Assembly: GCA_964631675.1 (NCBI GenBank) | Contig: CAZVXJ010000002.1 | Location: forward strand, 1-43,012 | Length of the DNA stretch: 43,012 nucleotides | From: an uncultured Alphaproteobacteria bacterium | GTDB taxonomy: Bacteria; Electryoneota; RPQS01 | Direction: 5' to 3' | Shown: piece by piece, positions 1-43,012 of the stretch | Numbering within the stretch: the stretch's first letter is position 1 | How the letters are laid out: every line of letters starts with the position of its first letter | Program-made: the position numbers and the translations under genes | The notes under the pieces: model-generated | What the model was told of the DNA's origin: nothing | What the model saw: only the letters and a program-made list of their open reading frames with translations | The model's database searches: none

Positions 1-795
1 TATAACAACATGATCTACGGCTTCAATCTTGCTGCGGCACCCAATCCGCGCGGAATGAAGAGTGGCGTGCTGTGCGGGATTGGAACTATCTTCCTCGCGC
101 ACAACAGCATCTACATGAATGACCTCGCCCAAACTGACAGTTTCGGCGTCTATGCAGGCATCAATATGACTTCCGCGTCTTCGACGATTACGCTGCGCAA
201 CAATATTATCTACAGCGCGGAAGACGACACCATCCATTGGGCGATCCGGCGTGCGGGCGCGAACACACTGGACTCGGATCACAACTGTCTCTACGGTCCA
301 TCTGTCATGTTCAACTGCGGCCTCTCGGGCGGGTTGGATTATCAAACACTTCCCTCATGGCAGAGCAACTTTTTTGATGCGAATAGCATTTCCGGCGACC
401 CGGCGTTCATCAGTGAATCCGATCTTCACATTCATGAGACCAGCACATTTGTGGACGGAGAAGGTGTGGCGCTAGGTTACGTGACTCACGATTTTGATGA
501 TGAAGTGCGAAGTAATCCGCCGGATATCGGAGCGGATGAGTACGTTGCCCTCGGTACTCCTTCCGGGTTGACCGTATTCCACGACGGGATCACCGGAAAC
601 AATATCCTGCGCTGGTTTGCCGCCGCTGGAGCAAACAGCTACAAAATCTACTTCGACACTACCGAAAATGTCGCGATTGACGAGGCGCACCGCATTGCAA
701 CCGTTGCGGGAGTCACTTATACGCATACCGGGATTCCCGCGCTGCCCGGATCAAAGCACTTCTACGTGGTCGTCGCTTCCACCGACGCGCCTTAA
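1..795 (+). CDS. secreted right-handed beta-helix protein, C-terminal part with FN3-like tail (5' end lies outside the window)
   Basis: The frame is open from nt 1 (YNN precedes the first Met at 10) to TAA at 793-795. It shows PbH1-like turns (TLRNNIIYS, DSDHNCLYG). The beta-helix end motif DPAF..DLHI...FDDEVRSNPPDIGADEY follows, then an ~85-aa FN3-like tail (PSGLTV..YKIYF..YVVVAS). Confidence 0.7.
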   Translation, partial: YNNMIYGFNLAAAPNPRGMKSGVLCGIGTIFLAHNSIYMNDLAQTDSFGVYAGINMTSASSTITLRNNIIYSAEDDTIHWAIRRAGANTLDSDHNCLYGPSVMFNCGLSGGLDYQTLPSWQSNFFDANSISGDPAFISESDLHIHETSTFVDGEGVALGYVTHDFDDEVRSNPPDIGADEYVALGTPSGLTVFHDGITGNNILRWFAAAGANSYKIYFDTTENVAIDEAHRIATVAGVTYTHTGIPALPGSKHFYVVVASTDAP

Positions 796-820
796 TATTC
801 ACTTCGTTCACAAAATGAGC

Positions 821-842
821 GGGGACGCCTGATGGCGTCCCC
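821..842 (+). terminator. hairpin downstream of the partial beta-helix gene (possible intrinsic terminator)
   Basis: A perfect 9-bp stem ggggacgcc / ggcgtcccc with a 4-nt loop lies 26 nt after the stop. The T-run (ttttt, 856-860) is displaced by ~13 nt, so the call is only moderate. Confidence 0.4.
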
Positions 843-970
843 GCAATGCTCCGCCTTTTTGAATTGTTAAATTCAACGATTCTGCACTTTTTCCTGTACA
901 AGGTTTCTTGATCCTACCGCAATTTTTTCGCAGACAAGGCCAATCGCTCGGTCTGCATCGAGGTCTTCCC

Positions 971-3916
971 ATGAGAATTTATCAGCCGCTTTGCTGGATC
1001 GTTTTGTTCGCCCTTGCTCTTGCTCGGGAATCGTTTGCACAGATCCTCATACGGGATATTCCCGCCGCCACGGCAAATTCAGGTGCGCTTTGCTGGGACG
1101 GCTCGGGTTTTTGGTGCGGTGCGAACAATTCCGCGAGCATCTATAAGATCAGCGAGGACGACGGCACTCGGCTTGATACACTGGTCGGTCCGGTGAACGG
1201 ATGCGACGGTTTGGCGTTTGACGGCTCGTATCTGTGGTGGATTTCCGGAGTCCAGAGCCGACAGCGCATTTACAAGATCCATCCGGTCACAGGTATTGTG
1301 GTAGATTCCATTCCCGATCCCGCACAAAGCTATGCAGGCGGATTGTCGTGGGACGGTACATATCTCTGGGTCACACGCTATTTCCCCGCACAGAGCATCG
1401 TGAAAATCGACACCGCCGACGGTGCCGTTGTTCAAACACTCGCCGGCTATGGCGAGCACGTGTGGGGAATCGCGAATGAACAAAACTACTTATGGCAAAG
1501 CTCCGCCGATTCCGCCGGAGACAATATTTTTCGTCTGAACGCGGCTACAGGAGCGCTGAATTGGCAGTTTGAACTTCCCGAGCATCAGTCACTACCGGAT
1601 CGACGCATACGCGGTGTCGCCTGGGTGGACGGGTTTCTCTGGGTTATAGCCTATGCACAAGACAGCAATAACAACCGTGTCCTGCAATATGATGTCAGTA
1701 ACGCGCTGTTTCCCGACATCGTATTGCTCGAGACATCACACGAGTTTGGAGCGCATGTGGTCGGCTTTCCCACAGACTGGAGCTTCGGCCTGACCAACAT
1801 CGGCAATGCCGAGCTCATCCTCAGCAGTGCGCCGCTGGGTTCGGGACAGGCGTTCGAGCTCGAGTCTCCTGCCAATTTCCCGATTATGCTCTCAGCATTT
1901 GATACGGTGTCATTCACGGTTCGGTTTGCTCCCCCGGCGGCCGGTACCTTTGTCGATTCGCTCTTCATCCTGTCTAACGATCCGGACGAAGCCATGGCAT
2001 CCGTGCGCTTGCGCGGCACTGGACTTCCCAACGAAGGGGACATTCAGCCTTCTCCCTCATCGGTAGATTTTGGCGAAGTCTGGATCCCCAATCCTACCCT
2101 TTCTTCGTCTCGTCCAATCCAGGTTCTCAATCAAGGAAGCGGAGTTCTGACCGTATCTTCGGCACAGATTAGCAATTCAAATCACTTCCGGCTTGACCCG
2201 ATTGCTTTCCCGATGGAGATTGACTCGCATAGTTTCCGGACCATTCGAGTTTGGTTCGAACCGGAACAGGCAGGCGATTTTGATGCAATTCTCTCGATTT
2301 CATCAGACGATCCCGATGAGCCCATGATCGAAATTCCATTGGCTGGCGCTGCGTCGTATGCGGCATTTGACTCTGCTGACGTCATCTGGATCTATCAGGA
2401 CGACACCGGAGAGTTTTTTACCGGGATAAACGCACTCACCTGGATCGAGGATGTAAACGGGGACGGCGGAGCCGATGTGATCGCATGCGGCGAAAGCGGA
2501 CTTACGATTTGCTTGAATGGCCGTTCCACTAATTTCGGCGATACCCTTTGGACATTCAACACGCGCCGGTTTACCGGCCATTCAGGCGAAGTCTACTACG
2601 AACGCGCACTCAGCACGATTGACGACATCACTGGCGACGGCATTGATGATGTGATTCTCGGTACGGCAGGCGGCAGCATGTCCGTATATGCTCTCTCCGG
2701 TGAAACCGGAGACTCACTGTGGATGTTTGACACGGAATTCTGGGGAGTCGGCGCCTGGGTAAACGACGTGCAAGGTGTGCCGGATCTGAATGGCGACGGT
2801 GTGAGCGATGTGATTGCTGCCGTGGGGGGTGGGGACGGCAGCGGACCTCGCCGGGTGTTTGCTCTGGACGGACAGGATGGATCACTTGTGTGGGAAGGTC
2901 CAGTGCACAATTCATTTTACGCTTGCACGATTGTAAACGATGTAACGGGTGACGGTATCCGCGACGTGGTTGGCGGTGGAACGAGTTGGACGGTGGGAAT
3001 CAACGCGGCGAATGGTGCTCAGCTCTGGCTAACATCCATTGGGACCGGTTCACCCGTGTTTGATCTCGAACCGATGGGAAACGCAAATCCTGAGGAAGAT
3101 CAGACGGAAGACGTTGTGGTTGCCTCGGCCTATCTTGGAGTCTACTCGATAGACGGCGGAAGCGGTGAGCAGCACTGGCTGCATCCGTTTGATGACACAT
3201 GGGTGTACGAGGTGGAAGCAGGCTCCGATGTCACCGAAGACGGCGTTCGGGAAGTTTATGTGGGTACGGTGGGCGGAGATCTGGTTTGCCTCGATGGCTA
3301 CTCCGGCGCAGAAATATGGACAGAAAACGTCGATCCAGGCGGATCGGAAAACGTACTTTCTCTGACTGCGGTGCCCGACGTGACGGGAGACGGCATGATC
3401 GACCTGATTTGCGGCACGCTGGGTGACTATCTCGTGGTAATTGATGGCTGGGACGGCGTGGAGTACTTCGCTACCATGGGTGACGGCGATATCGGTGCGG
3501 TTGATGCCACGGGATTCGTGCCAGACCTGGATGGAAGCGGCCGCCCTGAAATCCTGCTTGGCAATCGTGATGGCATGATTATCTGTCTCTCTGGCGGCGG
3601 AATCTACGTATCGGCTGATCCTGTCCCTCCCGCCCCATTGTCCATTACTCTTCTGCCGGCATATCCGAATCCATTTAATCCCGTCACACGTATCAGCTAC
3701 ACTTTGCCTAAAGGTTCTCAAATGGAGCTTTGTGTATTCGATGTGCTGGGACGTGAAGTCGCAACGCTGGTGAAGGGATATGCTCCGGCAGGCATACACA
3801 GTGTCTCATGGAGTGCAAGAAACAATGCGCAGCAGTCCGTTGGCTCCGGAACTTATTTTGTTCGGCTTTCCACACCCGGACAAACCGTATCGCAGCGACT
3901 TGTGCTCCTGCGATAA
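971..3916 (+). CDS. secreted multi-domain propeller protein (FG-GAP/PQQ-like blades, two Ig-like modules) with T9SS-type C-terminal sorting domain
   Basis: The track ORF 908-3916 starts at a TTG. The ATG at 971 gives a classical signal peptide (MRIYQPLCWIVLFALALARESFA). Next come WDG..LW repeats and two Ig-like modules (LTNIGNAELILSS..SNDPDE; VLNQGSGVLTVSS..SSDDPDEP). About seven D[VI][TN]GDG..DV..G blades follow. The tail YPNPFNPVTRISYTL..LCVFDVLGREV..SGTYFVRL..QRLVLLR matches the Por-secretion-tail pattern. Confidence 0.85.
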   Translation: MRIYQPLCWIVLFALALARESFAQILIRDIPAATANSGALCWDGSGFWCGANNSASIYKISEDDGTRLDTLVGPVNGCDGLAFDGSYLWWISGVQSRQRIYKIHPVTGIVVDSIPDPAQSYAGGLSWDGTYLWVTRYFPAQSIVKIDTADGAVVQTLAGYGEHVWGIANEQNYLWQSSADSAGDNIFRLNAATGALNWQFELPEHQSLPDRRIRGVAWVDGFLWVIAYAQDSNNNRVLQYDVSNALFPDIVLLETSHEFGAHVVGFPTDWSFGLTNIGNAELILSSAPLGSGQAFELESPANFPIMLSAFDTVSFTVRFAPPAAGTFVDSLFILSNDPDEAMASVRLRGTGLPNEGDIQPSPSSVDFGEVWIPNPTLSSSRPIQVLNQGSGVLTVSSAQISNSNHFRLDPIAFPMEIDSHSFRTIRVWFEPEQAGDFDAILSISSDDPDEPMIEIPLAGAASYAAFDSADVIWIYQDDTGEFFTGINALTWIEDVNGDGGADVIACGESGLTICLNGRSTNFGDTLWTFNTRRFTGHSGEVYYERALSTIDDITGDGIDDVILGTAGGSMSVYALSGETGDSLWMFDTEFWGVGAWVNDVQGVPDLNGDGVSDVIAAVGGGDGSGPRRVFALDGQDGSLVWEGPVHNSFYACTIVNDVTGDGIRDVVGGGTSWTVGINAANGAQLWLTSIGTGSPVFDLEPMGNANPEEDQTEDVVVASAYLGVYSIDGGSGEQHWLHPFDDTWVYEVEAGSDVTEDGVREVYVGTVGGDLVCLDGYSGAEIWTENVDPGGSENVLSLTAVPDVTGDGMIDLICGTLGDYLVVIDGWDGVEYFATMGDGDIGAVDATGFVPDLDGSGRPEILLGNRDGMIICLSGGGIYVSADPVPPAPLSITLLPAYPNPFNPVTRISYTLPKGSQMELCVFDVLGREVATLVKGYAPAGIHSVSWSARNNAQQSVGSGTYFVRLSTPGQTVSQRLVLLR

Positions 3917-3973
3917 AACGGAGTATCGCGATCAATCGGAGTCGCACTCGAATTTAGCTTTCATTAATCAAAG

Positions 3974-4007
3974 GCCCCTGCTCACTTCACAGTCAGCAGG
4001 GGCTTTT
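3974..4007 (+). terminator. rho-independent terminator between convergent genes
   Basis: A 9-bp GC-rich stem gcccctgct (3974-3982) / agcaggggc (3995-4003) is followed by tttt (4004-4007). It sits 58 nt after the stop at 3916 and 66 nt from the convergent stop at 4073. Confidence 0.7.
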
Positions 4008-4072
4008 GCTTGGAAACGGCATTCGGATATTCAATCAGCCTGCTCGTTGCCGCATTTTTCGAAAAGTAAGCG

Positions 4073-5209
4073 TTATAAGCCGAACCAGCGTGCTTGACGG
4101 CTGGATCCGAAATGCAGCTTCTCAGTGACGAGCGCGGCCGAGGGTTCGACAAAACTCCCCGTCGGGGACGGCCCCGAAAGGAAGTCCACATCCACGCGTC
4201 CCACGTGGTCCCCACCGAATTCGACATAGCACGAACCTGCTCCCGAGTATTTTGATGGTTCTTCACCACCGGTTTGCCCTGCAATGATTGCCGCCGCTAC
4301 GACACGCGCGGCCCCCTCGGCAAACACACCCGCCTTGGGAGTACCGACACTGGTCACGTCGCCGATGGCGTACACGCCCGGAAATTGCGTCTTGAGGTTT
4401 TTCGAATCGACGGGAACCCATCCGTCAATAGTCATCCCACTTTCCAATACCACTTTCGGTACGTGGTGCTTTGGAATTCCAAGAAATAGATTATAGGGCA
4501 TCTCGGTGTTGTCATCGAGAAGTACTACGCGGCGGGCCGAGTCAAGGGATTGCACCCGGCGATTTGCCACAAACTTGATGTTCCGCTCGGCGAACGCAAC
4601 AAGCAGAGCTTGCGATGTTGCGGGAGAGGGCGGGATGGGAATGCCGAACGGCATGACCAGTGTGATTTCGCAAGCCGGGCGCACACCGCGCGCTGTAAGA
4701 TAGTCGTGCAGCAGCAGCGCAGCTTCACTGGGAGCAGGAGGGCACTTGAACGGTGCCGATGTCACGCCGACAATCGCATGACCTCTTGAGAATCCGGGAA
4801 GTACTTCGCGCAAGCGCTCAGCACCGGCCACGGAATAGAATTCGTTGCCGCCTTCAGCCAAACCCGGTGTTGCGCTTACATCATAATCTGCTCCCAGCGC
4901 CACAACCAGGATGTCTGCATCGTACACTCCGTTGCGCGTCGTGACCTGCCGTGATACCGGATCGATCTTAGTGATCTCCTCCTGAAGGAAGCGTACTCCG
5001 GGCTTGACGATTTTTCGGTAAGGAAGGCGCACAGAGTCCGGCGATTTACGACCGAACATGACATCGAGTTTGGAAAAACCGAAGACAAACGAATCGCTTT
5101 GGTCTATCAGAGTCAGGTCCAGGCTGTCCGGGAGCGCTTCCGACAGGATAGTGCAGAGTTCAAGTCCGCCGAAGCCGGCACCTAATACGACTATCTTCGT
5201 GTTACCCAA
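4073..5209 (-). CDS. FAD-dependent pyridine-nucleotide-disulfide oxidoreductase, sulfide:quinone reductase-like
   Basis: It has an N-terminal Rossmann motif KIVVLGAGFGG and a second dinucleotide-fold region DILVVALGADY. SQR-like motifs are FKCPPAPSEAA, VYAIGD and GTPKAGVFAEGAARV. The track ORF begins at GTG 5266. I prefer TTG 5209 because GAGGA lies 4 nt upstream and the start then falls 5 residues before the Rossmann fold. The start is uncertain. Confidence 0.75.
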   Translation of the reverse strand: MGNTKIVVLGAGFGGLELCTILSEALPDSLDLTLIDQSDSFVFGFSKLDVMFGRKSPDSVRLPYRKIVKPGVRFLQEEITKIDPVSRQVTTRNGVYDADILVVALGADYDVSATPGLAEGGNEFYSVAGAERLREVLPGFSRGHAIVGVTSAPFKCPPAPSEAALLLHDYLTARGVRPACEITLVMPFGIPIPPSPATSQALLVAFAERNIKFVANRRVQSLDSARRVVLLDDNTEMPYNLFLGIPKHHVPKVVLESGMTIDGWVPVDSKNLKTQFPGVYAIGDVTSVGTPKAGVFAEGAARVVAAAIIAGQTGGEEPSKYSGAGSCYVEFGGDHVGRVDVDFLSGPSPTGSFVEPSAALVTEKLHFGSSRQARWFGL

Positions 5210-5385
5210 TTTATCCTCGTAAGCAAAATGACAGACCAATATTCTTCTGTAACCAATCAATGTCACATAGCGGAATGAACGTTTGGGAATAGGCGGCAGC
5301 CGCCAGTTTGGTCGTTATTGTGACCACGACACGCTTTCAGTTACCGTGTGCAGTAGAGAGATCACGTGACAATTTATTCGACTTG

Positions 5386-5601
5386 CTACCGCTTGAGGTC
5401 GCTGCCCTTGAACGGTACTCCCAGAAGTGGTGCAAACAAACACCAGTTGAGCATCCCTAAGGCGAGCGGCACAAATCCGGCAATCGCCAGGATATAGCCA
5501 CCCGTAGTCCCCGAACGCATGCCGAGCACAATCATCAGCAATCCGGCTACAACGCGGAGAATTCGCCCTGTAGCGCTTGACATGAACAATGCAATGCCCA
5601 T
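5386..5601 (-). CDS. small two-TM membrane protein, DUF2892 / YgaP-C-terminal-like
   Basis: The 71-aa product has two hydrophobic helices and the family-typical G.R..R...G......G pattern, with a C-terminal CLFAPLLG. GAGGAG lies 6 nt upstream of the ATG. It sits upstream of the SQR-like gene on the same strand. Confidence 0.7.
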   Translation of the reverse strand: MGIALFMSSATGRILRVVAGLLMIVLGMRSGTTGGYILAIAGFVPLALGMLNWCLFAPLLGVPFKGSDLKR

Positions 5602-5924
5602 AACGTCTCCTCGGTTATTCTGTGAACAGCTTTGTAAACTATTGGCCCAAAAGATATCGACTTCTTCAGCAGACTTCTTGAAATGACAACATGGCGATAG
5701 TCACCACAAAGTCACCTGCAAACTCGGTGTGTTTTGTGCTTGACGAAGTACCATCAGAGGCGATACCCTGGTCATCCAAGATACTTAACTCACTCCACTT
5801 CTGCAACTGGAGAGACGATACAGCCAATCGATTCTTCCGGTTAATCGGCAAATGGCTTGTGAACGGGCCAGCGTCCGGACTATTTCGATCTGCTTTCCAC
5901 TACTCAGAGAGTAGCTACAATAAA

Positions 5925-5954
5925 CCCCCTGTTAACAATGAAGTTAACAGGGGG
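5925..5954 (-). terminator. second of two tandem hairpin terminators downstream of ric
   Basis: A perfect 12-bp stem ccccctgttaac / gttaacaggggg has a 6-nt loop. On the minus strand it is followed by tttatt. Confidence 0.5.
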
Positions 5955-6019
5955 CGCCCTGACAGTGCGCTTTCATTAGATTCTCGACTGCGATGAGCGG
6001 GTTCAGGCAGGTCAAAAGC

Positions 6020-6049
6020 AACAGGCTCTTCATTTCTGAAGAGCCTGTT
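6020..6049 (-). terminator. rho-independent terminator of ric
   Basis: A perfect 12-bp stem aacaggctcttc / gaagagcctgtt has a 6-nt loop. On the minus strand it is followed by gcttttg. It lies 45 nt past the ric stop. Confidence 0.7.
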
Positions 6050-6093
6050 GTTTAGCGAAGCGAACTGCATCGAGAAGGCCAAGCAGAGAATCA

Positions 6094-6876
6094 TCAAGAA
6101 ATCCGAATCTGATTGTACAACTCATCTGAATCCAATGCACGCGGAAATAAAATATTGTTCTCCTTGTGGATGTGAATGTGGAGATCACGTTCGAGTTCCT
6201 GGAGAAGTTCGTAGGTAGCGCGATAGGTATTGCATGCATCGGCGGGAAGCGCAAAGTCGCTTGAAAGAGATCGCATTCGCTCCAGAGCAGCGCCCGCAGA
6301 TTCATGCTCAGCCAGCATCACGCTCATCGGTCCTAGGAGCTGATGGGCAGCTGACTTTGACATCGACCCCGTCTCCATCCGCTGAATCGCCGGGAAAAGA
6401 ATCATCTCTTCTTTCATCATATGCGACTCCAGCTCTTTCTTCATCCCAACGAATGTCTCGTGAATTTGCGGAAGTTCCGGATGATGCGTCCGATGCACAT
6501 GTGCGAGTTTCGCGGTCATGGTCTCCAGCTGGGGGAGGGTATTCGTGAGATAGTGATGGTGCGTTGCGACAATGTGTCTGCTCAATTCCGTCAGAGAGAC
6601 CTGTGTCCAGTCAGTTGCGTCGAGATTGTGATCCGTGGCATGATCCTGTTCGACCAGTTCGTTTATGATCATACCGGCTTCAAGTTGCTTTGTCCGGCAG
6701 GCGTGTTCCAGTGTTTGATTCCCCTTGCAGCAAAAGTCCAGTCCGTATTTCTCGAATACTGCGGCACGTGTAGGCCGCTGGACTACAAGGTTGGCAACGG
6801 TACTTTCCAGCCACTCACCCGGAGTGCTGGGGCTGGTTTCGTGTGAGATTGCGCTGTCTGTTGCGGTGTTTGACAT
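6094..6876 (-). CDS. ytfE: iron-sulfur cluster repair di-iron protein (RIC / YtfE / ScdA family)
   Basis: The ScdA_N motif FEKYGLDFCCKGNQTLEHAC is followed by a hemerythrin-like domain. That domain is colinear with E. coli YtfE (HHHYL, ELESHMMKEEMILFP, GPMSVMLAEHE, HIHKENNILFPRAL). Confidence 0.85.
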   Translation of the reverse strand: MSNTATDSAISHETSPSTPGEWLESTVANLVVQRPTRAAVFEKYGLDFCCKGNQTLEHACRTKQLEAGMIINELVEQDHATDHNLDATDWTQVSLTELSRHIVATHHHYLTNTLPQLETMTAKLAHVHRTHHPELPQIHETFVGMKKELESHMMKEEMILFPAIQRMETGSMSKSAAHQLLGPMSVMLAEHESAGAALERMRSLSSDFALPADACNTYRATYELLQELERDLHIHIHKENNILFPRALDSDELYNQIRIS

Positions 6877-6927
6877 GATGAGAGTCCTTTATGCGATAGT
6901 CGTTGGACCTGCTGTCCAAGTTTGAAA

Positions 6928-7365
6928 CTATTTCGATTCAATTGGCTTGCGAGGATGTCTGCGTGTATCCTGAATCAAATCGGTAATAGTCGTTTCATTC
7001 AGGAATCTGAGCAGTGATTGCTTCGGCTGCTTCCATATCGCGTGTATCGGGCAGGCTGCATCATCGCTGCAGACTCCGCGACCCAGCAGGCATTCGTGAG
7101 CAAGCTGCATCCGCTCAAAAAGTGCCATGACCTCGTACAGCGTAATCTGATCAGGCGACCGCAGTAGAGAGAATCCACCCCCCGGACCCCGAACTGAATA
7201 AACAAATCCGGCTGAAATCAGTGTTCCGAGCATTTTCACTGCGAATGCCGGAGGGATATCCTGTGCCGAAGCAATAGTCGAACTCAGGATCGGGCCTTTC
7301 TCACGGTGCTCGGCTAGGTGAATGAGTGCCTTGATGGCGTAGGTGACGGGCTTTGAAAAAATCAC
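6928..7365 (-). CDS. Rrf2-family [Fe-S] transcriptional regulator (NsrR-like by context)
   Basis: It has a GTG start, an N-terminal wHTH (VTYAIKALIHLAEH..GPILSSTIA) and GPGGGFSL. The Cys triad is C-x6-C-x5-C (CLLGRGVCSDDAACPIH). It lies 51 nt upstream of ric on the same strand. Confidence 0.8.
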   Translation of the reverse strand: MIFSKPVTYAIKALIHLAEHREKGPILSSTIASAQDIPPAFAVKMLGTLISAGFVYSVRGPGGGFSLLRSPDQITLYEVMALFERMQLAHECLLGRGVCSDDAACPIHAIWKQPKQSLLRFLNETTITDLIQDTRRHPRKPIESK

Positions 7366-7403
7366 AGGGACTCTGTTTGAATGGCGGAACTCTGTCTGGA
7401 CAA

Positions 7404-7432
7404 AATATAGCGCTCGAAATCATGATTGTCAA
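7404..7432 (-). promoter_or_regulatory. sigma70-like promoter for the Rrf2-ric operon
   Basis: The minus strand reads TTGACA - 17 nt - TATATT. The -10 hexamer ends ~38 nt upstream of the GTG at 7365. Confidence 0.5.
7418..7427. promoter_or_regulatory. perfect 10-bp palindrome AATCATGATT inside the spacer of the minus-strand promoter (candidate operator)
   Basis: This is read directly from the sequence. The core ATCATGAT recurs at 7569-7576, each time next to CTCGAAA. Confidence 0.35.
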
Positions 7433-7568
7433 GTCTTTTACTCCTGAATTTATCTTGCACTTTTTCCTGTTTTTGGACGAGGTGGTGAAGGATGTAAGTT
7501 ATAAATATATAATAATATTTGTTTTAAAAATGCAATTACATTCTGCCGGCTAACTCGGCCGTGACTCT

Positions 7569-7576
7569 ATCATGAT
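7569..7576. promoter_or_regulatory. second copy of the ATCATGAT palindrome (candidate operator)
   Basis: The sequence ctctATCATGATgCTCGAAAac parallels CTCGAAATCATGAT at 7413-7426. Confidence 0.3.
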
Positions 7577-7660
7577 GCTCGAAAACAGAGGCATTCACTG
7601 AAATATTCCAATAATTATCAGGTTTTAAGTAATTGTTTTTTCTACATGGTTTAGTTTCTA

Positions 7661-7689
7661 AAGCACTGTTTGTTATGCTGATAGTGCTT
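7661..7689. promoter_or_regulatory. 29-bp inverted repeat overlapping the -35 box of the plus-strand promoter (candidate Rrf2 operator)
   Basis: AAGCACT (7661-7667) and AGTGCTT (7683-7689) are perfect 7-bp arms separated by 15 nt. The right arm overlaps TTGACA by two bases. Confidence 0.35.
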
Positions 7690-7716
7690 GACAAAACCAC
7701 ACCAATAGCTTAAATT
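7688..7716 (+). promoter_or_regulatory. sigma70-like promoter for the Rrf2/Moco/nar operon
   Basis: It reads TTGACA (7688-7693) - 17 nt - TAAATT (7711-7716). The -10 hexamer ends 27 nt upstream of the ATG at 7744. Confidence 0.5.
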
Positions 7717-7743
7717 AGGAATACAGGATTAAGTACTCCACTA

Positions 7744-8154
7744 ATGTTTTTTTCGCGACCGACGACCTACGCGGTTCGAGCCCTGACCTATCTGGCATCA
7801 CATAGTGATGACGGCCCGATCTTGAGCGCCGCCATCGCCCGTGAAGAAAACATTCCAGGCTCTTACCTGATTAAGGTACTCGGTACACTCAGTTTTCACG
7901 GTTATGTGCGATCGGTGCGTGGACCAGGCGGCGGTTTCTCTCTGAACTGCAAACCTGAAGAGATCAGGCTGCTGGATATCTATTCCCTTTTCGATACTGT
8001 GTCACTCTCGCACCAGTGCCTGATGAGGCACGGAGACTGTAACGGCGACCCCGATTGTCCAGTTCATCGTCATTGGCAGCCTGCCCACGACAGCCTCATG
8101 AGCTTTCTGAGGGATCTCAGTGTGCAAGACTTACTCAAGCATGGTCAAGCGTAA
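7744..8154 (+). CDS. Rrf2-family [Fe-S] transcriptional regulator, first gene of the Moco/nar operon
   Basis: It is a paralogue of the 6928-7365 product, alignable over the whole length with the same GPGGGFSL. It has the same C-x6-C-x5-C triad (CLMRHGDCNGDPDCPVH). Confidence 0.8.
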   Translation: MFFSRPTTYAVRALTYLASHSDDGPILSAAIAREENIPGSYLIKVLGTLSFHGYVRSVRGPGGGFSLNCKPEEIRLLDIYSLFDTVSLSHQCLMRHGDCNGDPDCPVHRHWQPAHDSLMSFLRDLSVQDLLKHGQA

Positions 8155-8848
8155 CGTAACTCCGAAATCAAGTTCTATCGCCCCGCATCTCAATGCACCG
8201 GATGGGAACGCGTTCAGCAACTCACGCCCAACTGCTTTACCAGTAAACGAAGTCGTGGGGGCCATTCTGTGTGGCGGACAAAGCTCTCGAATGGGCCGGC
8301 CCAAAATGCTAATCGAGTTTAATGACGGTCAAACGATGCTCGAGAAAGTCATAGCAAACCTGCAGGAAGTTTGCGGACGAATCGTCCTCCTGGGTTGGGG
8401 AGCGCCCCATGTCCCGCATCTGTTCCGCAAGTACAAGATCATCGCCGATCTTACTCCGGGCCGCGGACCGATCAGCGGAATCCACGCGCTGCTCGGATCG
8501 GGGATCGCGAATCGGTATCTGATAGTTGGATGCGATCAGCCGCTGCTCGATGCCGCATTACTCAGGCAACTCATTGACCGCGCCGGACAAACTGCTCGGT
8601 ACTTTCACGATTCGACAAACGAAACTGGGCACGCACTGCCCCTCTATCTTACTGACCAGCATTTTAACGCATCGCAAGTTACTCTGAACAGTCAGGATCA
8701 TTCGCTGCAGAACCTTATTCGAGCGATTGGTGCGGAGTCCGTTCCGCTTAGCACCGATGAATTGGCTATGCTTGCGAACTTCAATACTGAAGTAGAATTG
8801 CAACGAGCTGGATTTCACGCGTCACTTCATGATGTCACCGCTGATTGA
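8141..8848 (+). CDS. mobA: molybdenum cofactor guanylyltransferase MobA
   Basis: Motifs are GAILCGGQSSRMGRPKMLI, GPISGIHALL and VGCDQPLL. The start is uncertain among GTG 8120, ATG 8141 (chosen) and GTG 8255, which sits right before the conserved core. About 38 N-terminal residues have no MobA-like features. Confidence 0.75.
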   Translation: MVKRNVTPKSSSIAPHLNAPDGNAFSNSRPTALPVNEVVGAILCGGQSSRMGRPKMLIEFNDGQTMLEKVIANLQEVCGRIVLLGWGAPHVPHLFRKYKIIADLTPGRGPISGIHALLGSGIANRYLIVGCDQPLLDAALLRQLIDRAGQTARYFHDSTNETGHALPLYLTDQHFNASQVTLNSQDHSLQNLIRAIGAESVPLSTDELAMLANFNTEVELQRAGFHASLHDVTAD

Positions 8849-9821
8849 CCGGTACGGCCGGGTGCATGATTACCTCCGAATCAGTGTGACTCAGCGCTGC
8901 AATTTGCGCTGTGTCTACTGCATGCCGGCTGAGGGTCTGCCGATTACTGCGAATGATCAATACTTGACTCTCGCTGAAATTGAGCGGCTCGTGCGGGTGA
9001 TGGCGGGGCTTGGCGTCCGAAAGGTTCGGCTGACCGGGGGCGAGCCGACGGTTCGGCCAGACATCGTTGAAATAGTTCGCAGAGTCTCGGCAGTCGACGG
9101 AATCAATACTGTGGCCATGACCACGAACGGCATCCTTTACAGCGAGAAGGCAAAGGCGCTGCAACTTGCAGGATTGAATACGGTCAATATCAGTCTTGAC
9201 AGCCTGAACCGTGAGACGTTTGCAAAAATCACCCGGCGCGACCAGTTCGAGAAAGTGATGCGTTCCATCGAAACGGCACTCTCCCTCGGATATGATCCGC
9301 TGAAAGTCAATACCGTCGTCATGCCGGGAATTAATGAAGCGGAGCTGTTAGACTTTGTCGAGTGGACACGTCATGTGCCGATAAATGTCCGGTTCATCGA
9401 ATACATGCCGTTCAAAGGCAATCAATGGGATCCGGCGGGTTACGTTTCTTTCGCAGAAATGAAACGCCGGATTGAAGCGCACTATGAGCTCCACATGCTA
9501 CCCGAGACGGTGACCGTGAATCGGATCGCCGAGGACTACAAAGTAGCGGGCTTTCGAGGCAGCGTCAGTTTCATTGCTTCTATGTCGCAGAGTTTTTGCG
9601 CGACTTGCTCAAGATTGCGGCTCACGGCAAACGGAGATTTGAAAGCCTGCCTGTTCTTTCCTGCACAGATAAATGTCCGCGACCTGCTGCGGAGATCTGC
9701 AGCAGACGGTGAAATTGAATCTGTCATCAGAGATACTGTGCTGGCAAAACCAAAGGGTCACCCCGATCCTGCGGAACTCGCGGGTCTGAGCGACTTGAGC
9801 ATGATAGAAATTGGAGGATAA
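8829..9821 (+). CDS. moaA: GTP 3',8-cyclase MoaA (radical SAM)
   Basis: It carries the CNLRCVYCMP radical-SAM triad, GGEPTVRPD, and a C-terminal second cluster motif CATCSRLRLTANGDLKAC. It overlaps the mobA end by 20 nt. Confidence 0.9.
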   Translation: MMSPLIDRYGRVHDYLRISVTQRCNLRCVYCMPAEGLPITANDQYLTLAEIERLVRVMAGLGVRKVRLTGGEPTVRPDIVEIVRRVSAVDGINTVAMTTNGILYSEKAKALQLAGLNTVNISLDSLNRETFAKITRRDQFEKVMRSIETALSLGYDPLKVNTVVMPGINEAELLDFVEWTRHVPINVRFIEYMPFKGNQWDPAGYVSFAEMKRRIEAHYELHMLPETVTVNRIAEDYKVAGFRGSVSFIASMSQSFCATCSRLRLTANGDLKACLFFPAQINVRDLLRRSAADGEIESVIRDTVLAKPKGHPDPAELAGLSDLSMIEIGG

Positions 9822-10762
9822 TGATGCTGGACATTTCGAGAAAGACCTCCACTCTCCGCACGGCGATTGCCGAGGCGACCATTGCCATGAATCCCGAGAC
9901 GGTGCAAAGGGCTCTCAGCGGTGACACACCCAAAGGCTCACCGCTCGAGGTTGCAAAAGTTGCGGCCGTGCAGGCTGCCAAAAACACGTCGGCGATTATT
10001 CCCTATTGCCATCCGCTTCCCGTGGACTTTGTCGGTGTGGACTATACTCATACCGAAACGACGATCAAGATCATTGTCACAGTCAAGGCCATCTACAAGA
10101 CCGGAGTCGAGATGGAAGCGCTCACCGCGGCTTCGGTCGCGGCGCTCACCATTTACGACATGCTGAAAATGCTTGACGAGAGCATGGAAATTCAAGGCGT
10201 CAGACTTCGCTCCAAGACCGGCGGCAAATCGGATTTTGCGGAGCAGCTAAGAACTCCGCTGCGCGCAGGAGTGCTGGTTATGTCGGACTCGATCTCAAGC
10301 GGAAAGAAAACCGACAGGTCGGGGAACATCATTGTAAACCGGCTGCGCGCTGCCGAAGTTAATGTGCAGGAATATCTGGTGATTCCGGATGATCCGGCCA
10401 TGATTTCCCAAATAGTAAGGAACTGGTGCGATCAGCGGGAGTTTGATTTGGTCGTGACCACAGGGGGAACGGGCTTCAGTCCACGCGACCGGACTCCAGA
10501 GGCCATGCGTGATGTCATCGAGATCGAAGTTCCGGGTATTGCCGAAGCAATTCGCGCACATGGTCAGGCTCGCACACCATATTCGATGCTGTCCCGGAGT
10601 CTGGCGGGTATTCGCCGCGAGACCATCATCATCTGCCTTCCTGGATCGACCAGAGGGGTGGAAGAATCGCTCGATGCCATCATGCCCGCACTGAATCACT
10701 CGTTTCGCATGTTGTGGGCTGGAGGACACGCACGAAAAAGCCTGAGCGAGGACGAAGCATGA
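9821..10762 (+). CDS. moaC: bifunctional MoaC (cyclic pyranopterin monophosphate synthase) / MoaB-Mog-like MPT adenylyltransferase domain fusion
   Basis: The N-terminal half shows MoaC motifs (IIPYCHPLP, MEALTAASVAALTIYDMLK). The C-terminal half shows MoCF-biosynthesis motifs (VLVMSDS, TTGGTGFSPRDRTPEA). GGAGGA lies upstream, and the start overlaps the moaA stop (taATG). Confidence 0.85.
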   Translation: MMLDISRKTSTLRTAIAEATIAMNPETVQRALSGDTPKGSPLEVAKVAAVQAAKNTSAIIPYCHPLPVDFVGVDYTHTETTIKIIVTVKAIYKTGVEMEALTAASVAALTIYDMLKMLDESMEIQGVRLRSKTGGKSDFAEQLRTPLRAGVLVMSDSISSGKKTDRSGNIIVNRLRAAEVNVQEYLVIPDDPAMISQIVRNWCDQREFDLVVTTGGTGFSPRDRTPEAMRDVIEIEVPGIAEAIRAHGQARTPYSMLSRSLAGIRRETIIICLPGSTRGVEESLDAIMPALNHSFRMLWAGGHARKSLSEDEA

Positions 10763-11964
10763 TACCCTATGAAGAAGCACTTGAAATTGTGCTTGGTCAT
10801 TGCGCAAGGCTTGACACCGAATCTGTCCCGATTGAAGCGTCGCTTGGACGCGTGCTTGCCGAACCCCTGATCGCTACAGCAGACCTTCCGCGATTCGACT
10901 GCTCGGCCGTGGACGGTTACGCTCTGCATGTGCCGGAAGACGAATCCAGCCAAAGCGGGGCGGAGTATGAAGTAACCGGCATCATGAGGGCTGGGCACAA
11001 TTGTGACACTGCAGTCTCCAGTTCGACTGCCGTGCAGGTTCTCACAGGCGCGAGAATTCCAGCCGGTACAAACAGTGTGGTGATGAATGAGCAGATAACC
11101 CGCATCGAAGATCGCATACGCGTGTGGTCAGCACCTGCCGTGGGTGAAAACATCCGCTGGAAAGGTGAGGAGTATCGGCTGGGCGACCAAGCTCTGCTCG
11201 CAGGCAGCAAATTGAATCCGGCAGGAATTGGGCTGGCGGTCTCTTTGGGATATCAAAAACTCAGCGTGTATCAGCGGCCGCGAATGAGGTTGGTGACCAC
11301 CGGTGACGAAGTAGTCCCGCTTGGCACACCGCTGGAAGAAGGCCAGATCTACAATGCAAATCAATGTGCCTTGTCAGCGGCGCTGCTGGAAGCGGGATTC
11401 CGCCGCGTCCCGCATTTTCATGTTCAAGATGACCTGCATGCAACGCTGGAAGTACTGAACTCCACGCTCAGTCGCTGTGATGTGCTGCTCACAACCGGAG
11501 GCGTTTCAGTGGGCGAAACGGATTTCGTCAAAGTGGCGATGCAGGAGTTGGGATTCACGATTCACTTCACATCTGTCGCAATCAAACCGGGTAAGCCCAC
11601 GTGCTTTGGAAACCGGGGTCGGCAGCTCTGGTTTGGACTTCCCGGAAATCCTGTCGCCGCACTGCTATCGTTTCAGAAATTTGTGATTCCCGCACTGGCC
11701 TCTATGACGGGTGAAACTGAGGGGTCGTTGATTCGGACCAGTGCGCGACTCAAAGAATCCATACAAAAGAAATCTGGCAGAGCCGAGTTTGTGCGGGGGA
11801 ATGCATACCGCGAGAACGGTACACTCTCTGTAAAGCCCAGCCACTCCCGCGAATCCCACATGCTGGGCGGCCTCGCGCAGGCGAATGCGCTCATTCACTT
11901 TCCCGCACACAGCGAATGGTGTGCTGCCGGTGAGTTCGTCGAAATTGAGTTATTGCGTTCGTGA
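10759..11964 (+). CDS. moeA: molybdopterin molybdenumtransferase MoeA
   Basis: The ATG at 10759 overlaps the upstream stop (ATGA). MIPYEEALEIV.. is a typical MoeA N-terminus. Other motifs are SAVDGYAL, TTGGVSVGETDF and GLPGNPVAAL. Confidence 0.85.
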   Translation: MIPYEEALEIVLGHCARLDTESVPIEASLGRVLAEPLIATADLPRFDCSAVDGYALHVPEDESSQSGAEYEVTGIMRAGHNCDTAVSSSTAVQVLTGARIPAGTNSVVMNEQITRIEDRIRVWSAPAVGENIRWKGEEYRLGDQALLAGSKLNPAGIGLAVSLGYQKLSVYQRPRMRLVTTGDEVVPLGTPLEEGQIYNANQCALSAALLEAGFRRVPHFHVQDDLHATLEVLNSTLSRCDVLLTTGGVSVGETDFVKVAMQELGFTIHFTSVAIKPGKPTCFGNRGRQLWFGLPGNPVAALLSFQKFVIPALASMTGETEGSLIRTSARLKESIQKKSGRAEFVRGNAYRENGTLSVKPSHSRESHMLGGLAQANALIHFPAHSEWCAAGEFVEIELLRS

Positions 11965-11980
11965 GTAACGGAGGCGAAGC

Positions 11981-12469
11981 ATGAACCACAACGGAACGAT
12001 CGTGGCCATTTCCATCAGTAAGAAGCGCGGGATTCCGAAGACGAATGTCCCGGCGATCAATCTCATAGAGGATTGGGGTATGGAAAATGACATCCATGCC
12101 GGAATGTGGCACCGCCAAATTAGTCTGCTTGCGTTCGAGAGCGTTTGCAAGATGCGTGAAAAGGGAGTAAACGTCCGTCCCGGCGCATTTGCCGAGAATA
12201 TCACGACTGAGTTTATCGACATTCCCAACCTCCACATAGGCGACCGTGTTGTCCTCGGGAGCGCAGAACTGGAGATTACTCAGATCGGGAAGGAGTGTCA
12301 TCAGAAGTGTGCTATCTTCTATCGTGCCGGAGATTGCGTGATGCCGCGTGAGGGTATCTTTGCCGTTGTTAAGCGCGGGGGCGAGATTCGAGTCGGCGAC
12401 ATGGTCACGGTAAGACCAGCTGAGCGGTCCGTGTGCCAGATCAGTCCATCGGAGAAGGCAGTTTCATGA
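11981..12469 (+). CDS. MOSC domain-containing protein
   Basis: This is a 162-aa beta-barrel-type sequence with HRQISLL, ENITT and the Cys-rich KECHQKCAIFYRAGDCVMPREGIFA motif. That motif is typical of small MOSC proteins found next to moa genes. Confidence 0.7.
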   Translation: MNHNGTIVAISISKKRGIPKTNVPAINLIEDWGMENDIHAGMWHRQISLLAFESVCKMREKGVNVRPGAFAENITTEFIDIPNLHIGDRVVLGSAELEITQIGKECHQKCAIFYRAGDCVMPREGIFAVVKRGGEIRVGDMVTVRPAERSVCQISPSEKAVS

Positions 12470-13230
12470 GTTGTCCGTTGATTGCTCATACAGACTTCTT
12501 TTTGGCCATTCTTGTGTTTGCCATAGCGGCACTGTACAGCTCGGTGGGTCACGGTGGCGCCTCGGGCTATTTGGCGGTGCTTTCGCTCTGGGGATTCAGT
12601 GCCAGTGAAATGTCGGCGAGTGCTCTGGCATTGAACATTGTGGTTGCAGGTATTGCCTGGTGGTCATACTCTCGTTCGGGACATTTTTCCTGGCTGGGCA
12701 CCTGGCCGTTCATTTTGTTGTCCGTTCCGGCTGCAGCTTTGGGCGGTATGCTCGATGTGCCGGAGTCCTGGTACAAAGCACTGCTTTCGTTCGCATTGAT
12801 CGCCGCGGCCGTCCGTATGACCCTGCCGCGGTGTTATCAGAAGAACGAGGGAGAAACTCGTTTCGTTCACAACGGCATTAAAGTCCTTTCCGGTGGAATT
12901 ATCGGACTTCTGAGCGGCATCGTCGGTGTGGGCGGCGGCATATTTCTCAGTCCGATAATGCTGTTGCTGCGATGGGCTGACATTAAGACAGTCTCCGCCA
13001 CTGCAGCGTGCTTTGTAGTCGTCAACTCCGTGGCAGGACTTCTCGGGCGCGGATCCTCAGGCATAGAATTCTTGCGTACACTCGGACTCGTGCCGGTGTT
13101 TGCGGTGGCCGGCGGCATGTTAGGCTCCACTTTCGGATCCGCTAGATCATCCCGTCCTGCTTTGCAGCGGGTACTCGCTGTCGTCTTGGTTATCGCCGCT
13201 GCTAAGATGGCGTCTTCATTGTTCACTTGA
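12466..13230 (+). CDS. TauE/SafE (TSUP) family anion-transport membrane protein
   Basis: The ATG at 12466 overlaps the MOSC stop (ATGA). There are ~8 hydrophobic helices in two halves, each with a Gly-rich motif (GHGGASGYL; VGGGIFLSP). Confidence 0.7.
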   Translation: MSCPLIAHTDFFLAILVFAIAALYSSVGHGGASGYLAVLSLWGFSASEMSASALALNIVVAGIAWWSYSRSGHFSWLGTWPFILLSVPAAALGGMLDVPESWYKALLSFALIAAAVRMTLPRCYQKNEGETRFVHNGIKVLSGGIIGLLSGIVGVGGGIFLSPIMLLLRWADIKTVSATAACFVVVNSVAGLLGRGSSGIEFLRTLGLVPVFAVAGGMLGSTFGSARSSRPALQRVLAVVLVIAAAKMASSLFT

Positions 13231-13242
13231 TGAGAACATAAA

Positions 13243-14091
13243 ATGAAAGCATCCGCAAGATCCTACCATCTTCGTTTGATCGCTCTTCGCTTCGGGTTGA
13301 TATTGCTGACGGCCGCGATGCTGCCTCACTCGGGACTTGCAGAGGCGACCGATTCGAGTGCGCAGCAATCTGAAACGAGTGTGTCAGCTGCGGCGTCCGA
13401 CACTTCTGCAGTAGATGATATCGCGAACAAATTTGTGCTAAAGTGTTCGGGCTGCCATACAGTCGGAGGAGGAAAGCTCTCCGGTCCCGATCTGCTTCCG
13501 ACAAGAGTGTGGCCAAAGCCTGATTTGTTTGCCAAAATCAAGACCATGGAAAATCGTGTCGGTCCGCTTGCTGATCAAGATATTCACGCCTTTGGCGATT
13601 TTCTACGAGATGACCGGGTGGAAGCACGAATAAAGATCGCGCAGGAACTCGCGGGAAAGGCTGTCGCACTCAAACTTGCTCCGGCATCGCTCGATATTGG
13701 CAGCGAACTATTTGATGGGCGCCGCGCACTTTCGGCGGGGGGCATTGCATGTATCAGCTGTCATCAGCATGGTATCAGAGGTGGAACACTCGGCCCCGAC
13801 CTCACCGAGATTCATGCGCGCCTTCCGAAGGTCGCCATGGTGTCTGCCATCCAGCAGTCGCAATACCGCGTCATGTCAGGAACCTATCAGAAGCATCCGA
13901 TCACCGCGCAGGAGTCTGTACACCTTGCTGAGTTCCTATCAACCCCAGTCAGCGGATCACAATCGGCGTCTGAAAGTTCTGTCACCAAGCTCGGTTACAT
14001 TACAGCTTTCTTCGGTTTCGCACTCATTATTGCTGCATATCGAAAGCGCTCGCCGGGCTACAAAGCATCACTTCATCGGAGACACTCATGA
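13243..14091 (+). CDS. narC: membrane-anchored dihaem c-type cytochrome, NarC-like
   Basis: It has a signal peptide and two CxxCH motifs (CSGCH 13444-13458; CISCH 13750-13764). A C-terminal hydrophobic anchor ([17 protein letters not shown]) is followed by basic residues. The stop overlaps the narG start (ATGA). Its position matches Thermus narC. Confidence 0.65.
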
Positions 14092-17000
14092 GCTGGATTA
14101 CTGACTTGTTCGATCCCAAACAGCGCGAGTGGGAGGACTTTTACCGCAATCGCTGGTCATATGACAAGATTGTGCGGAGCACGCACGGTGTGAATTGCAC
14201 CGGCTCATGCAGTTGGAACATCTATGTCAAGAATGGGATTGTCACGTGGGAAATGCAGGCGCTGGATTATCCGATCGTGGACAAAGATATCCCCCCCTAT
14301 GAGCCTCGCGGCTGCCAGCGCGGCATCTCCTATTCCTGGTATCTGTACAGCCCAATCCGCGTTAAGTACCCCTACATGAGAGGTGCGCTGCTGGACCTGT
14401 GGCGCAATGCCAGGCGGAACTTTCCCGACGACCCGGTTGCAGCCTGGGAGTCCATCGTCTCAAACCCCGTATCACGCAGAAAGTATCAGCAGGCACGGGG
14501 CAAAGGCGGATTCCGGCGAGTCAAATGGGATGAAGTCGTGGAGTTAATCGCAGCGTCAAACATACACACCATTCAAAAGTACGGTCCGGATCGAATTGTT
14601 GGATTTTCTCCGATTCCTGCCATGTCCATGGTGAGCTATGCCTCCGGTGCGAGATTCCTGCAGCTCGTGGGTGGTGTAGCACTTTCGTTCTATGACTGGT
14701 ACTGCGATCTCCCGCCTGCGTCGCCGGAGATCTGGGGCGAACAGACGGATGTTGCCGAAAGTGCGGATTGGTTCAACTCAAATTTTGTGGCGGTTGTCGG
14801 CTCTAATGTCCTGATGACACGCACGCCAGACGCACATTTTCTCGTCGAGGCCCGGCATCGCGGAGCAAAGGTTGTGGTCTTCACGCCTGACTTCAGCATG
14901 ACTTCGAAGATAGGCGACGAGTGGATTCCTATTCATCAGGGACAGGACGGTGCCTTCTGGATGTCGGTCGGGCATGTGCTCTTGAAGGAGTTTCATGTCG
15001 ACCGCCAGGTGCCTTATTTCGTGGAATACCAGAAAAAGTTTACGGACGGACCGATGCTGGTGAAACTCGAAAAGAATGCGCGCGGCGTCTACTCGCCCGG
15101 CTCACTCTTGCGCACAAGCAAAGTGGAATCGACGAAATCGCTCGACAACGCAGAGTGGAAATTCTTCATGCTGGATGGAAGCTCGGGTGAACTCAGAGTT
15201 CCGACTGGTACTGTCGGCCATCGCTGGCAAGAGAAGAAGGGTCAGTGGAATCTCAAACTCGAAGACGAACGCACGGGAGTATCATTTGATCCTCTGCTTT
15301 CGCTGTTCAGTGAAGACGCCGAAAAGCTGAGCATAGAACTCGCCGACTTTTCCGAAGCCCGGACGGATGCGCGAGTTAACGTGGACGTCCCTGTACGCCG
15401 CATCATGACGACGAATGGGCCGGTCTTTGTGGCAACGGCATTTGATCTGATGATTGCCCGGTATGGGGTTTCACGCTGGGGAACAGCGGCGGCCTACGAC
15501 GATATTTCACTGCCCTATACGCCCGCATGGCAGGAAAAATTCACCGGAGTCTCCGGCGATGTCGTCGTGAAATTCGCACGCGAGTGGGCCAGGACTGCCG
15601 AAATGACGAACGGTAAGTGCAGCGTGATCATCGGCGCGGGTGTCAATCACTGGTACCACAATAATCTCATCTACCGGGCGGTCATTTCCAGTCTCATGAT
15701 GTGCGGCTGCGTGGGAGTGAATGGCGGCGGTCTCAATCACTATGTTGGTCAGGAGAAGCTAACGCCTCAGGCTTCGTGGGGTCCCATCGCATTTGGAACC
15801 GACTGGGCGGCTCCGCCCAGATTGCAGAACGCACCCTCGTTTCACTACGTAAACTCTGATCAGTGGCGCTATGACAAAGCATTCGATGAGCTTTGTCCGG
15901 TCAGCGACCGCAAGCACCGCATGGCCAGCGGTCACACCATTGACAAGCAAATTCTTGCAGTTCGGGCTGGCTGGCTGCCTTGTTACCCGCAATTTAACCA
16001 GTCATCACTGGAGCTTGCGGCAGAGGCCATTCGAAACGGTGCAAAGGATGACGCCGAAGTTGTGCAATACGTGGTGAACAAACTCAAGTCCCGCAAGTTG
16101 AAATTTGCGATGGAGGACCCGGACTCGCCCGAGAATTTTCCGCGCGTCTGGTATATCTGGCGGGGAAACGCGTTGCTGTCTTCCGCCAAGGGACATGAAT
16201 ATTTTCTCAAGCACTACCTCGGCACGCACAACAACTTGATTGCCGAAGAACAGGCGCGAGATCAGGTCCAGGAGGCCACTTGGCACGATAAACTTGAGTT
16301 GGGCAAGATGGATCTTGTGGTGGATCTGAATTACCGGATGGATTCGTCTGCCCTCTACTCGGATATTGTGCTTCCCGCGGCCACCTACTACGAGAAGAAT
16401 GATCTGAATTCGACGGACATGCACAGCTTTATTCATCCGCTGCAAGCCGCCGTTCCGCCCTGCTGGGAATCGAAAAGTGACTGGGACATATTCCGTACAA
16501 TTGCTGAAGCGACATCAAGACTGGCGGAGCGCTATCTGCCCGATACATTGAAGGATGTGGTTGCGTCACCGCTTGCTCATGATACCGCAGCCGAGATTGC
16601 TCAACCGAGCATCAAAGATTGGTCCAAAGGGGAATGCGAGCCGGTTCCGGGCAAAACGATGCCGAATCTGAAAGTCGTCTCGCGCGACTACAAGAATGTC
16701 TACAACAAGTTCATCAGTCTTGGGCCGAACTATCGAAATGGCTTGGGAATGCACGGCACGACGTACGAGGTGGCTGACCTGTACGACGCCTATCTTGAGT
16801 CCAATCCGACCGAGAAGTGGGACGGAGCCGAATACCCATCGCTGCGCGAAGATGTGCTCGTGTGTGAGGCCATCCTGCATTTTGCCGCGGAAACGAACGG
16901 CGAACTTGCTTACCGCGCATTTAAGAGTGAGTCGAAGAAGACCGGAATTGACCATACGCATCTGGCTCGCGATACGCGAGCGGTCCGGATCACGTTTGAC

Positions 17001-17708
17001 TCTATTGCCGTTCAGCCGAGGCGCACTTTGACGACGCCTTTCTGGACCGGAATCGTCAATGACAACCGCACCTATTCCGCCTATTGTCAGAATGTGGAAG
17101 AGCTCATTCCGTGGCGGACTCTCACCGGACGACAGCACTACTATCTTGATCACGAAGCCTACGTTGCGTTTGGAGAAAATCTCCCGACGTTCAAACCCAG
17201 ACCGGATGCCGCCACCATGGGCGACCTGAAAAAAACCGGACGCGATGGCAGCGCTCTGGTACTCAATTACCTGACACCGCACGGCAAGTGGTCTATACAC
17301 TCGACGTTTGGCGATACGCTGCGAATGCGAACGCTTAGCCGGGGCCACGATCCAATCTGGATTAACGATAAAGATGCGCTGATGATTGGAGTTGAAGACA
17401 ACGACTGGGTTGAAATCTACAATGACCACGGTGTTGTCTGCACTCACGCTAATGTAAGCGCGCGCATTCCCCGCGGGATGTGCTTCATTTATCACTCGCC
17501 CGAGCGCACGCTCGGAGTTCCGAAATCTCCGGAACGCGGCATGCGGCGGGCAGGCGGGCACAACAGCCTCACGAGGGTGCGGCTGAAACCACTGTTCATG
17601 ATTGGTGGCTACGGCCAGTTCACCTATGCCTTCAATTATTGGGGACCGCAGGGAGTGAATCGCGATACCTATGTGGCGGTGAAGAAACTCAACAAGGTCG
17701 TCTGGTAG
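14088..17708 (+). CDS. narG: respiratory nitrate reductase alpha subunit NarG (cytoplasm-facing, no Tat motif)
   Basis: The FS0 motif [11 protein letters not shown] begins at 14184. [22 protein letters not shown] contains the Asp Mo-ligand context of E. coli NarG. The product is 1,206 aa and the N-terminus has no RRxF twin-arginine motif. Confidence 0.9.
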
Positions 17709-17729
17709 TCACACGCCGGAGAAACTAAG

Positions 17730-19223
17730 ATGGATATTCGAGCGCAAGTCTCCATGGTGTTCCACCTGGACAAATGCATTGGCTGTCATACCTGCAGCAT
17801 CGCCTGCAAAAATGTGTGGACGGATCGCCCCGGCGCGGAATACATGTGGTGGAATAATGTCGAAACCAAGCCCGGCACCGGCTATCCCAGACGGTGGGAA
17901 GATCAGCAGCGCTACAAGGGCGGCTGGAAACTGGATGCCGACCGGCATCTCAAACTGCGCAGTCAGGGGCGTCTCACCGGGCTGTTGAAGCTGTTCTACA
18001 ACCCGAATCAGCCGGAGCTGGATGATTATTACGAGCCGTGGACGTACGAGTACGAAAATCTGTTCGATGCACCGGCTGGTGACGACCAACCCACGGCCAA
18101 ACCAATCTCGCAGATTACCGGTGAAGAGATGGAGGTCAAGGCCGGCCCGAATTGGGACGATGATCTCTCCGGCTCGCCCGTGCACGCGGCAAATGATGTC
18201 AATTACGACAATCTGACGGATGAGGAACGCGCACAGCTGTTTGAAATTGAGCGCGTTGCTTTCATGTATCTGCCGAGAATCTGCAATCACTGTGCAAATC
18301 CAAGTTGCGTCGCTTCATGTCCATCGGGTGCTCTCTATAAGCGCGGCGAGGATGGGATTGTCCTGATCAACCAGAATGTCTGCCGGGGCTGGCGCGCTTG
18401 CGTATCGGCGTGTCCCTACAAGAAGATATACTACAACTGGCAGACGGGGAAATCGGAAAAGTGCATCCTCTGCTATCCAAGACTCGAAACCGGTCAGGCT
18501 CCGGCCTGCTTTCACAGCTGTGTGGGACGCATTCGTTACTTAGGTGTGCTGCTCTATGACGCCGACCGAATAGAGCAGGCCATGAAAACTGCGGACGAAC
18601 TTCTGGTGGAGGCGCAGCGCGAAGTGATCTGCGATCCCCATGATGATACCGTGATCGCTTCTGCAAGAGCCAATGGGATCAGCGACGAGTTTATCACAGC
18701 CGCACAGAAATCCCCCGTGTACAAGTACGTCATGGAATGGAAGCTCGCTCTCCCGCTGCACATCGAGTATCGAACGATGCCGATGCTGTTTTACGTGCCG
18801 CCGCTCCTGCCGGTCATGGGCAAGGGCGGCGACCAACCCTACGATCACGCCGCAGACGAGTTGTTCTCCAGTATTGACAAGGCGCGGGTCTCGATTAAAT
18901 ACCTTGCCAGGCTGTTCAGTGCCGGAAACGAGCGAATTGTGGAATCCGTCCTGAAGAAACTCATCGCGGTGCGATACTACAGAAGATCGAAAGATGTGAA
19001 AGATGTTGACAGCGCACTGGTTCAGAAGACCATGCGCGAGGCCGGAGTCACACCCGAACAGGCCGAGGAAATCTACCGCCTGACTGCCGTTCCGACCGTT
19101 CATCAAAGGTATGTGCTGCCGCCGCTCCAACGCGAAGAGGCCGTCGCCGAGAGCTGTAATGTTGAGCAATGCAAGGGCACCTGTGGATTCGGTCCATCCA
19201 CCTTACCGGTGAGAGGAGCTTAG
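17730..19223 (+). CDS. narH: respiratory nitrate reductase beta subunit NarH
   Basis: There are four Fe-S groups: CIGCHTCSIACK, CNHCANPSCVASCP, CRGWRACVSACP (the Trp-containing 3Fe-4S group) and CILCYPR..CFHSCVGRIRY. Confidence 0.9.
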   Translation: MDIRAQVSMVFHLDKCIGCHTCSIACKNVWTDRPGAEYMWWNNVETKPGTGYPRRWEDQQRYKGGWKLDADRHLKLRSQGRLTGLLKLFYNPNQPELDDYYEPWTYEYENLFDAPAGDDQPTAKPISQITGEEMEVKAGPNWDDDLSGSPVHAANDVNYDNLTDEERAQLFEIERVAFMYLPRICNHCANPSCVASCPSGALYKRGEDGIVLINQNVCRGWRACVSACPYKKIYYNWQTGKSEKCILCYPRLETGQAPACFHSCVGRIRYLGVLLYDADRIEQAMKTADELLVEAQREVICDPHDDTVIASARANGISDEFITAAQKSPVYKYVMEWKLALPLHIEYRTMPMLFYVPPLLPVMGKGGDQPYDHAADELFSSIDKARVSIKYLARLFSAGNERIVESVLKKLIAVRYYRRSKDVKDVDSALVQKTMREAGVTPEQAEEIYRLTAVPTVHQRYVLPPLQREEAVAESCNVEQCKGTCGFGPSTLPVRGA

Positions 19224-19226
19224 TTC

Positions 19227-19763
19227 ATGCCAAAGCCACCCAACAGGGACATTTACGGAGTACTTGCCCGGTTGCTGACCTATCCCTCGGAAAACTACGT
19301 CAATCTTGTCAACAGCATTGCATTAGGATGTTCCACTTCAAGAGCAAGCGCCTCGATCGAGCGATTCGCACAAGCCTTTGACCAGAAGAGTCAGGGCGAG
19401 TGCGAGGAGCTCTATACGCAGACCTTTGACCTTTCGCCGCCGTGCACTCCCAACGTCAGTGCGCACCTGTTCGGTGAGGAGAGTTTCAAGCGGGCAGCGC
19501 TCATGGCGAAACTTCGTGAGCATTTTAATCAAGTCGGATTAGACGCTGGCAGCGAGTTGCCCGATCACATTGCAACCTTGCTCAAGTTCATGGAGTTCGG
19601 ACCTGAAGAAATGCGCATAGACATGGATCGTCATGTCATTCGGCCTGCATTGGAGAAAATGTGCGGTATTCTCGGTCGCATCAAGAACCCGTATGCGCAC
19701 TTACTTGAAGCGGCGATAATCATTTTGCGCACCGAATTCGGGAGGGAGATAGCCCATGCTTGA
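19227..19763 (+). CDS. narJ: nitrate reductase molybdenum cofactor assembly chaperone NarJ (TorD family)
   Basis: Motifs are ELYTQTFD, HLFGEE and ELPDHIATLLKFMEF. It sits between narH and narI. Confidence 0.8.
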   Translation: MPKPPNRDIYGVLARLLTYPSENYVNLVNSIALGCSTSRASASIERFAQAFDQKSQGECEELYTQTFDLSPPCTPNVSAHLFGEESFKRAALMAKLREHFNQVGLDAGSELPDHIATLLKFMEFGPEEMRIDMDRHVIRPALEKMCGILGRIKNPYAHLLEAAIIILRTEFGREIAHA

Positions 19764-21072
19764 AATGTTTTTGCTCGTCGGATTGCCTTACCTCGCAATC
19801 ACTGTATGCATTGTCGGCACCGTGTACCGCTTCCGTTCCGATCGCTATCATGTCTCGTCTCTCTCATCGCAGTTTCTCGAGGGGCGCAAACTGCTATGGG
19901 GATCCGCCCCCTGGCATCTGGGTCTGGTCATTCTGTTTACCGGACATCTCGCCGCCTTCATTATGCCTGACTTCTGGCATGACCTGATGACTATCCCTGC
20001 ATTGCTATTTACGGTGGAAGTCATCGGAATTGCAGCGGCTCTGCTTTGCCTGCTTGGGCTGCTGGTTCTACTCTACCGCCGAATCACGACGGACAAACTT
20101 CAGCACGTTACCAAGACTGCCGACATCGTGGTGCTTGTTGTGCTGCTCGTTCAGATTGCACTTGGTCTTGCGACAGCGGTCGGTTACCGCTGGGGAGCGA
20201 TCTGGTCAACCGGCACGCTCTCACCCTATATCTGGAGCATCATCACGTTCCGCCCCGACGTTTCGCTGGTGCGCGATTTGCCGCTGCCCATTCAACTCCA
20301 TTTGACGGGAGCCTGGATTGTGCTGCTTGTCATTCCGTTCTCCCGTCTCATCCACATGTTCTCCGTACCCCTGCAGTACCTGATTCGCTCGCCGCAAATC
20401 GTTATCTGGAACAACTCGCGCAGAACCCGGCATGCCACATCCGCAGCCGTTCAGCAGGAGTCCCGTCGACATTTCGTGAAAGGGGCGGTCGGGCTGGCCG
20501 CAGCCGGAACGCTGCTCAGCGTCGGGGTGCTGGATAAAATGTTTCGCTTCTTTCAAATGCCCGGTCTTCACAAGGACGAGGAAGCCAAACTGCTTGAATC
20601 GCGGCTGAAGAGGCTGCATCTCACCGCCGAAGAAAAGCAGCTTGAACTTGAACGGTTGAGACAGGACGCGATTTTCGTGGCCAAGCTGGAGGATCTCAGC
20701 CCCAATCAAGGAAAGTACTTCATTGATTATGCCATGCGTCCGGCCATTGCTCTTGCAGGTGACGATGGCTGGCCGATGCTGATTTCCGCGAAGTGCACAC
20801 ACCTCGGCTGCACGGTCGGCAATCAAGTGGACAGCAACGGCAAGATACTTTGTCCCTGTCATGTGTCTTACTTTGATGTCAAAACTGGCATGCCCAATCC
20901 GGGTGCACCGGCGAAAGCGCCTCTCGGACGAATCGGTTACATCATTCAAGATGAATCGGGTGCGGAGATTGCCAGCGAATCTCCCCGTGGAACGCGCACC
21001 GGAAGACTGGACCTCGATTTCGCTTCTTCATACTCGGTTTATATCGTCAAGAGTCTCACTCCTGAGGCATGA
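19756..21072 (+). CDS. narI: NarI (nitrate reductase gamma, dihaem cytochrome b) fused to a TM-anchored Rieske [2Fe-2S] domain
   Basis: Residues 1-~222 form five TM helices with His pairs H54-x9-H64 and H182-x17-H200, the same spacing as in E. coli NarI. Then come SRRHFVKG plus a sixth helix, a charged linker, and Rieske boxes CTHLGC (20794-20811) and CPCH (20851-20862). No stop separates the two parts. Confidence 0.85.
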   Translation: MLEMFLLVGLPYLAITVCIVGTVYRFRSDRYHVSSLSSQFLEGRKLLWGSAPWHLGLVILFTGHLAAFIMPDFWHDLMTIPALLFTVEVIGIAAALLCLLGLLVLLYRRITTDKLQHVTKTADIVVLVVLLVQIALGLATAVGYRWGAIWSTGTLSPYIWSIITFRPDVSLVRDLPLPIQLHLTGAWIVLLVIPFSRLIHMFSVPLQYLIRSPQIVIWNNSRRTRHATSAAVQQESRRHFVKGAVGLAAAGTLLSVGVLDKMFRFFQMPGLHKDEEAKLLESRLKRLHLTAEEKQLELERLRQDAIFVAKLEDLSPNQGKYFIDYAMRPAIALAGDDGWPMLISAKCTHLGCTVGNQVDSNGKILCPCHVSYFDVKTGMPNPGAPAKAPLGRIGYIIQDESGAEIASESPRGTRTGRLDLDFASSYSVYIVKSLTPEA

Positions 21073-22175
21073 TGAAAAACTCCACTATCTACAAGCTCAC
21101 AGAATTCCTGGGTACTCGACTGCCGATCGAAACCCTGGATATTCGGCACATCATGACCGAAAAGGAAGTGCCGCTCCATCGTATGAGCTGGGCCTACTAT
21201 CTCGGCGGACTTGCATTTTTCTTCTTCCTGATTCAGGTACTGACCGGATTGATGCTGCTATTCTACTATGAACCGACGGTCAGCGAGGCCCACGAATCCG
21301 TGGAGTACATTACCAACTTTGTGATCATGGGCGGGCTGATTCGCAACATGCATGCGTGGTCCGCCACGTTCATGATTTTCTGTCTTATCGCGCACTTGTT
21401 GACGACGTTTTCCATGAAAGCTTTTTCCAAGCCGCGCGAACTCACCTGGATATCGGGAGTCCTGCTGCTGCTGGTTACGTTTGGATTCGGTTTTACCGGC
21501 TATCTTCTGCCCTGGAACCAGATCGCGGTGAACGCAACCAAGGTCGGCCTGCAATCCATTGAGCAAGTCGGACAGTATCTCCCTGCTGCGTTGTCGAATC
21601 TTGCGGAAGAGATCCGGGTGACAATACAAGGAGAGGCATCCATCGGTCAGGCAACGCTCAGCCGGTTCTTTGCCCTGCATGTTGTGGTGCTGCCTATGGC
21701 CATCATGGGAGTACTCGGCCTGCATTTACTTTCGGTTCAATTGCACGGAATGAGTCCGGGGGTTGAAAAACCGACTAAGAAGGCAGAGCGCTTCTTTCCA
21801 TTTTTTGTCATAAAAGATTTTTCCGAATGGGGAATTGCATTTCTGCTTTTGTTTGTCATCGCGCTTTGCCTCCCATTTGACTCGCTCATGCCATTTCCAC
21901 TTCTCGAACCATTCAATCCTCTGGGTTCAACTCCGGATGGCATCAAGCCCGAGTGGTATTTCTACTTCGTTTACTATCCGATGGAGTTGCTGCCGTTCTG
22001 GATCATCATTGTGGTGATGACCTTGGCAACCATAGGGTTGTTCCTCACTCCATGGATATTCAAGGGTACGAGCCACAAGGTGCTGCGCATTATCGCGAGT
22101 ACGGTGGCGCTTTACTTAACCGTTATGACACTGTTCGGCGAAGCAATCTATCACGCTATCAAGGGAGTCGGGTGA
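21069..22175 (+). CDS. cytochrome b of a Rieske/cyt b complex (b6 plus subunit-IV-like parts in one 368-aa polypeptide)
   Basis: Helix B has H-x13-H (HAWSATFMIFCLIAH). Helix D has H-x14-H (HVVVLPMAIMGVLGLH), the b6-type spacing. GYLLPWNQ is present, and the Qo-site PEWY motif (KPEWYFYF) lies at 21948-21959. The start overlaps the narI-Rieske stop (ATGA). Confidence 0.85.
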   Translation: MMKNSTIYKLTEFLGTRLPIETLDIRHIMTEKEVPLHRMSWAYYLGGLAFFFFLIQVLTGLMLLFYYEPTVSEAHESVEYITNFVIMGGLIRNMHAWSATFMIFCLIAHLLTTFSMKAFSKPRELTWISGVLLLLVTFGFGFTGYLLPWNQIAVNATKVGLQSIEQVGQYLPAALSNLAEEIRVTIQGEASIGQATLSRFFALHVVVLPMAIMGVLGLHLLSVQLHGMSPGVEKPTKKAERFFPFFVIKDFSEWGIAFLLLFVIALCLPFDSLMPFPLLEPFNPLGSTPDGIKPEWYFYFVYYPMELLPFWIIIVVMTLATIGLFLTPWIFKGTSHKVLRIIASTVALYLTVMTLFGEAIYHAIKGVG

Positions 22176-22180
22176 TTGCT

Positions 22181-22765
22181 ATGAAGTGTTCCATTTTGAT
22201 TGCGACGGCTCTGACAATGGTGCCGCATCTGCTGTACGCTTACCCTGAGTTTCAACGGTACTCACAGGAGCGATCTGGGCGGCCGGTGAACTGCGCCATG
22301 TGCCATATCAGTTCCGATGGTCCGGAGGGTTCGGGTCATGGTCAGATAGGAAGTCTGAATGGTGAGGAATTGAACCGCTTGAATCAGGCGCGTGGCGCCT
22401 TCGCACCGGGGCTCGCCGTGCGAAGTCCGATTCTGAATGAATTTGGGAACAATATCGTGCGGGTGATGGGAAAGCAGAAATTCGTTGAGTTGCGGTCCCG
22501 ACCCGCAGAGCTTCCGGCAAACTATGGGTTCAAGAGTGATCTCGATGGTGACGGTATTCCCGATGCTGAGGAATATCTGGATGGTACACAGCCCCTAAAT
22601 CGTTCACACGGGGCTCCCCTGAAGATATTCATGCACAATCTCATCGCCTACCGCTTTCACATCCTTATGATCGCATTGGCCACTGCCTCAGGGTTATATG
22701 GTCTTGCTCATCTGCTGAGAGGCTTTTCAGTCCGCATGGATCAATCCAAGGACGCACAAGCATGA
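22181..22765 (+). CDS. membrane-anchored monohaem c-type cytochrome (candidate cyt c1/f analogue of the module)
   Basis: The ATG at 22181 lies inside the longer track ORF 21953-22765. It has a signal-like N-terminus MKCSILIATALTMV and a single CAMCH (22292-22306). An acidic DLDGDGIPDAEEYLDG loop and a C-terminal TM helix (FHILMIALATASGLYGLAHLL) follow. The stop overlaps the next start (ATGA). Confidence 0.65.
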   Translation: MKCSILIATALTMVPHLLYAYPEFQRYSQERSGRPVNCAMCHISSDGPEGSGHGQIGSLNGEELNRLNQARGAFAPGLAVRSPILNEFGNNIVRVMGKQKFVELRSRPAELPANYGFKSDLDGDGIPDAEEYLDGTQPLNRSHGAPLKIFMHNLIAYRFHILMIALATASGLYGLAHLLRGFSVRMDQSKDAQA

Positions 22766-24279
22766 GCGAACAGGCGAAGGCCACGCGGGTCCTGGTGATG
22801 AACACGCTCGCATTCACCGTATGCTTTGCGTGCTGGATGATGAACGGCGTATTGATCACCCACCTGGTGGACAACGATGTCTTCCAGTGGGACAAAGCAC
22901 AGATGGGCTGGTTGATCGGAATTCCGGTCTTGAGTGGATCGCTTATGAGATTGCCGGTTGGAGTACTCACCGACAAGTATGGCGGGCGAAGCGTGTACAC
23001 CATCCTTATGCTGCTATCGGCCATTCCGATGTACATGATGAGCATGGCTGACACATATTTCGAGTTTTTTTTCGCCAGTCTTGGATTCGGATTGTCCGGT
23101 GCGGCATTCGCGGTGGGAATTGCATATACCTCCGTTTGGTTTCCGAAGCATCGTCAGGGTACAGCTCTGGGTATTTTTGGCGTCGGAAACGCAGGTTCAG
23201 CACTGACGAGCATGGTTGCCCCCATCGTGCTCGTCTCGCTTACGGATCACGGTTCAAATCTTGAGGGCTGGAGAACTCTGCCAAAGTATTATGCCGCCGG
23301 ACTCGTGGTGATGGCTATACTATTTTTCCTCTTGACCTATCCCAAACGTGCGGATCATACGGAAGGAATGACATTAAGACAGCGGCTTGAACCGCTGAAA
23401 TATGTTCGCGTCTGGCGCTTCGGACTTTATTACTTTCTGGTATTCGGTGCCTTCGTCGCGTTGGCACAGTGGCTGATTCCTTACTATGTGAATGTGTATA
23501 CCATGTCGGTCGCTGCGGCCGGTCTGATGGCGTCCATTTTCAGCTTGCCGTCGGGACTGATTAGAGCGCTTGGCGGATGGCTATCCGACCGCTTTGGTGC
23601 GCGCCGAATCATGTATTGGGTACTCGGTTCATGTCTGCTCGGCTGTGCATTGCTATGTGTGCCACGAATGGATATCGAGTCGCCCGGACCCGGCGTTACC
23701 GCCCAGAGAGCAGGAACGGTGATGGCGGTTTCCGATCGTGAGATATTGGTTGATCAGCGGACCTACTCCATTAGGCCGCAGCCTGAATCGTGGCGAGCAA
23801 TGCAGGACTCATCATTTCTGGTTTTTCCCTCGGGAGAGTTCTGGCACAGGCCGGTGGTCAAGGAAGGCGATAAAGTAGTCAAGAAGCAACTGCTGGCGCG
23901 GGGAGTTACGCATCTGTACTTTCAGGCAAACGTTTGGATTTTTACGGCCGTGCTTTTTCTGATTGGGATCATGATGGGGATCGGAAAAGCCGCCGTCTAT
24001 AAACATATTCCGGATTATTACCCGGATCAAGTTGGAGTCGTTGGCGGAATTGTCGGTGTGGTCGGCGGGCTTGGAGGGTTCATCTGTCCAATCATCTTCG
24101 GTTACATGCTGAAGTGGACAGGAATCTGGACGACGCTGTGGATATTCCTGGCAGTGTTGTCATTCATTTGCTTACTCTGGATGCACGTTGTAGTCCAGCG
24201 GATGATGCATCGGCAAACACCTCTCCTTATGCGCCACATTGAGGAGCAGACTCTGCCGCACCAACCCGCCAGAACCTAA
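22762..24279 (+). CDS. narK: NNP-family MFS nitrate/nitrite transporter (NarK1-type) with a ~90-aa loop insertion
   Basis: It has 12 predicted TM helices, LTDKYGGRS, and Gly-rich NNP signatures (GIFGVGNAGSA; GGIVGVVGGLGGF). The insertion is at residues ~301-389, between TM9 and TM10. Confidence 0.8.
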   Translation: MSEQAKATRVLVMNTLAFTVCFACWMMNGVLITHLVDNDVFQWDKAQMGWLIGIPVLSGSLMRLPVGVLTDKYGGRSVYTILMLLSAIPMYMMSMADTYFEFFFASLGFGLSGAAFAVGIAYTSVWFPKHRQGTALGIFGVGNAGSALTSMVAPIVLVSLTDHGSNLEGWRTLPKYYAAGLVVMAILFFLLTYPKRADHTEGMTLRQRLEPLKYVRVWRFGLYYFLVFGAFVALAQWLIPYYVNVYTMSVAAAGLMASIFSLPSGLIRALGGWLSDRFGARRIMYWVLGSCLLGCALLCVPRMDIESPGPGVTAQRAGTVMAVSDREILVDQRTYSIRPQPESWRAMQDSSFLVFPSGEFWHRPVVKEGDKVVKKQLLARGVTHLYFQANVWIFTAVLFLIGIMMGIGKAAVYKHIPDYYPDQVGVVGGIVGVVGGLGGFICPIIFGYMLKWTGIWTTLWIFLAVLSFICLLWMHVVVQRMMHRQTPLLMRHIEEQTLPHQPART

Positions 24280-24289
24280 AGGAGCGCAC

Positions 24290-25855
24290 ATGGCACGCAC
24301 ACTCGATAACTGGGACGTTGAGAATTCCAATTTCTGGGAGACTCACGGAAAGAAAGTCGCGTTCCGCAACCTTTGGATATCGGTTCCGGCCCTGCTCTGC
24401 GGATTTGCGGTCTGGATGTACTGGTCCATTGTAACGACCCGAATGCAGGATCTGGGCATCATGTTTGACCCCGATCCGGGTACGAACAAATCTCTGCTCT
24501 ATACTCTGATGTCAATTTCCGGTTTGACCGGCGCGACACTCCGAATTCCCAATTCATTTTTTGTCGCTCTGAGTGGCGGGCGAACAGCCGTGGCCGTTAC
24601 GACAGCCCTGCTCATACTGCCCGCGCTGGGATTGGGAATTGCTCTGCAGAATCCTGCAACTCCGTATTCCACTTATGTTGTGTTGGCCGCACTCTCGGGA
24701 ATCGGTGGCGGCGCGTTCGCCTCATCCATGTCCAATATCTCGTTCTTCTTTCCCAAACGCATGCAGGGCATGGCGCTCGGTCTGAATGCCGGTCTTGGCA
24801 ATCTGGGTGTCAGCGTCATGCAGGTTATGCTGCCGTTTGCAATGACGTTCGGATTGTTTGGTGCACTTGGTGGAAACCCCAAACCACTGCCCAAGGCGGT
24901 AGCAGGTATGGCAGCTGGCACAAACATCTGGATTCAGAATTGCGGCCTTGTATGGGTTCCGATCCTTGCGGCGCTTGCGGTGCTGGCATGGATGCTGATG
25001 AGCAATCTCGCGATTCACCGGATTGGCCCGGCACTTGTTGCCATCGTGAAGATGCTGTATCTGATTCTGCTCGGTTTTGGAGCGTCTGCCGTAGGATTAT
25101 ACATGCTGCTGCCGCTCAAGATCAACATGTGGCTGGTCCTGCCGGTAACCATCATTCTCACGCTGCTGCTGATTCGGTACATGTCGCCCGGCATGATCCG
25201 AAAAAACCTGGCCGGACAGTTTGTCATTTTTCAGAAGAAGCACAACTGGGTGATGACATGGCTGTATGTCATGACGTTCGGGTCGTTCATCGGGTACTCT
25301 GCGGCGTTTCCCAAATTAATTCAGGATGTATTCGGATACCTGCCGGACGGCTCACCGAATCCCAATGCGCCCAGTCCGTTTGCATACGCGTGGCTCGGCC
25401 CATTGGTGGGTTCACTGGTGCGACCTCTTGGAGGCTGGTTGTCCGACAAGTTTGGCGGCGCGCGGGTCACACAATGGGACACTGTGCTTATGGTGCTTGC
25501 GGCAATTGGTGCGGCGGTGGCCGTCAGGGCAGCAAATTCTTCTGCTACTCCGGAGACTTACTTTTTTCCATTTCTCGTACTCATGCTGCTGCTGTTTGTG
25601 ACGTCCGGCATCGGAAATGGATCCACGTTTCGAATGATTCCGGTCATCTTCGAACCAAAACTTGCAGGTCCGGTACTCGGATGGACTTCGGCCATAGCTG
25701 CATACGGTTCCTTCATCATTCCGAAAGTGTTCGGTGCACAAATCCAATCAGGACACCCGGAATATGCGTTCTTCGGTTTCGCCGTCTATTACGTTACCTG
25801 CCTCGGTGTCAACTGGTGGTTCTATGCGAGGTCCGGGGCAGAGATTCGCTGTTAG
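24290..25855 (+). CDS. narK: NNP-family MFS nitrate/nitrite transporter (E. coli NarK-like, NarK2-type)
   Basis: The ATG at 24290 has AAAGGAG upstream. The N-terminus NWDVENSNFWETHGKKVAFRNLWISVPALLCGFAVWMYWS is colinear with E. coli NarK. Signatures are GLNAGLGNLG and TSGIGNGSTFRMIP. Confidence 0.85.
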   Translation: MARTLDNWDVENSNFWETHGKKVAFRNLWISVPALLCGFAVWMYWSIVTTRMQDLGIMFDPDPGTNKSLLYTLMSISGLTGATLRIPNSFFVALSGGRTAVAVTTALLILPALGLGIALQNPATPYSTYVVLAALSGIGGGAFASSMSNISFFFPKRMQGMALGLNAGLGNLGVSVMQVMLPFAMTFGLFGALGGNPKPLPKAVAGMAAGTNIWIQNCGLVWVPILAALAVLAWMLMSNLAIHRIGPALVAIVKMLYLILLGFGASAVGLYMLLPLKINMWLVLPVTIILTLLLIRYMSPGMIRKNLAGQFVIFQKKHNWVMTWLYVMTFGSFIGYSAAFPKLIQDVFGYLPDGSPNPNAPSPFAYAWLGPLVGSLVRPLGGWLSDKFGGARVTQWDTVLMVLAAIGAAVAVRAANSSATPETYFFPFLVLMLLLFVTSGIGNGSTFRMIPVIFEPKLAGPVLGWTSAIAAYGSFIIPKVFGAQIQSGHPEYAFFGFAVYYVTCLGVNWWFYARSGAEIRC

Positions 25856-25899
25856 TGCCTTCGGCTATGAGTCCACTGTTTGTACGAGAATGAATTTAC

Positions 25900-25921
25900 C
25901 CCCACCTGATTACAGGTGGGG
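25900..25921 (+). terminator. terminator hairpin at the end of the nar operon
   Basis: A perfect 9-bp stem ccccacctg / caggtgggg has a 4-nt loop and lies 45 nt after the stop. It is followed by an A/T-rich attaattca rather than a clean T-run. Confidence 0.55.
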
Positions 25922-26096
25922 ATTAATTCATGCAGTTTTGATGATGAATACTAGAGTAAGAACTGGGAGATTTCCGCAGCGGTTGACGGGTCGTCAGTAC
26001 TTCGCTCGCTTGGGCCGCCTGACTGAACACGTGCATAGTCAAAGCAGGTGAATAATACTGAACCTTGGCTGCGCATGGCTTTACTGTAATATTCGG

Positions 26097-26125
26097 TTGA
26101 CCTCTGCAGGAGAATTGCATATATT
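26097..26125 (+). promoter_or_regulatory. sigma70-like promoter ~370 nt upstream of the giant ORF
   Basis: It reads TTGACC (26097-26102) - 17 nt - TATATT (26120-26125). Confidence 0.4.
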
Positions 26126-26354
26126 ACGGTGGTAGTTCACATTCTAATATGTTAGTTTACGCCGGGCTGTACTTGTAAGTTGGTTAACAAATGGGCACCC
26201 TATGGAGTCCACCCAAATGGCAGCACAAGTTATTCATAACTTGTTGGATAAAATACTCGTGAAGTGGTCATATTTGCATCGGGCGGCAGGTGCAGATCTA
26301 TGTTCATCAGTGCGATTCTTTACCGCTTGTACTCACAAAATCGTGATTTGGAAT

Positions 26355-26378
26355 AGGCCGGTGACTAATCACCGGCCT
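26355..26378 (+). other. strong hairpin in the leader of the giant ORF (terminator/attenuator-like)
   Basis: A perfect 10-bp stem aggccggtga / tcaccggcct has a 4-nt loop and is followed by ctctgattctt. Confidence 0.4.
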
Positions 26379-26497
26379 CTCTGATTCTTAAGGAATGCTG
26401 GCATGGACGCCGTTTGGTGTTTCGAGGAGCGTTAGAGCCCCATATGAGTCAGGCAAAGGCTTAGTGGCCGATTATCAGATTTGAACGGGAGAATCCA

Positions 26498-29400
26498 ATG
26501 AAGTTAATGGTGAAGGTGTTTGGTTTTTCGCTGGTCCTCTTCTTCACCGCAGCAAGAGCGACCAATGTGGCAGTGAGCGTGACCAATTTCGCCTATACTC
26601 CAAGCACAGTAGTGGTTGCAACAGGCGACACGATAACATGGACTCGCGTGTCAGGCACTCACAATGTGCATCACAACGTAGCCATACCAAAGTTTCACAA
26701 CTCCGTAGGCGGCGCCTGGACGACCTATGTTTGGCCGTGTACGGTCGGCGTAGACGTACTGCCGTATCTATGCGAGCTGCATACGATTTCGACAGGTCAA
26801 GTTTCTGTTGCGGATATCTCCATCACCCTTCCATCCGGCAGCAGTTACTGGGCAACGGAATTACCGCATACAATCGCCTGGAACTCAGCTAATCTTCCCG
26901 GATCCGCAAATGTATCGATTGAATTGAATCGAGCCTATCCGGGTCCCGGCTGGGAGACGATTGTGAGCAGCACCCTCAATGACGGCACACATGCCTTTAA
27001 TCTCACGGGTCCCGCTTCTAATCATGCGAGGGTGCGAATTCGTGCGCTTGCAACGGCCACGATTTCCGGGTCCATTTCCGATACCAATGATTCTGATTTC
27101 ATCATTACGACTCAGTCCGGATTTAGTAATGAGTTGATTGGCTACTGGCCGCTTTCGGCAAATGCAGAAGACTCGAGCGGCCGGGGTAACACATTGGCTA
27201 ACAATCAGGTTGTCTTTGTTTCCGACCGGTATGGCTTTCCAGATGCTGCGGGTTATTTTAACGGTGCATCTGCTTTTCTGTCCACGGAACAGCCTTCCTT
27301 CGCCTTCCATCCCGACAGCGCGTTTACGTTTTCGCTGTGGGCAAGAATCGATTCCTTTAGCAGCGACCTCAATAGTCCGTGCACGATGGCATTCAATGGG
27401 ATCCTTCCTGGGGGCAATCTTGTCTGGATGATGGGTACTCAGCACAGCCAGCTTCGCTTTAGCGGCGCCCAGCAGCAGCATCAGAATGGCTGGCATTCTG
27501 CCGACTGGAGTGTATCCAATCTCACCCTCGGAAATTGGTACCATGTTGTCGGAGTTTACGAAAACCGCATTTTCCGCGAATACGTTGACGGAGTTCAGAG
27601 GGCTGTCAGCAGCGCATTGACCGAAAATCCCCAGGCGGCGGTTATGCCCTTTGCCATCGGCGCGACCCATGTGGCACCGGGTAACACGTGGGGTTTTTTC
27701 AAAGGCGCAATGGACGAGGTCCGACTTTACAGCAGGGCTCTCAGTGAAGGGGAAATCCTCTCGCTCTACCAGCCACTACCAACACTTTCCGGATCGCTTT
27801 CGGGCACTATCACTTCAGGAGAATACCTTGTGGTTGATTCGGTCTTCGTGGATAGCGGAGCCGTTTTGACGATAGAACCGGGAACACGAGTTATTTTCGA
27901 TGCCTGTGTGCCGCTGCTTGTTCGGGGGACGCTATTGGCCATGGGCAGCGAGACCGACTCGATCACATTTCTTGCGGATACGACGGGCGATCCAAACTGG
28001 TGGCAGGGCGTCTATCTTGTGGATACTGCATCCACTCGCAGTCAATTGCAATACTGCAACTTCCGTTTCGGTCAGCCTCCGGCGAGCTTATACTCATACT
28101 CGCGCACGGCGGGCGGCATCACATGCCACAATACATCACCTGAGATTTCCGACTGCACGGTGGAGTTATGTCAGACTGCGGGCATGGCAACCGCGTACTT
28201 TGCCAGCCCGCAGATCAGCCGCTGCGTTATACGGAATAATTCGGGTCATGGCATTCAAATGGGTGATTACGGGTATGGAACGATTCAATACTGTGTCATC
28301 ACAGAGAATTCAGGATCAGGTGTACTCACGGATGGCAATTTTGCAAGTATTCTGTTCACCGATTGCGACGTGACTTTGAACGGGGCTGACGGGGTTCGCC
28401 TGATATCGCAATTTCAACCATTCATTCTCGATCGCTGCCGTGTGAGTCAAAACTACGGGGCGGGAATTCGGATGAGTGGCGCCGAACTTGAAGCCAGAAA
28501 TTGCCGAATTGAACAAAACATGGGAGATGGAGTTCTTGTCAACACTTTCAATGGCACCATCGAGAATTGCATTTTGGGCGAGAATCAGGGCAATGGCATA
28601 ACTTTTCTCTACGGCGGCGGCTCGGTTAATCACTGCACATTTCACTCCAATCAGGGCATCGCTGTATTATGCAACCATGCTGAGCCTGTAAGCATCGAAA
28701 ACTCCATTCTAAATGGAAGTGAAATAGCTGAGCTTCAAATTGATCCTGATGAGTTCTGGCCGCAGCCAGTTGTTGTTCATAATTGTGTGATTTGGGGCGC
28801 AGCACAATTATGTAGTGGGACCTGTCCAGAAGGACTTCTCGAACTGAATTCTGTCAATGCAAATGGGGACCTGTGTGACATCTATCAAAATCTGGCAATG
28901 GACCCGGAGTTTGCAGACCCGCCAAATTCCGACTATTTGCTCCTTGATACCAGCCCCTGCATCGGCGCAGGAGACTTGGCTACTGCGATAAACTTTGACA
29001 TGGACGGCAATCCGCGCCCCGATCCACCGGGCTCGCTGCCGGATATCGGAGCATTCGAGAGTCCGGAAGGGTCGGTTCAAACTGAATGCACGCTTTCAGG
29101 ACCGCTGCCGGCTCAGGTCGGTCCAGGTGTGTGTCATGTAGTCGGAGATATTTCCGTAGCCGCGGGGACGACAACAACCATTGTTCAAGGCACCACGCTA
29201 ATATTCGACGGTGCCTTCCAATTCATGGTTCATGGTGCCCTGCTGGCACTTGGAACCGTTTCAGATTCAATCATCTTCACATCAAGCAATGTCGAACCAA
29301 ACCGCTGGCGTGGACTGCGGATTGAGAGCACGAATGACACTTCGCGACTAGCCTACTGCAAGATTGAAAACGCTCATGCAACCGGTGCGGAGCCGCAGGA

Positions 29401-32400
29401 CCACGGCGGGGGTATCTTTGCATACAATGCATCGCCGGTCATTGAGCACAGCCTCATTCAGAACTGCATAGCTAAACACGGTGGCGGCATCTATCTCTCC
29501 CACAGCTCCAATGGGCGGGTGGCCGATTGCGTGATTTCTAATAACCACTCCGAACCCTATTCGGGCGGTGGGTTGTTTATTCAGCAAAACTCCAACCCTT
29601 TAATCGCACGATGTGACATTTCACAGAACTCGGCACAGAATCTTGGCGGAGGCATCTACGTGTTTCTTGCTTCACCGCGAATCGAGCAGTGCACACTTGA
29701 AAACAACTCGGCGGCCTCGGAAGGAGGAGGACTATATCTTGAGCAATGTGATTCGTCACTCATCAGGGATTGTTCCGTTATCTCAAACTATGCAATCGGC
29801 AATGGCGGAGGTGCGGCATTCAGCGGCGGATCATCACCGCACCTTGTCAATGTCTTGATGCAAGGAAACAGTTCTGTTCAAGGCGGCGGTTTCTATTCAT
29901 TGAATTCTGCAGTCACACTGGACTCGTGCAGTTTGGATTCCAATTGGTGCACCGGTGGTCTTGACCTCGCTGGAGGAGGGTACTGGATTCTCGGAGGTGC
30001 GGCGACGTTTCGCGACTGTCGAATCACGCGCAACTACCTTCCCGCGGACGGGGCCTCAGGAAAAGGAGCCGGTGGGTATGTCCAATCCAATTCCGCAGTA
30101 GAGATGAGCCGATGCACTGTACGCGGAAATTACATCGACCTGACTCGATCAACTCAGCAGGGCATGGGGGCTGGTTTGTATTTTACGGACGAGAACCCGG
30201 TACCATTCAATTTAACGGATTGCATTATTGACAGCAATTACGCGACCGGCGAGATCGGAAGCAACTGGCAGGATGGCGGAGGGTTACATGTCTATTTGAG
30301 CCAGGGCGATATCCGGCGCTGTACAATTGCGGCCAATTCTACATCTCCGGACGGTTCCACCGGGAACGGCGGCGGAGTCTACTTGGAAATGTCACCTGTT
30401 TCCTTCGATTCTTGTACCCTCACCGGCAATACGGCCAATACGGGAGGCGGAATCTATGCCAATGGGGCAGCGGGATTTACGATTATGCACTCGAGCGTTT
30501 CAGGGAATACTGCTTTGGACAGCGGGGGGGGAATGGCACTACAACCAGGCGCTGGTGTCTCTGCGATCAGCAACAGTTTTGATTGGAATCTGGCGGGCGG
30601 AAACGGAGGTGGAATCTATATAGATGGAGATTCGCACTATTTTGAAGACTGCGAGTGGCAAGGAAACACAGCTAATGCCGGCGGCGGCACTTTTCTATTA
30701 GGATCAAATGCCGAGTACAGGAGTTGTCGATTCACGGAGAATGTGGCGCTGGCAGATTATGGAGGTGCTGTGGCCTGTGTTGCGTCTGGTATGTTGGTCT
30801 ACGGTTGCTTAGTCAATGGCAACCTAGCCCCGGTCGGCGCCGGATTCTATTTTCAGAATGCCGGAGAAAGCGAACTTCTTGACTGCACGGTTGATTCGAA
30901 TGTAGCTTCCGACAAGGGTGGCGGCGGGTTCTGCGTCAATTCAGATCCGCAAATATCGCAGTGTTCTTTCAGCAACAATTCTGCGGCAATCCAAGGCGGC
31001 GGTGGTTTGGAGATCGACGCATCAAACCCTTATATCCATGGGTGCCGTTTCGAATCTAACTCGACAACTGGCGGAGGGGCCGGACTTCACATTCGGCAGG
31101 GCTCACTGCCAATCATAGAGAACTGCCTGTTTCTTGATAACTCGGCCACCGTGGCCGCAGGTGGGATTGGGTGCTGGGAATCCAGACCCACGATCAATTT
31201 TTGTTCGTTTGTAGACAATACCGCGGCGGAAGGAGCCGGTCTAACTGCGTACAATTCATCCCGTGTGTCGTTAACCAACTCTGCAATTGTCAACTCCAAC
31301 GGACAGGGCATCTATTCCCACGCAGGCAATTGCAGTTTGCTGGTCAATAATTGCTTTTCTGACAACTCGGGCGGCAATAGTGGCGGCACTCCGCCGACAG
31401 GATTCGGTACGTTATCCACGACAAACGCTAACGGCACGCCGTGCGATCAATACAACAATATATTTGTCGATCCGCAGTTTGATGACACGGGTGCAAACGA
31501 CTTCACACTTCTGCCGTCCAGCCCCTGCATCGGCGCGGGTAATATGGACGCGGTTCCCGATGTTGACATGGACGGCAACCCGCGTCCCGATCCGCTGGGT
31601 TCGCTGCCGGATATTGGAGCATTCGAGAGTCCGGAAGGATCTCCGACGGGGGAACCTGCGGCACTGGTCGGTCATTGGCCATTGGACGGGAATGTGAGTG
31701 ACATGAGCGGCAACGGACATGCCGGCACGTTCAGCGGCGGCACTCCGGTTTATGTCCCTGACAGATTTGGCACAACGAACGGCGCGCTCTCATTTGACGG
31801 AATAAACGACTGTGTCGACACTGGGTGGCCCGGAATACTAGGCGGATCCGCTCGTTCGGTATCACTTTGGATCAAGACCGAATCTCCGACCGGAGGGCCG
31901 GCGCTAGCGTGGGGGGCTCACCCGGATACCAATATTACCGGAATGGTCTTTTATTGTGGAGTGGACTCGCGCGGAAGTTCTCCGGGTGTTTACACGGATA
32001 TCTATGGCGCGGCTGTTCAACATAACGGGACTGTGCTGGATAACCAGTGGCACCACTGCGTATGGGTGGTTCCAGACTCTGCAACTCCCATGCTTGGTGA
32101 TGTCCAGGTTTATCTAGACGGCCAACTGCTCCCCGTGATTGATTGGGTGTGGCCCGGTGGGGCTCCTCCGAATTCTGCGGAAATTTACACGCGGACAGGG
32201 ATACCCTTTTCGATCGGTACGTGGAGGCATGTGACCTGGCTGAACGGAGCGATTGATGAAGTCAGAGTTTACAATTATGCACTTAGCGGTGCGGAGGTGT
32301 TATCGCTTTACCAGCCCCCGCTTACACTATCCGGAGCATTGTCTGACACGCTAGGCCAGGGTGTTTGGCACGTCATCGCAGACATATTTGTTGGTTCAGG

Positions 32401-35400
32401 CGATACAACGGTGATTCAGCCTGGAGCGATTCTCTGGTTTGATGGGAACTACTCTCTTACTGTGTCGGGATTTCTTATGGCCATCGGTACGCAGACGGAC
32501 TCGATCTACTTCACGGGAAGGAGTTTAGTCGAGGGAACTCGAGGCGCGGGCCTGCGGTTTGTTTCAGCCGATTCTTCGGTGCTCTCCTATTGTGTTATTG
32601 AGAATATGCACAAGTTTGGAGGCTTCTACACTGGCGCCGGCGGAGGTGTGCATATGGTCCAATCATCACCACAGTTCTCTCGCTGTACGATACGGAACAA
32701 CCGGGCGGATTACGACGGTGGAGGAGTAGGATGTTACGATGCATCTAACCCAATTTTTGAGAATTGCCTTATCGAAGGTAACTACACTCAGTACGACGCA
32801 GGCGGCTTACTTTTTCATACGGACTGCGTGTCAACCTTAATGAACTGCATCGTCAGGGGAAACTCCACGGATGGCTCCAGTGGTGGGGGCGGTGTATTCA
32901 ACTATGCTTCCACTTTGTCGGTCACGAACTGTCTAATCCATGACAATCAAGCCAGTGGAAAAGGGGGAGGCCTTATTGACTACAACGGAAACCTCTACCT
33001 CACGCATTGCACAATTACTGGTAACATCGCTTCGGACTTGGGGGGTGGGCTGTCTGAGTACGAATCCGGAGACGTGGTAGTTCAGAATTGCATCTTGTGG
33101 AACAACTCTGGTCAAAGTGGTGAGAATGAAGCACATAACAATTCAGGTAGCATCCTTGTCACCCACTCGGATGTCCAGGGCGGGTTCAGCGGAGAGGGGA
33201 ATATTGACTTTGACCCATTATTCGTCAATCCCGCAAACGCAGACTACCGTCTATTGCCCACAAGCCCCTGCATCGGCGCGGGTAATATGGACGCGGTTCC
33301 CGATGTTGACATGGACGGCAACCCGCGTCCCGATCCGTCAGGTTCAATGCCGGATATCGGAGCCTATGAAAATAGTCTGGGAATTCCGCAGGCCACGTGC
33401 ACGTTGACCGGTCCTCTGCCAGCGATTGTCGGTCCCGGTGTGTGCCACGTCGCGGGTAACATCACGATTCCTGCGGGGGACACGACCACGATCCTGAACG
33501 GCACGACACTGTTCTTTGACGGACCATACCGACTGACTGTGAACGGTGTTGTCCGCTCACTTGGCCTCCTCGGCGACTCCGTGCGCTTCACCTGCGACAC
33601 ATCGGTTACGCACTGGCGCGGAATCAATCTCGATTTTACGGCTAGAGACAATCGTTTCGAGTACACGGTGATTGAATTCGCGGAGCGGCAGAATGAAAAC
33701 GGCGGCGGTATGGCCTGTGTAAACTCGACTGTGACGTTATCTCATTCTACAATCCGGAAGAACCGAATCTACCATTACACCGGCTATCCACATCTACGCG
33801 GTGGCGGACTATACGGCACCGGATCGACTGCGACCATCACGGACTGCGTCATAGAAGACAATGCGGTCGACGCAAACTACGATCAAGCCGGCGGTGGATT
33901 GTATTTCGACTTCAACAGTTCGCTGACAATGGCCCGTTCTACGATTCGCAGGAACTGGACAAATATTGCAGTTGGCTGGAGCGGTGGGAACGGATTGGGA
34001 CTTGCGCGAAGTACATACTCGATTTCGTCATGCAGATTTTCTGGGAATTATGCTGCCGGGTCGTCCGCACAATATTTCACACGGGGCAGCGGATTCTATA
34101 CGTATCAATCATCAGGTCCGATCACCAATTGTGTATTTGAGAGGAACTCCGTCGGCAATGGCGCCTCGGATGCCGGTGGTTCCGCGGTTTGCACCGAGCA
34201 TAGCTCTGTTCCCGTTTTTGTAAACTGCACTTTTGAGGGGAATCGCTGTCCCACAGGTGGCACGGTCTTCTTTTGGGACAACTCCTCCATGACCCTGCGG
34301 AATTCAATCATTGCGAATTCCGACGGAGCCGGTGTGATTTGGGGCGGCAACGCAGGATCTGTTGAAATCTCGCATAGTCTGATATTTGGCAACAGCGGAG
34401 GATCATTCATTGGGAATCCGCTTCCTCAGCTCGGCGTAATTTCCACCATGAATTCAAATGGTACGCCGTGCGACCAGTACTTTAATCTCTATCTGGAACC
34501 CCAGTTCTCGGACACAGCCGCACGCGATTTCAGCTTGGGGCAATCGAGTCCCGGTATCGGAGCGGGAGATATGACGAGCGCTCCGGCGACCGACATTGAA
34601 GGCCATCCGCGTCCGAATCCGCCGGGATCGTTGCCGGACATGGGGGCATTTGAAAGCAATCGCGGTACGCCGTTCGGAAGTGATCAAGACCTGATCGCCT
34701 TCTATCCGCTGAACGGCAACGGCGGCGACAGCAGCGGAAGCGGCAATCACCTGGTGCAGACCGACGTCTCTTTTGTCCCGAATCGCTTGGGACTTACTAA
34801 CTCCGCTGCACGGTTTAACGGAACCACCGCTTATGCAGCCGACATGAGTCCGAGTTTCGTTTCCCACGAAGACAGTGCCTTCACAATCGCGGCATGGGTG
34901 AACCTTGCATCATTAAGTCAAAATGGCGTCATTGCCGCTCATCACAGCACCAATGCCAATGTGTTTTTATGGAGTTTCGGGCCTTGGGATCAGAATTTCA
35001 GATTGTATGCTGCTAAACAGAACTCCGGTCAAGGTGGGGAAGTAAACTTCTCTCTGTCTACAATGCAACCGGGAGTCTGGTATCATGTTGCCGCAGTCTA
35101 CGACAATTCGGCAATACGCATTTACCGGGATGGCGTGCTGGCAGGATCCGCCTCCCATCCAATCGATGGTGCCGTTCACCCGCAAATGCCGTTCTCTCTT
35201 GGCGCCGCTTACGTCGATGGTTCGGGTTTTCAGGCTCACTTCAGCGGCGATTTAGATGACGTCTTGCTCTACAATCGTGCACTGAGTGATGCAGAGATAC
35301 TGGAACTTGCCACAACAGACTGTCCTGCAACACCCATCCCCTTTGCCGATGAGTTTGGCGGATCTATCGATACCTGTTGGAACTGGGTACCGCAGCCACC

Positions 35401-38400
35401 TGCACAATGGAGTATGTCCGCTCAACCCGGTTGGCTGCAGGCATCGACAGAGAGTGATCTTCATTATTTGCTTCGCACGCGCCCAGGCGGCGACTTCAGC
35501 ATTCAAACTCGCGTTCAGATCGCACCAACACAAAATCATCATAGTGCAGGGTTGGCCTATTGGAATAACGCCAATGAGTTGGTTGTGCTTCGCCGTCATT
35601 TTTCGAGTGACCATGGCGGACAAACCATCACGGTACAGACTGGCACCGCATGCGGTACTGACGCGTACATCCCCTGTACAACGACGGATCTGTACCTTCG
35701 CATGGAGGCCATCGGAACATCGCTGGTATCTTCCTGGTCAGCGGATGGCAGCACATGGACAGCCATACACACCAACACCTGCGCGTGGATTCAAAACCCA
35801 GCAGCAAAGATCGGTATCTGTCTGAGCCATGGGGCGTACGCTCCGCCAAGTGTGCAGGCAAGATTCGATTACTTCCATGTCAACGAATATATAGCTCCGG
35901 CGATCACGTTAAATTCCCCCAATGGCGGCGAAACTCTTGTCCTGGGTGATACGGTTAGTATCACGTGGAGTGCTCCGCTCCTGAATGAAAACGTTGCGAT
36001 TGAGCTGAATCGGAGTTTTCCGAGCTTATCGTGGGAGACTATCGCAGCCACAACCGAGAACGACGGTCAGTTTAGCTGGCCTGTGTCCGGGGCAACAACA
36101 AGCACTGCTCGAATCCGAATCCGCGGAGTTGCAACACCTTCGATTGCCGATACATCCAGCAACAACTTCTCGATTGCAGCTCGTACCCTCACGTTGACTT
36201 CGCCTGTCGGCGGCGAAAACTGGTACGTCGGTCAGCCGAGATCGATCACATGGCTCTCTCAGAGTTTCAACGAGAGTGTCCGCATCGAAATTGACCGGAG
36301 CTTCCCCTCTGAACTTTGGGAATTGCTCGCGCCCGGTGCGCCTAACACTAACCAATTTGTTTGGACTGTTGCGGGGCCGGCCACCTCAGAAGCCCGCCTA
36401 CGGATTTCGGGCGTCAATCACCCCTCTGTTGCAGACACTTCCCCCGGAGCATTCACGATTTCGATACCCACGCTCGCCGTACTCAGTCATGCCAGTGGCC
36501 AATCATTGTGGATCACGAATCCGGATACTATTCGCTGGCTGGCACCCAATCTGACTGGAAATGTGAACATCGAACTGGACCGGTCCTATCCGTCGGGGAT
36601 ATGGATTACAATTGCATCCAACATTGCAAATGACGGAATTGAGATTTGGAGTGTTAGCGGCCCCGTGACCAATTCGGCTCGAATACGAATAAGTTCTGCT
36701 TCCATGCCGGTCGTCGCTGACACTTGCAGCTTGGATTTCGCAATTCAATTGCCTGACCTCTCTCTGATCAACCCGGACGGTGGTGACTCTCTGTTCATCA
36801 CCAACATCGACACGATCCAATGGACTTCGCAGCACCTCTTCGGTAATATTCGGATCGACCTGAACCGATCCTACCCGTCAGTGAATTGGGAGCCTCTATT
36901 CCTGAATACGGCAAATGATGGCTCCGAAGTCTGGACCGTCAATGCCCCGGCAACGGGAAATGCGCGTTTTCGCATACGCAGCGCAGTTGACTTGGCTATT
37001 GGTGATACCAGTGAGTCTGACCTGGTCATTGCTTCACCTGTCCTTGAGATTCAAGTTCCGAATGGCGGAGAGCAATGGTATGCCACGAAGCCGGACACGA
37101 TACGATGGAGTTCATATCAGCTGTCAGGGAATGTATCGGTTCAGTTCAACCGGAGTTTTCCGGGTGCAGATTGGCAGACCATAGCGGCAAACACCCTAAA
37201 CGACGGACATGAGGTTTGGATTCCGAACCTGCCGACATCCTCCGCTACCCGGATTCGCGTTCTGAGCATGATGGCCGCGGGTGTCGGAGATACTTCTGAC
37301 AATAATTTTGAGATCGCCTTACCCTCACTAACTCTTGTATCTCCCAACGGCGGCGAAATTTTCTCCATGGGACAACAGGCACTGATACAGTGGGCATCAC
37401 AGGATGGGGCGGGAAGCGTAAGAATCGAACTCAATCGCAGCTATCCCGGCCCGACATGGGAGATGGTTGAGGATTCAACGGACAATGACGGCTCTTATGC
37501 CTGGTTGGTGAATTACCCTGAGACGGAGTTCGCGCGTATTAGATTGACGTTAAGGTCCTTGCCTCAGATCTCGGATACTTCGTTGAACGACTTTGTCATT
37601 CCACCACCTTCTCCGTCGCAGTTGCCCGGGCTTGTGGGCAGTCCTTTTCCGACGAACAGTGACATCATCAGCAATCCGCTGCCACGTATTTCGTGGTCGC
37701 CTGCGAACCAGAGCGAGATATACGACTTCTACTTCTGGCCCGATTCCACTCCAAAACCGGTCTCGCCAACTGCCGGAAATCTCACGGATACCTATTTTCA
37801 AACGACGATACCCTTGCAGTCCGGCCGGTTTTATCGCTGGTCGGTAACCAGTAAGAATCTATATGGCGAAACACAGAGCCCCGAATGGACTTTCAGGCTT
37901 CGGGGCCTGCCTGATCTGCGGGTGGATACCGTTATGGTGAATCAAGCGTGGTCCGGTCAGCCGCTGCAAGTAACCTGGCGTGTGACAAATTACGGTCAAG
38001 GTCCGACAGTAACTCCTGTGTGGAATGACAGAATCTGGCTCTCGGGGGACTTGGTCGTGGACATTGATGAACCGGAAGACCGGATGTACGGACCTTTTGA
38101 GAATGAAATGGCTTTGGCACCCGGTGAAAGCTATCTGAACACCCGGACTATTCAGATTCCGATTGACTATAACGGCATTTACTTCGTTTGGGTGATCACG
38201 GACAATCTGGATGCTTTCATTGTGAATCTTGGCACCTGGTGTGCAGAAACTCATGCCGCGGGTCCGGTGGTTGAAGAGAATGAATGCAACAACTTTGATT
38301 ATGCAGAGATAAACATTACTGAATCGCCGACAGCTGATCTTGAAGTTACGACATTGCAGGCCACACCGAATAATGTGTTCTCCGGCGACACCATGAATGT

Positions 38401-41400
38401 GCAATGGTCGGTTCACAACAACAGTATCGTACCTGCAGCCCCGCAGACATGGGCCGATGGAATCTACCTCTCCGCTAACCCGGAGTTGGATGGCGGTGAT
38501 ATTCTGCTCGGAACTCAAATGCACACCGGAGGTCTTCAGGGCGGCGCAAACTATGCTGCCCAAAAGAGTGTAACGGTACCGGGTCTTGAAGATGGTACCT
38601 ATTACATTATTGTGAAGACAGACAAAGAAAATGCCGTTTATGAATCGGCATTCGAGTCCAATAACTCAGATCAACATGAGTCCGTGAACGTCCTGTTTAC
38701 CCCGACACCGGACTTGGTTGTTGACTCTGTCAGTGCGCCGCTTGCTGCAAGCATCAACGAGCTTATTACGGTGAATTGGCGCACCAACAATGCTGGGGCC
38801 GGTGCAACAGTGCAGTCGAATTGGAATGACCGCGTCTATTTTTCGCTGGACACTATCCTGGACCATGGCTCTGATTTCACATTCGGTCCGTTTGCACACT
38901 CAGGGGTATTGGAGCCGGGACTTGGCTATATGGGCACGGGTAATGTGCAAATTCCTGCTGCAGCAGTCGAGACATTGTATTGCATGGTTGAGACTGATTT
39001 TAGCCATCTGGTCTTTGAGGGCGAAAATGATGGCAACAATTATGCACGGCGTTCACTTCCTATCCTGATACAATTCGCTGACCTGTCAGCCGTGGAGATT
39101 GCACTACCCGAGACGCTGACTGCGCAGCAGACCGTCTCCATTCAGTGGACGGTGCAGAATTGGGGGTCCGGTGCGGTTCTATCGAGTTCATGGACTGATA
39201 ACATCTATTTGTCCACGGACACAATTCTCAACCGTTCGAACGACTACCGAGCGTGCACTGTCAATTACACCGGTGATTTCCCGGCACAGACTGAGTATTT
39301 TGGCACGGGGAACATCACTGTCCCCGGTGGTGCGGCCTCTCAGATGTACTCGTTTGTTGTCACAGACGACAACAACCAGATTCTGGAGAACGGACACGAA
39401 GCCAATAACCTGCTTCTGGATCCTGTTCCGATTACAATTCTGTTTCCCGATCTCAATCCGTATTCGCTCTCTGTGCCGGAATCAGCTTCAGTCAGACAGG
39501 CAGTTTCAATAAACTGGAATGCCCAGAATTCGGGAAGCGGTGATGTGCTGATCAATTCGTGGAGTGACCGTATCTACCTGTCCGCGGACACGGTTCTGAC
39601 GGCAGGCACGGATTTGGTATTGGGTACATTCGTGCACAACGGCAATCTGCCTCGAGCAAGCAGCTATCAGGGGATTGGAAGCGTTGTGTTACCTGATGCG
39701 GTGGTCGGCGAGCACTACGTGTTTGTATGGGTGAATTGGAATAGCCAAGTTGCCGAGTCGCCCTCAGGTGTGAGTAACGTCTATCGAAGCAGCGTACCCA
39801 TAAGAATCGGCTCTCCGGACTTGGAGGTGACTGATGTGACGATTCCATCGGATGCCTACTCGGGCGAATCCGTAGCAGTACAATGGCGAGTCACCAATGC
39901 GGGAACAGGATCGCTGGTCACGACGACATTCACGGATCGTGTCTATCTGTCCCTCGAACCTGAATTTGATGTGCAGACTGCGACCGTTCTTGCAAGTGTC
40001 GCCCGTAATCTTGCCTTGGACCGTGATTCCGGCTATGTTCATCAGGCGGATGTCACACTCCCGAATGGTGTTGAAGGAGCGCGGTATGTGTTTGTCAAGA
40101 CGGATGCCATGAACCAGTTGTTTGAAAATCAATCTGAATCGAACAACGTTGGCCGCTCGGCGGACTCACTTCAGGTAATTCTCAGCCCGTGGCCGGACCT
40201 TGTAGTTTCGGATCTGGTGACGCCGCCGGAGGTTAATGCGGGTAGTTTGCTTTCAGTTTCCTATCAAGTTTCCAATGCAGGTTCATCCGCGGCGATAGCG
40301 TCTCTTTGGACCGACAGAGTGTTTCTTTCATCCAGTCCAACTTGGATTCCGCAGGCAGCCACGGAACTGGCATCGATTCCACACACGGACTCGCTGCAAC
40401 CAGGGAATACCTACTTGGTTCCACGCAATTTCCTTTTGTCCAACTCGATTTCTCCCGGTTTGCGTTACGTCTACGTCCATACTGACGTGAACAACAGTGT
40501 CTTTGAGCACATCGATGAATCCAACAATCTCACGAGAAGTTCACCGATTACTGTCAACGCCTATCCAGCGGTAAACCTCGAGCTGACGACAGTTACCGCT
40601 CCGGACTCAGCTTGGTCAGGCGGTCAAATCACGGTTGGGTGGACGGTACGGAACTCCGGACTTGCGCGAACGCTGGTCTCATCCTGGACCGATGCTGTTT
40701 ACCTGTCCACTGACACGTCCGTCTCCTATGACTCAGATTTCCTCCTGGTCAGTACCAGCCACTTCGGAGCTCTCGATCCTGGGTTTGAATATACTGAATC
40801 GAGGACTGTGACGATACCCAATGGAATCACAGACGAGTACTATCTCATCGTGCGCACTGACATTGGGAACGCTGTCGTTGATTCAAATCGTGCGGATAAT
40901 ACGCGACGGGCTGATGCGCGCATAACTGTCGAATTGTCTCCCTGGCCGGATCTTCAGATTTCATCTTTTGTCTCCGACTCAATAGGGAATGCCGGCCAGC
41001 CATTCAGTGCCGAGTGGATTGTCGAAAACGCCGGTGCGAGTGACGCCTCGGCGACGCCGTGGTACGACGCCGTCTATCTATCAATCAATTCAACACATGA
41101 TGCGGGCGACCTCCTTCTCGCTTCCCGATCGCATACATCGCACCTTTCGGTGGATTCGAGTTATACCGTCTCTTTGGTGGTCGACCTGCCGTCATTCCTT
41201 TCGGGCAACTACTACCTACTGCTGAAAACGGATAACACCAATCATGTATACGAGTATGACTCTGAGTCAAACAACTCACAGACTCGCCAAGTCCTGATTT
41301 TGCTGCCTGCTCCCGCCGATCTCATTGTAACCGACATTCAGGTTCCTGATTCTGCCAGGCCCGGTGATAGTGTCACCGTTACTTGGTCGCTGGTTAACAT

Positions 41401-43012
41401 TGGCACAAACCCCGCAGCAGGATTGATGCGCGACGGTGTGTACCTGTCGACTGACACTCAATGGGACCTTGATGATCCATTGCTCGCGGTCAGCAATCGT
41501 CAAGTGAATATTGGCCCGGGAGGCGCCCTTTCCTTCAGCATGGCTGTGCGCCTGGGCGAATCAATCAGTACGGATTCCACACGCACGCTGGACGAGGAAA
41601 GATCGGGTGAAACGGGCGATTTACGCAACCGCGTTCCCGGACTCAGTCCCGGTGCATACCATGCGGTGGTGCGCACCGATCTCCGAGACAACATCCGCGA
41701 AAGCGACGACGATAACAATATCTCAGCCTCATCGTCCATTCTGAATGTCACTGTACCATCCTTGTCTTTCGACTCTCCTGTTGTGATGGAAATGTCGGCG
41801 GGCGAGATGCGGTTTTATCAGGTCGAGTCAGAGGCAGCCATGGACTTGCATTTCACTCTGCTTGGCGATCAAAACGGCGCGATGAACGAACTTTATGTTT
41901 CGTTCAACCAGATTCCGACACTACTCAATGCTGAGTATGTTGCCAATGAACCTTTTGCGATCAATCAACAGCTGCTCTTACCGGCGGTACAGTCGGGAAC
42001 ATGGTATGTCATGGTATTTGTCCGGTCTCTGCCACCCGGAGGCACAAGCGAACAGCTGTCCCTCAGTGTCGCGACCTTGCCATTCTCGGCGCTTTCCATT
42101 TACCCAAATCAGGGGGGCGCCGGAGGATCTGTTACCTGTGAGCTGCGAGGCGCCGGTTTCGATAGTACGTTGCAGGTGACTCTCATTCTGCCAGACACGG
42201 TGGTATCCGGAACCCTCTTGCAGCTGGTTGATCGAACAAAGGCGTTGGTCCATTGGAATCTCGAGCACGTTCCGCAGGGCATGGCGAGCCTCCTGATTTC
42301 CCGGCTCGATGGATCCACTGATACTCTTGAGTCCCAGTTCGATATTGCGACCGCGGCTCCTACGGCAACCGTGTCCCTCCAAGGCCCGGGAGTCATGCGC
42401 ACGGATCGGGATTACCGTTACGAGATACTGGCTTCGAACACAGGCAACGTGGATTTAACAAACGTCCGGCTCGTGGCCGGGATTCCGCCGCATGTGGGAT
42501 ATCGCTGGGATGATACTTCGTCCTATGTTCGCGCGGATACAGAGTCGGTCGTCGAAACCTTGATGCTGCATTTGCCGGCTGGAACAACTCAAGGTGTCTT
42601 TCTAACGGTTAATCCACTTCAGGCACTCGGATCATCGGGTATCACGGTTTCCCTGCTTGACCCGGGCGCAAGGCTAGGATTTGAGACCTCGTATCTCGGA
42701 CACTTGCCCAGTCAGGGTAACGATACTTCAGTAGTCACTCCGCCTGAACTGGACTCCTGTACAGTCTACGACGCAGCACTGATCTGGAGTTCGTCTGATG
42801 CCTGTCCGGGATACGTGGACTACTTTCGCACTTCGACTGCTTCCGGAGTGCCGCTTGGCGACGCGTGGGGAATCAGGCTTGAAGGTAACGAAGTTGCTCT
42901 CTTCTGGGGACAAATGCAGCCGGATAACGAGGGCCGTCCATTGCCCGGCGTAGGAAGAATTCAAGAACTGCCATTGTCGTCGTTGGACGCCGGACCGGTA
43001 ACTCTCTGGAAC
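26498..43012 (+). CDS. giant modular secreted/surface protein, more than 5,505 aa (3' end outside the window)
   Basis: An in-frame TAG lies at 26462-26464. The ATG at 26498 is preceded by GGGAG (26487-26491). I read no stop codon in this frame through nt 43012 (16,515 nt, exactly 5,505 codons). Conserved motifs at 29042, 31610, 33353, 34637, 36008, 37910 and 40187 all sit in the same phase. The ORF track lists no plus-strand ORF in this phase after 26498. The signal peptide is MKLMVKVFGFSLVLFFTAARA. Confidence 0.9.
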   Translation, partial: MKLMVKVFGFSLVLFFTAARATNVAVSVTNFAYTPSTVVVATGDTITWTRVSGTHNVHHNVAIPKFHNSVGGAWTTYVWPCTVGVDVLPYLCELHTISTGQVSVADISITLPSGSSYWATELPHTIAWNSANLPGSANVSIELNRAYPGPGWETIVSSTLNDGTHAFNLTGPASNHARVRIRALATATISGSISDTNDSDFIITTQSGFSNELIGYWPLSANAEDSSGRGNTLANNQVVFVSDRYGFPDAAGYFNGASAFLSTEQPSFAFHPDSAFTFSLWARIDSFSSDLNSPCTMAFNGILPGGNLVWMMGTQHSQLRFSGAQQQHQNGWHSADWSVSNLTLGNWYHVVGVYENRIFREYVDGVQRAVSSALTENPQAAVMPFAIGATHVAPGNTWGFFKGAMDEVRLYSRALSEGEILSLYQPLPTLSGSLSGTITSGEYLVVDSVFVDSGAVLTIEPGTRVIFDACVPLLVRGTLLAMGSETDSITFLADTTGDPNWWQGVYLVDTASTRSQLQYCNFRFGQPPASLYSYSRTAGGITCHNTSPEISDCTVELCQTAGMATAYFASPQISRCVIRNNSGHGIQMGDYGYGTIQYCVITENSGSGVLTDGNFASILFTDCDVTLNGADGVRLISQFQPFILDRCRVSQNYGAGIRMSGAELEARNCRIEQNMGDGVLVNTFNGTIENCILGENQGNGITFLYGGGSVNHCTFHSNQGIAVLCNHAEPVSIENSILNGSEIAELQIDPDEFWPQPVVVHNCVIWGAAQLCSGTCPEGLLELNSVNANGDLCDIYQNLAMDPEFADPPNSDYLLLDTSPCIGAGDLATAINFDMDGNPRPDPPGSLPDIGAFESPEGSVQTECTLSGPLPAQVGPGVCHVVGDISVAAGTTTTIVQGTTLIFDGAFQFMVHGALLALGTVSDSIIFTSSNVEPNRWRGLRIESTNDTSRLAYCKIENAHATGAEPQDHGGGIFAYNASPVIEHSLIQNCIAKHGGGIYLSHSSNGRVADCVISNNHSEPYSGGGLFIQQNSNPLIARCDISQNSAQNLGGGIYVFLASPRIEQCTLENNSAASEGGGLYLEQCDSSLIRDCSVISNYAIGNGGGAAFSGGSSPHLVNVLMQGNSSVQGGGFYSLNSAVTLDSCSLDSNWCTGGLDLAGGGYWILGGAATFRDCRITRNYLPADGASGKGAGGYVQSNSAVEMSRCTVRGNYIDLTRSTQQGMGAGLYFTDENPVPFNLTDCIIDSNYATGEIGSNWQDGGGLHVYLSQGDIRRCTIAANSTSPDGSTGNGGGVYLEMSPVSFDSCTLTGNTANTGGGIYANGAAGFTIMHSSVSGNTALDSGGGMALQPGAGVSAISNSFDWNLAGGNGGGIYIDGDSHYFEDCEWQGNTANAGGGTFLLGSNAEYRSCRFTENVALADYGGAVACVASGMLVYGCLVNGNLAPVGAGFYFQNAGESELLDCTVDSNVASDKGGGGFCVNSDPQISQCSFSNNSAAIQGGGGLEIDASNPYIHGCRFESNSTTGGGAGLHIRQGSLPIIENCLFLDNSATVAAGGIGCWESRPTINFCSFVDNTAAEGAGLTAYNSSRVSLTNSAIVNSNGQGIYSHAGNCSLLVNNCFSDNSGGNSGGTPPTGFGTLSTTNANGTPCDQYNNIFVDPQFDDTGANDFTLLPSSPCIGAGNMDAVPDVDMDGNPRPDPLGSLPDIGAFESPEGSPTGEPAALVGHWPLDGNVSDMSGNGHAGTFSGGTPVYVPDRFGTTNGALSFDGINDCVDTGWPGILGGSARSVSLWIKTESPTGGPALAWGAHPDTNITGMVFYCGVDSRGSSPGVYTDIYGAAVQHNGTVLDNQWHHCVWVVPDSATPMLGDVQVYLDGQLLPVIDWVWPGGAPPNSAEIYTRTGIPFSIGTWRHVTWLNGAIDEVRVYNYALSGAEVLSLYQPPLTLSGALSDTLGQGVWHVIADIFVGSGDTTVIQPGAILWFDGNYSLTVSGFLMAIGTQTDSIYFTGRSLVEGTRGAGLRFVSADSSVLSYCVIENMHKFGGFYTGAGGGVHMVQSSPQFSRCTIRNNRADYDGGGVGCYDASNPIFENCLIEGNYTQYDAGGLLFHTDCVSTLMNCIVRGNSTDGSSGGGGVFNYASTLSVTNCLIHDNQASGKGGGLIDYNGNLYLTHCTITGNIASDLGGGLSEYESGDVVVQNCILWNNSGQSGENEAHNNSGSILVTHSDVQGGFSGEGNIDFDPLFVNPANADYRLLPTSPCIGAGNMDAVPDVDMDGNPRPDPSGSMPDIGAYENSLGIPQATCTLTGPLPAIVGPGVCHVAGNITIPAGDTTTILNGTTLFFDGPYRLTVNGVVRSLGLLGDSVRFTCDTSVTHWRGINLDFTARDNRFEYTVIEFAERQNENGGGMACVNSTVTLSHSTIRKNRIYHYTGYPHLRGGGLYGTGSTATITDCVIEDNAVDANYDQAGGGLYFDFNSSLTMARSTIRRNWTNIAVGWSGGNGLGLARSTYSISSCRFSGNYAAGSSAQYFTRGSGFYTYQSSGPITNCVFERNSVGNGASDAGGSAVCTEHSSVPVFVNCTFEGNRCPTGGTVFFWDNSSMTLRNSIIANSDGAGVIWGGNAGSVEISHSLIFGNSGGSFIGNPLPQLGVISTMNSNGTPCDQYFNLYLEPQFSDTAARDFSLGQSSPGIGAGDMTSAPATDIEGHPRPNPPGSLPDMGAFESNRGTPFGSDQDLIAFYPLNGNGGDSSGSGNHLVQTDVSFVPNRLGLTNSAARFNGTTAYAADMSPSFVSHEDSAFTIAAWVNLASLSQNGVIAAHHSTNANVFLWSFGPWDQNFRLYAAKQNSGQGGEVNFSLSTMQPGVWYHVAAVYDNSAIRIYRDGVLAGSASHPIDGAVHPQMPFSLGAAYVDGSGFQAHFSGDLDDVLLYNRALSDAEILELATTDCPATPIPFADEFGGSIDTCWNWVPQPPAQWSMSAQPGWLQASTESDLHYLLRTRPGGDFSIQTRVQIAPTQNHHSAGLAYWNNANELVVLRRHFSSDHGGQTITVQTGTACGTDAYIPCTTTDLYLRMEAIGTSLVSSWSADGSTWTAIHTNTCAWIQNPAAKIGICLSHGAYAPPSVQARFDYFHVNEYIAPAITLNSPNGGETLVLGDTVSITWSAPLLNENVAIELNRSFPSLSWETIAATTENDGQFSWPVSGATTSTARIRIRGVATPSIADTSSNNFSIAARTLTLTSPVGGENWYVGQPRSITWLSQSFNESVRIEIDRSFPSELWELLAPGAPNTNQFVWTVAGPATSEARLRISGVNHPSVADTSPGAFTISIPTLAVLSHASGQSLWITNPDTIRWLAPNLTGNVNIELDRSYPSGIWITIASNIANDGIEIWSVSGPVTNSARIRISSASMPVVADTCSLDFAIQLPDLSLINPDGGDSLFITNIDTIQWTSQHLFGNIRIDLNRSYPSVNWEPLFLNTANDGSEVWTVNAPATGNARFRIRSAVDLAIGDTSESDLVIASPVLEIQVPNGGEQWYATKPDTIRWSSYQLSGNVSVQFNRSFPGADWQTIAANTLNDGHEVWIPNLPTSSATRIRVLSMMAAGVGDTSDNNFEIALPSLTLVSPNGGEIFSMGQQALIQWASQDGAGSVRIELNRSYPGPTWEMVEDSTDNDGSYAWLVNYPETEFARIRLTLRSLPQISDTSLNDFVIPPPSPSQLPGLVGSPFPTNSDIISNPLPRISWSPANQSEIYDFYFWPDSTPKPVSPTAGNLTDTYFQTTIPLQSGRFYRWSVTSKNLYGETQSPEWTFRLRGLPDLRVDTVMVNQAWSGQPLQVTWRVTNYGQGPTVTPVWNDRIWLSGDLVVDIDEPEDRMYGPFENEMALAPGESYLNTRTIQIPIDYNGIYFVWVITDNLDAFIVNLGTWCAETHAAGPVVEENECNNFDYAEINITESPTADLEVTTLQATPNNVFSGDTMNVQWSVHNNSIVPAAPQTWADGIYLSANPELDGGDILLGTQMHTGGLQGGANYAAQKSVTVPGLEDGTYYIIVKTDKENAVYESAFESNNSDQHESVNVLFTPTPDLVVDSVSAPLAASINELITVNWRTNNAGAGATVQSNWNDRVYFSLDTILDHGSDFTFGPFAHSGVLEPGLGYMGTGNVQIPAAAVETLYCMVETDFSHLVFEGENDGNNYARRSLPILIQFADLSAVEIALPETLTAQQTVSIQWTVQNWGSGAVLSSSWTDNIYLSTDTILNRSNDYRACTVNYTGDFPAQTEYFGTGNITVPGGAASQMYSFVVTDDNNQILENGHEANNLLLDPVPITILFPDLNPYSLSVPESASVRQAVSINWNAQNSGSGDVLINSWSDRIYLSADTVLTAGTDLVLGTFVHNGNLPRASSYQGIGSVVLPDAVVGEHYVFVWVNWNSQVAESPSGVSNVYRSSVPIRIGSPDLEVTDVTIPSDAYSGESVAVQWRVTNAGTGSLVTTTFTDRVYLSLEPEFDVQTATVLASVARNLALDRDSGYVHQADVTLPNGVEGARYVFVKTDAMNQLFENQSESNNVGRSADSLQVILSPWPDLVVSDLVTPPEVNAGSLLSVSYQVSNAGSSAAIASLWTDRVFLSSSPTWIPQAATELASIPHTDSLQPGNTYLVPRNFLLSNSISPGLRYVYVHTDVNNSVFEHIDESNNLTRSSPITVNAYPAVNLELTTVTAPDSAWSGGQITVGWTVRNSGLARTLVSSWTDAVYLSTDTSVSYDSDFLLVSTSHFGALDPGFEYTESRTVTIPNGITDEYYLIVRTDIGNAVVDSNRADNTRRADARITVELSPWPDLQISSFVSDSIGNAGQPFSAEWIVENAGASDASATPWYDAVYLSINSTHDAGDLLLASRSHTSHLSVDSSYTVSLVVDLPSFLSGNYYLLLKTDNTNHVYEYDSESNNSQTRQVLILLPAPADLIVTDIQVPDSARPGDSVTVTWSLVNIGTNPAAGLMRDGVYLSTDTQWDLDDPLLAVSNRQVNIGPGGALSFSMAVRLGESISTDSTRTLDEERSGETGDLRNRVPGLSPGAYHAVVRTDLRDNIRESDDDNNISASSSILNVTVPSLSFDSPVVMEMSAGEMRFYQVESEAAMDLHFTLLGDQNGAMNELYVSFNQIPTLLNAEYVANEPFAINQQLLLPAVQSGTWYVMVFVRSLPPGGTSEQLSLSVATLPFSALSIYPNQGGAGGSVTCELRGAGFDSTLQVTLILPDTVVSGTLLQLVDRTKALVHWNLEHVPQGMASLLISRLDGSTDTLESQFDIATAAPTATVSLQGPGVMRTDRDYRYEILASNTGNVDLTNVRLVAGIPPHVGYRWDDTSSYVRADTESVVETLMLHLPAGTTQGVFLTVNPLQALGSSGITVSLLDPGARLGFETSYLGHLPSQGNDTSVVTPPELDSCTVYDAALIWSSSDACPGYVDYFRTSTASGVPLGDAWGIRLEGNEVALFWGQMQPDNEGRPLPGVGRIQELPLSSLDAGPVTLWN
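26564..26810 (+). other. cupredoxin (plastocyanin/azurin-like) domain at the N-terminus of the giant protein
   Basis: VTNFAYTPSTVVVATGDTITWTRVSGTHNVHH ... PYLCELHTISTGQVSV follows the F.F.P..V.V..GD.V.W...G.HNV ... Y.C..H....G pattern. Candidate ligands are His/Cys/His plus Gln in place of Met. Confidence 0.5.
26815..27109 (+). repeat. isolated diverged copy of the 95-aa 'NR[SA][YF]P..W' Ig-like repeat
   Basis: ITLPSGSSYW..IAWNSANLPGSANVSIELNRAYPGPGWETIV..NDGTHAF..ARVRIRA..SDTNDSDFII has the same layout as the six repeats at 35900-37609. Confidence 0.6.
27131..27775 (+). other. LamG / concanavalin-A-like domain 1
   Basis: LIGYWPLSANAEDSSGRGN..FNGASAF..WYHVVGVY..GAMDEVRLYSRALSEGEILSLY is the classic Laminin_G_3 layout. 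Confidence 0.7.
27790..29062 (+). other. right-handed beta-helix module 1
   Basis: PbH1-like turns are present (CVIRNNSGHGI, CVITENSGSGV, CRIEQNMGDGV, CILGENQGNGI). The module ends with DPEFAD..DYLLLDTSPCIGAGD..FDMDGNPRPDPPGSLPDIGAFES. Confidence 0.7.
29084..31630 (+). other. right-handed beta-helix module 2 (long, Pmp-like GGG[IL]Y repeats)
   Basis: It starts CTLSGPLPAQVGPGVCHVVGDI. It contains about 20 turns of the type N.A...GGGIY/GGGLY. It ends SPCIGAGNMDAVPDVDMDGNPRPDPLGSLPDIGAFES. Confidence 0.7.
31520..31594 (+). repeat. 75-bp perfect direct repeat, copy 1 (end of beta-helix module 2)
   Basis: The sequence agcccctgcatcggcgcgggtaatatggacgcggttcccgatgttgacatggacggcaacccgcgtcccgatccg is identical to 33263-33337. 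The identical out-of-frame peptide PASARVIWTRFPMLTWTATRVPIR in track ORFs 31287-31697 and 33117-33407 also reveals it. Confidence 0.9.
31664..32320 (+). other. LamG / concanavalin-A-like domain 2
   Basis: The sequence is LVGHWPLDGNVSDMSGNGH..FDGINDCV..WHHCVWV..GAIDEVRVYNYALSGAEVLSLY. Confidence 0.7.
32330..33373 (+). other. right-handed beta-helix module 3
   Basis: Turns include CTIRNNRADYDGGGV, CIVRGNSTDGSSGGGGV and CLIHDNQASGKGGGL. It ends SPCIGAGNMDAVPDVDMDGNPRPDPSGSMPDIGAYEN. Confidence 0.7.
33263..33337 (+). repeat. 75-bp perfect direct repeat, copy 2 (end of beta-helix module 3)
   Basis: See copy 1. The copies are 1,743 bp apart, which is divisible by 3, so both are in the same reading phase. 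Confidence 0.9.
33394..34657 (+). other. right-handed beta-helix module 4
   Basis: It starts CTLTGPLPAIVGPGVCHVAGNI, parallel to the start of module 2. It ends SSPGIGAGDMTSAPATDIEGHPRPNPPGSLPDMGAFES. Confidence 0.7.
34691..35310 (+). other. LamG / concanavalin-A-like domain 3
   Basis: The sequence is LIAFYPLNGNGGDSSGSGN..FNGTTAY..WYHVAAVYD..GDLDDVLLYNRALSDAEILEL. Confidence 0.7.
35335..35890 (+). other. second type of ConA-like jelly-roll domain (DUF1349 / beta-xylosidase-C-terminal-like)
   Basis: The sequence is FADEFGG..WNWV..P..WS....GWL......DL......GDF...T.V......HSAGL..WNN.NELV.L. It continues to ..LYLRMEAIG....SWS.DG..W and ..ARFDYFHV. Confidence 0.5.
35900..37609 (+). repeat. six in-frame tandem repeats of exactly 285 bp (95 aa), Ig-like 'NRS[YF]P..W' domains
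   Basis: The N/D-R-S-[FY]-P codons begin at 36008, 36293, 36578, 36863, 37148 and 37433. That is a constant 285-bp spacing. Each unit has the form ..SP.GGE.....I.W......V.IELNRS[YF]P...W..I...T.NDG...W.V.....ARIRI......D.S...F.I. Confidence 0.85.
37610..37900 (+). other. FN3-like domain
   Basis: The sequence is PSPSQLPGLVGSPFP..ISWSPANQSEIYDFYFWPD..YRWSVTSKNLYGETQSPEWTFRL. Confidence 0.45.
37907..41750 (+). repeat. array of about ten CARDB-like domains (period ~370-415 bp)
   Basis: Unit starts of the PDL.V type lie near 37910, 38323, 38701, 39072, 39441, 39810, 40188, 40560, 40940 and 41310. Each continues with G......V.W.V.N.G.G........D.[IV][YW]LS.D and ends in an E.NE.NN / ESNN-type motif. 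Confidence 0.7.
41755..42360 (+). other. pre-peptidase-C-terminal (PPC)-like domain followed by an IPT/TIG-like domain
   Basis: The PPC-like part reads MEMSAGEMRFYQVESEAAMDLHFTLLGDQNGAMNELYVSFNQIP...GTWYVMVFV. The IPT-like part reads LSIYPNQGGAGGSVTCELRGAGFDSTLQVTL. Confidence 0.45.

Follow-up and report, generated by a model that had tools for sequence, protein, structure and literature searches.

In a stretch of 43,012 nucleotides from an uncultured Alphaproteobacteria bacterium (GCA_964631675.1, CAZVXJ010000002.1:1-43012; hereafter the window, meaning the whole stretch that was analysed), one gene encodes the nitrate reductase gamma subunit NarI and a Rieske iron-sulfur domain as a single polypeptide. 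It is close to certain that this is a real fusion and that its Rieske domain lies outside. The best explanation of the whole, which is assigned a probability of roughly 0.55, is that the polypeptide serves both as the NarI anchor of a cytoplasm-facing NarGH and as the Rieske subunit of a bc-type complex. The initial annotation knew of no characterised nitrate reductase built in this way, and literature and structure searches likewise found no paper describing a NarI-Rieske fusion and no solved structure of one.

The NarI-Rieske polypeptide

The fusion is encoded by an intact ORF at 19756..21072 on the + strand, which opens with ATG and specifies a protein of 438 amino acids. Its parts are the following:

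19756..20412, + strand: NarI domain, aa 1-219, with five TM helices and the haem ligands H54, H64, H182 and H200
20461..20532, + strand: internal twin-arginine motif S236-R-R-H-F-V-K-G and TM6 (aa 241-259), the predicted membrane anchor of the Rieske domain
20572..20661, + strand: amphipathic linker helix, aa 273-302, conserved, and a helix in the AlphaFold2 (AF2) model with pLDDT about 90
20668..21072 (including the stop codon), + strand: Rieske [2Fe-2S] head, aa 305-438, recognised from Pfam Rieske, Foldseek and invariant columns

Membership in the NarI family was gauged with the curated cut-offs of PF02665 and TIGR00351, and both are exceeded. The Pfam profile Nitrate_red_gam matches residues 4-218 (E 1.4e-62; 211.6 bits against a cut-off of 22.9) over profile positions 2-216 of 217, and the NCBIfam narI equivalog TIGR00351 scores 135.1 bits against a cut-off of 105.55. 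In Escherichia coli NarI the haems are held at two bis-His sites, H56/H205 and H66/H187, and alignment places H54, H64, H182 and H200 of the fusion at H56, H66, H187 and H205, respectively. The NarI part of the AF2 model matches E. coli NarI (1Q16 chain C) with a TM-score of 0.80; profiles, alignment and fold thus agree with the earlier view that the product begins as a complete NarI with both haem pairs.

The Pfam Rieske profile matches residues 307-381 with 30.2 bits (cut-off 20.3), so that both families that the initial annotation had proposed to search for, Nitrate_red_gam and Rieske, are detected above their cut-offs, and the head of the AF2 model is also matched by Foldseek. The first cluster box is C347-T-H349-L-G-C352 (CTHLGC, residues 347-352, nt 20794-20811) and the second is C366-P-C368-H369-V-S371-Y-F373, with CPCH at residues 366-369 (nt 20851-20862). 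The Rieske domain with its two boxes had been recognised from the outset, and the nucleotide positions given then for CTHLGC, CPCH and the start of SRRHFVKG (20461) are all correct. Haem ligands, cluster ligands and the disulfide cysteines are invariant in an alignment of 111 homologous sequences. The nearest solved relatives of the Rieske part are bc/b6f-type Rieske proteins, the top one by sequence being 9rk3_A (E 3.9e-9). The NCBIfam equivalogs for PetC, the proteobacterial Rieske protein and actinobacterial QcrA all score far below their cut-offs (29.8/250, 30.3/97.4 and 36.6/275, respectively), and the Rieske part is therefore regarded as a separate lineage.

The twin-arginine segment and sixth hydrophobic helix described in the initial annotation are borne out by a family-wide RR pair (109 of the 111 homologues; consensus ESRRxFLKGA) and by hydropathy. 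The Pfam TAT_signal match over residues 236-253 is weak (16.4 bits, under the cut-off of 22.7). TM6 is the least hydrophobic helix of the protein (mean KD 1.55 against 1.96-2.57 for the others) and is followed directly by about three Lys/Arg residues; it thus shows both features, low hydrophobicity and trailing positive charges, by which a last TMD is handed over from Sec to Tat (PMC5449189). The RR motif and TM6 are predicted to act as an uncleaved Tat signal, that is, an N-in/C-out anchor that places the head on the P side. A hydropathy scan gives six TM segments and the positive-charge distribution places the Rieske part outside, which is the topology first expected. The linker proposed at that stage is present, but its length of ~60 aa was wrong, as it comprises about 45 residues with one 30-residue helix (family consensus EEAxLLxxRLxRLxxTAEERxLELER). 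The AF2 model (mean pLDDT 85.6) runs in the order NarI, helix 221-267 (RR and TM6), helix 273-302 and Rieske head 305-438, and its domain arrangement is undefined because pTM is only 0.49.

Actinobacterial polytopic Rieske QcrA and other dual Sec/Tat proteins (Tooke et al. 2017, PMC5449189) resemble the fusion in having several TM helices before the Rieske domain and an internal twin-arginine motif ahead of a final helix of weak hydrophobicity. The extra helices of QcrA bind no cofactor, whereas the N-terminal part of the fusion is a complete dihaem cytochrome of another enzyme. The screen of Tooke et al. (2017) admitted only proteins whose RR motif comes after an even number of TMDs (PMC5449189) and would therefore miss the arrangement NarI(5 TM)-RR-TM6.

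A search for the same fusion in other genomes and MAGs, as the initial annotation had suggested, returned 569 homologues and 80 loci with the same module. Both domains are present in each of the best 120 of the 569 (50-76% identity). Relatives are encoded by at least 516 species-representative genomes, and the loci span a dozen or more phyla; by record titles the host lineages are Hydrogenedentota, Verrucomicrobiota, Obscuribacterales, Acidobacteriota and others, and the 80 related loci that were inspected are all from MAGs.

Judged by sequence, NarI-Rieske fusions are of at least two separate families. In the second, from Acidobacteriota, NarI branches apart in an NJ tree, the Rieske neck is different and lacks the amphipathic linker helix found in the window, and cytochrome b is fused to cytochrome c; the set of modules is the same and includes a NarC-like monohaem c upstream of narG. 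NarI is also found joined to periplasmic cytochromes c in other ways (cyt c-NarI and NarI-pentahaem c).

An artefact of assembly or annotation, in which two genes, an ordinary narI and a Rieske gene, were run together by a missed stop or a frameshift, is effectively refuted. In the second family, one 90%-identity cluster includes Rieske-only proteins of 162-171 aa as well, so that versions that are split, or called differently, must occur somewhere. Against an artefact, hundreds of independent assemblies share one continuous frame at 45-76% identity with the junction conserved, and this junction of RR motif and TM6 is, by the sequence comparison, under selection.

The gene module around the fusion

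The order narC-like, narG, narH, narJ, narI::Rieske, cytochrome b and cytochrome c is found in 80/80 loci, as far as contigs reach, with NarK transporters usually adjoining the module downstream. At four gene junctions in the window, both ends of the fusion gene included, start and stop overlap by 4-8 nt. The partner genes of the window are:

13243..14091, + strand: NarC-like dihaem cytochrome c (Pfam Cytochrome_CBB3 and Cytochrom_C; BLASTP to Thermus NarC)
14088..17708, + strand: NarG, catalytic Mo-bisMGD subunit (NCBIfam narG equivalog, 1536.5 bits against a cut-off of 1084)
17730..19223, + strand: NarH, Fe-S subunit (Pfam Fer4_11 and Nitr_red_bet_C)
19227..19763, + strand: NarJ chaperone (Pfam Nitrate_red_del, E 1.2e-11), overlapping the fusion start by 8 nt
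21069..22175, + strand: cytochrome b (Pfam Cytochrome_B, Cytochrom_B_N_2 and Cytochrom_B_C; PDB cytochrome b6, E 2.3e-47)
22181..22765, + strand: new monohaem cytochrome c with signal peptide, invariant C38-A-M-C41-H42 and C-terminal TM anchor
22762..24279, + strand: NarK-family nitrate/nitrite transporter 1 (Pfam MFS_1; TIGR00886 E 4e-56, below cut-off)
24287..25855, + strand: NarK/NarU-family nitrate/nitrite transporter 2 (NarU E 4e-91; TIGR00886 E 3e-78; both below cut-off), with an uncertain start codon, the listed ORF beginning at 24239

In the NarC-like cytochrome a signal peptide and a C-terminal TM anchor accompany two CxxCH motifs (C68/C71/H72 and C170/C173/H174). Met102 and Met211 are invariant, and Cys, His and Met are invariant across 52 orthologues. 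Its gene precedes narG in related loci, and in the window the two genes share 4 nt at the narG start. When the plasmid collection was searched by tblastn with this upstream cytochrome, nothing was found and NarC was missed; direct pairwise comparison alone showed homology to Thermus thermophilus NarC (BLASTP E 3e-11), with like architecture. The N-terminus of NarG, [23 protein letters not shown]...HGVNCTGSC, is without an RR signal, as is the like N-terminus in 57 related loci. Since NarG is without a Tat signal both here and in these loci, and NarK transporters are usually adjacent, nitrate is taken to be reduced in the cytoplasm.

The cytochrome b start overlaps the stop codon of the fusion (ATGA), and in related loci, too, cytochrome b follows the fusion gene, in keeping with the link between the two that was drawn initially. 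The protein consists of a b6-like N-terminal part fused to a subunit-IV-like part and has seven TM helices. The H-x13-H and H-x14-H haem pairs, PEWY at Qo and the N-side motif QLHGMSPG are kept in 73 orthologues, and a Cys for haem ci is absent. As cytochrome b retains the four haem His and PEWY, its Qo site is regarded as intact; the QLHGMSPG motif points to a working Qi site.

The monohaem cytochrome c, whose gene follows cytochrome b in related loci, resembles c1 in layout only (N-terminal CxxCH and C-terminal anchor) and matches neither cytochrome c1 nor cytochrome f, nor any PDB chain, by sequence or fold. It has no significant Pfam match (TSP3_bac is sub-threshold only) and no NCBIfam or PDB sequence match, and its AF2 model (pLDDT 93.2) has no Foldseek match in PDB. 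The orthologue alignment holds no conserved Met or His as sixth ligand; a DxDGDGxxD motif resembles a calcium site. There are 496 homologues, and those named by their source are called 'hypothetical' or TSP3-repeat protein.

Further genes lie upstream of the module:

6094-6876, - strand: RIC/ScdA (Pfam ScdA_N and Hemerythrin), nitrosative stress
6928-7365, - strand, and 7744-8154, + strand: Rrf2/NsrR-like regulators, assigned by reading ORF translations
8120..13230, + strand: mobA, moaA, moaC-moaB/mog, moeA, a MOSC-domain gene and a TauE-family permease (Pfam), with the molybdenum-cofactor genes directly upstream

NsrR-like regulators, RIC, Crp/Fnr and Mo-cofactor genes are recurrent neighbours of the 80 loci, in which the most recurrent flanking families are Rrf2 (22/80) and RIC (12/80). 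Promoter and terminator scans gave results no better than shuffled sequence, and Rfam found nothing in the window. The scarcity of long ORFs past 26 kb suggested poor assembly; this reading was rejected, as one giant ORF runs off the window end.

Among the closest known systems is the Thermus thermophilus operon NarCGHJI(KT), with the same order narC, narG, narH, narJ, narI and then two NarK-type transporters. Its NarC has the same architecture and position as the dihaem c of the window (E 3e-11), NarG is cytoplasmic in both, and no unfused NarI in the plasmid collection is closer to the fusion than that of Thermus (39.7% identity). Thermus differs in that NarI stops after TM5 and the operon is without a Rieske domain, cytochrome b or monohaem cytochrome c. 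Thermus Nar is a heterotetramer with a periplasmic dihaem c, and NarC binds NarI and is needed for active Nar (PMC7694296). E. coli NarGHI (PDB 1Q16) shares the NarI fold at about 31% identity, the four haem His and homologous NarG, NarH and NarJ, but it has no sixth helix, Rieske domain or associated cytochromes c and b, and it carries the Lys86 Q-site insertion.

In E. coli NarI, Lys86 and His66 belong to the quinol-oxidising Q_D site. Lys86 sits in a three-residue insertion that is missing from the fusion, and the same insertion is missing from Thermus NarI and most unfused NarI sampled. The Thermus-type NarI clade, many unfused members included, has a conserved Glu (E88 in the fusion) instead, and Thermus NarI shares this Glu-type helix III with the fusion. 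The lack of Lys86 is therefore clade-wide and not specific to the fusion, and it argues neither for a retained nor for a lost quinol site. The NarI domain gives no sign of a lost quinol site, and direct quinol oxidation by NarI is therefore possible, which counts against the best explanation.

Proposed electron flow in a probable Nar-bc supercomplex

On sequence grounds, Nar and bc appear to be physically associated, covalently so by gene fusion, in two separately placed families. Because NarI and Rieske form one polypeptide, the 1:1 tethering of a Rieske/cytochrome b complex to Nar that was suggested initially follows, and an obligate Nar-bc supercomplex is very probable. In the proposed assembly TM1-5 would insert via the Sec pathway, after which the internal SRRxFLK and the weakly hydrophobic TM6 would pass the folded 2Fe-2S domain to the Tat system; it is through this hand-over that the Rieske head would end in the periplasm. 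Together with cytochrome b, with which it is co-translated, and two cytochromes c, the new monohaem and the NarC-like dihaem one, the fusion would form a fixed 1:1 Nar-bc supercomplex, probably of the form NarGHI-bc-bc-NarGHI by analogy with bc dimers and actinobacterial III2IV2.

Quinol would be oxidised at the Qo site of cytochrome b. One electron would travel from Rieske to the monohaem c, the NarC haems, the distal and then the proximal haem of NarI, and on through NarH to NarG and nitrate in the cytoplasm; the other would be recycled via haems bL and bH to the Qi site in a Q-cycle. The yield would be about 4 H+ (charges) per 2 e-, compared with 2 for a directly quinol-oxidising NarGHI. 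The odds that NarI receives such a Q-cycle-coupled electron supply are put at even. His/Met c haems are usually more positive than E. coli NarI haem bD, and the proposed step from c to NarI may therefore be uphill. Also against the best explanation are the monohaem c, with no identifiable sixth ligand and a fold that has no PDB match, and the proposal that Thermus NarC carries electrons out of Nar to Nir/Nor (PMC7694296).

Two known systems are functional precedents in which Nar relies on a bc complex. Streptomyces coelicolor spore Nar1 needs an active bcc-aa3 supercomplex for its activity in vivo and co-purifies with bcc-aa3 (Falke et al. 2021, PMC7931247); the authors proposed transfer from a dihaem c to NarI haem bD with 4 H+/2e-, which was judged thermodynamically feasible (PMC7931247). 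Here, too, a cytoplasmic NarGHI is tied to a bc-type complex and a Q-cycle path has been proposed, but the subunits are encoded separately and unfused, and their association, in which the aa3 oxidase takes part, may be transient. Gene sequences do not predict the S. coelicolor association, whereas the gene structure of the window spells it out. In haloarchaeal pNar, the genes for NarGH are accompanied by those for NarB (Rieske) and NarC (cytochrome b), and Q-cycle-coupled nitrate reduction has been proposed (PMC3509893). Rieske and cytochrome b genes thus lie within the nar cluster in both cases; in pNar, however, NarG is exported with an outward active site, electrons reach NarH outside, and there is neither NarI nor a fusion, whereas the window has a NarG without a Tat signal, a NarI with both haems and an adjacent NarK.

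It is unlikely, though more credible than the other rival considered below, that the scaffold carries two quinol oxidases and acts as a branch-point hub. NarI would then oxidise quinol directly for nitrate, and Rieske, cytochrome b and cytochrome c would be an ordinary bc complex that supplies periplasmic acceptors, such as oxidases or the reductases of nitrite, NO or N2O, perhaps by way of NarC, the fusion securing only co-assembly, stoichiometry and co-regulation. The NarI domain does keep all features of unfused Thermus-type NarI, the conserved Glu included, textbook bacterial Nar bypasses the bc complex (PMC3509893), and the outward transfer to Nir/Nor proposed for Thermus NarC (PMC7694296) runs in the required direction. 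Yet the 80 loci have no recurrent nirS, nirK, nor or nos family within 10 kb; if NarC already exported NarI electrons, as proposed for Thermus, a dedicated bc complex would have nothing to add; and without electron flow between the modules it is difficult to see why covalent fusion should occur in two separately placed families. The machine could also run in reverse as a nitrite oxidoreductase, with nitrite oxidised in the cytoplasm and electrons passing from NarG through NarH and NarI to NarC, then partly to an oxidase and partly, driven by the pmf, back through the tethered bc to quinone. Nitrobacter NXR is a cytoplasm-facing NarGHI relative whose cluster has a NarC homologue (PMC7694296), and in NXR electrons are assumed to pass between NarI-type haems and a c-type cytochrome. 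This reading is very improbable, given that NarG scores as a narG equivalog, that the regulatory context (NO stress and Fnr/Crp type) is typical of anaerobic nitrate respiration, and that the hosts include Hydrogenedentota, Verrucomicrobiota, Obscuribacterales and Acidobacteriota; to our knowledge, none of the host lineages is a known nitrite oxidiser.

Implications for nitrate respiration

In the textbook view bacterial NarGHI draws electrons directly from quinol, bypassing bc, with 2 H+/2e- (PMC3509893), and the sole challenge so far has come from indirect biochemistry in Streptomyces spores (PMC7931247). NarI-Rieske fusions, which occur in two separately placed families and hundreds of species and are conserved together with cytochrome b and dedicated c-type cytochromes, argue strongly at the genomic level that Nar-bc supercomplexes exist and are common. 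Hundreds of database entries named 'nitrate reductase subunit gamma' conceal a subunit of a bc complex, the fusion represents a new class (5 TM, RR, TM6) of dual Sec/Tat membrane proteins, and the monohaem c reveals a family of haem c proteins that had no annotation and whose fold is predicted to be new.

It is put forward tentatively, at slightly less than even odds, that a large, as yet uncultured part of the bacteria of soil, groundwater and wastewater reduces nitrate in the cytoplasm via an obligate fused Nar-bc in which all electrons pass through Qo and a private c-haem wire, yielding ~4 H+/2e-. If this is true, the wire would consist of the new-fold monohaem c and NarC leading into the NarI haems, NarI would act not as a quinol dehydrogenase but as a transmembrane wire from cytochrome c to NarH, and the energy yield of nitrate respiration would be doubled. 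Should nitrate reduction be fed by the Q-cycle, NarI would have a second way of working, and a stable stoichiometric complex suited to cryo-EM could settle the Streptomyces question. The fusions suggest that the bacteria carrying them gain about twice the usual energy from nitrate. The energy yields that N-cycle models use for nitrate respirers would, with a Q-cycle feed, be too low for these lineages.

The NarI-Rieske protein and its distribution

The open reading frame (ORF) at 19756-21072 (+) is uninterrupted and encodes a product of 438 amino acids in which, as the initial annotation anticipated, both profiles are detected by Pfam: Nitrate_red_gam matches full-length at residues 4-218 (E 1.4e-62, 211.6 bits) and the Rieske domain lies at residues 307-381 (30.2 bits, cut-off 20.3), with a sub-threshold TAT_signal match at 236-253 between them. 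The protein also passes the NCBIfam narI equivalog (135.1 bits, 105.55 needed). Alignment to PDB 1Q16 pairs the Escherichia coli NarI haem ligands H56, H66, H187 and H205 with H54, H64, H182 and H200, the two bis-His pairs already read from the sequence, and the motifs lie where they were first placed (SRRHFVKG, 20461; CTHLGC, 20794-20811; CPCH, 20851-20862). Six transmembrane (TM) segments are found by a hydropathy scan, and the Lys/Arg-rich loops (24-54, 108-123 and 194-240) agree with the known N-out/C-in topology of NarI followed by an N-in/C-out sixth helix, as expected of a protein with its Rieske domain outside.

In the AlphaFold2 model (111 homologues as input, mean pLDDT 85.6) the NarI bundle has a TM-score of 0.80 against E. 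coli NarI. The RR motif and TM6 lie on one unbroken helix (221-267), after which come a break at the conserved P269, a confident helix (273-302) and the Rieske head (305-438). The linker that had been described is present but comprises ~45 residues in this model, not ~60; the description of the fusion was otherwise accurate.

Among 5.8 billion proteins searched there are 569 homologues; the top 120 are all 433-479 aa long, carry both Pfam domains and are 50-76% identical. Source names, where given, are variants of 'nitrate reductase subunit gamma', apart from one 'hypothetical protein'. The four haem ligands and all Rieske ligands and disulfide cysteines are invariant in a 111-sequence alignment, and the RR pair is kept in 109 of the 111. 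The initial annotation had proposed looking for the same fusion in other genomes and metagenome-assembled genomes (MAGs). A census of one genome per GTDB species, based on two motifs from the Rieske half, found relatives in at least 516 species genomes. The best 80 of these carriers are all MAGs and belong to Hydrogenedentota, Verrucomicrobiota, Obscuribacterales/Melainabacteria, Planctomycetota, Sumerlaeota, Acidobacteriota, Bacteroidota, Myxococcota, Omnitrophota, Gemmatimonadota, Eisenbacteria, FCPU426 and others. An assembly artefact is ruled out by the 569 homologues, the invariant ligands and the spread over at least 516 species genomes.

Gene neighbourhood and partner cytochromes

The fusion gene lies in a tight plus-strand cluster, with start/stop overlaps of 4-8 nt at four junctions, two of which are the ends of the fusion gene.

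Genes of the nar-bc cluster
8120-13230 (+), Mo-cofactor genes and TauE permease
13243-14091 (+), dihaem cytochrome c with C-terminal anchor
14088-17708 (+), narG
17730-19223 (+), narH
19227-19763 (+), narJ
19756-21072 (+), narI::Rieske
21069-22175 (+), cytochrome b, 7-TM
22181-22765 (+), monohaem cytochrome c, 194 aa, with C-terminal anchor
downstream of the monohaem cytochrome c (+), two NarK-type transporters

The surroundings of the fusion, singled out earlier for comparison, proved constant: the order from the dihaem to the monohaem cytochrome c is kept in 80/80 related loci as far as contigs extend (tblastn), while the positions of narK and moa genes vary. The commonest flanking genes among these loci encode Rrf2/NsrR-like regulators (22 loci), RIC/ScdA (12) and Crp/Fnr (5), and no nir, nor or nos family recurs. 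In the window, RIC/ScdA and two divergent ORFs whose translations resemble Rrf2 (NsrR-like) regulators and both contain a three-Cys motif occupy 6094-8154, directly 5′ of the Mo-cofactor/nar cluster.

The N-terminus of NarG (23 residues, then ...HGVNCTGSC) has no Tat signal in the window, nor has NarG in 57 related loci. The active site is therefore cytoplasmic, in agreement with the adjacent narK genes, and nitrate is reduced in the cytoplasm. Cytochrome b retains its four haem ligands (H-x13-H and H-x14-H), the PEWY motif and an N-side QLHGMSPG motif, and the haem ci-binding Cys of b6f is absent from it.

Among unfused NarI proteins in the plasmid collection, the one from Thermus thermophilus is closest (39.7% identity); its operon consists of narC, narG, narH, narJ, narI and two transporters. 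Thermus NarC (262 aa, two CxxCH motifs, C-terminal TM helix) has the same architecture as the dihaem cytochrome c, which matches it across the second haem domain (E 3e-11) and bears invariant Met ligands on both haems; by sequence the upstream cytochrome is NarC-like. NarC binds NarI strongly in two-hybrid assays, is required for Nar maturation and membrane attachment, and has been proposed to branch electrons towards Nir/Nor (PMC7694296). Thermus NarCGHI has NarC and the NarI clade in common with the window but lacks the bc module.

The downstream monohaem cytochrome c belongs to a new, unannotated family. It has 496 homologues, of which those named are 'hypothetical' save one named for a TSP3 repeat, with no significant match in Pfam and none in NCBIfam or PDB sequences. 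CxxCH and DxDGDGxxD are invariant in the family alignment, which holds no conserved Met or His as sixth ligand. The AlphaFold2 model is confident (pLDDT 93.2, pTM 0.78) and has no Foldseek match in the PDB. The likeness to cytochrome c1 is in layout only (N-terminal CxxCH, C-terminal anchor, gene after cytochrome b).

Elsewhere in the window, 26465-43012 (+) can wrongly look non-coding, because its stop-free frame of at least 5516 codons extends past the window end and so is missed as an open-ended ORF. The product is a giant protein in which right-handed beta-helix, LamG/ConA-like and CARDB domains occur. A 1002-aa beta-propeller/Ig-like protein (908-3916, +) carries a T9SS C-terminal sorting domain, which suggests an FCB-group host; the best named homologues, from Calditrichota, are in line with this. 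Adjoining it is a Pyr_redox_2 flavoprotein (4073-5266, -) with a weak sulfide-dehydrogenase-like match.

A second family and other NarI fusions

The NarI half alone, run with HMMER against 1.84 billion cluster representatives, had 1398 matches; the near-full-length ones within the best 150 include eight 50%-identity clusters of NarI-Rieske fusions. Three of these clusters (P0146, P0150 and P0188) differ in their Rieske sequences and lack the long linker helix, with an RR motif in each, and branch off from the window's family beside unfused NarI in a low-resolution neighbour-joining tree of the NarI domain. P0150 is the seed of a second large family, with 874 matches down to E 1e-20; the members that carry a name are Acidobacteriota, mainly Bryobacterales. 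Its operon comprises a small monohaem NarC-like cytochrome c with a C-terminal anchor, narG, narH, narJ, narI::Rieske and a cytochrome b with a fused C-terminal cytochrome c domain, so that the same module set has been assembled in two different ways. Three such loci (L082, 3859-12677; L083; L084) are from Acidobacteriota/Bryobacterales MAGs. The Rieske neck is short in this family, and NnrS, RIC and hemerythrin genes lie nearby.

Rieske-only proteins (162-171 aa, Bryobacterales MAGs, annotated 'ubiquinol-cytochrome c reductase iron-sulfur subunit') occur in the P0362 cluster, a 90%-identity cluster of second-family fusions; genuine gene splitting, frameshifts or differing gene calls may account for them. 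Likewise P0122 (237 aa), an apparently unfused NarI that is 55% identical to the window's NarI half and falls inside the fusion clade of the tree, may have split off secondarily or reflect a gene call that was truncated. Further fusions (P0135, P0148, P0252, P0266, P0190 and P0158) join cytochrome c to the NarI N-terminus, or NarI to a C-terminal pentahaem cytochrome c or a NarK-like MFS protein; two of these three types again couple NarI to periplasmic c haems.

Proposed electron transfer, assembly and precedents

The NarGH anchor and the Rieske subunit reside on one polypeptide, which tethers Nar to the bc module 1:1, as first proposed. All cofactor ligands are conserved in NarI, Rieske and cytochrome b, and in the orthologues of the NarC-like cytochrome. 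Quinol would be oxidised at Qo, the first electron passing from Rieske through monohaem c, NarC, NarI haems bD and bP and NarH to NarG; the second would complete a Q-cycle, for a yield of ~4 H+/2e- as against 2. In bc1 Rieske proteins a Ser at H+2 raises the cluster potential. Both S371 (H+2) and F373 (H+4, at the bc1 Tyr position) are invariant in the 111-sequence alignment; we take S371 to be the potential-raising Ser, and with Phe in place of the H+4 Tyr this suggests a cluster potential in the intermediate-to-high range, as is typical of Qo partners. The same electron scheme was proposed by Falke et al. for Streptomyces coelicolor Nar1, which depends on, and co-purifies with, an active bcc-aa3 supercomplex; these authors considered the scheme feasible because menaquinol to nitrate spans ~505 mV (PMC7931247). 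S. coelicolor is a functional precedent for the Nar-bc link, although unfused.

The main weakness of this Q-cycle-fed scheme is that NarI may still oxidise quinol. The main rival accordingly sees the complex as a hub: NarI and the bc module would each oxidise quinol, with the c haems supplying other periplasmic acceptors. The fusion lacks E. coli Lys86; the 3-residue insertion that bears this residue is missing across the Thermus-type clade too, where a conserved Glu is found, and an absence common to the whole clade points neither to a kept nor to a lost quinol site in the fusion. NarI proteins fall into an E. coli type, with the insertion bearing Lys86 (or His/Tyr), and a Thermus type without it (Glu at E88 here; aa 74-91, nt 19975-20028, helix II-III region), so the E. 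coli Q-site residue is not a general feature of NarI. By analogy with Nitrobacter NXR and its NarC homologue, the complex might run in reverse and oxidise nitrite, a mode made less likely by the NO-stress/Fnr context and by the lineages of the hosts.

The fusion junction matches the rules for dual Sec/Tat polytopic proteins (PMC5449189): it carries an S/T-R-R-x-F-L-K consensus motif, the last helix has the lowest hydrophobicity (mean Kyte-Doolittle 1.55 versus 1.96-2.57 in the other five) and about three Lys/Arg follow directly. The genome screen in that study demanded an even number of TM domains ahead of the RR motif and would therefore have excluded a 5-TM NarI with an RR-bearing TM6.

E. 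coli NarGHI has the NarI fold and ligands in common with the fusion, and nothing beyond TM5. Haloarchaeal nar clusters also hold Rieske and cytochrome b genes, but they encode an exported NarG and no NarI, and the window is therefore not a member of that group. No chain among solved structures combines NarI and Rieske, and a literature search outside the subscription journals found no paper on such a fusion. We read the fusion as a probable respiratory supercomplex fixed by gene fusion, by which a tentative biochemical hypothesis becomes a widespread, sequence-encoded architecture that is directly testable.

Follow-up and report, generated by a model that had tools for sequence, protein, structure and literature searches.

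The window analyzed here (the whole stretch of 43,012 nucleotides of contig CAZVXJ010000002.1) contains a nar operon of seven genes in the order narC-G-H-J-I::Rieske-cytb-cytC, followed by two transporter genes. A first-pass annotation had described a three-gene Rieske/cytochrome b/cytochrome c module between narJ and narK, and the open reading frames, Pfam domains and motifs confirm that narI::Rieske, cytochrome b and cytC lie there (Table 1). The three genes were correctly delimited, while the dihaem narC gene overlapping narG had been overlooked. Direct reading of the sequence also verified the ATGA overlaps and the 5-nt gap claimed for the module, and narJ extends 8 nt into narI::Rieske. 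The narI::Rieske, cytochrome b and cytC genes are translationally coupled.

Table 1. Features of the nar operon and its flanking genes in the window (aa, residues of the product; TM, transmembrane helix).
Feature	Position	Strand	Description
ScdA/YtfE	6094-6876	-	Pfam
Rrf2 regulator	6928-7365	-	Pfam
Second Rrf2 regulator	7744-8154	+	Pfam
MobA	8120-8848		Pfam
MoaA	8829-9821		Pfam
MoaC-MoaB	9821-10762		Pfam
MoeA	10714-11964		Pfam
MOSC	11981-12469		Pfam
TauE	12433-13230		Pfam
narC	13243-14091	+	282-aa membrane-anchored dihaem cytochrome c
NarC N-terminal signal/TM	13270-13326		predicted
NarC haem motif CSGCH	13444-13458
NarC haem motif CISCH	13750-13764
NarC C-terminal TM	13981-14037		predicted
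ATGA overlap	14088-14091		narC stop / narG start, sequence
narG	14088-17708	+	1206 aa, catalytic Mo-bisMGD subunit, cytoplasmic
NarG FS0 motif HGVNCTGSC	14184-14210
narH	17730-19223	+	497 aa, iron-sulfur subunit
narJ	19227-19763	+	178 aa, assembly chaperone
narI::Rieske fusion	19756-21072	+	438 aa
NarI domain	19756-20409 (aa 1-218)	+	haem ligands H54, H64, H182, H200
Internal Tat motif SRRHFVKG	20461-20484 (aa 236-243)	+	sequence motif
Sixth TM of fusion	20476-20532	+	predicted
30-residue periplasmic helix of fusion	20572-20661	+
Rieske domain	20668-21048	+	domain assignment
Rieske CTHLGC	20794-20811 (aa 347-352)	+	motif
Rieske CPCH	20851-20862 (aa 366-369)	+	motif
ATGA overlap	21069-21072		narI::Rieske / cytochrome b, sequence
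cytochrome b	21069-22175	+	368 aa
YLGG replacing haem-cn CxGG	21198-21209	+	cytochrome b
H95-x13-H109	21351-21395	+	cytochrome b haem ligands
H204-x14-H219	21678-21725	+	cytochrome b haem ligands
n-side motif Q-L-H-G-M-S	21738-21755	+	cytochrome b, invariant
Qo motif PEWY	21948-21959 (aa 294-297)	+	cytochrome b
5-nt gap	22176-22180		cytochrome b to cytC, sequence
cytC	22181-22765	+	194-aa monohaem c-type cytochrome
CytC signal peptide	22181-22240	+	predicted
CytC mature N-terminus YPEF	22241-22252	+
CytC haem motif CAMCH, single	22292-22306 (aa 38-42)	+
CytC Ca-binding-like loop DLDGDGIPD	22538-22564	+
CytC C-terminal TM anchor	22661-22717 (aa 161-179)	+	predicted
ATGA overlap	22762-22765		cytC stop / first narK-family start, sequence
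NarK-family nitrate/nitrite MFS transporter	22762-24279	+	Pfam MFS_1
NarK-family nitrate/nitrite MFS transporter	24239-25855	+	Pfam MFS_1

NarG scores 1536.5 bits against the NCBIfam narG equivalog TIGR01580 (cut-off 1084) and is 60% identical to Thermus NarG; E. coli NarG scores 1265 bits. Its N-terminus, as read from the sequence, has no twin-arginine (Tat) motif; this and the two following narK genes agree with what had been annotated. NarH matches TIGR01660 with 659.9 bits (cut-off 524) and the Pfam families Fer4_11 and Nitr_red_bet_C, and NarJ matches Pfam Nitrate_red_del with 45.3 bits (cut-off 22.2) but NCBIfam narJ with 36 bits, under the 59-bit cut-off. The transporter pair matches the NCBIfam NarK family and NarU models with scores under their cut-offs. 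NarC has Pfam matches to Cytochrome_CBB3 and Cytochrom_C, and through its second haem domain it shares 36% identity with Thermus thermophilus NarC (E 3e-11). The Rrf2 regulators of the locus are NsrR-like.

Residues 4-218 of the fusion protein match Pfam Nitrate_red_gam (1.4e-62) and residues 307-381 match Rieske (4.4e-07), and the protein clears the NCBIfam narI equivalog cut-off (135 vs 105.5 bits). It has 569 homologues, the best 120 of which all contain both Pfam domains. Residue invariance was judged over 20-81 homologues, varying by alignment: the CTHLGC...CPCH signature, disulfide cysteines included, is invariant, as is the RR motif after the NarI domain, which itself retains all four haem ligands, both haems and the glycines equivalent to G65/G94. 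The position of the E. coli quinol-site lysine K86 is occupied by K, R, N or H in 6 unfused NarI sequences, whereas V, F, A or L is the predominant residue type in 81 fused-family sequences, with an alignment gap nearby; this apparent loss of K86 is no more than suggestive. An invariant membrane glutamate (E88), common to the fused family and Thermus NarI, could be part of a quinol site that NarI has kept. There is also a natural fusion of cyt c to NarI (P0259).

In the E. coli NarI structure the C-terminus is cytoplasmic, and the sixth TM helix of the fusion, between the RR motif and the Rieske domain, is its least hydrophobic. The topology (NarI C-terminus inside, RR, TM helix, Rieske) is self-consistent and obeys the rules known for membrane proteins inserted by both Sec and Tat (PMC5449189). 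Those polytopic metalloproteins (actinobacterial Rieske, Sco3746; PMC5449189) likewise place an internal twin-arginine directly before a last, weakly hydrophobic TM helix and a cofactor domain outside after it; here, however, an entire dihaem NarI makes up the N-terminal polytopic part, and the fusion family is absent from those listed in that study. Foldseek on the AF2 model of the fusion (pLDDT 82.4, pTM 0.47, with the relative placement of NarI and Rieske parts unreliable) gave E. coli NarI as a match for the NarI part (TM-score 0.81) and Rieske folds for the C-terminal part.

Cytochrome b matches Pfam Cytochrome_B (8.8e-41) and Cytochrom_B_C (5.5e-05), scores below cut-off against every NCBIfam cytochrome b model, and has cyanobacterial cytochrome b6 as the best match of its N-terminal half (165 bits). 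In an alignment of 74 family members the four histidine ligands and PEWY are invariant, which upholds the earlier claim of intact haem and Qo residues. The earlier label of b6-type is apt for the H-x13-H / H-x14-H spacing, which with PEWY is shared with b6f and 'green-clade' Rieske/cyt b complexes, but not beyond it: the haem-cn cysteine is absent, and b6 and subunit IV form one polypeptide with seven predicted TM helices. The Qi-site residues are non-canonical (Gln vs His in bc1 and Arg in b6), and Q224/H226/G227/M228/S229 after helix D are invariant in the 74 sequences. These include stand-alone complexes without NarI, which argues for a conserved intrinsic n-side site.

CytC has no Pfam match above cut-off (just a weak TSP3_bac match under it), no NCBIfam match and no PDB sequence match, and Foldseek matched its all-alpha AF2 model (pLDDT 93.4, pTM 0.79) to nothing in the PDB (best E 7.6). 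Its named homologues (among 496 in total) are all hypothetical, bar one automatic TSP3-repeat label, and cytC follows cytochrome b at every related locus with room. CytC represents a new family of monohaem c-type cytochrome, and it fills the topological place of cytochrome c1/f. Cytochrome f likewise has a signal peptide and a C-terminal anchor, and the mature N-terminus of CytC, YPxF...GRxV.CAxCH, echoes its own; the fold of cytochrome f is beta-rich, whereas CytC is all-alpha with no detectable fold relative. Taken from their sequences, the Rieske, cytochrome b and cytochrome c genes are supported as an intact bc-type module.

We examined 80 related loci, which come from at least 12 phyla and all lie in metagenome-assembled genomes. 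At each of them every one of the seven genes with contig room is present and in the same order, including narC 5' of narG, and the recurrence of fusion and gene order at all 80 is far beyond chance. The hosts belong to menaquinone-using phyla (e.g. Verrucomicrobiota, Planctomycetota, Acidobacteriota, Bacteroidota, Melainabacteria, Myxococcota) and are heterotrophs, not known nitrifiers. The only neighbour families recurring at the 80 loci are Rrf2, YtfE, TauE, MoaA (Moco) and Crp/Fnr; no nir, nor, nos or nrf family recurs next to the module, and Nir/Nor/Nos genes could sit elsewhere in these genomes. The Rieske-cytb-CytC trio also occurs without nar genes, a form previously overlooked (L090, L091, L093, L094, L095, L130 and L156 among the examples), with 57% identity to the window in cytochrome b and 43-46% in CytC, and usually adjoining a partner cytochrome c of its own. 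Because the trio occurs without nar genes, it is an autonomous quinol:cytochrome c oxidoreductase, a complex-III-type module.

The closest characterized system is the narCGHJIKT operon of Thermus thermophilus, which also has a membrane-anchored dihaem NarC gene 5' of narG (PMC7694296), a cytoplasmic NarG and two MFS transporters downstream, and whose NarI is the closest unfused relative found (~40% identity). In Thermus, however, narI is followed directly by narK, with no Rieske fusion, cytochrome b or CytC, and NarI is taken as the quinol oxidase with NarC as exit branch. For Streptomyces coelicolor, cytoplasmic Nar1 NarGHI has been proposed to be fed from the Rieske/cytochrome b of the bcc-aa3 system through a dihaem cytochrome c to the NarI haems, at 4 H+/2e- (Falke et al. 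2021, PMC7931247). There separate genes encode the partners, their association is deduced from genetic and co-purification results, and the aa3 oxidase is also supplied by the bcc complex (PMC7931247); in the window the two are joined by gene fusion and by an operon of their own, and the c subunit differs. Rieske and cytochrome b genes also lie in haloarchaeal and Methanoperedens pNar clusters, whose nitrate reductase has been proposed to be supplied by a Q cycle (PMC3509893, PMC4683180), but their NarGH lies outside (Tat-exported), without NarI or fusion, and the relay is a soluble cytochrome b or multihaem c. The window, by contrast, encodes a cytoplasmic NarG and has NarI, as part of a fusion.

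Three observations tie the bc module physically to cytoplasmic NarGHI: NarI and Rieske are fused, synteny is strictly kept, and the topology is consistent. They make the previously suggested hybrid Nar-bc supercomplex the natural reading. We propose that the seven products would assemble into one membrane supercomplex, in which the Rieske anchor would link a self-sufficient Rieske/cytochrome b/cytochrome c quinol oxidase covalently to a Thermus-type NarCGHI. The Qo site would oxidize menaquinol and send one electron round a Q cycle, by way of haems bL/bH, to a quinone site on the n-side; the other would pass from the Rieske [2Fe-2S] cluster to the CytC haem, on to the two NarC haems, then to the distal and proximal haems of NarI, NarH and NarG, where nitrate would be reduced in the cytoplasm. 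Per nitrate, 4 H+ would be released outside and 4 consumed inside, 2 each at the n-side site and at NarG, giving 4 H+/2e- against 2 for the classical NarGHI redox loop. NarC would probably also be a junction, able to hand electrons on to acceptors in the periplasm in the absence of nitrate.

We give Q-cycle-coupled cytoplasmic nitrate reduction through a Rieske/c-haem chain into NarI a probability of about 45%, and this high-potential chain seems the best-supported mechanism; it coincides with none of the three roles put forward in the first-pass annotation. A menaquinol-to-nitrate span of ~0.5 V is large enough for 4 H+/2e-. Because each of the three c-haems belongs to a membrane-anchored protein, none looks like a soluble shuttle, and we also count in its favor the conserved fusion and gene order, the topology, the intact bc module, the autonomous trio, the cyt c::NarI fusion P0259, the K86 loss and the lack of nir/nor/nos/nrf neighbours at the 80 loci. 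In Thermus, NarC binds NarI and acts as electron carrier between it and partners in the periplasm (PMC7694296), and the coupling proposed for Streptomyces is backed by co-purification data and energetics (PMC7931247). Against it, the direction proposed in Thermus is from NarI outward to NarC (PMC7694296). One step would be uphill, since c-type haems usually have a higher potential than E. coli NarI haem bD, and the non-canonical Qi-site residues and the possible quinol site at E88 likewise weigh against the path.

The two halves may instead be tethered but electronically parallel, a less probable though serious alternative in which NarI oxidizes menaquinol itself, the bc module together with NarC operates a Q cycle and sends its electrons to acceptors in the periplasm, for instance an oxidase or the reductases of nitrite, NO or N2O, and the fusion serves only co-assembly, stoichiometry or co-regulation. 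It agrees with the proposal that Thermus NarC feeds Nir/Nor outward and substitutes for complex III (PMC7694296), with the stand-alone trio clearly serving other partners, and with a NarI that keeps its haem ligands, glycines and a membrane glutamate able to bind quinol. The first-pass suggestion of electron splitting toward periplasmic N-oxide reductases comes close to this reading and stays a live rival, but it is not favored: no cytochrome-c-dependent reductase recurs adjoining the module at the 80 loci, the c-haems are all anchored, the K86-equivalent residue is hydrophobic, and co-regulation alone needs no covalent fusion kept over at least 12 phyla.

Its other two suggestions fare worse. 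That the bL/bH electron, rather than reducing an n-side quinone, is diverted through the NarI haems to nitrate, leaving the Rieske electron to periplasmic cytochromes, is improbable. In its favor, the fusion must put NarI beside cytochrome b in the membrane, and haem cn is absent with Qi residues that are non-canonical; against it, the n-side loop is invariant even in complexes without NarI, NarI keeps distal haem ligands which such a route does not need, and there is no precedent. Least probable of all is reverse operation as a nitrite oxidoreductase, with nitrite electrons passing via NarI and NarC to an oxidase while the bc module reduces quinone backwards. The heterotrophic host lineages, the neighbouring genes (NsrR-like Rrf2, YtfE, Crp/Fnr), which are characteristic of respiration on nitrate without oxygen, the nitrate-reductase equivalog cut-offs cleared by NarG, NarH and NarI, and the Thermus nitrate reductase as closest characterized relative all oppose it, although cytoplasmic NXR of the Nitrobacter type comes with a comparable set of genes, among them one for a NarC-like cytochrome (PMC7694296).

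Our literature search found no paper describing a NarI::Rieske fusion. The fusion operon is real and widespread, and its complex-III-like module was previously undescribed. The arrangement is kept in many uncultured bacterial phyla and, if the proposed mechanism is true, the energy conserved per nitrate reduced could double.

On the plus strand of the window we found a densely packed operon that runs from an Rrf2 regulator gene through Moco genes, a TauE gene and the nar genes to the Rieske, cytochrome b (cytb) and cytochrome c (CytC) trio and two NarK-family MFS genes. The main observation of the first-pass annotation, a trio lodged within a nar operon, was confirmed, with a Rieske domain fused to NarI, a 7-TM cytb, a membrane-anchored monohaem CytC and a NarG that has no Tat motif. 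The junctions it had described are likewise present in the sequence (ATGA overlaps at 21069-21072 and 22762-22765 and a 5-nt gap at 22176-22180), and narC and narG also share an ATGA overlap (14088-14091). A promoter and terminator scan of 7300-26600 marked no convincing break between genes; promoter-like matches across this interval stayed at background level and terminator-like matches numbered 26 against 18.2 ± 4.1 in shuffles (about 2 sd above). For the second NarK gene, the listed TTG start (24239) gives an overlap of 41 nt with the end of the first (24239-24279), and the true start may be farther downstream.

Genes of the nar operon and its upstream flank in the window, and stand-alone trios in related loci
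Feature	Sequence	Position	Strand	Remark
ScdA/YtfE gene	window	6094-6876	-	
Rrf2-family regulator gene	window	6928-7365	-	divergent from the next gene
Rrf2 regulator gene	window	7744-8154	+	first gene of operon
Moco genes MobA, MoaA, MoaC-MoaB, MoeA, MOSC	window	8120-12469	+	
TauE gene	window	12433-13230	+	TauE/SafE-family membrane protein
narC	window	13243-14091	+	dihaem cytochrome c
narG	window	14088-17708	+	
narH	window	17730-19223	+	
narJ	window	19227-19763	+	
NarI::Rieske fusion	window	19756-21072	+	438 aa
cytb	window	21069-22175	+	368 aa
cytC	window	22181-22765	+	194 aa
Two NarK-family MFS genes	window	22762-25855	+	
Stand-alone trio	L090	5297-8421		adjoins recurrent gene set
Stand-alone trio	L093	5528-8856		adjoins recurrent gene set
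Stand-alone trio	L094	11431-14346		adjoins recurrent gene set

Promoter-like hexamers lie between the two divergent Rrf2 genes at 7404-7432 and 7688-7716. Among 80 related loci Rrf2 recurs at 19 and YtfE at 11, which suggests NsrR-like control by NO or nitrite. The TauE/SafE family, placed here between the Moco genes and narC, is found near the module in 6 related loci, and anion export is one candidate role for its product. Directly downstream of the nar operon a single open frame of > 5516 codons (26465-43012, plus strand) continues past the end of the window; with its signal-peptide-like start, 10 right-handed beta-helix stretches, a NosD-like region and Laminin_G_3, CARDB and GH43_C2/ConA-like domains, its product appears to be a giant protein of the secreted or surface type.

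The nitrate reductase subunits score above the curated equivalog cut-offs for NarG (TIGR01580, 1536.5; cut-off 1084), NarH (TIGR01660, 659.9; cut-off 524) and the NarI part of the fusion (TIGR00351, 135.1; cut-off 105.55). NarG contains the FS0 motif H-x3-C-x3-C (HGVNCTGSC, aa 33-41), its N-terminal sequence has no twin-arginine motif, and the operon encodes two NarK-family MFS proteins, as expected of a cytoplasmic nNar. In the fusion, NarI occupies aa 1-218 and its predicted model superimposes on E. coli NarI with a TM-score of 0.81. The four His ligands of the two NarI haems b (H54, H64, H182 and H200, equivalent to E. coli H56, H66, H187 and H205) are conserved without exception in 81 sequences. 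At the position of E. coli Lys86, a residue of the NarI quinol-oxidation site, six unfused NarI proteins have K, R, N or H, and the 81 sequences of the fused family have predominantly V, F, A or L. Here (window 20002-20019, NarI aa 83-88) the local alignment contains a gap of one residue, and five residues farther downstream stands an invariant Glu. Glu88 is invariant in the fused family and, among the six unfused proteins, is found only in Thermus; judged by the alignment, it may mark those NarI proteins that associate with NarC.

NarI and the Rieske domain (approximately aa 305-431) are connected by an internal Tat motif, SRRHFVKG (aa 236-243), and a sixth TM helix. The Rieske part has the bc-type signature C-x-H-x-G-C...C-x-C-H, including the disulfide cysteines, as invariant CTHLGC and CPCH segments, and by the rule of PMC3509893 its tuning positions, Ser371/Phe373, provide one of two H-bond donors. 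Of the two Arg of the RR motif, the second is invariant and the first nearly so (20-81 sequences), the sixth helix has the lowest Kyte-Doolittle score of the six (1.69), and K262 and R264 follow it. With an RR motif directly before a weakly hydrophobic final TM helix, positive charges and an external cofactor domain, the fusion fits the dual Sec/Tat class of PMC5449189 and would be a new example of dual insertion, the family being absent from the list in that study. The AF2 model of the fusion (pTM 0.47, low linker confidence) was rejected as a source of Rieske-NarI geometry, because these values leave the inter-domain arrangement unfixed. A HMMER search of cluster representatives returned two further natural fusions, a monohaem cytochrome c::NarI of 474 aa (P0259) and a NarI::MFS transporter of 644 aa (P0285), and NarI appears to be a recurrent fusion partner.

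The cytochrome b is one 7-TM chain matching Pfam Cytochrome_B and Cytochrom_B_C, and the haem and Qo residues attributed to it by the first-pass annotation are borne out by a 74-sequence alignment in which H95-x13-H109, H204-x14-H219 and PEWY (294-297) are all invariant. Its best match is cyanobacterial b6, yet it falls under every NCBIfam cut-off, with a cytochrome b6 score of 197 bits (cut-off 325). YLGG stands where the haem-cn cysteine motif CxGG would be, and the invariant n-side motif Q224-L-H226-G-M-S229, at the putative quinone-reduction (Qi) site, is unlike both the His/Ser/Asp residues of bc1 and the Arg207 with haem cn of b6. In contrast to cytochrome b6f proper, the module thus has no haem-cn Cys, a single 368-aa chain in place of separate b6 and subunit IV genes, and a c subunit that is modelled as all-alpha and not as cytochrome f.

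CytC combines a signal peptide and a single CAMCH with an anchor at its C-terminus. No relatives were found in Pfam (above cut-off), in NCBIfam or, by sequence or profile, in the PDB, and its AF2 model (pLDDT 93.4, pTM 0.79, all-alpha) had no Foldseek match in the PDB; these searches gave no homology to cytochrome c1, cytochrome f or the dihaem QcrC, and the likeness to them is an analogy of topology, namely signal peptide, one CxxCH and C-terminal anchor. The 496 CytC homologues are unnamed, or 'hypothetical' where named, except for one automatic TSP3-repeat label. The family alignment contains no invariant Met or second His, and a near-invariant YPEFQ coincides exactly with the signal-peptidase site predicted 16 residues ahead of CAMCH (window 22241-22306, aa 21-42). 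The resulting mature N-terminus, YPEFQ...SGRxVNCAMCH, resembles the YPIFAQQ...GRIVCANCH of cytochrome f, in which the sixth haem ligand is the amino group of Tyr1. Because CytC has no invariant Met or second His and YPEF lies at the predicted cleavage site, the haem may be bound through the N-terminal amino group. BLASTP of CytC with cytochrome f aligned only the N-terminal 25 residues (13/29 identical, E 0.021). Homology of fold was rejected on the confident all-alpha model and the empty Pfam, PDB sequence and Foldseek searches; since the fold is not that of cytochrome f, a shared N-terminal haem-binding motif, with cytochrome f-like ligation by the alpha-amino group of the mature N-terminal Tyr, stays an idea. 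CytC also contains an EF-hand-like loop, DLDGDGIPDAEE (window 22538-22564, aa 120-128), with a weak TSP3_bac match and invariant D120, D122, D124, D128 and E131, which may be a Ca2+-binding site.

A protein search with the fusion returned 569 homologues at E <= 1e-10, of which the best 120 are all about 438 aa long and contain both Pfam domains; where they are named, the name is 'nitrate reductase gamma subunit', bar one 'hypothetical protein'. Rieske-domain patterns gave 516 matches, which include stand-alone forms and are not a count of fusions; in the HMMER search of cluster representatives, full-length fusions made up only a handful of 50%-identity clusters. The gene-neighbourhood survey proposed in the first-pass annotation was run on the 80 best loci from a scan of one genome per species (all MAGs), and it recovered the fused module in one order at these loci. 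Using tblastn with the window proteins, we found the order NarC-NarG-NarH-NarJ-NarI::Rieske-CytB-CytC in 80 of 80 loci wherever the contig has room. The hosts belong to Hydrogenedentota, Verrucomicrobiota, Obscuribacterales/Melainabacteria, Planctomycetota, Sumerlaeota, Acidobacteriota, Bacteroidota, Omnitrophota, Eisenbacteria, Gemmatimonadota, Myxococcota, FCPU426 and others; Calditrichota-like MAGs come nearest to the window (fusion 65-68% identity, NarG 77-78%). Across 20-81 sequences the four NarI His, the Rieske cluster and disulfide cysteines, the four cytb His and PEWY are invariant. At one locus in an Acidobacteriota MAG (L092 8253-9588, the same as L136, on a 2.0 Mb contig) NarI and Rieske appear split, with HSPs covering aa 1-223 and 221-437 and a called Rieske ORF that has no Tat motif; the HSPs abut in different frames, and a true intermediate was rejected in favour of a probable assembly frameshift error.

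The trio is also found by itself. Gene neighbourhoods identified trios made up of Rieske, a 366-aa cytb and a CytC of 188-212 aa, and lacking any nar gene within 9 kb, in L090, L091 (Sumerlaeaceae), L093, L094 and a JGI contig, and further ones in L095, L130 (Chloroflexota) and L156 (Omnitrophota). The HMMER search also collected unfused Rieske proteins of this subfamily, which have a Tat motif and a single TM helix and share with the fusion the 30-residue helical linker and the cluster-binding segments. The stand-alone trios are 57% (cytb) and 43-46% (CytC) identical to the window, interleave with nar-linked copies in a neighbour-joining tree, and are outnumbered by fused loci by approximately 65 to 10 within one locus sample. 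Its existence without nar genes makes the trio a complete quinol:cytochrome c oxidoreductase and a type in its own right, which in most cases, though not in all, is fused to Nar. Co-occurrence of both forms, which would point to a dedicated Nar-linked copy, was looked for; no clear case was found within one genome, and one MAG has two stand-alone copies. The trios of L090, L093 and L094 recurrently adjoin a 420-530-aa signal-peptide protein that has no Pfam family, ends FILGxWxI[W/M/F] and is outer-membrane beta-barrel-like, together with a larger cytochrome c, whose length is about 210 aa in L093/L094 and 342 aa in L090; a smaller cytochrome c (about 110 aa) and a hemerythrin recur in L093/L094 (the former not seen and the latter not called in L090). 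From their sequences, these neighbours could form a porin-cytochrome-type partner system.

Among known systems, Thermus thermophilus, with its operon narC-G-H-J-I-K-T, supplies the nearest unfused NarI of the plasmid collection; the window NarG is 60% identical to that of Thermus, and both systems have a membrane-anchored dihaem NarC encoded directly 5' of narG. The window NarC, which has two CxxCH motifs and hydrophobic segments at either end, is 36% identical to T. thermophilus NarC over 105 aa of the second haem domain (E 3e-11). The window can therefore be described as a Thermus-type narCGHJI-KK operon into which Rieske, cytb and CytC have been inserted, with Rieske fused in frame to narI. 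Thermus NarC binds NarI, is required for Nar maturation and has been proposed as an electron carrier between NarI and periplasmic partners (PMC7694296). In haloarchaea and Methanoperedens, Rieske/cytb genes occur in nar clusters with exported NarGH and no NarI (PMC3509893, PMC4683180); unlike this archaeal pNar with its Tat-exported NarG, the window has NarI and a NarG with no Tat motif. In PMC3509893, bacterial Nar is said to circumvent the Rieske/cytochrome b complex. Long cytochromes b grouped as clade G' are placed by Dibrova et al. 2017 in 'large conserved operons ... of an unknown function'; the window cytb could, but need not, belong to that group. No description of the NarI-Rieske fusion or of CytC was found in open-access full-text literature. 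The finding is built from known kinds, Nar and Rieske/cytochrome b; it is widespread, and it is hidden by annotation.

NarGHI in its textbook form conserves 2 H+ per 2 e-. In the mechanism that we favour, the host phyla being treated as menaquinone users, menaquinol would be oxidised at Qo of cytb, one electron would pass through bL/bH to a putative n-side site, and the other would reach NarG through Rieske, CytC, NarC, the NarI haems and NarH. We prefer a route from Qo to NarI because all carriers between the two are membrane-anchored by predicted topology (Rieske via the fusion, CytC, and NarC with its two haems), NarC homologues touch NarI, a natural cytochrome c::NarI fusion exists, nir, nor, nos and nrf are not recurrent neighbour families, and the Lys86 position is changed. 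Falke et al. set out the same scheme for Streptomyces Nar1 with the bcc complex, giving 4 versus 2 H+/2e- and about 0.5 V from menaquinol to nitrate (PMC7931247).

The main rival explanation is that NarI still oxidises quinol and that the tethered bc module supplies periplasmic acceptors via NarC. The gap in the alignment weakens the argument from Lys86, and the invariant E88, common to Thermus, might serve a retained quinol site; with this gap and this Glu nearby, any loss of NarI quinol-site function is putative. Within cytb the n-side motif, though conserved, is non-canonical. Against periplasmic acceptors, the 80 loci have NsrR-like Rrf2, YtfE, TauE, Moco genes and Crp/Fnr as the sole recurrent neighbours of the module, with none of nir, nor, nos or nrf among them. 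The two explanations are not exclusive, because NarC may be a junction. The parts suit the wiring Qo to Rieske, CytC, NarC and NarI better than the others, and this remains the favoured reading; what goes beyond parts, motifs, topology and synteny we infer from genes, alignments and single-chain models, the related genomes all being MAGs. We give a probability of roughly 0.35 to the full reading, a widespread, undescribed class of supercomplex in which a Q cycle would be hard-wired to cytoplasmic Nar (4 H+/2e-), with an unrecognised type of complex III, an anchored c subunit of new fold and, perhaps, cytochrome f-like haem ligation by Tyr.

Q-cycle-driven Nar has so far been argued just indirectly, for Streptomyces spores and haloarchaeal pNar, while in the present case a fusion and a seven-gene operon encode the proposed coupling. 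The trio defines a new complex-III type and a new cytochrome c family, which current annotation hides, the fusion going by the name of 'nitrate reductase subunit gamma' only and CytC by that of 'hypothetical', and a natural, stoichiometric Nar-bc assembly would be available to structural biologists for purification. The hosts of the conserved operon are abundant, mostly uncultured lineages of soil, freshwater and wastewater, and, should the mechanism prove right, nitrate respiration would give them up to twice the ATP yield assumed in models.

Follow-up and report, generated by a model that had tools for sequence, protein, structure and literature searches.

The window, that is, the whole stretch of DNA that we analysed, is an entire contig of 43,012 nt. 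Across its last 16.5 kb a single frame runs on the plus strand from an ATG at position 26498 to the final nucleotide, 43012 (Table 1). A sequence-only reading of this DNA had claimed that the frame holds no stop codon, and our recount of its 16,515 nt (an exact multiple of 3) gave 0 stops in 5,505 sense codons; read in the remaining five frames, the identical 16,515 nt contain 172, 251, 149, 234 and 224 stops. The in-frame TAG at 26462, the nearest 5′ of the ATG, and the GGGAG motif 6 nt before it, both named in that reading, were found again, and the start Met aligns with the annotated N-terminal Met of two homologues, P0002 and P0003. GC is uniform along the gene, with frame, GC and GC3 continuous, and Pfam and NCBIfam family matches are spread over most of the 5,505-aa length. 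The long stop-free frame is thereby confirmed as a real, uninterrupted gene rather than a product of chance. The mechanical ORF list shows only four ORFs of 157–261 aa in the last 16.5 kb, and a Pfam scan of these four gave no significant match (the sole match had E = 0.09). The giant ORF is absent from the list because the list omits ORFs running off the end, just as the earlier reading had supposed when it blamed the lack of an in-window stop. As the window is the entire contig, the gene is truncated by the contig end. One gene making up 38% of a contig was thus hidden by stop-to-stop ORF tracks, and open-ended frames at contig ends should be reported by gene callers and ORF tracks.

Table 1. 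Features of the giant gene, with residues of its product and coordinates in the window
Feature	Residues (aa)	Position (nt)	Strand	Basis
Shine-Dalgarno-like GGGAG (26487–26491), 6-nt spacer, ATG 26498		26487..26500	+	Read from sequence
Sec-type signal peptide (MKLMVKVFGFSLVLFFTAARA, cleavage before T)	1–21	26498..26560	+	By inspection
Amicyanin/plastocyanin-like cupredoxin	22–105	26561..26812	+	PDB profile search, Pfam
First 95-aa Ig-like repeat (Kre9/KNH-like)	104–202	26807..27103	+	Iterative HMM from internal repeats
LamG domain 1 (Laminin_G_3)	259–420	27272..27757	+	Pfam E = 3.3e-23, internal HMM
Beta-helix module A + choice-of-anchor Q cap	~440–865	27815..29092	+	Pfam Beta_helix/NosD, NCBIfam NF041518
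Beta-helix module B + choice-of-anchor Q cap	~866–1720	29093..31657	+	Pfam Beta_helix, NosD, Chlam_PMP; NF041518
75-nt exact repeat, copy 1, in module B choice-of-anchor Q cap		31520..31594	+	Exact match to copy 2
LamG domain 2	1779–1934	31832..32299	+	Pfam E = 1.3e-13, internal HMM
Beta-helix module C + choice-of-anchor Q cap	~1940–2300	32315..33397	+	Pfam, fragment comparison, NCBIfam
75-nt exact repeat, copy 2		33263..33337	+	1,743 nt (581 codons) downstream of copy 1
Beta-helix module D + choice-of-anchor Q / DUF5123-like cap	~2301–2725	33398..34672	+	Pfam, fragment comparison, NCBIfam
LamG domain 3	2778–2934	34829..35299	+	Pfam E = 9e-27, internal HMM
ConA-like beta-sandwich (GH43_C2 / DUF1349 type)	~2950–3130	35345..35887	+	Pfam GH43_C2
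Six tandem 95-aa Ig-like repeats (Kre9/KNH-like)	3133–3700	35894..37597	+	Internal HMM, six exact 95-aa units
FN3-like domain	~3701–3804	37598..37909	+	Profile with P0017, P0018
Ten tandem CARDB domains, ~112 aa each	3805–5041	37910..41620	+	Pfam CARDB, internal HMM
PPC-like (pre-peptidase C-terminal type) beta-sandwich	~5088–5193	41759..42076	+	Pfam PPC E = 0.0035, below cut-off
IPT/TIG-like Ig domain	~5194–5287	42077..42358	+	Profile of 20 homologues
CLIPPER-like (DUF11/DUF7507-like) Ig domain, then conserved stretch	5288–5505	42359..43012	+	Cut by contig end

The cupredoxin head and the nitrate-reductase neighbourhood

By eye, the n-region of the signal peptide is basic, its core is hydrophobic and its cleavage site is of the A-x-A type (A-R-A before T), and both the signal peptide and the start codon are common to the giant protein and its homologues. 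The first 205 aa are 53–57% identical to P0002 and P0003 (HZB60_05595), short KSB1-type proteins of 568–664 aa that share the signal peptide, the cupredoxin and the first 95-aa Ig-like (Ig95) repeat. After this head, nothing but Ig95 repeats and an FN3-like end follows in P0002 and P0003, whereas in the giant protein more than 5,300 residues are still to come. When a profile of the cupredoxin and its two homologues was compared with the PDB, 23 of the 27 matches at E ≤ 10 were cupredoxins and the remaining four were weak ribosomal-protein matches with E > 1. The best match was the cupredoxin extension of copper nitrite reductase; amicyanin aligned near full length (E = 0.002). Pfam Copper-bind matched the head at E = 0.038, and P0003 matches the halocyanin (E = 4e-5) and amicyanin (E = 0.0024) models. 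An AF2 model of the cupredoxin was uninformative (pLDDT ~28, from a 3-sequence alignment of cupredoxin plus Ig95 head). Three copper-ligand columns (His55, Cys92, His95) are kept, together with an amicyanin-like C-x2-H loop, as in amicyanin-type cupredoxins and in P0002 and P0003. The axial Met of P0002 and P0003 gives way to Ser98 in the giant protein, which accordingly lacks a complete His-Cys-His-Met type-1 copper ligand set.

The giant gene lies 642 nt downstream, on the same strand, of a cytochrome c-NarGHJ-NarI/Rieske-cytochrome b-MFS cluster. This position, the retained His-Cys-His ligands and the nitrite-reductase extension as best PDB match would fit a redox-active surface protein working with the nitrate-respiration cluster, its blue-copper head shuttling electrons outside the cell. 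However, Ser stands in place of the axial Met, the cupredoxin contributes 84 residues to a protein of 5,505 or more, hairpins and the long gap part the gene from the nar cluster, and the KSB1 homologue of the head has gene neighbours of an unrelated kind. Moreover, no such giant gene follows the MFS genes in the closest nar-cluster relative (L020, NarH 86% identical), nor was one present at five more distant relatives (L006–L009, L016). Across these loci the position beside the nitrate-reductase cluster is not conserved, and with synteny absent from all six we rejected a functional link to the nar operon; we hold the electron-shuttling reading to be extremely improbable. The 642-nt upstream gap gave no sigma-70 or terminator signal above background, and an RNA family search over the window found none. 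There is a very slim chance that a Met-less copper centre, working or re-tuned, stands at the tip of a ~6,000-aa fibre, that the nar-adjacent position is functional and that the appendage is tied to nitrate respiration; if so, the giant protein would be a redox-active extracellular appendage, not a passive adhesin.

Domains downstream of the head

Downstream of the head lie three LamG domains, four beta-helix modules and a ConA-like domain, the last matched by Pfam GH43_C2 above cut-off (E = 1.2e-13, 51.7 bits). In module A, cysteines recurring every ~23 aa form a ladder, and the AF2 model of the module is a right-handed parallel beta-helix with a core pLDDT of ~90. Module B is long (~30 coils) and carries GGG[ILV][YF] motifs, similar to those of Chlamydia polymorphic membrane proteins (PMP), with a period of ~26 aa. 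PDB searches with the whole protein by sequence returned just one match, a weak one. The nearest PDB folds of the modelled beta-helix were AlgE4, AlgG and AlgE6 (the top matches, with Foldseek E of 2e-7 to 6e-5), GH87 glucanase, PL6 lyases and phage tailspikes/depolymerases. All its significant PDB neighbours are carbohydrate-active, Pfam matches DUF4957/DUF5123 and GH43_C2-type ConA domains, and LamG domain 3 bears a weak likeness to the accessory domain of an arabinanase (5hon), all of which would fit a giant extracellular enzyme that degrades or modifies polysaccharides, with catalytic beta-helices (lyase, glycosidase or C5-epimerase-like) and the rest as carbohydrate-binding or spacer parts, as in multi-modular CAZymes. 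Yet identity to these PDB enzymes is 10–14% with TM-scores of 0.3–0.5, and the likeness is one of generic fold. DPHD-type sequences form the catalytic motif of AlgG/AlgE epimerases, but the 5,505 aa contain neither DPH nor DPHD. In addition, Pfam and NCBIfam gave no match above threshold to a catalytic CAZyme family. The coils are regular, uniform PMP-like repeats with short loops and none that are long. We therefore regard an enzymatic role as unlikely, though lyase, hydrolase or epimerase action by some other set of catalytic residues keeps some weight.

The following half consists of tandem beta-sandwich domains. The six 95-aa repeats share 34–50% identity among themselves. The FN3-like domain had no Pfam match, but its profile matched only FN3-containing chains in the PDB (titin, 8e-9; RPTP-F, 0.014). 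The ten CARDB domains lead into the PPC-like domain; the homologous position in the relative P0019 likewise matches PPC below cut-off (E = 0.0027), and in P0021, another relative, six strong PPC domains occur at other places in the sequence. The profile of the IPT-like domain and its 20 homologues matches CGTase domain D (E = 0.005) and plexin. In the CLIPPER-like domain we obtained only weak DUF7507, DUF11 and B_ant_repeat matches, at aa ~5306–5326. The last 590 aa hold one lysine, K5248, and none lies in aa 5249–5505, so that the CLIPPER-like domain has no Lys-Asp-Asn isopeptide triad. Overall, domain scans and profiles recovered every domain named in the sequence-only reading and reproduced its counts, with the PPC-like domain weak only.

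Homologues, assembly and the C-terminus beyond the contig

A word-based search with the last 555 aa yielded one weak match, P0001, because CARDB words dominated, and a scan of GTDB representative genomes and JGI metagenomes with the same 555 aa found no extension of the contig, nor did three proteins encoded in the window have an exact match on record. Relatives were instead found by an exhaustive HMMER search with the final 421 aa, the CARDB part being excluded: 1,628 library proteins matched at E ≤ 0.001, and among the matches listed most cover the first ~240 aa of the query (PPC-like plus IPT-like). Two homologues extend much further. P0017 (JGI metagenome 3300075153; 2,617 aa, 5′-truncated) also has ten CARDB domains and aligns with the C-terminal 2,051 aa in one HSP, and P0018 (MBK6765080.1) makes up ~4,010 aa together with an upstream ORF in GCA_016703065.1, the two being split by a frameshift. 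P0017 and the GCA_016703065.1 homologue follow the C-terminal ~2,050 aa collinearly, with 36–38% identity over 1,460–2,070 aa, and aa 5288–5505 are 41–42% identical over their full length to P0017 and P0018. Both share with the giant protein the Ig95-FN3-CARDB(9–10)-PPC-IPT-CLIPPER-like half, and all three are lysine-poor. The GCA_016703065.1 homologue adds an upstream Ig95 repeat and one beta-helix/choice-of-anchor Q module, whereas the giant protein has a larger N-terminal half with the cupredoxin head, three LamG domains, four beta-helix modules and the ConA-like domain. Judged by the low identity, P0017 and P0018 are members of the family and not the same gene. Public data gave no collinear homologue of the N-terminal 3,100 aa.

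This gap among homologues, where the assembly rests on one contig, bears on whether the ORF is partly an artefact, either a chimera of at least two genes joined via repeats or a collapse or expansion of repeat modules. The in-frame 75-nt repeat could contribute, as its copies lie 581 codons apart and short k-mers could hide extra or fewer units of LamG domain 2 plus beta-helix module C. However, recombination at this repeat would preserve the frame and alter only the number of modules, and the gene has no other long exact DNA repeat, nor any other repeat of more than 25 nt with high identity. The internal protein repeats have diverged (in the fragment comparison, no match longer than 50 aa exceeds ~67% aa identity), all repeats other than the 75-nt one being 30–50% identical at the protein level, and frame, GC and GC3 are continuous. 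The order from beta-helix to Ig95, FN3, ten CARDB, PPC and IPT is seen again in independent assemblies, and by sequence comparison the collinear homologue independently corroborates the C-terminal 2,050 aa. An assembly artefact is unlikely, and chimerism or a wrong module count within the ORF seems to us quite improbable.

P0017 and P0018 go on for 545–575 aa after the point where the window stops; this stretch holds an isopeptide-type DUF7619 domain, then an FN3-like domain and finally a basic tail. The full-length protein is therefore probably ~6,050 aa (~6,050–6,080 aa) long. By collinearity, ~550–575 of its residues probably lie beyond the contig end, with a Cys-rich segment as well as DUF7619, one FN3-like domain or a pair of them, and the basic tail. 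Among the best 150 of the 1,628 relatives, 85 carry the DUF7619 cassette, a recurring conserved C-terminal arrangement of the form PPC-IPT-...-DUF7619. In two distant relatives, P0001 (locus L004) and P0021, a shared CARDB-PPC-IPT part is followed by DUF6531 and RHS repeats, as would be expected if the giant protein were the N-terminal delivery part of an RHS/YD polymorphic toxin whose missing C-terminus held DUF6531, RHS repeats and a toxin domain. But the two relatives matching the whole final 421 aa (41–42%) go on to DUF7619 and an FN3-like domain and then stop, with no RHS; the DUF7619 cassette is carried by the majority of the best relatives as counted above, and Pfam gave no RHS or DUF6531 match in the window. 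As the closest homologues have DUF7619 plus FN3-like downstream instead of RHS, we rejected the toxin reading, which we consider very improbable.

The sorting signals of the relatives differ. Of the 85 cassette-bearing relatives, which are more distant, 52 end in a T9SS-CTD-like tail, and P0019 has a Por_Secre_tail by Pfam. P0017 and P0018, the closest relatives with complete C-termini, have no T9SS sorting domain (type A PF18962/TIGR04183 or type B PF13585/TIGR04131) even at E ≤ 1, and no T9SS, LPXTG or PEP-CTERM-type signal was recognised in them; the nearest relatives thus finish in an FN3-like domain and a basic tail, not a T9SS tail. In the window, the neighbouring ORF 908–3916 matches FlgD_ig above cut-off (27.8 bits) and Por_Secre_tail below it (21.7 bits), and no T9SS machinery gene lies within the 43,012 nt. 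The locus of the closest nar-cluster relative, L020, encodes BNR proteins with Por_Secre_tail.

Comparison with known giant surface proteins

We consider it likely that the product of the gene is exported via Sec and acts outside the cell, without enzymatic activity, as a surface protein of the fibrillar-adhesin type. The host is an uncultivated bacterium of the FCB group (Fibrobacterota-Chlorobiota-Bacteroidota), probably of candidate division KSB1, a placement given by few genes. The domains and their order, the export signal and the homologies can be seen in the sequence, whereas we infer the function of the giant protein from its architecture, including its surface attachment, the type of ligand and the absence of catalysis. 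Its N-terminal secretion signal is seen by inspection of aa 1–21, a stalk of tandem beta-sandwich repeats is present (six Ig-like and ten CARDB domains contiguous, plus FN3-, PPC- and IPT-like domains), and LamG (three copies), ConA-like and PMP-like beta-helix modules are candidate terminal adhesive domains. In this fibrillar-adhesin model, the distal half (aa 22–3130) holds the candidate ligand-binding parts, namely the cupredoxin head, the LamG domains, the four beta-helix modules (right-handed and parallel, their coils of the PMP-like GGG[ILV][YF] type, and each ending in its choice-of-anchor Q cap) and the ConA-like domain. The proximal half (aa 3133–5505), with its Ig-like, FN3-like, CARDB, PPC-like, IPT-like and CLIPPER-like domains, forms the stalk. 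The C-terminal end would keep the protein attached to the cell surface, and the binding half may project tens of nanometres outward and bind polysaccharide, particle or other-cell surfaces. A cell-surface adhesin-like or substrate-binding megaprotein, as the earlier reading had proposed, is thus the best-supported interpretation, given the signal peptide, the lectin-like LamG and ConA-like domains, the PMP-like beta-helices, the Ig-like/CARDB stalk and the isopeptide-type domains and T9SS tails of the relatives.

Like fibrillar adhesins, the giant protein has a signal peptide and a long tandem beta-sandwich stalk, here with candidate binding domains at the far end, and Chlam_PMP-type beta-helix repeats co-occur in both (PMC12617251). 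DUF7619, DUF11 and DUF7507 are isopeptide stalk domains of fibrillar adhesins (PMC12617251); here, relatives carry DUF7619 and the window has weak DUF11/DUF7507-like matches, but, unlike in fibrillar adhesins, the CLIPPER-like domain is without the lysine for an isopeptide bond. Further differences from that group (PMC12617251) are a stalk made mostly of CARDB and Kre9/KNH-like Ig repeats and an unusually large binding half with four beta-helix modules. Flavobacterium johnsoniae SprB, a T9SS giant adhesin (PMC10202324), and the giant protein are both surface adhesin candidates of several hundred kDa from FCB-group organisms with T9SS cargo, the cargo being putative in the host here, and many relatives sharing the giant protein's C-terminal cassette likewise end in a type A CTD-like tail. 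In contrast to SprB (PMC10202324), no CTD is visible here, the C-terminus lying beyond the contig, and no sprF/porP-like gene is visible in the window.

The giant gene is new, but the kind of giant surface protein to which its product belongs is known, and it is a fairly ordinary example. With it, a little-studied, KSB1-like FCB lineage gains an adhesin-like, lysine-poor protein of ~6,000 aa; current understanding is not overturned. In the study of giant genes from Omnitrophota and other phyla, at least 10,000 aa counted as 'large' and at least 30,000 aa as 'giant', and the proteins have many TM helices and SecA-like domains (bioRxiv 10.1101/2023.11.21.568195). The protein described here differs in its length of ~6,000 aa and in having no ATPase domain by Pfam, and on reading its translation we noticed no TM segment beyond the signal peptide. 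Shared with the genes of that study (bioRxiv 10.1101/2023.11.21.568195) are the great length, the metagenomic origin, the truncation by assembly and an adhesion-type interpretation.

A reading frame open to the contig end

Translation of the plus strand from the ATG at 26498 to the contig end at 43012 gave 5,505 codons with no stop, over a length divisible by three, as the sequence-only reading had expected. The gene start it described was also recovered: GGGAG (26487–26491) lies 6 bases 5' of the ATG, and the closest in-frame stop 5' of the ORF is a TAG at 26462. The remaining five frames over the same 16,515 nt hold 172, 251, 149, 234 and 224 stops, so the giant open frame is not a chance event. 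For this region the ORF list contains only four ORFs of 157–261 aa, none with a significant Pfam match (best and only E = 0.09). The giant ORF is absent because the list leaves out ORFs running off the end, which bears out the proposal that the missing stop had hidden it. The database entry for the NarH encoded here gives 43,012 nt as its longest contig; the window is thus the whole contig, and the giant gene is cut by the contig end. Its upstream 642-nt non-coding gap (25856–26497) contains two GC-rich hairpins, one (25900–25921) 45 nt past the stop of an MFS gene and lacking a U-tract, the other (26357–26377) followed by a T-rich stretch. A single sigma-70-like site (26097–26125) in the gap is no more than chance would give, and the gap has no Rfam match.

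That the giant ORF is partly an assembly artefact appears improbable. Its modules share 25–50% amino-acid identity among themselves (maximum ∼67% over >50 aa), and these internal repeats are old. The gene holds one DNA repeat family only, four 122-nt copies in the caps that close the beta-helix modules. Within this family, an exact 75-nt repeat (31520–31594 and 33263–33337; spacing 1,743 nt, or 581 codons) sits in the caps that close beta-helix modules B and C; their flanks share only ∼35% amino-acid identity, which suggests recent intragenic gene conversion. Nowhere else could an assembly of short reads get the module count wrong, and either recombination or an ambiguous graph at this repeat would keep the frame and alter only the number of LamG 2 plus beta-helix C units. 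GC and GC3 of the gene carry on those of the remaining contig without a break. The strongest support for the assembly comes from P0017, a 5'-truncated protein of an independent JGI metagenome (3300075153), which aligned with aa 3455–5505 in a single HSP (2,069 columns, 38% identity) and also has 10 CARDB units. A homologue in GCA_016703065.1 has the order Ig95 (the 95-aa Ig-like repeat), beta-helix/choice-of-anchor Q, Ig95 repeats, FN3, CARDB, PPC, IPT. A shared-word search of 5.8 billion proteins found no collinear homologue of the N-terminal 3,100 aa, and the contig is therefore the one source for the N-terminal half.

Domain architecture and the beta-helix modules

The map of the giant protein draws on Pfam and NCBIfam searches with its sequence cut into overlapping 600-aa pieces, on iterative HMMs from its own repeats and on fragment self-comparison. 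Together with structure-profile searches, these recovered every domain called in the sequence-only reading.

Predicted domains of the giant protein and the basis of each assignment
Feature	Position (aa)	Basis
Signal peptide	1–21	By inspection
Cupredoxin	22–105	Profile search against solved structures
95-aa Ig-like repeat (Kre9/KNH-like)	104–202	Internal HMM
LamG 1	259–420	Pfam and internal HMM
Beta-helix module A	∼440–865	Pfam, NCBIfam, self-comparison
Beta-helix module B	∼866–1720	Pfam, NCBIfam, self-comparison
LamG 2	1779–1934	Pfam and internal HMM
Beta-helix module C	∼1940–2300	Pfam, NCBIfam, self-comparison
Beta-helix module D	∼2301–2725	Pfam, NCBIfam, self-comparison
LamG 3	2778–2934	Pfam and internal HMM
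ConA-like GH43_C2/DUF1349 sandwich	∼2950–3130	Pfam, 51.7 bits
Six exact 95-aa Ig-like repeats	3133–3700	Internal HMM
FN3-like domain	∼3701–3804	Profile against solved structures
Ten CARDB domains	3805–5041	Pfam and internal HMM
PPC-like domain	∼5088–5193	Pfam E = 0.0035
IPT-like domain	∼5194–5287	Profile against solved structures
CLIPPER-like region (weak DUF11/DUF7507), followed by conserved sequence of unassigned fold	5288–5505	Pfam, NCBIfam

Against solved structures, a three-sequence profile of the FN3-like domain matched FN3-containing chains only (titin, 8e-9; RPTP-F, 0.014), and a 20-sequence profile of the IPT-like domain matched CGTase domain D (E = 0.005) and plexin. With the three-sequence cupredoxin profile, 23 of 27 matches at E <= 10 were cupredoxins, led by amicyanin (E = 0.002, alignment 3–83 of 85) and the cupredoxin extension of copper nitrite reductase; the other four were weak matches to ribosomal proteins (E > 1). 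All four beta-helix modules close with a conserved 'DPxF...SPCIGAG...DxDGNPRP...PDIGAFE' segment that matches NCBIfam NF041518, choice-of-anchor Q. Module A carries a cysteine ladder (∼28154–28636, aa 553–713), one per coil every 22–24 residues, at aa 553, 576, 599, 623, 647, 669, 691 and 713.

An AlphaFold model of module A, computed from all four modules aligned with two homologues, had a confident core (pLDDT ∼90 over residues 1–300) and a poor cap. Its closest solved structures were the mannuronan C5-epimerases AlgE4, AlgG and AlgE6, a GH87 glucanase, PL6 lyases and phage tailspikes/depolymerases, with identities of only 10–14% and TM-scores of 0.3–0.5; as modelled, module A shows a carbohydrate-type right-handed beta-helix, which falls short of placing it in any of those enzyme families. 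All of these neighbours are carbohydrate-active, as would suit a multi-modular polysaccharide enzyme. However, DPHD, the mannuronan C5-epimerase motif, is absent from all 5,505 aa, Pfam and NCBIfam gave no CAZyme catalytic family match above threshold in the protein, and the coils, with 16 GGG[ILV][YF] motifs spaced mostly ∼25–31 residues apart, match Chlam_PMP (Pfam) as in PMP-type adhesins. An enzyme is thus unlikely, and we infer a lack of catalysis.

The architecture and homologies instead support the adhesin-like or substrate-binding surface protein of the sequence-only reading, with a module number subject to the 75-nt repeat. The giant protein is likely exported via Sec and exposed on the cell surface, where the distal half would offer binding surfaces of lectin-like (LamG, ConA-like) and beta-helix type and the proximal half would form a long semi-rigid stalk. 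The C-terminal region beyond the contig end would hold it on the cell; this attachment and the class of ligand are likewise what we infer. An RHS-type toxin carrier is very improbable. By architecture, the protein resembles fibrillar adhesins and T9SS-displayed giant adhesins, for example SprB (PMC10202324), its own C-terminus lying beyond the contig. Omnitrophota giant genes fall into 10,000–30,000-aa classes with TM and SecA features (bioRxiv 10.1101/2023.11.21.568195), whereas the giant protein is far shorter and has none of their TM features (translation read by eye) or SecA features. Its closest relatives are uncharacterized metagenomic proteins, P0017 and P0018 (MBK6765080.1, from the GCA_016703065.1 homologue), and as a combination the N-terminal half had no close counterpart in the shared-word search of 5.8 billion proteins. 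The gene merits correct annotation and will not surprise a specialist.

C-terminal relatives and sorting

An exhaustive HMMER search (E <= 0.001) with the last 421 aa matched 1,628 proteins, and the PPC-like and IPT-like pair was common to most matches listed. P0017 (2,617 aa) and P0018 (2,414 aa) matched the whole query at 41–42% identity and extend 575 and 545 residues, respectively, beyond the position aligned with the window's last codon; the P0017 frame closes with a genuine stop codon within its own contig. Both extensions run from a Cys-rich segment through a ∼280-aa block including Pfam DUF7619 to FN3-like sequence and a short basic tail. If collinear with them, the full giant protein would have ∼6,050–6,080 aa. 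DUF7619, DUF11 and DUF7507 have been described as CnaA-like intramolecular-isopeptide domains of Gram-negative fibrillar-adhesin stalks (PMC12617251), and the DUF7619 block is kept in 85 of the best 150 of the 1,628 matches. Of these 85, 52 end in a T9SS-like tail by our own HMM, built on four tails verified or suggested by Pfam, and a more distant relative, P0019, has Por_Secre_tail and FlgD_ig (Pfam). Neither P0017 and P0018 nor P0002 and P0003, short cupredoxin-Ig95 homologues of the head, had a T9SS, type B or other recognized sorting domain, even at E <= 1. A T9SS tail is thus plausible for the wider family and not supported by the nearest relatives.

All four nearest relatives (loci L001:10001–11707 and L019:10001–17245 among them) share an FN3-like end with W...Y.(V/I)Y...Y(F/Y).V motifs, followed by the short basic tail in P0017 and P0018. 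None of the four bears a T9SS CTD, a feature that is seen on further secreted proteins of this lineage, and the FN3-like end could serve as a C-terminal module or sorting signal specific to the lineage. Annotation divides the homologue containing P0018 (L019:5208–17245, JADJCU010000001.1) into two genes (1,598 and 2,414 aa) with a 4-nt overlap. Because its Ig95 repeats pass from frame 3 to frame 2 at ∼9,930 (tblastn), it is one gene of ∼4,010 aa, split by either an assembly frameshift or a true mutation. It is preceded by a CsgG-family gene and directly followed by a 1,050-aa TPR protein; downstream of P0017 is a gene of >1,063 aa.

Neighbourhood and host

Upstream of the giant gene lie molybdenum-cofactor genes, a dihaem cytochrome c, NarG, NarH, NarJ, a NarI-Rieske fusion, cytochrome b and two MFS transporters, and ORF 908–3916 encodes another secreted protein, which carries a T9SS-type tail. 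The cupredoxin head keeps His55, Cys92 and His95, with Ser98 in the axial Met column (Met in P0002 and P0003); it may bind copper. A redox appendage, in which a functional copper head is coupled to this nitrate-respiration cluster, nevertheless ranks among the least probable readings. In the closest nar relative (NarH 86% identical), no giant gene follows the MFS pair and BNR/T9SS proteins lie on the opposite strand instead; five more distant relatives likewise have no giant gene there. The KSB1 head homologue adjoins infB-rbfA-truB-rpsO-pnp, and on this contig the 642-nt gap and its two hairpins stand between the MFS and giant genes. The adjacency to the nar cluster is thus not conserved and is probably incidental.

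Residues 1–205 are 53–57% identical to P0002 and P0003, one of them from the candidate division KSB1 MAG GCA_016214895.1, and the closest nar cluster and a second contig with the KSB1 protein come from a common run series (SRR12113393, SRR12113394, SRR12113396). On these grounds we propose, with moderate confidence, an uncultivated KSB1-like FCB-group host.

Strong lysine depletion marks the secreted proteins of the contig (giant protein 0.4%, 23/5,505 aa; ORF 908–3916, 0.5%; ORF 10–795, 1.1%; cytoplasmic and membrane proteins, 1.9–5.6%); as arginine is not raised in compensation, their pI is ∼4.1–4.6. P0002, P0003, P0017 and P0018 are likewise lysine-poor (0.45–0.75%). The minus-strand genes at 4073–6876, a pyridine-nucleotide-disulphide oxidoreductase (FCSD/SQR-like) and a ScdA/hemerythrin 'repair of iron centres' protein, sit upstream of the molybdenum-cofactor and nar genes and would fit a nitrosative-stress/denitrification neighbourhood. 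The nar cluster itself (13243–25855) is unusual in make-up, with a C-terminal Rieske fusion on NarI (19756–21072) and a cytochrome b/b6-type protein (21069–22175). This suggests a Nar-bc-type supercomplex, and the pairing is kept in at least 14 metagenomic loci (49–66% identity) and in L020, the locus of the closest nar cluster.
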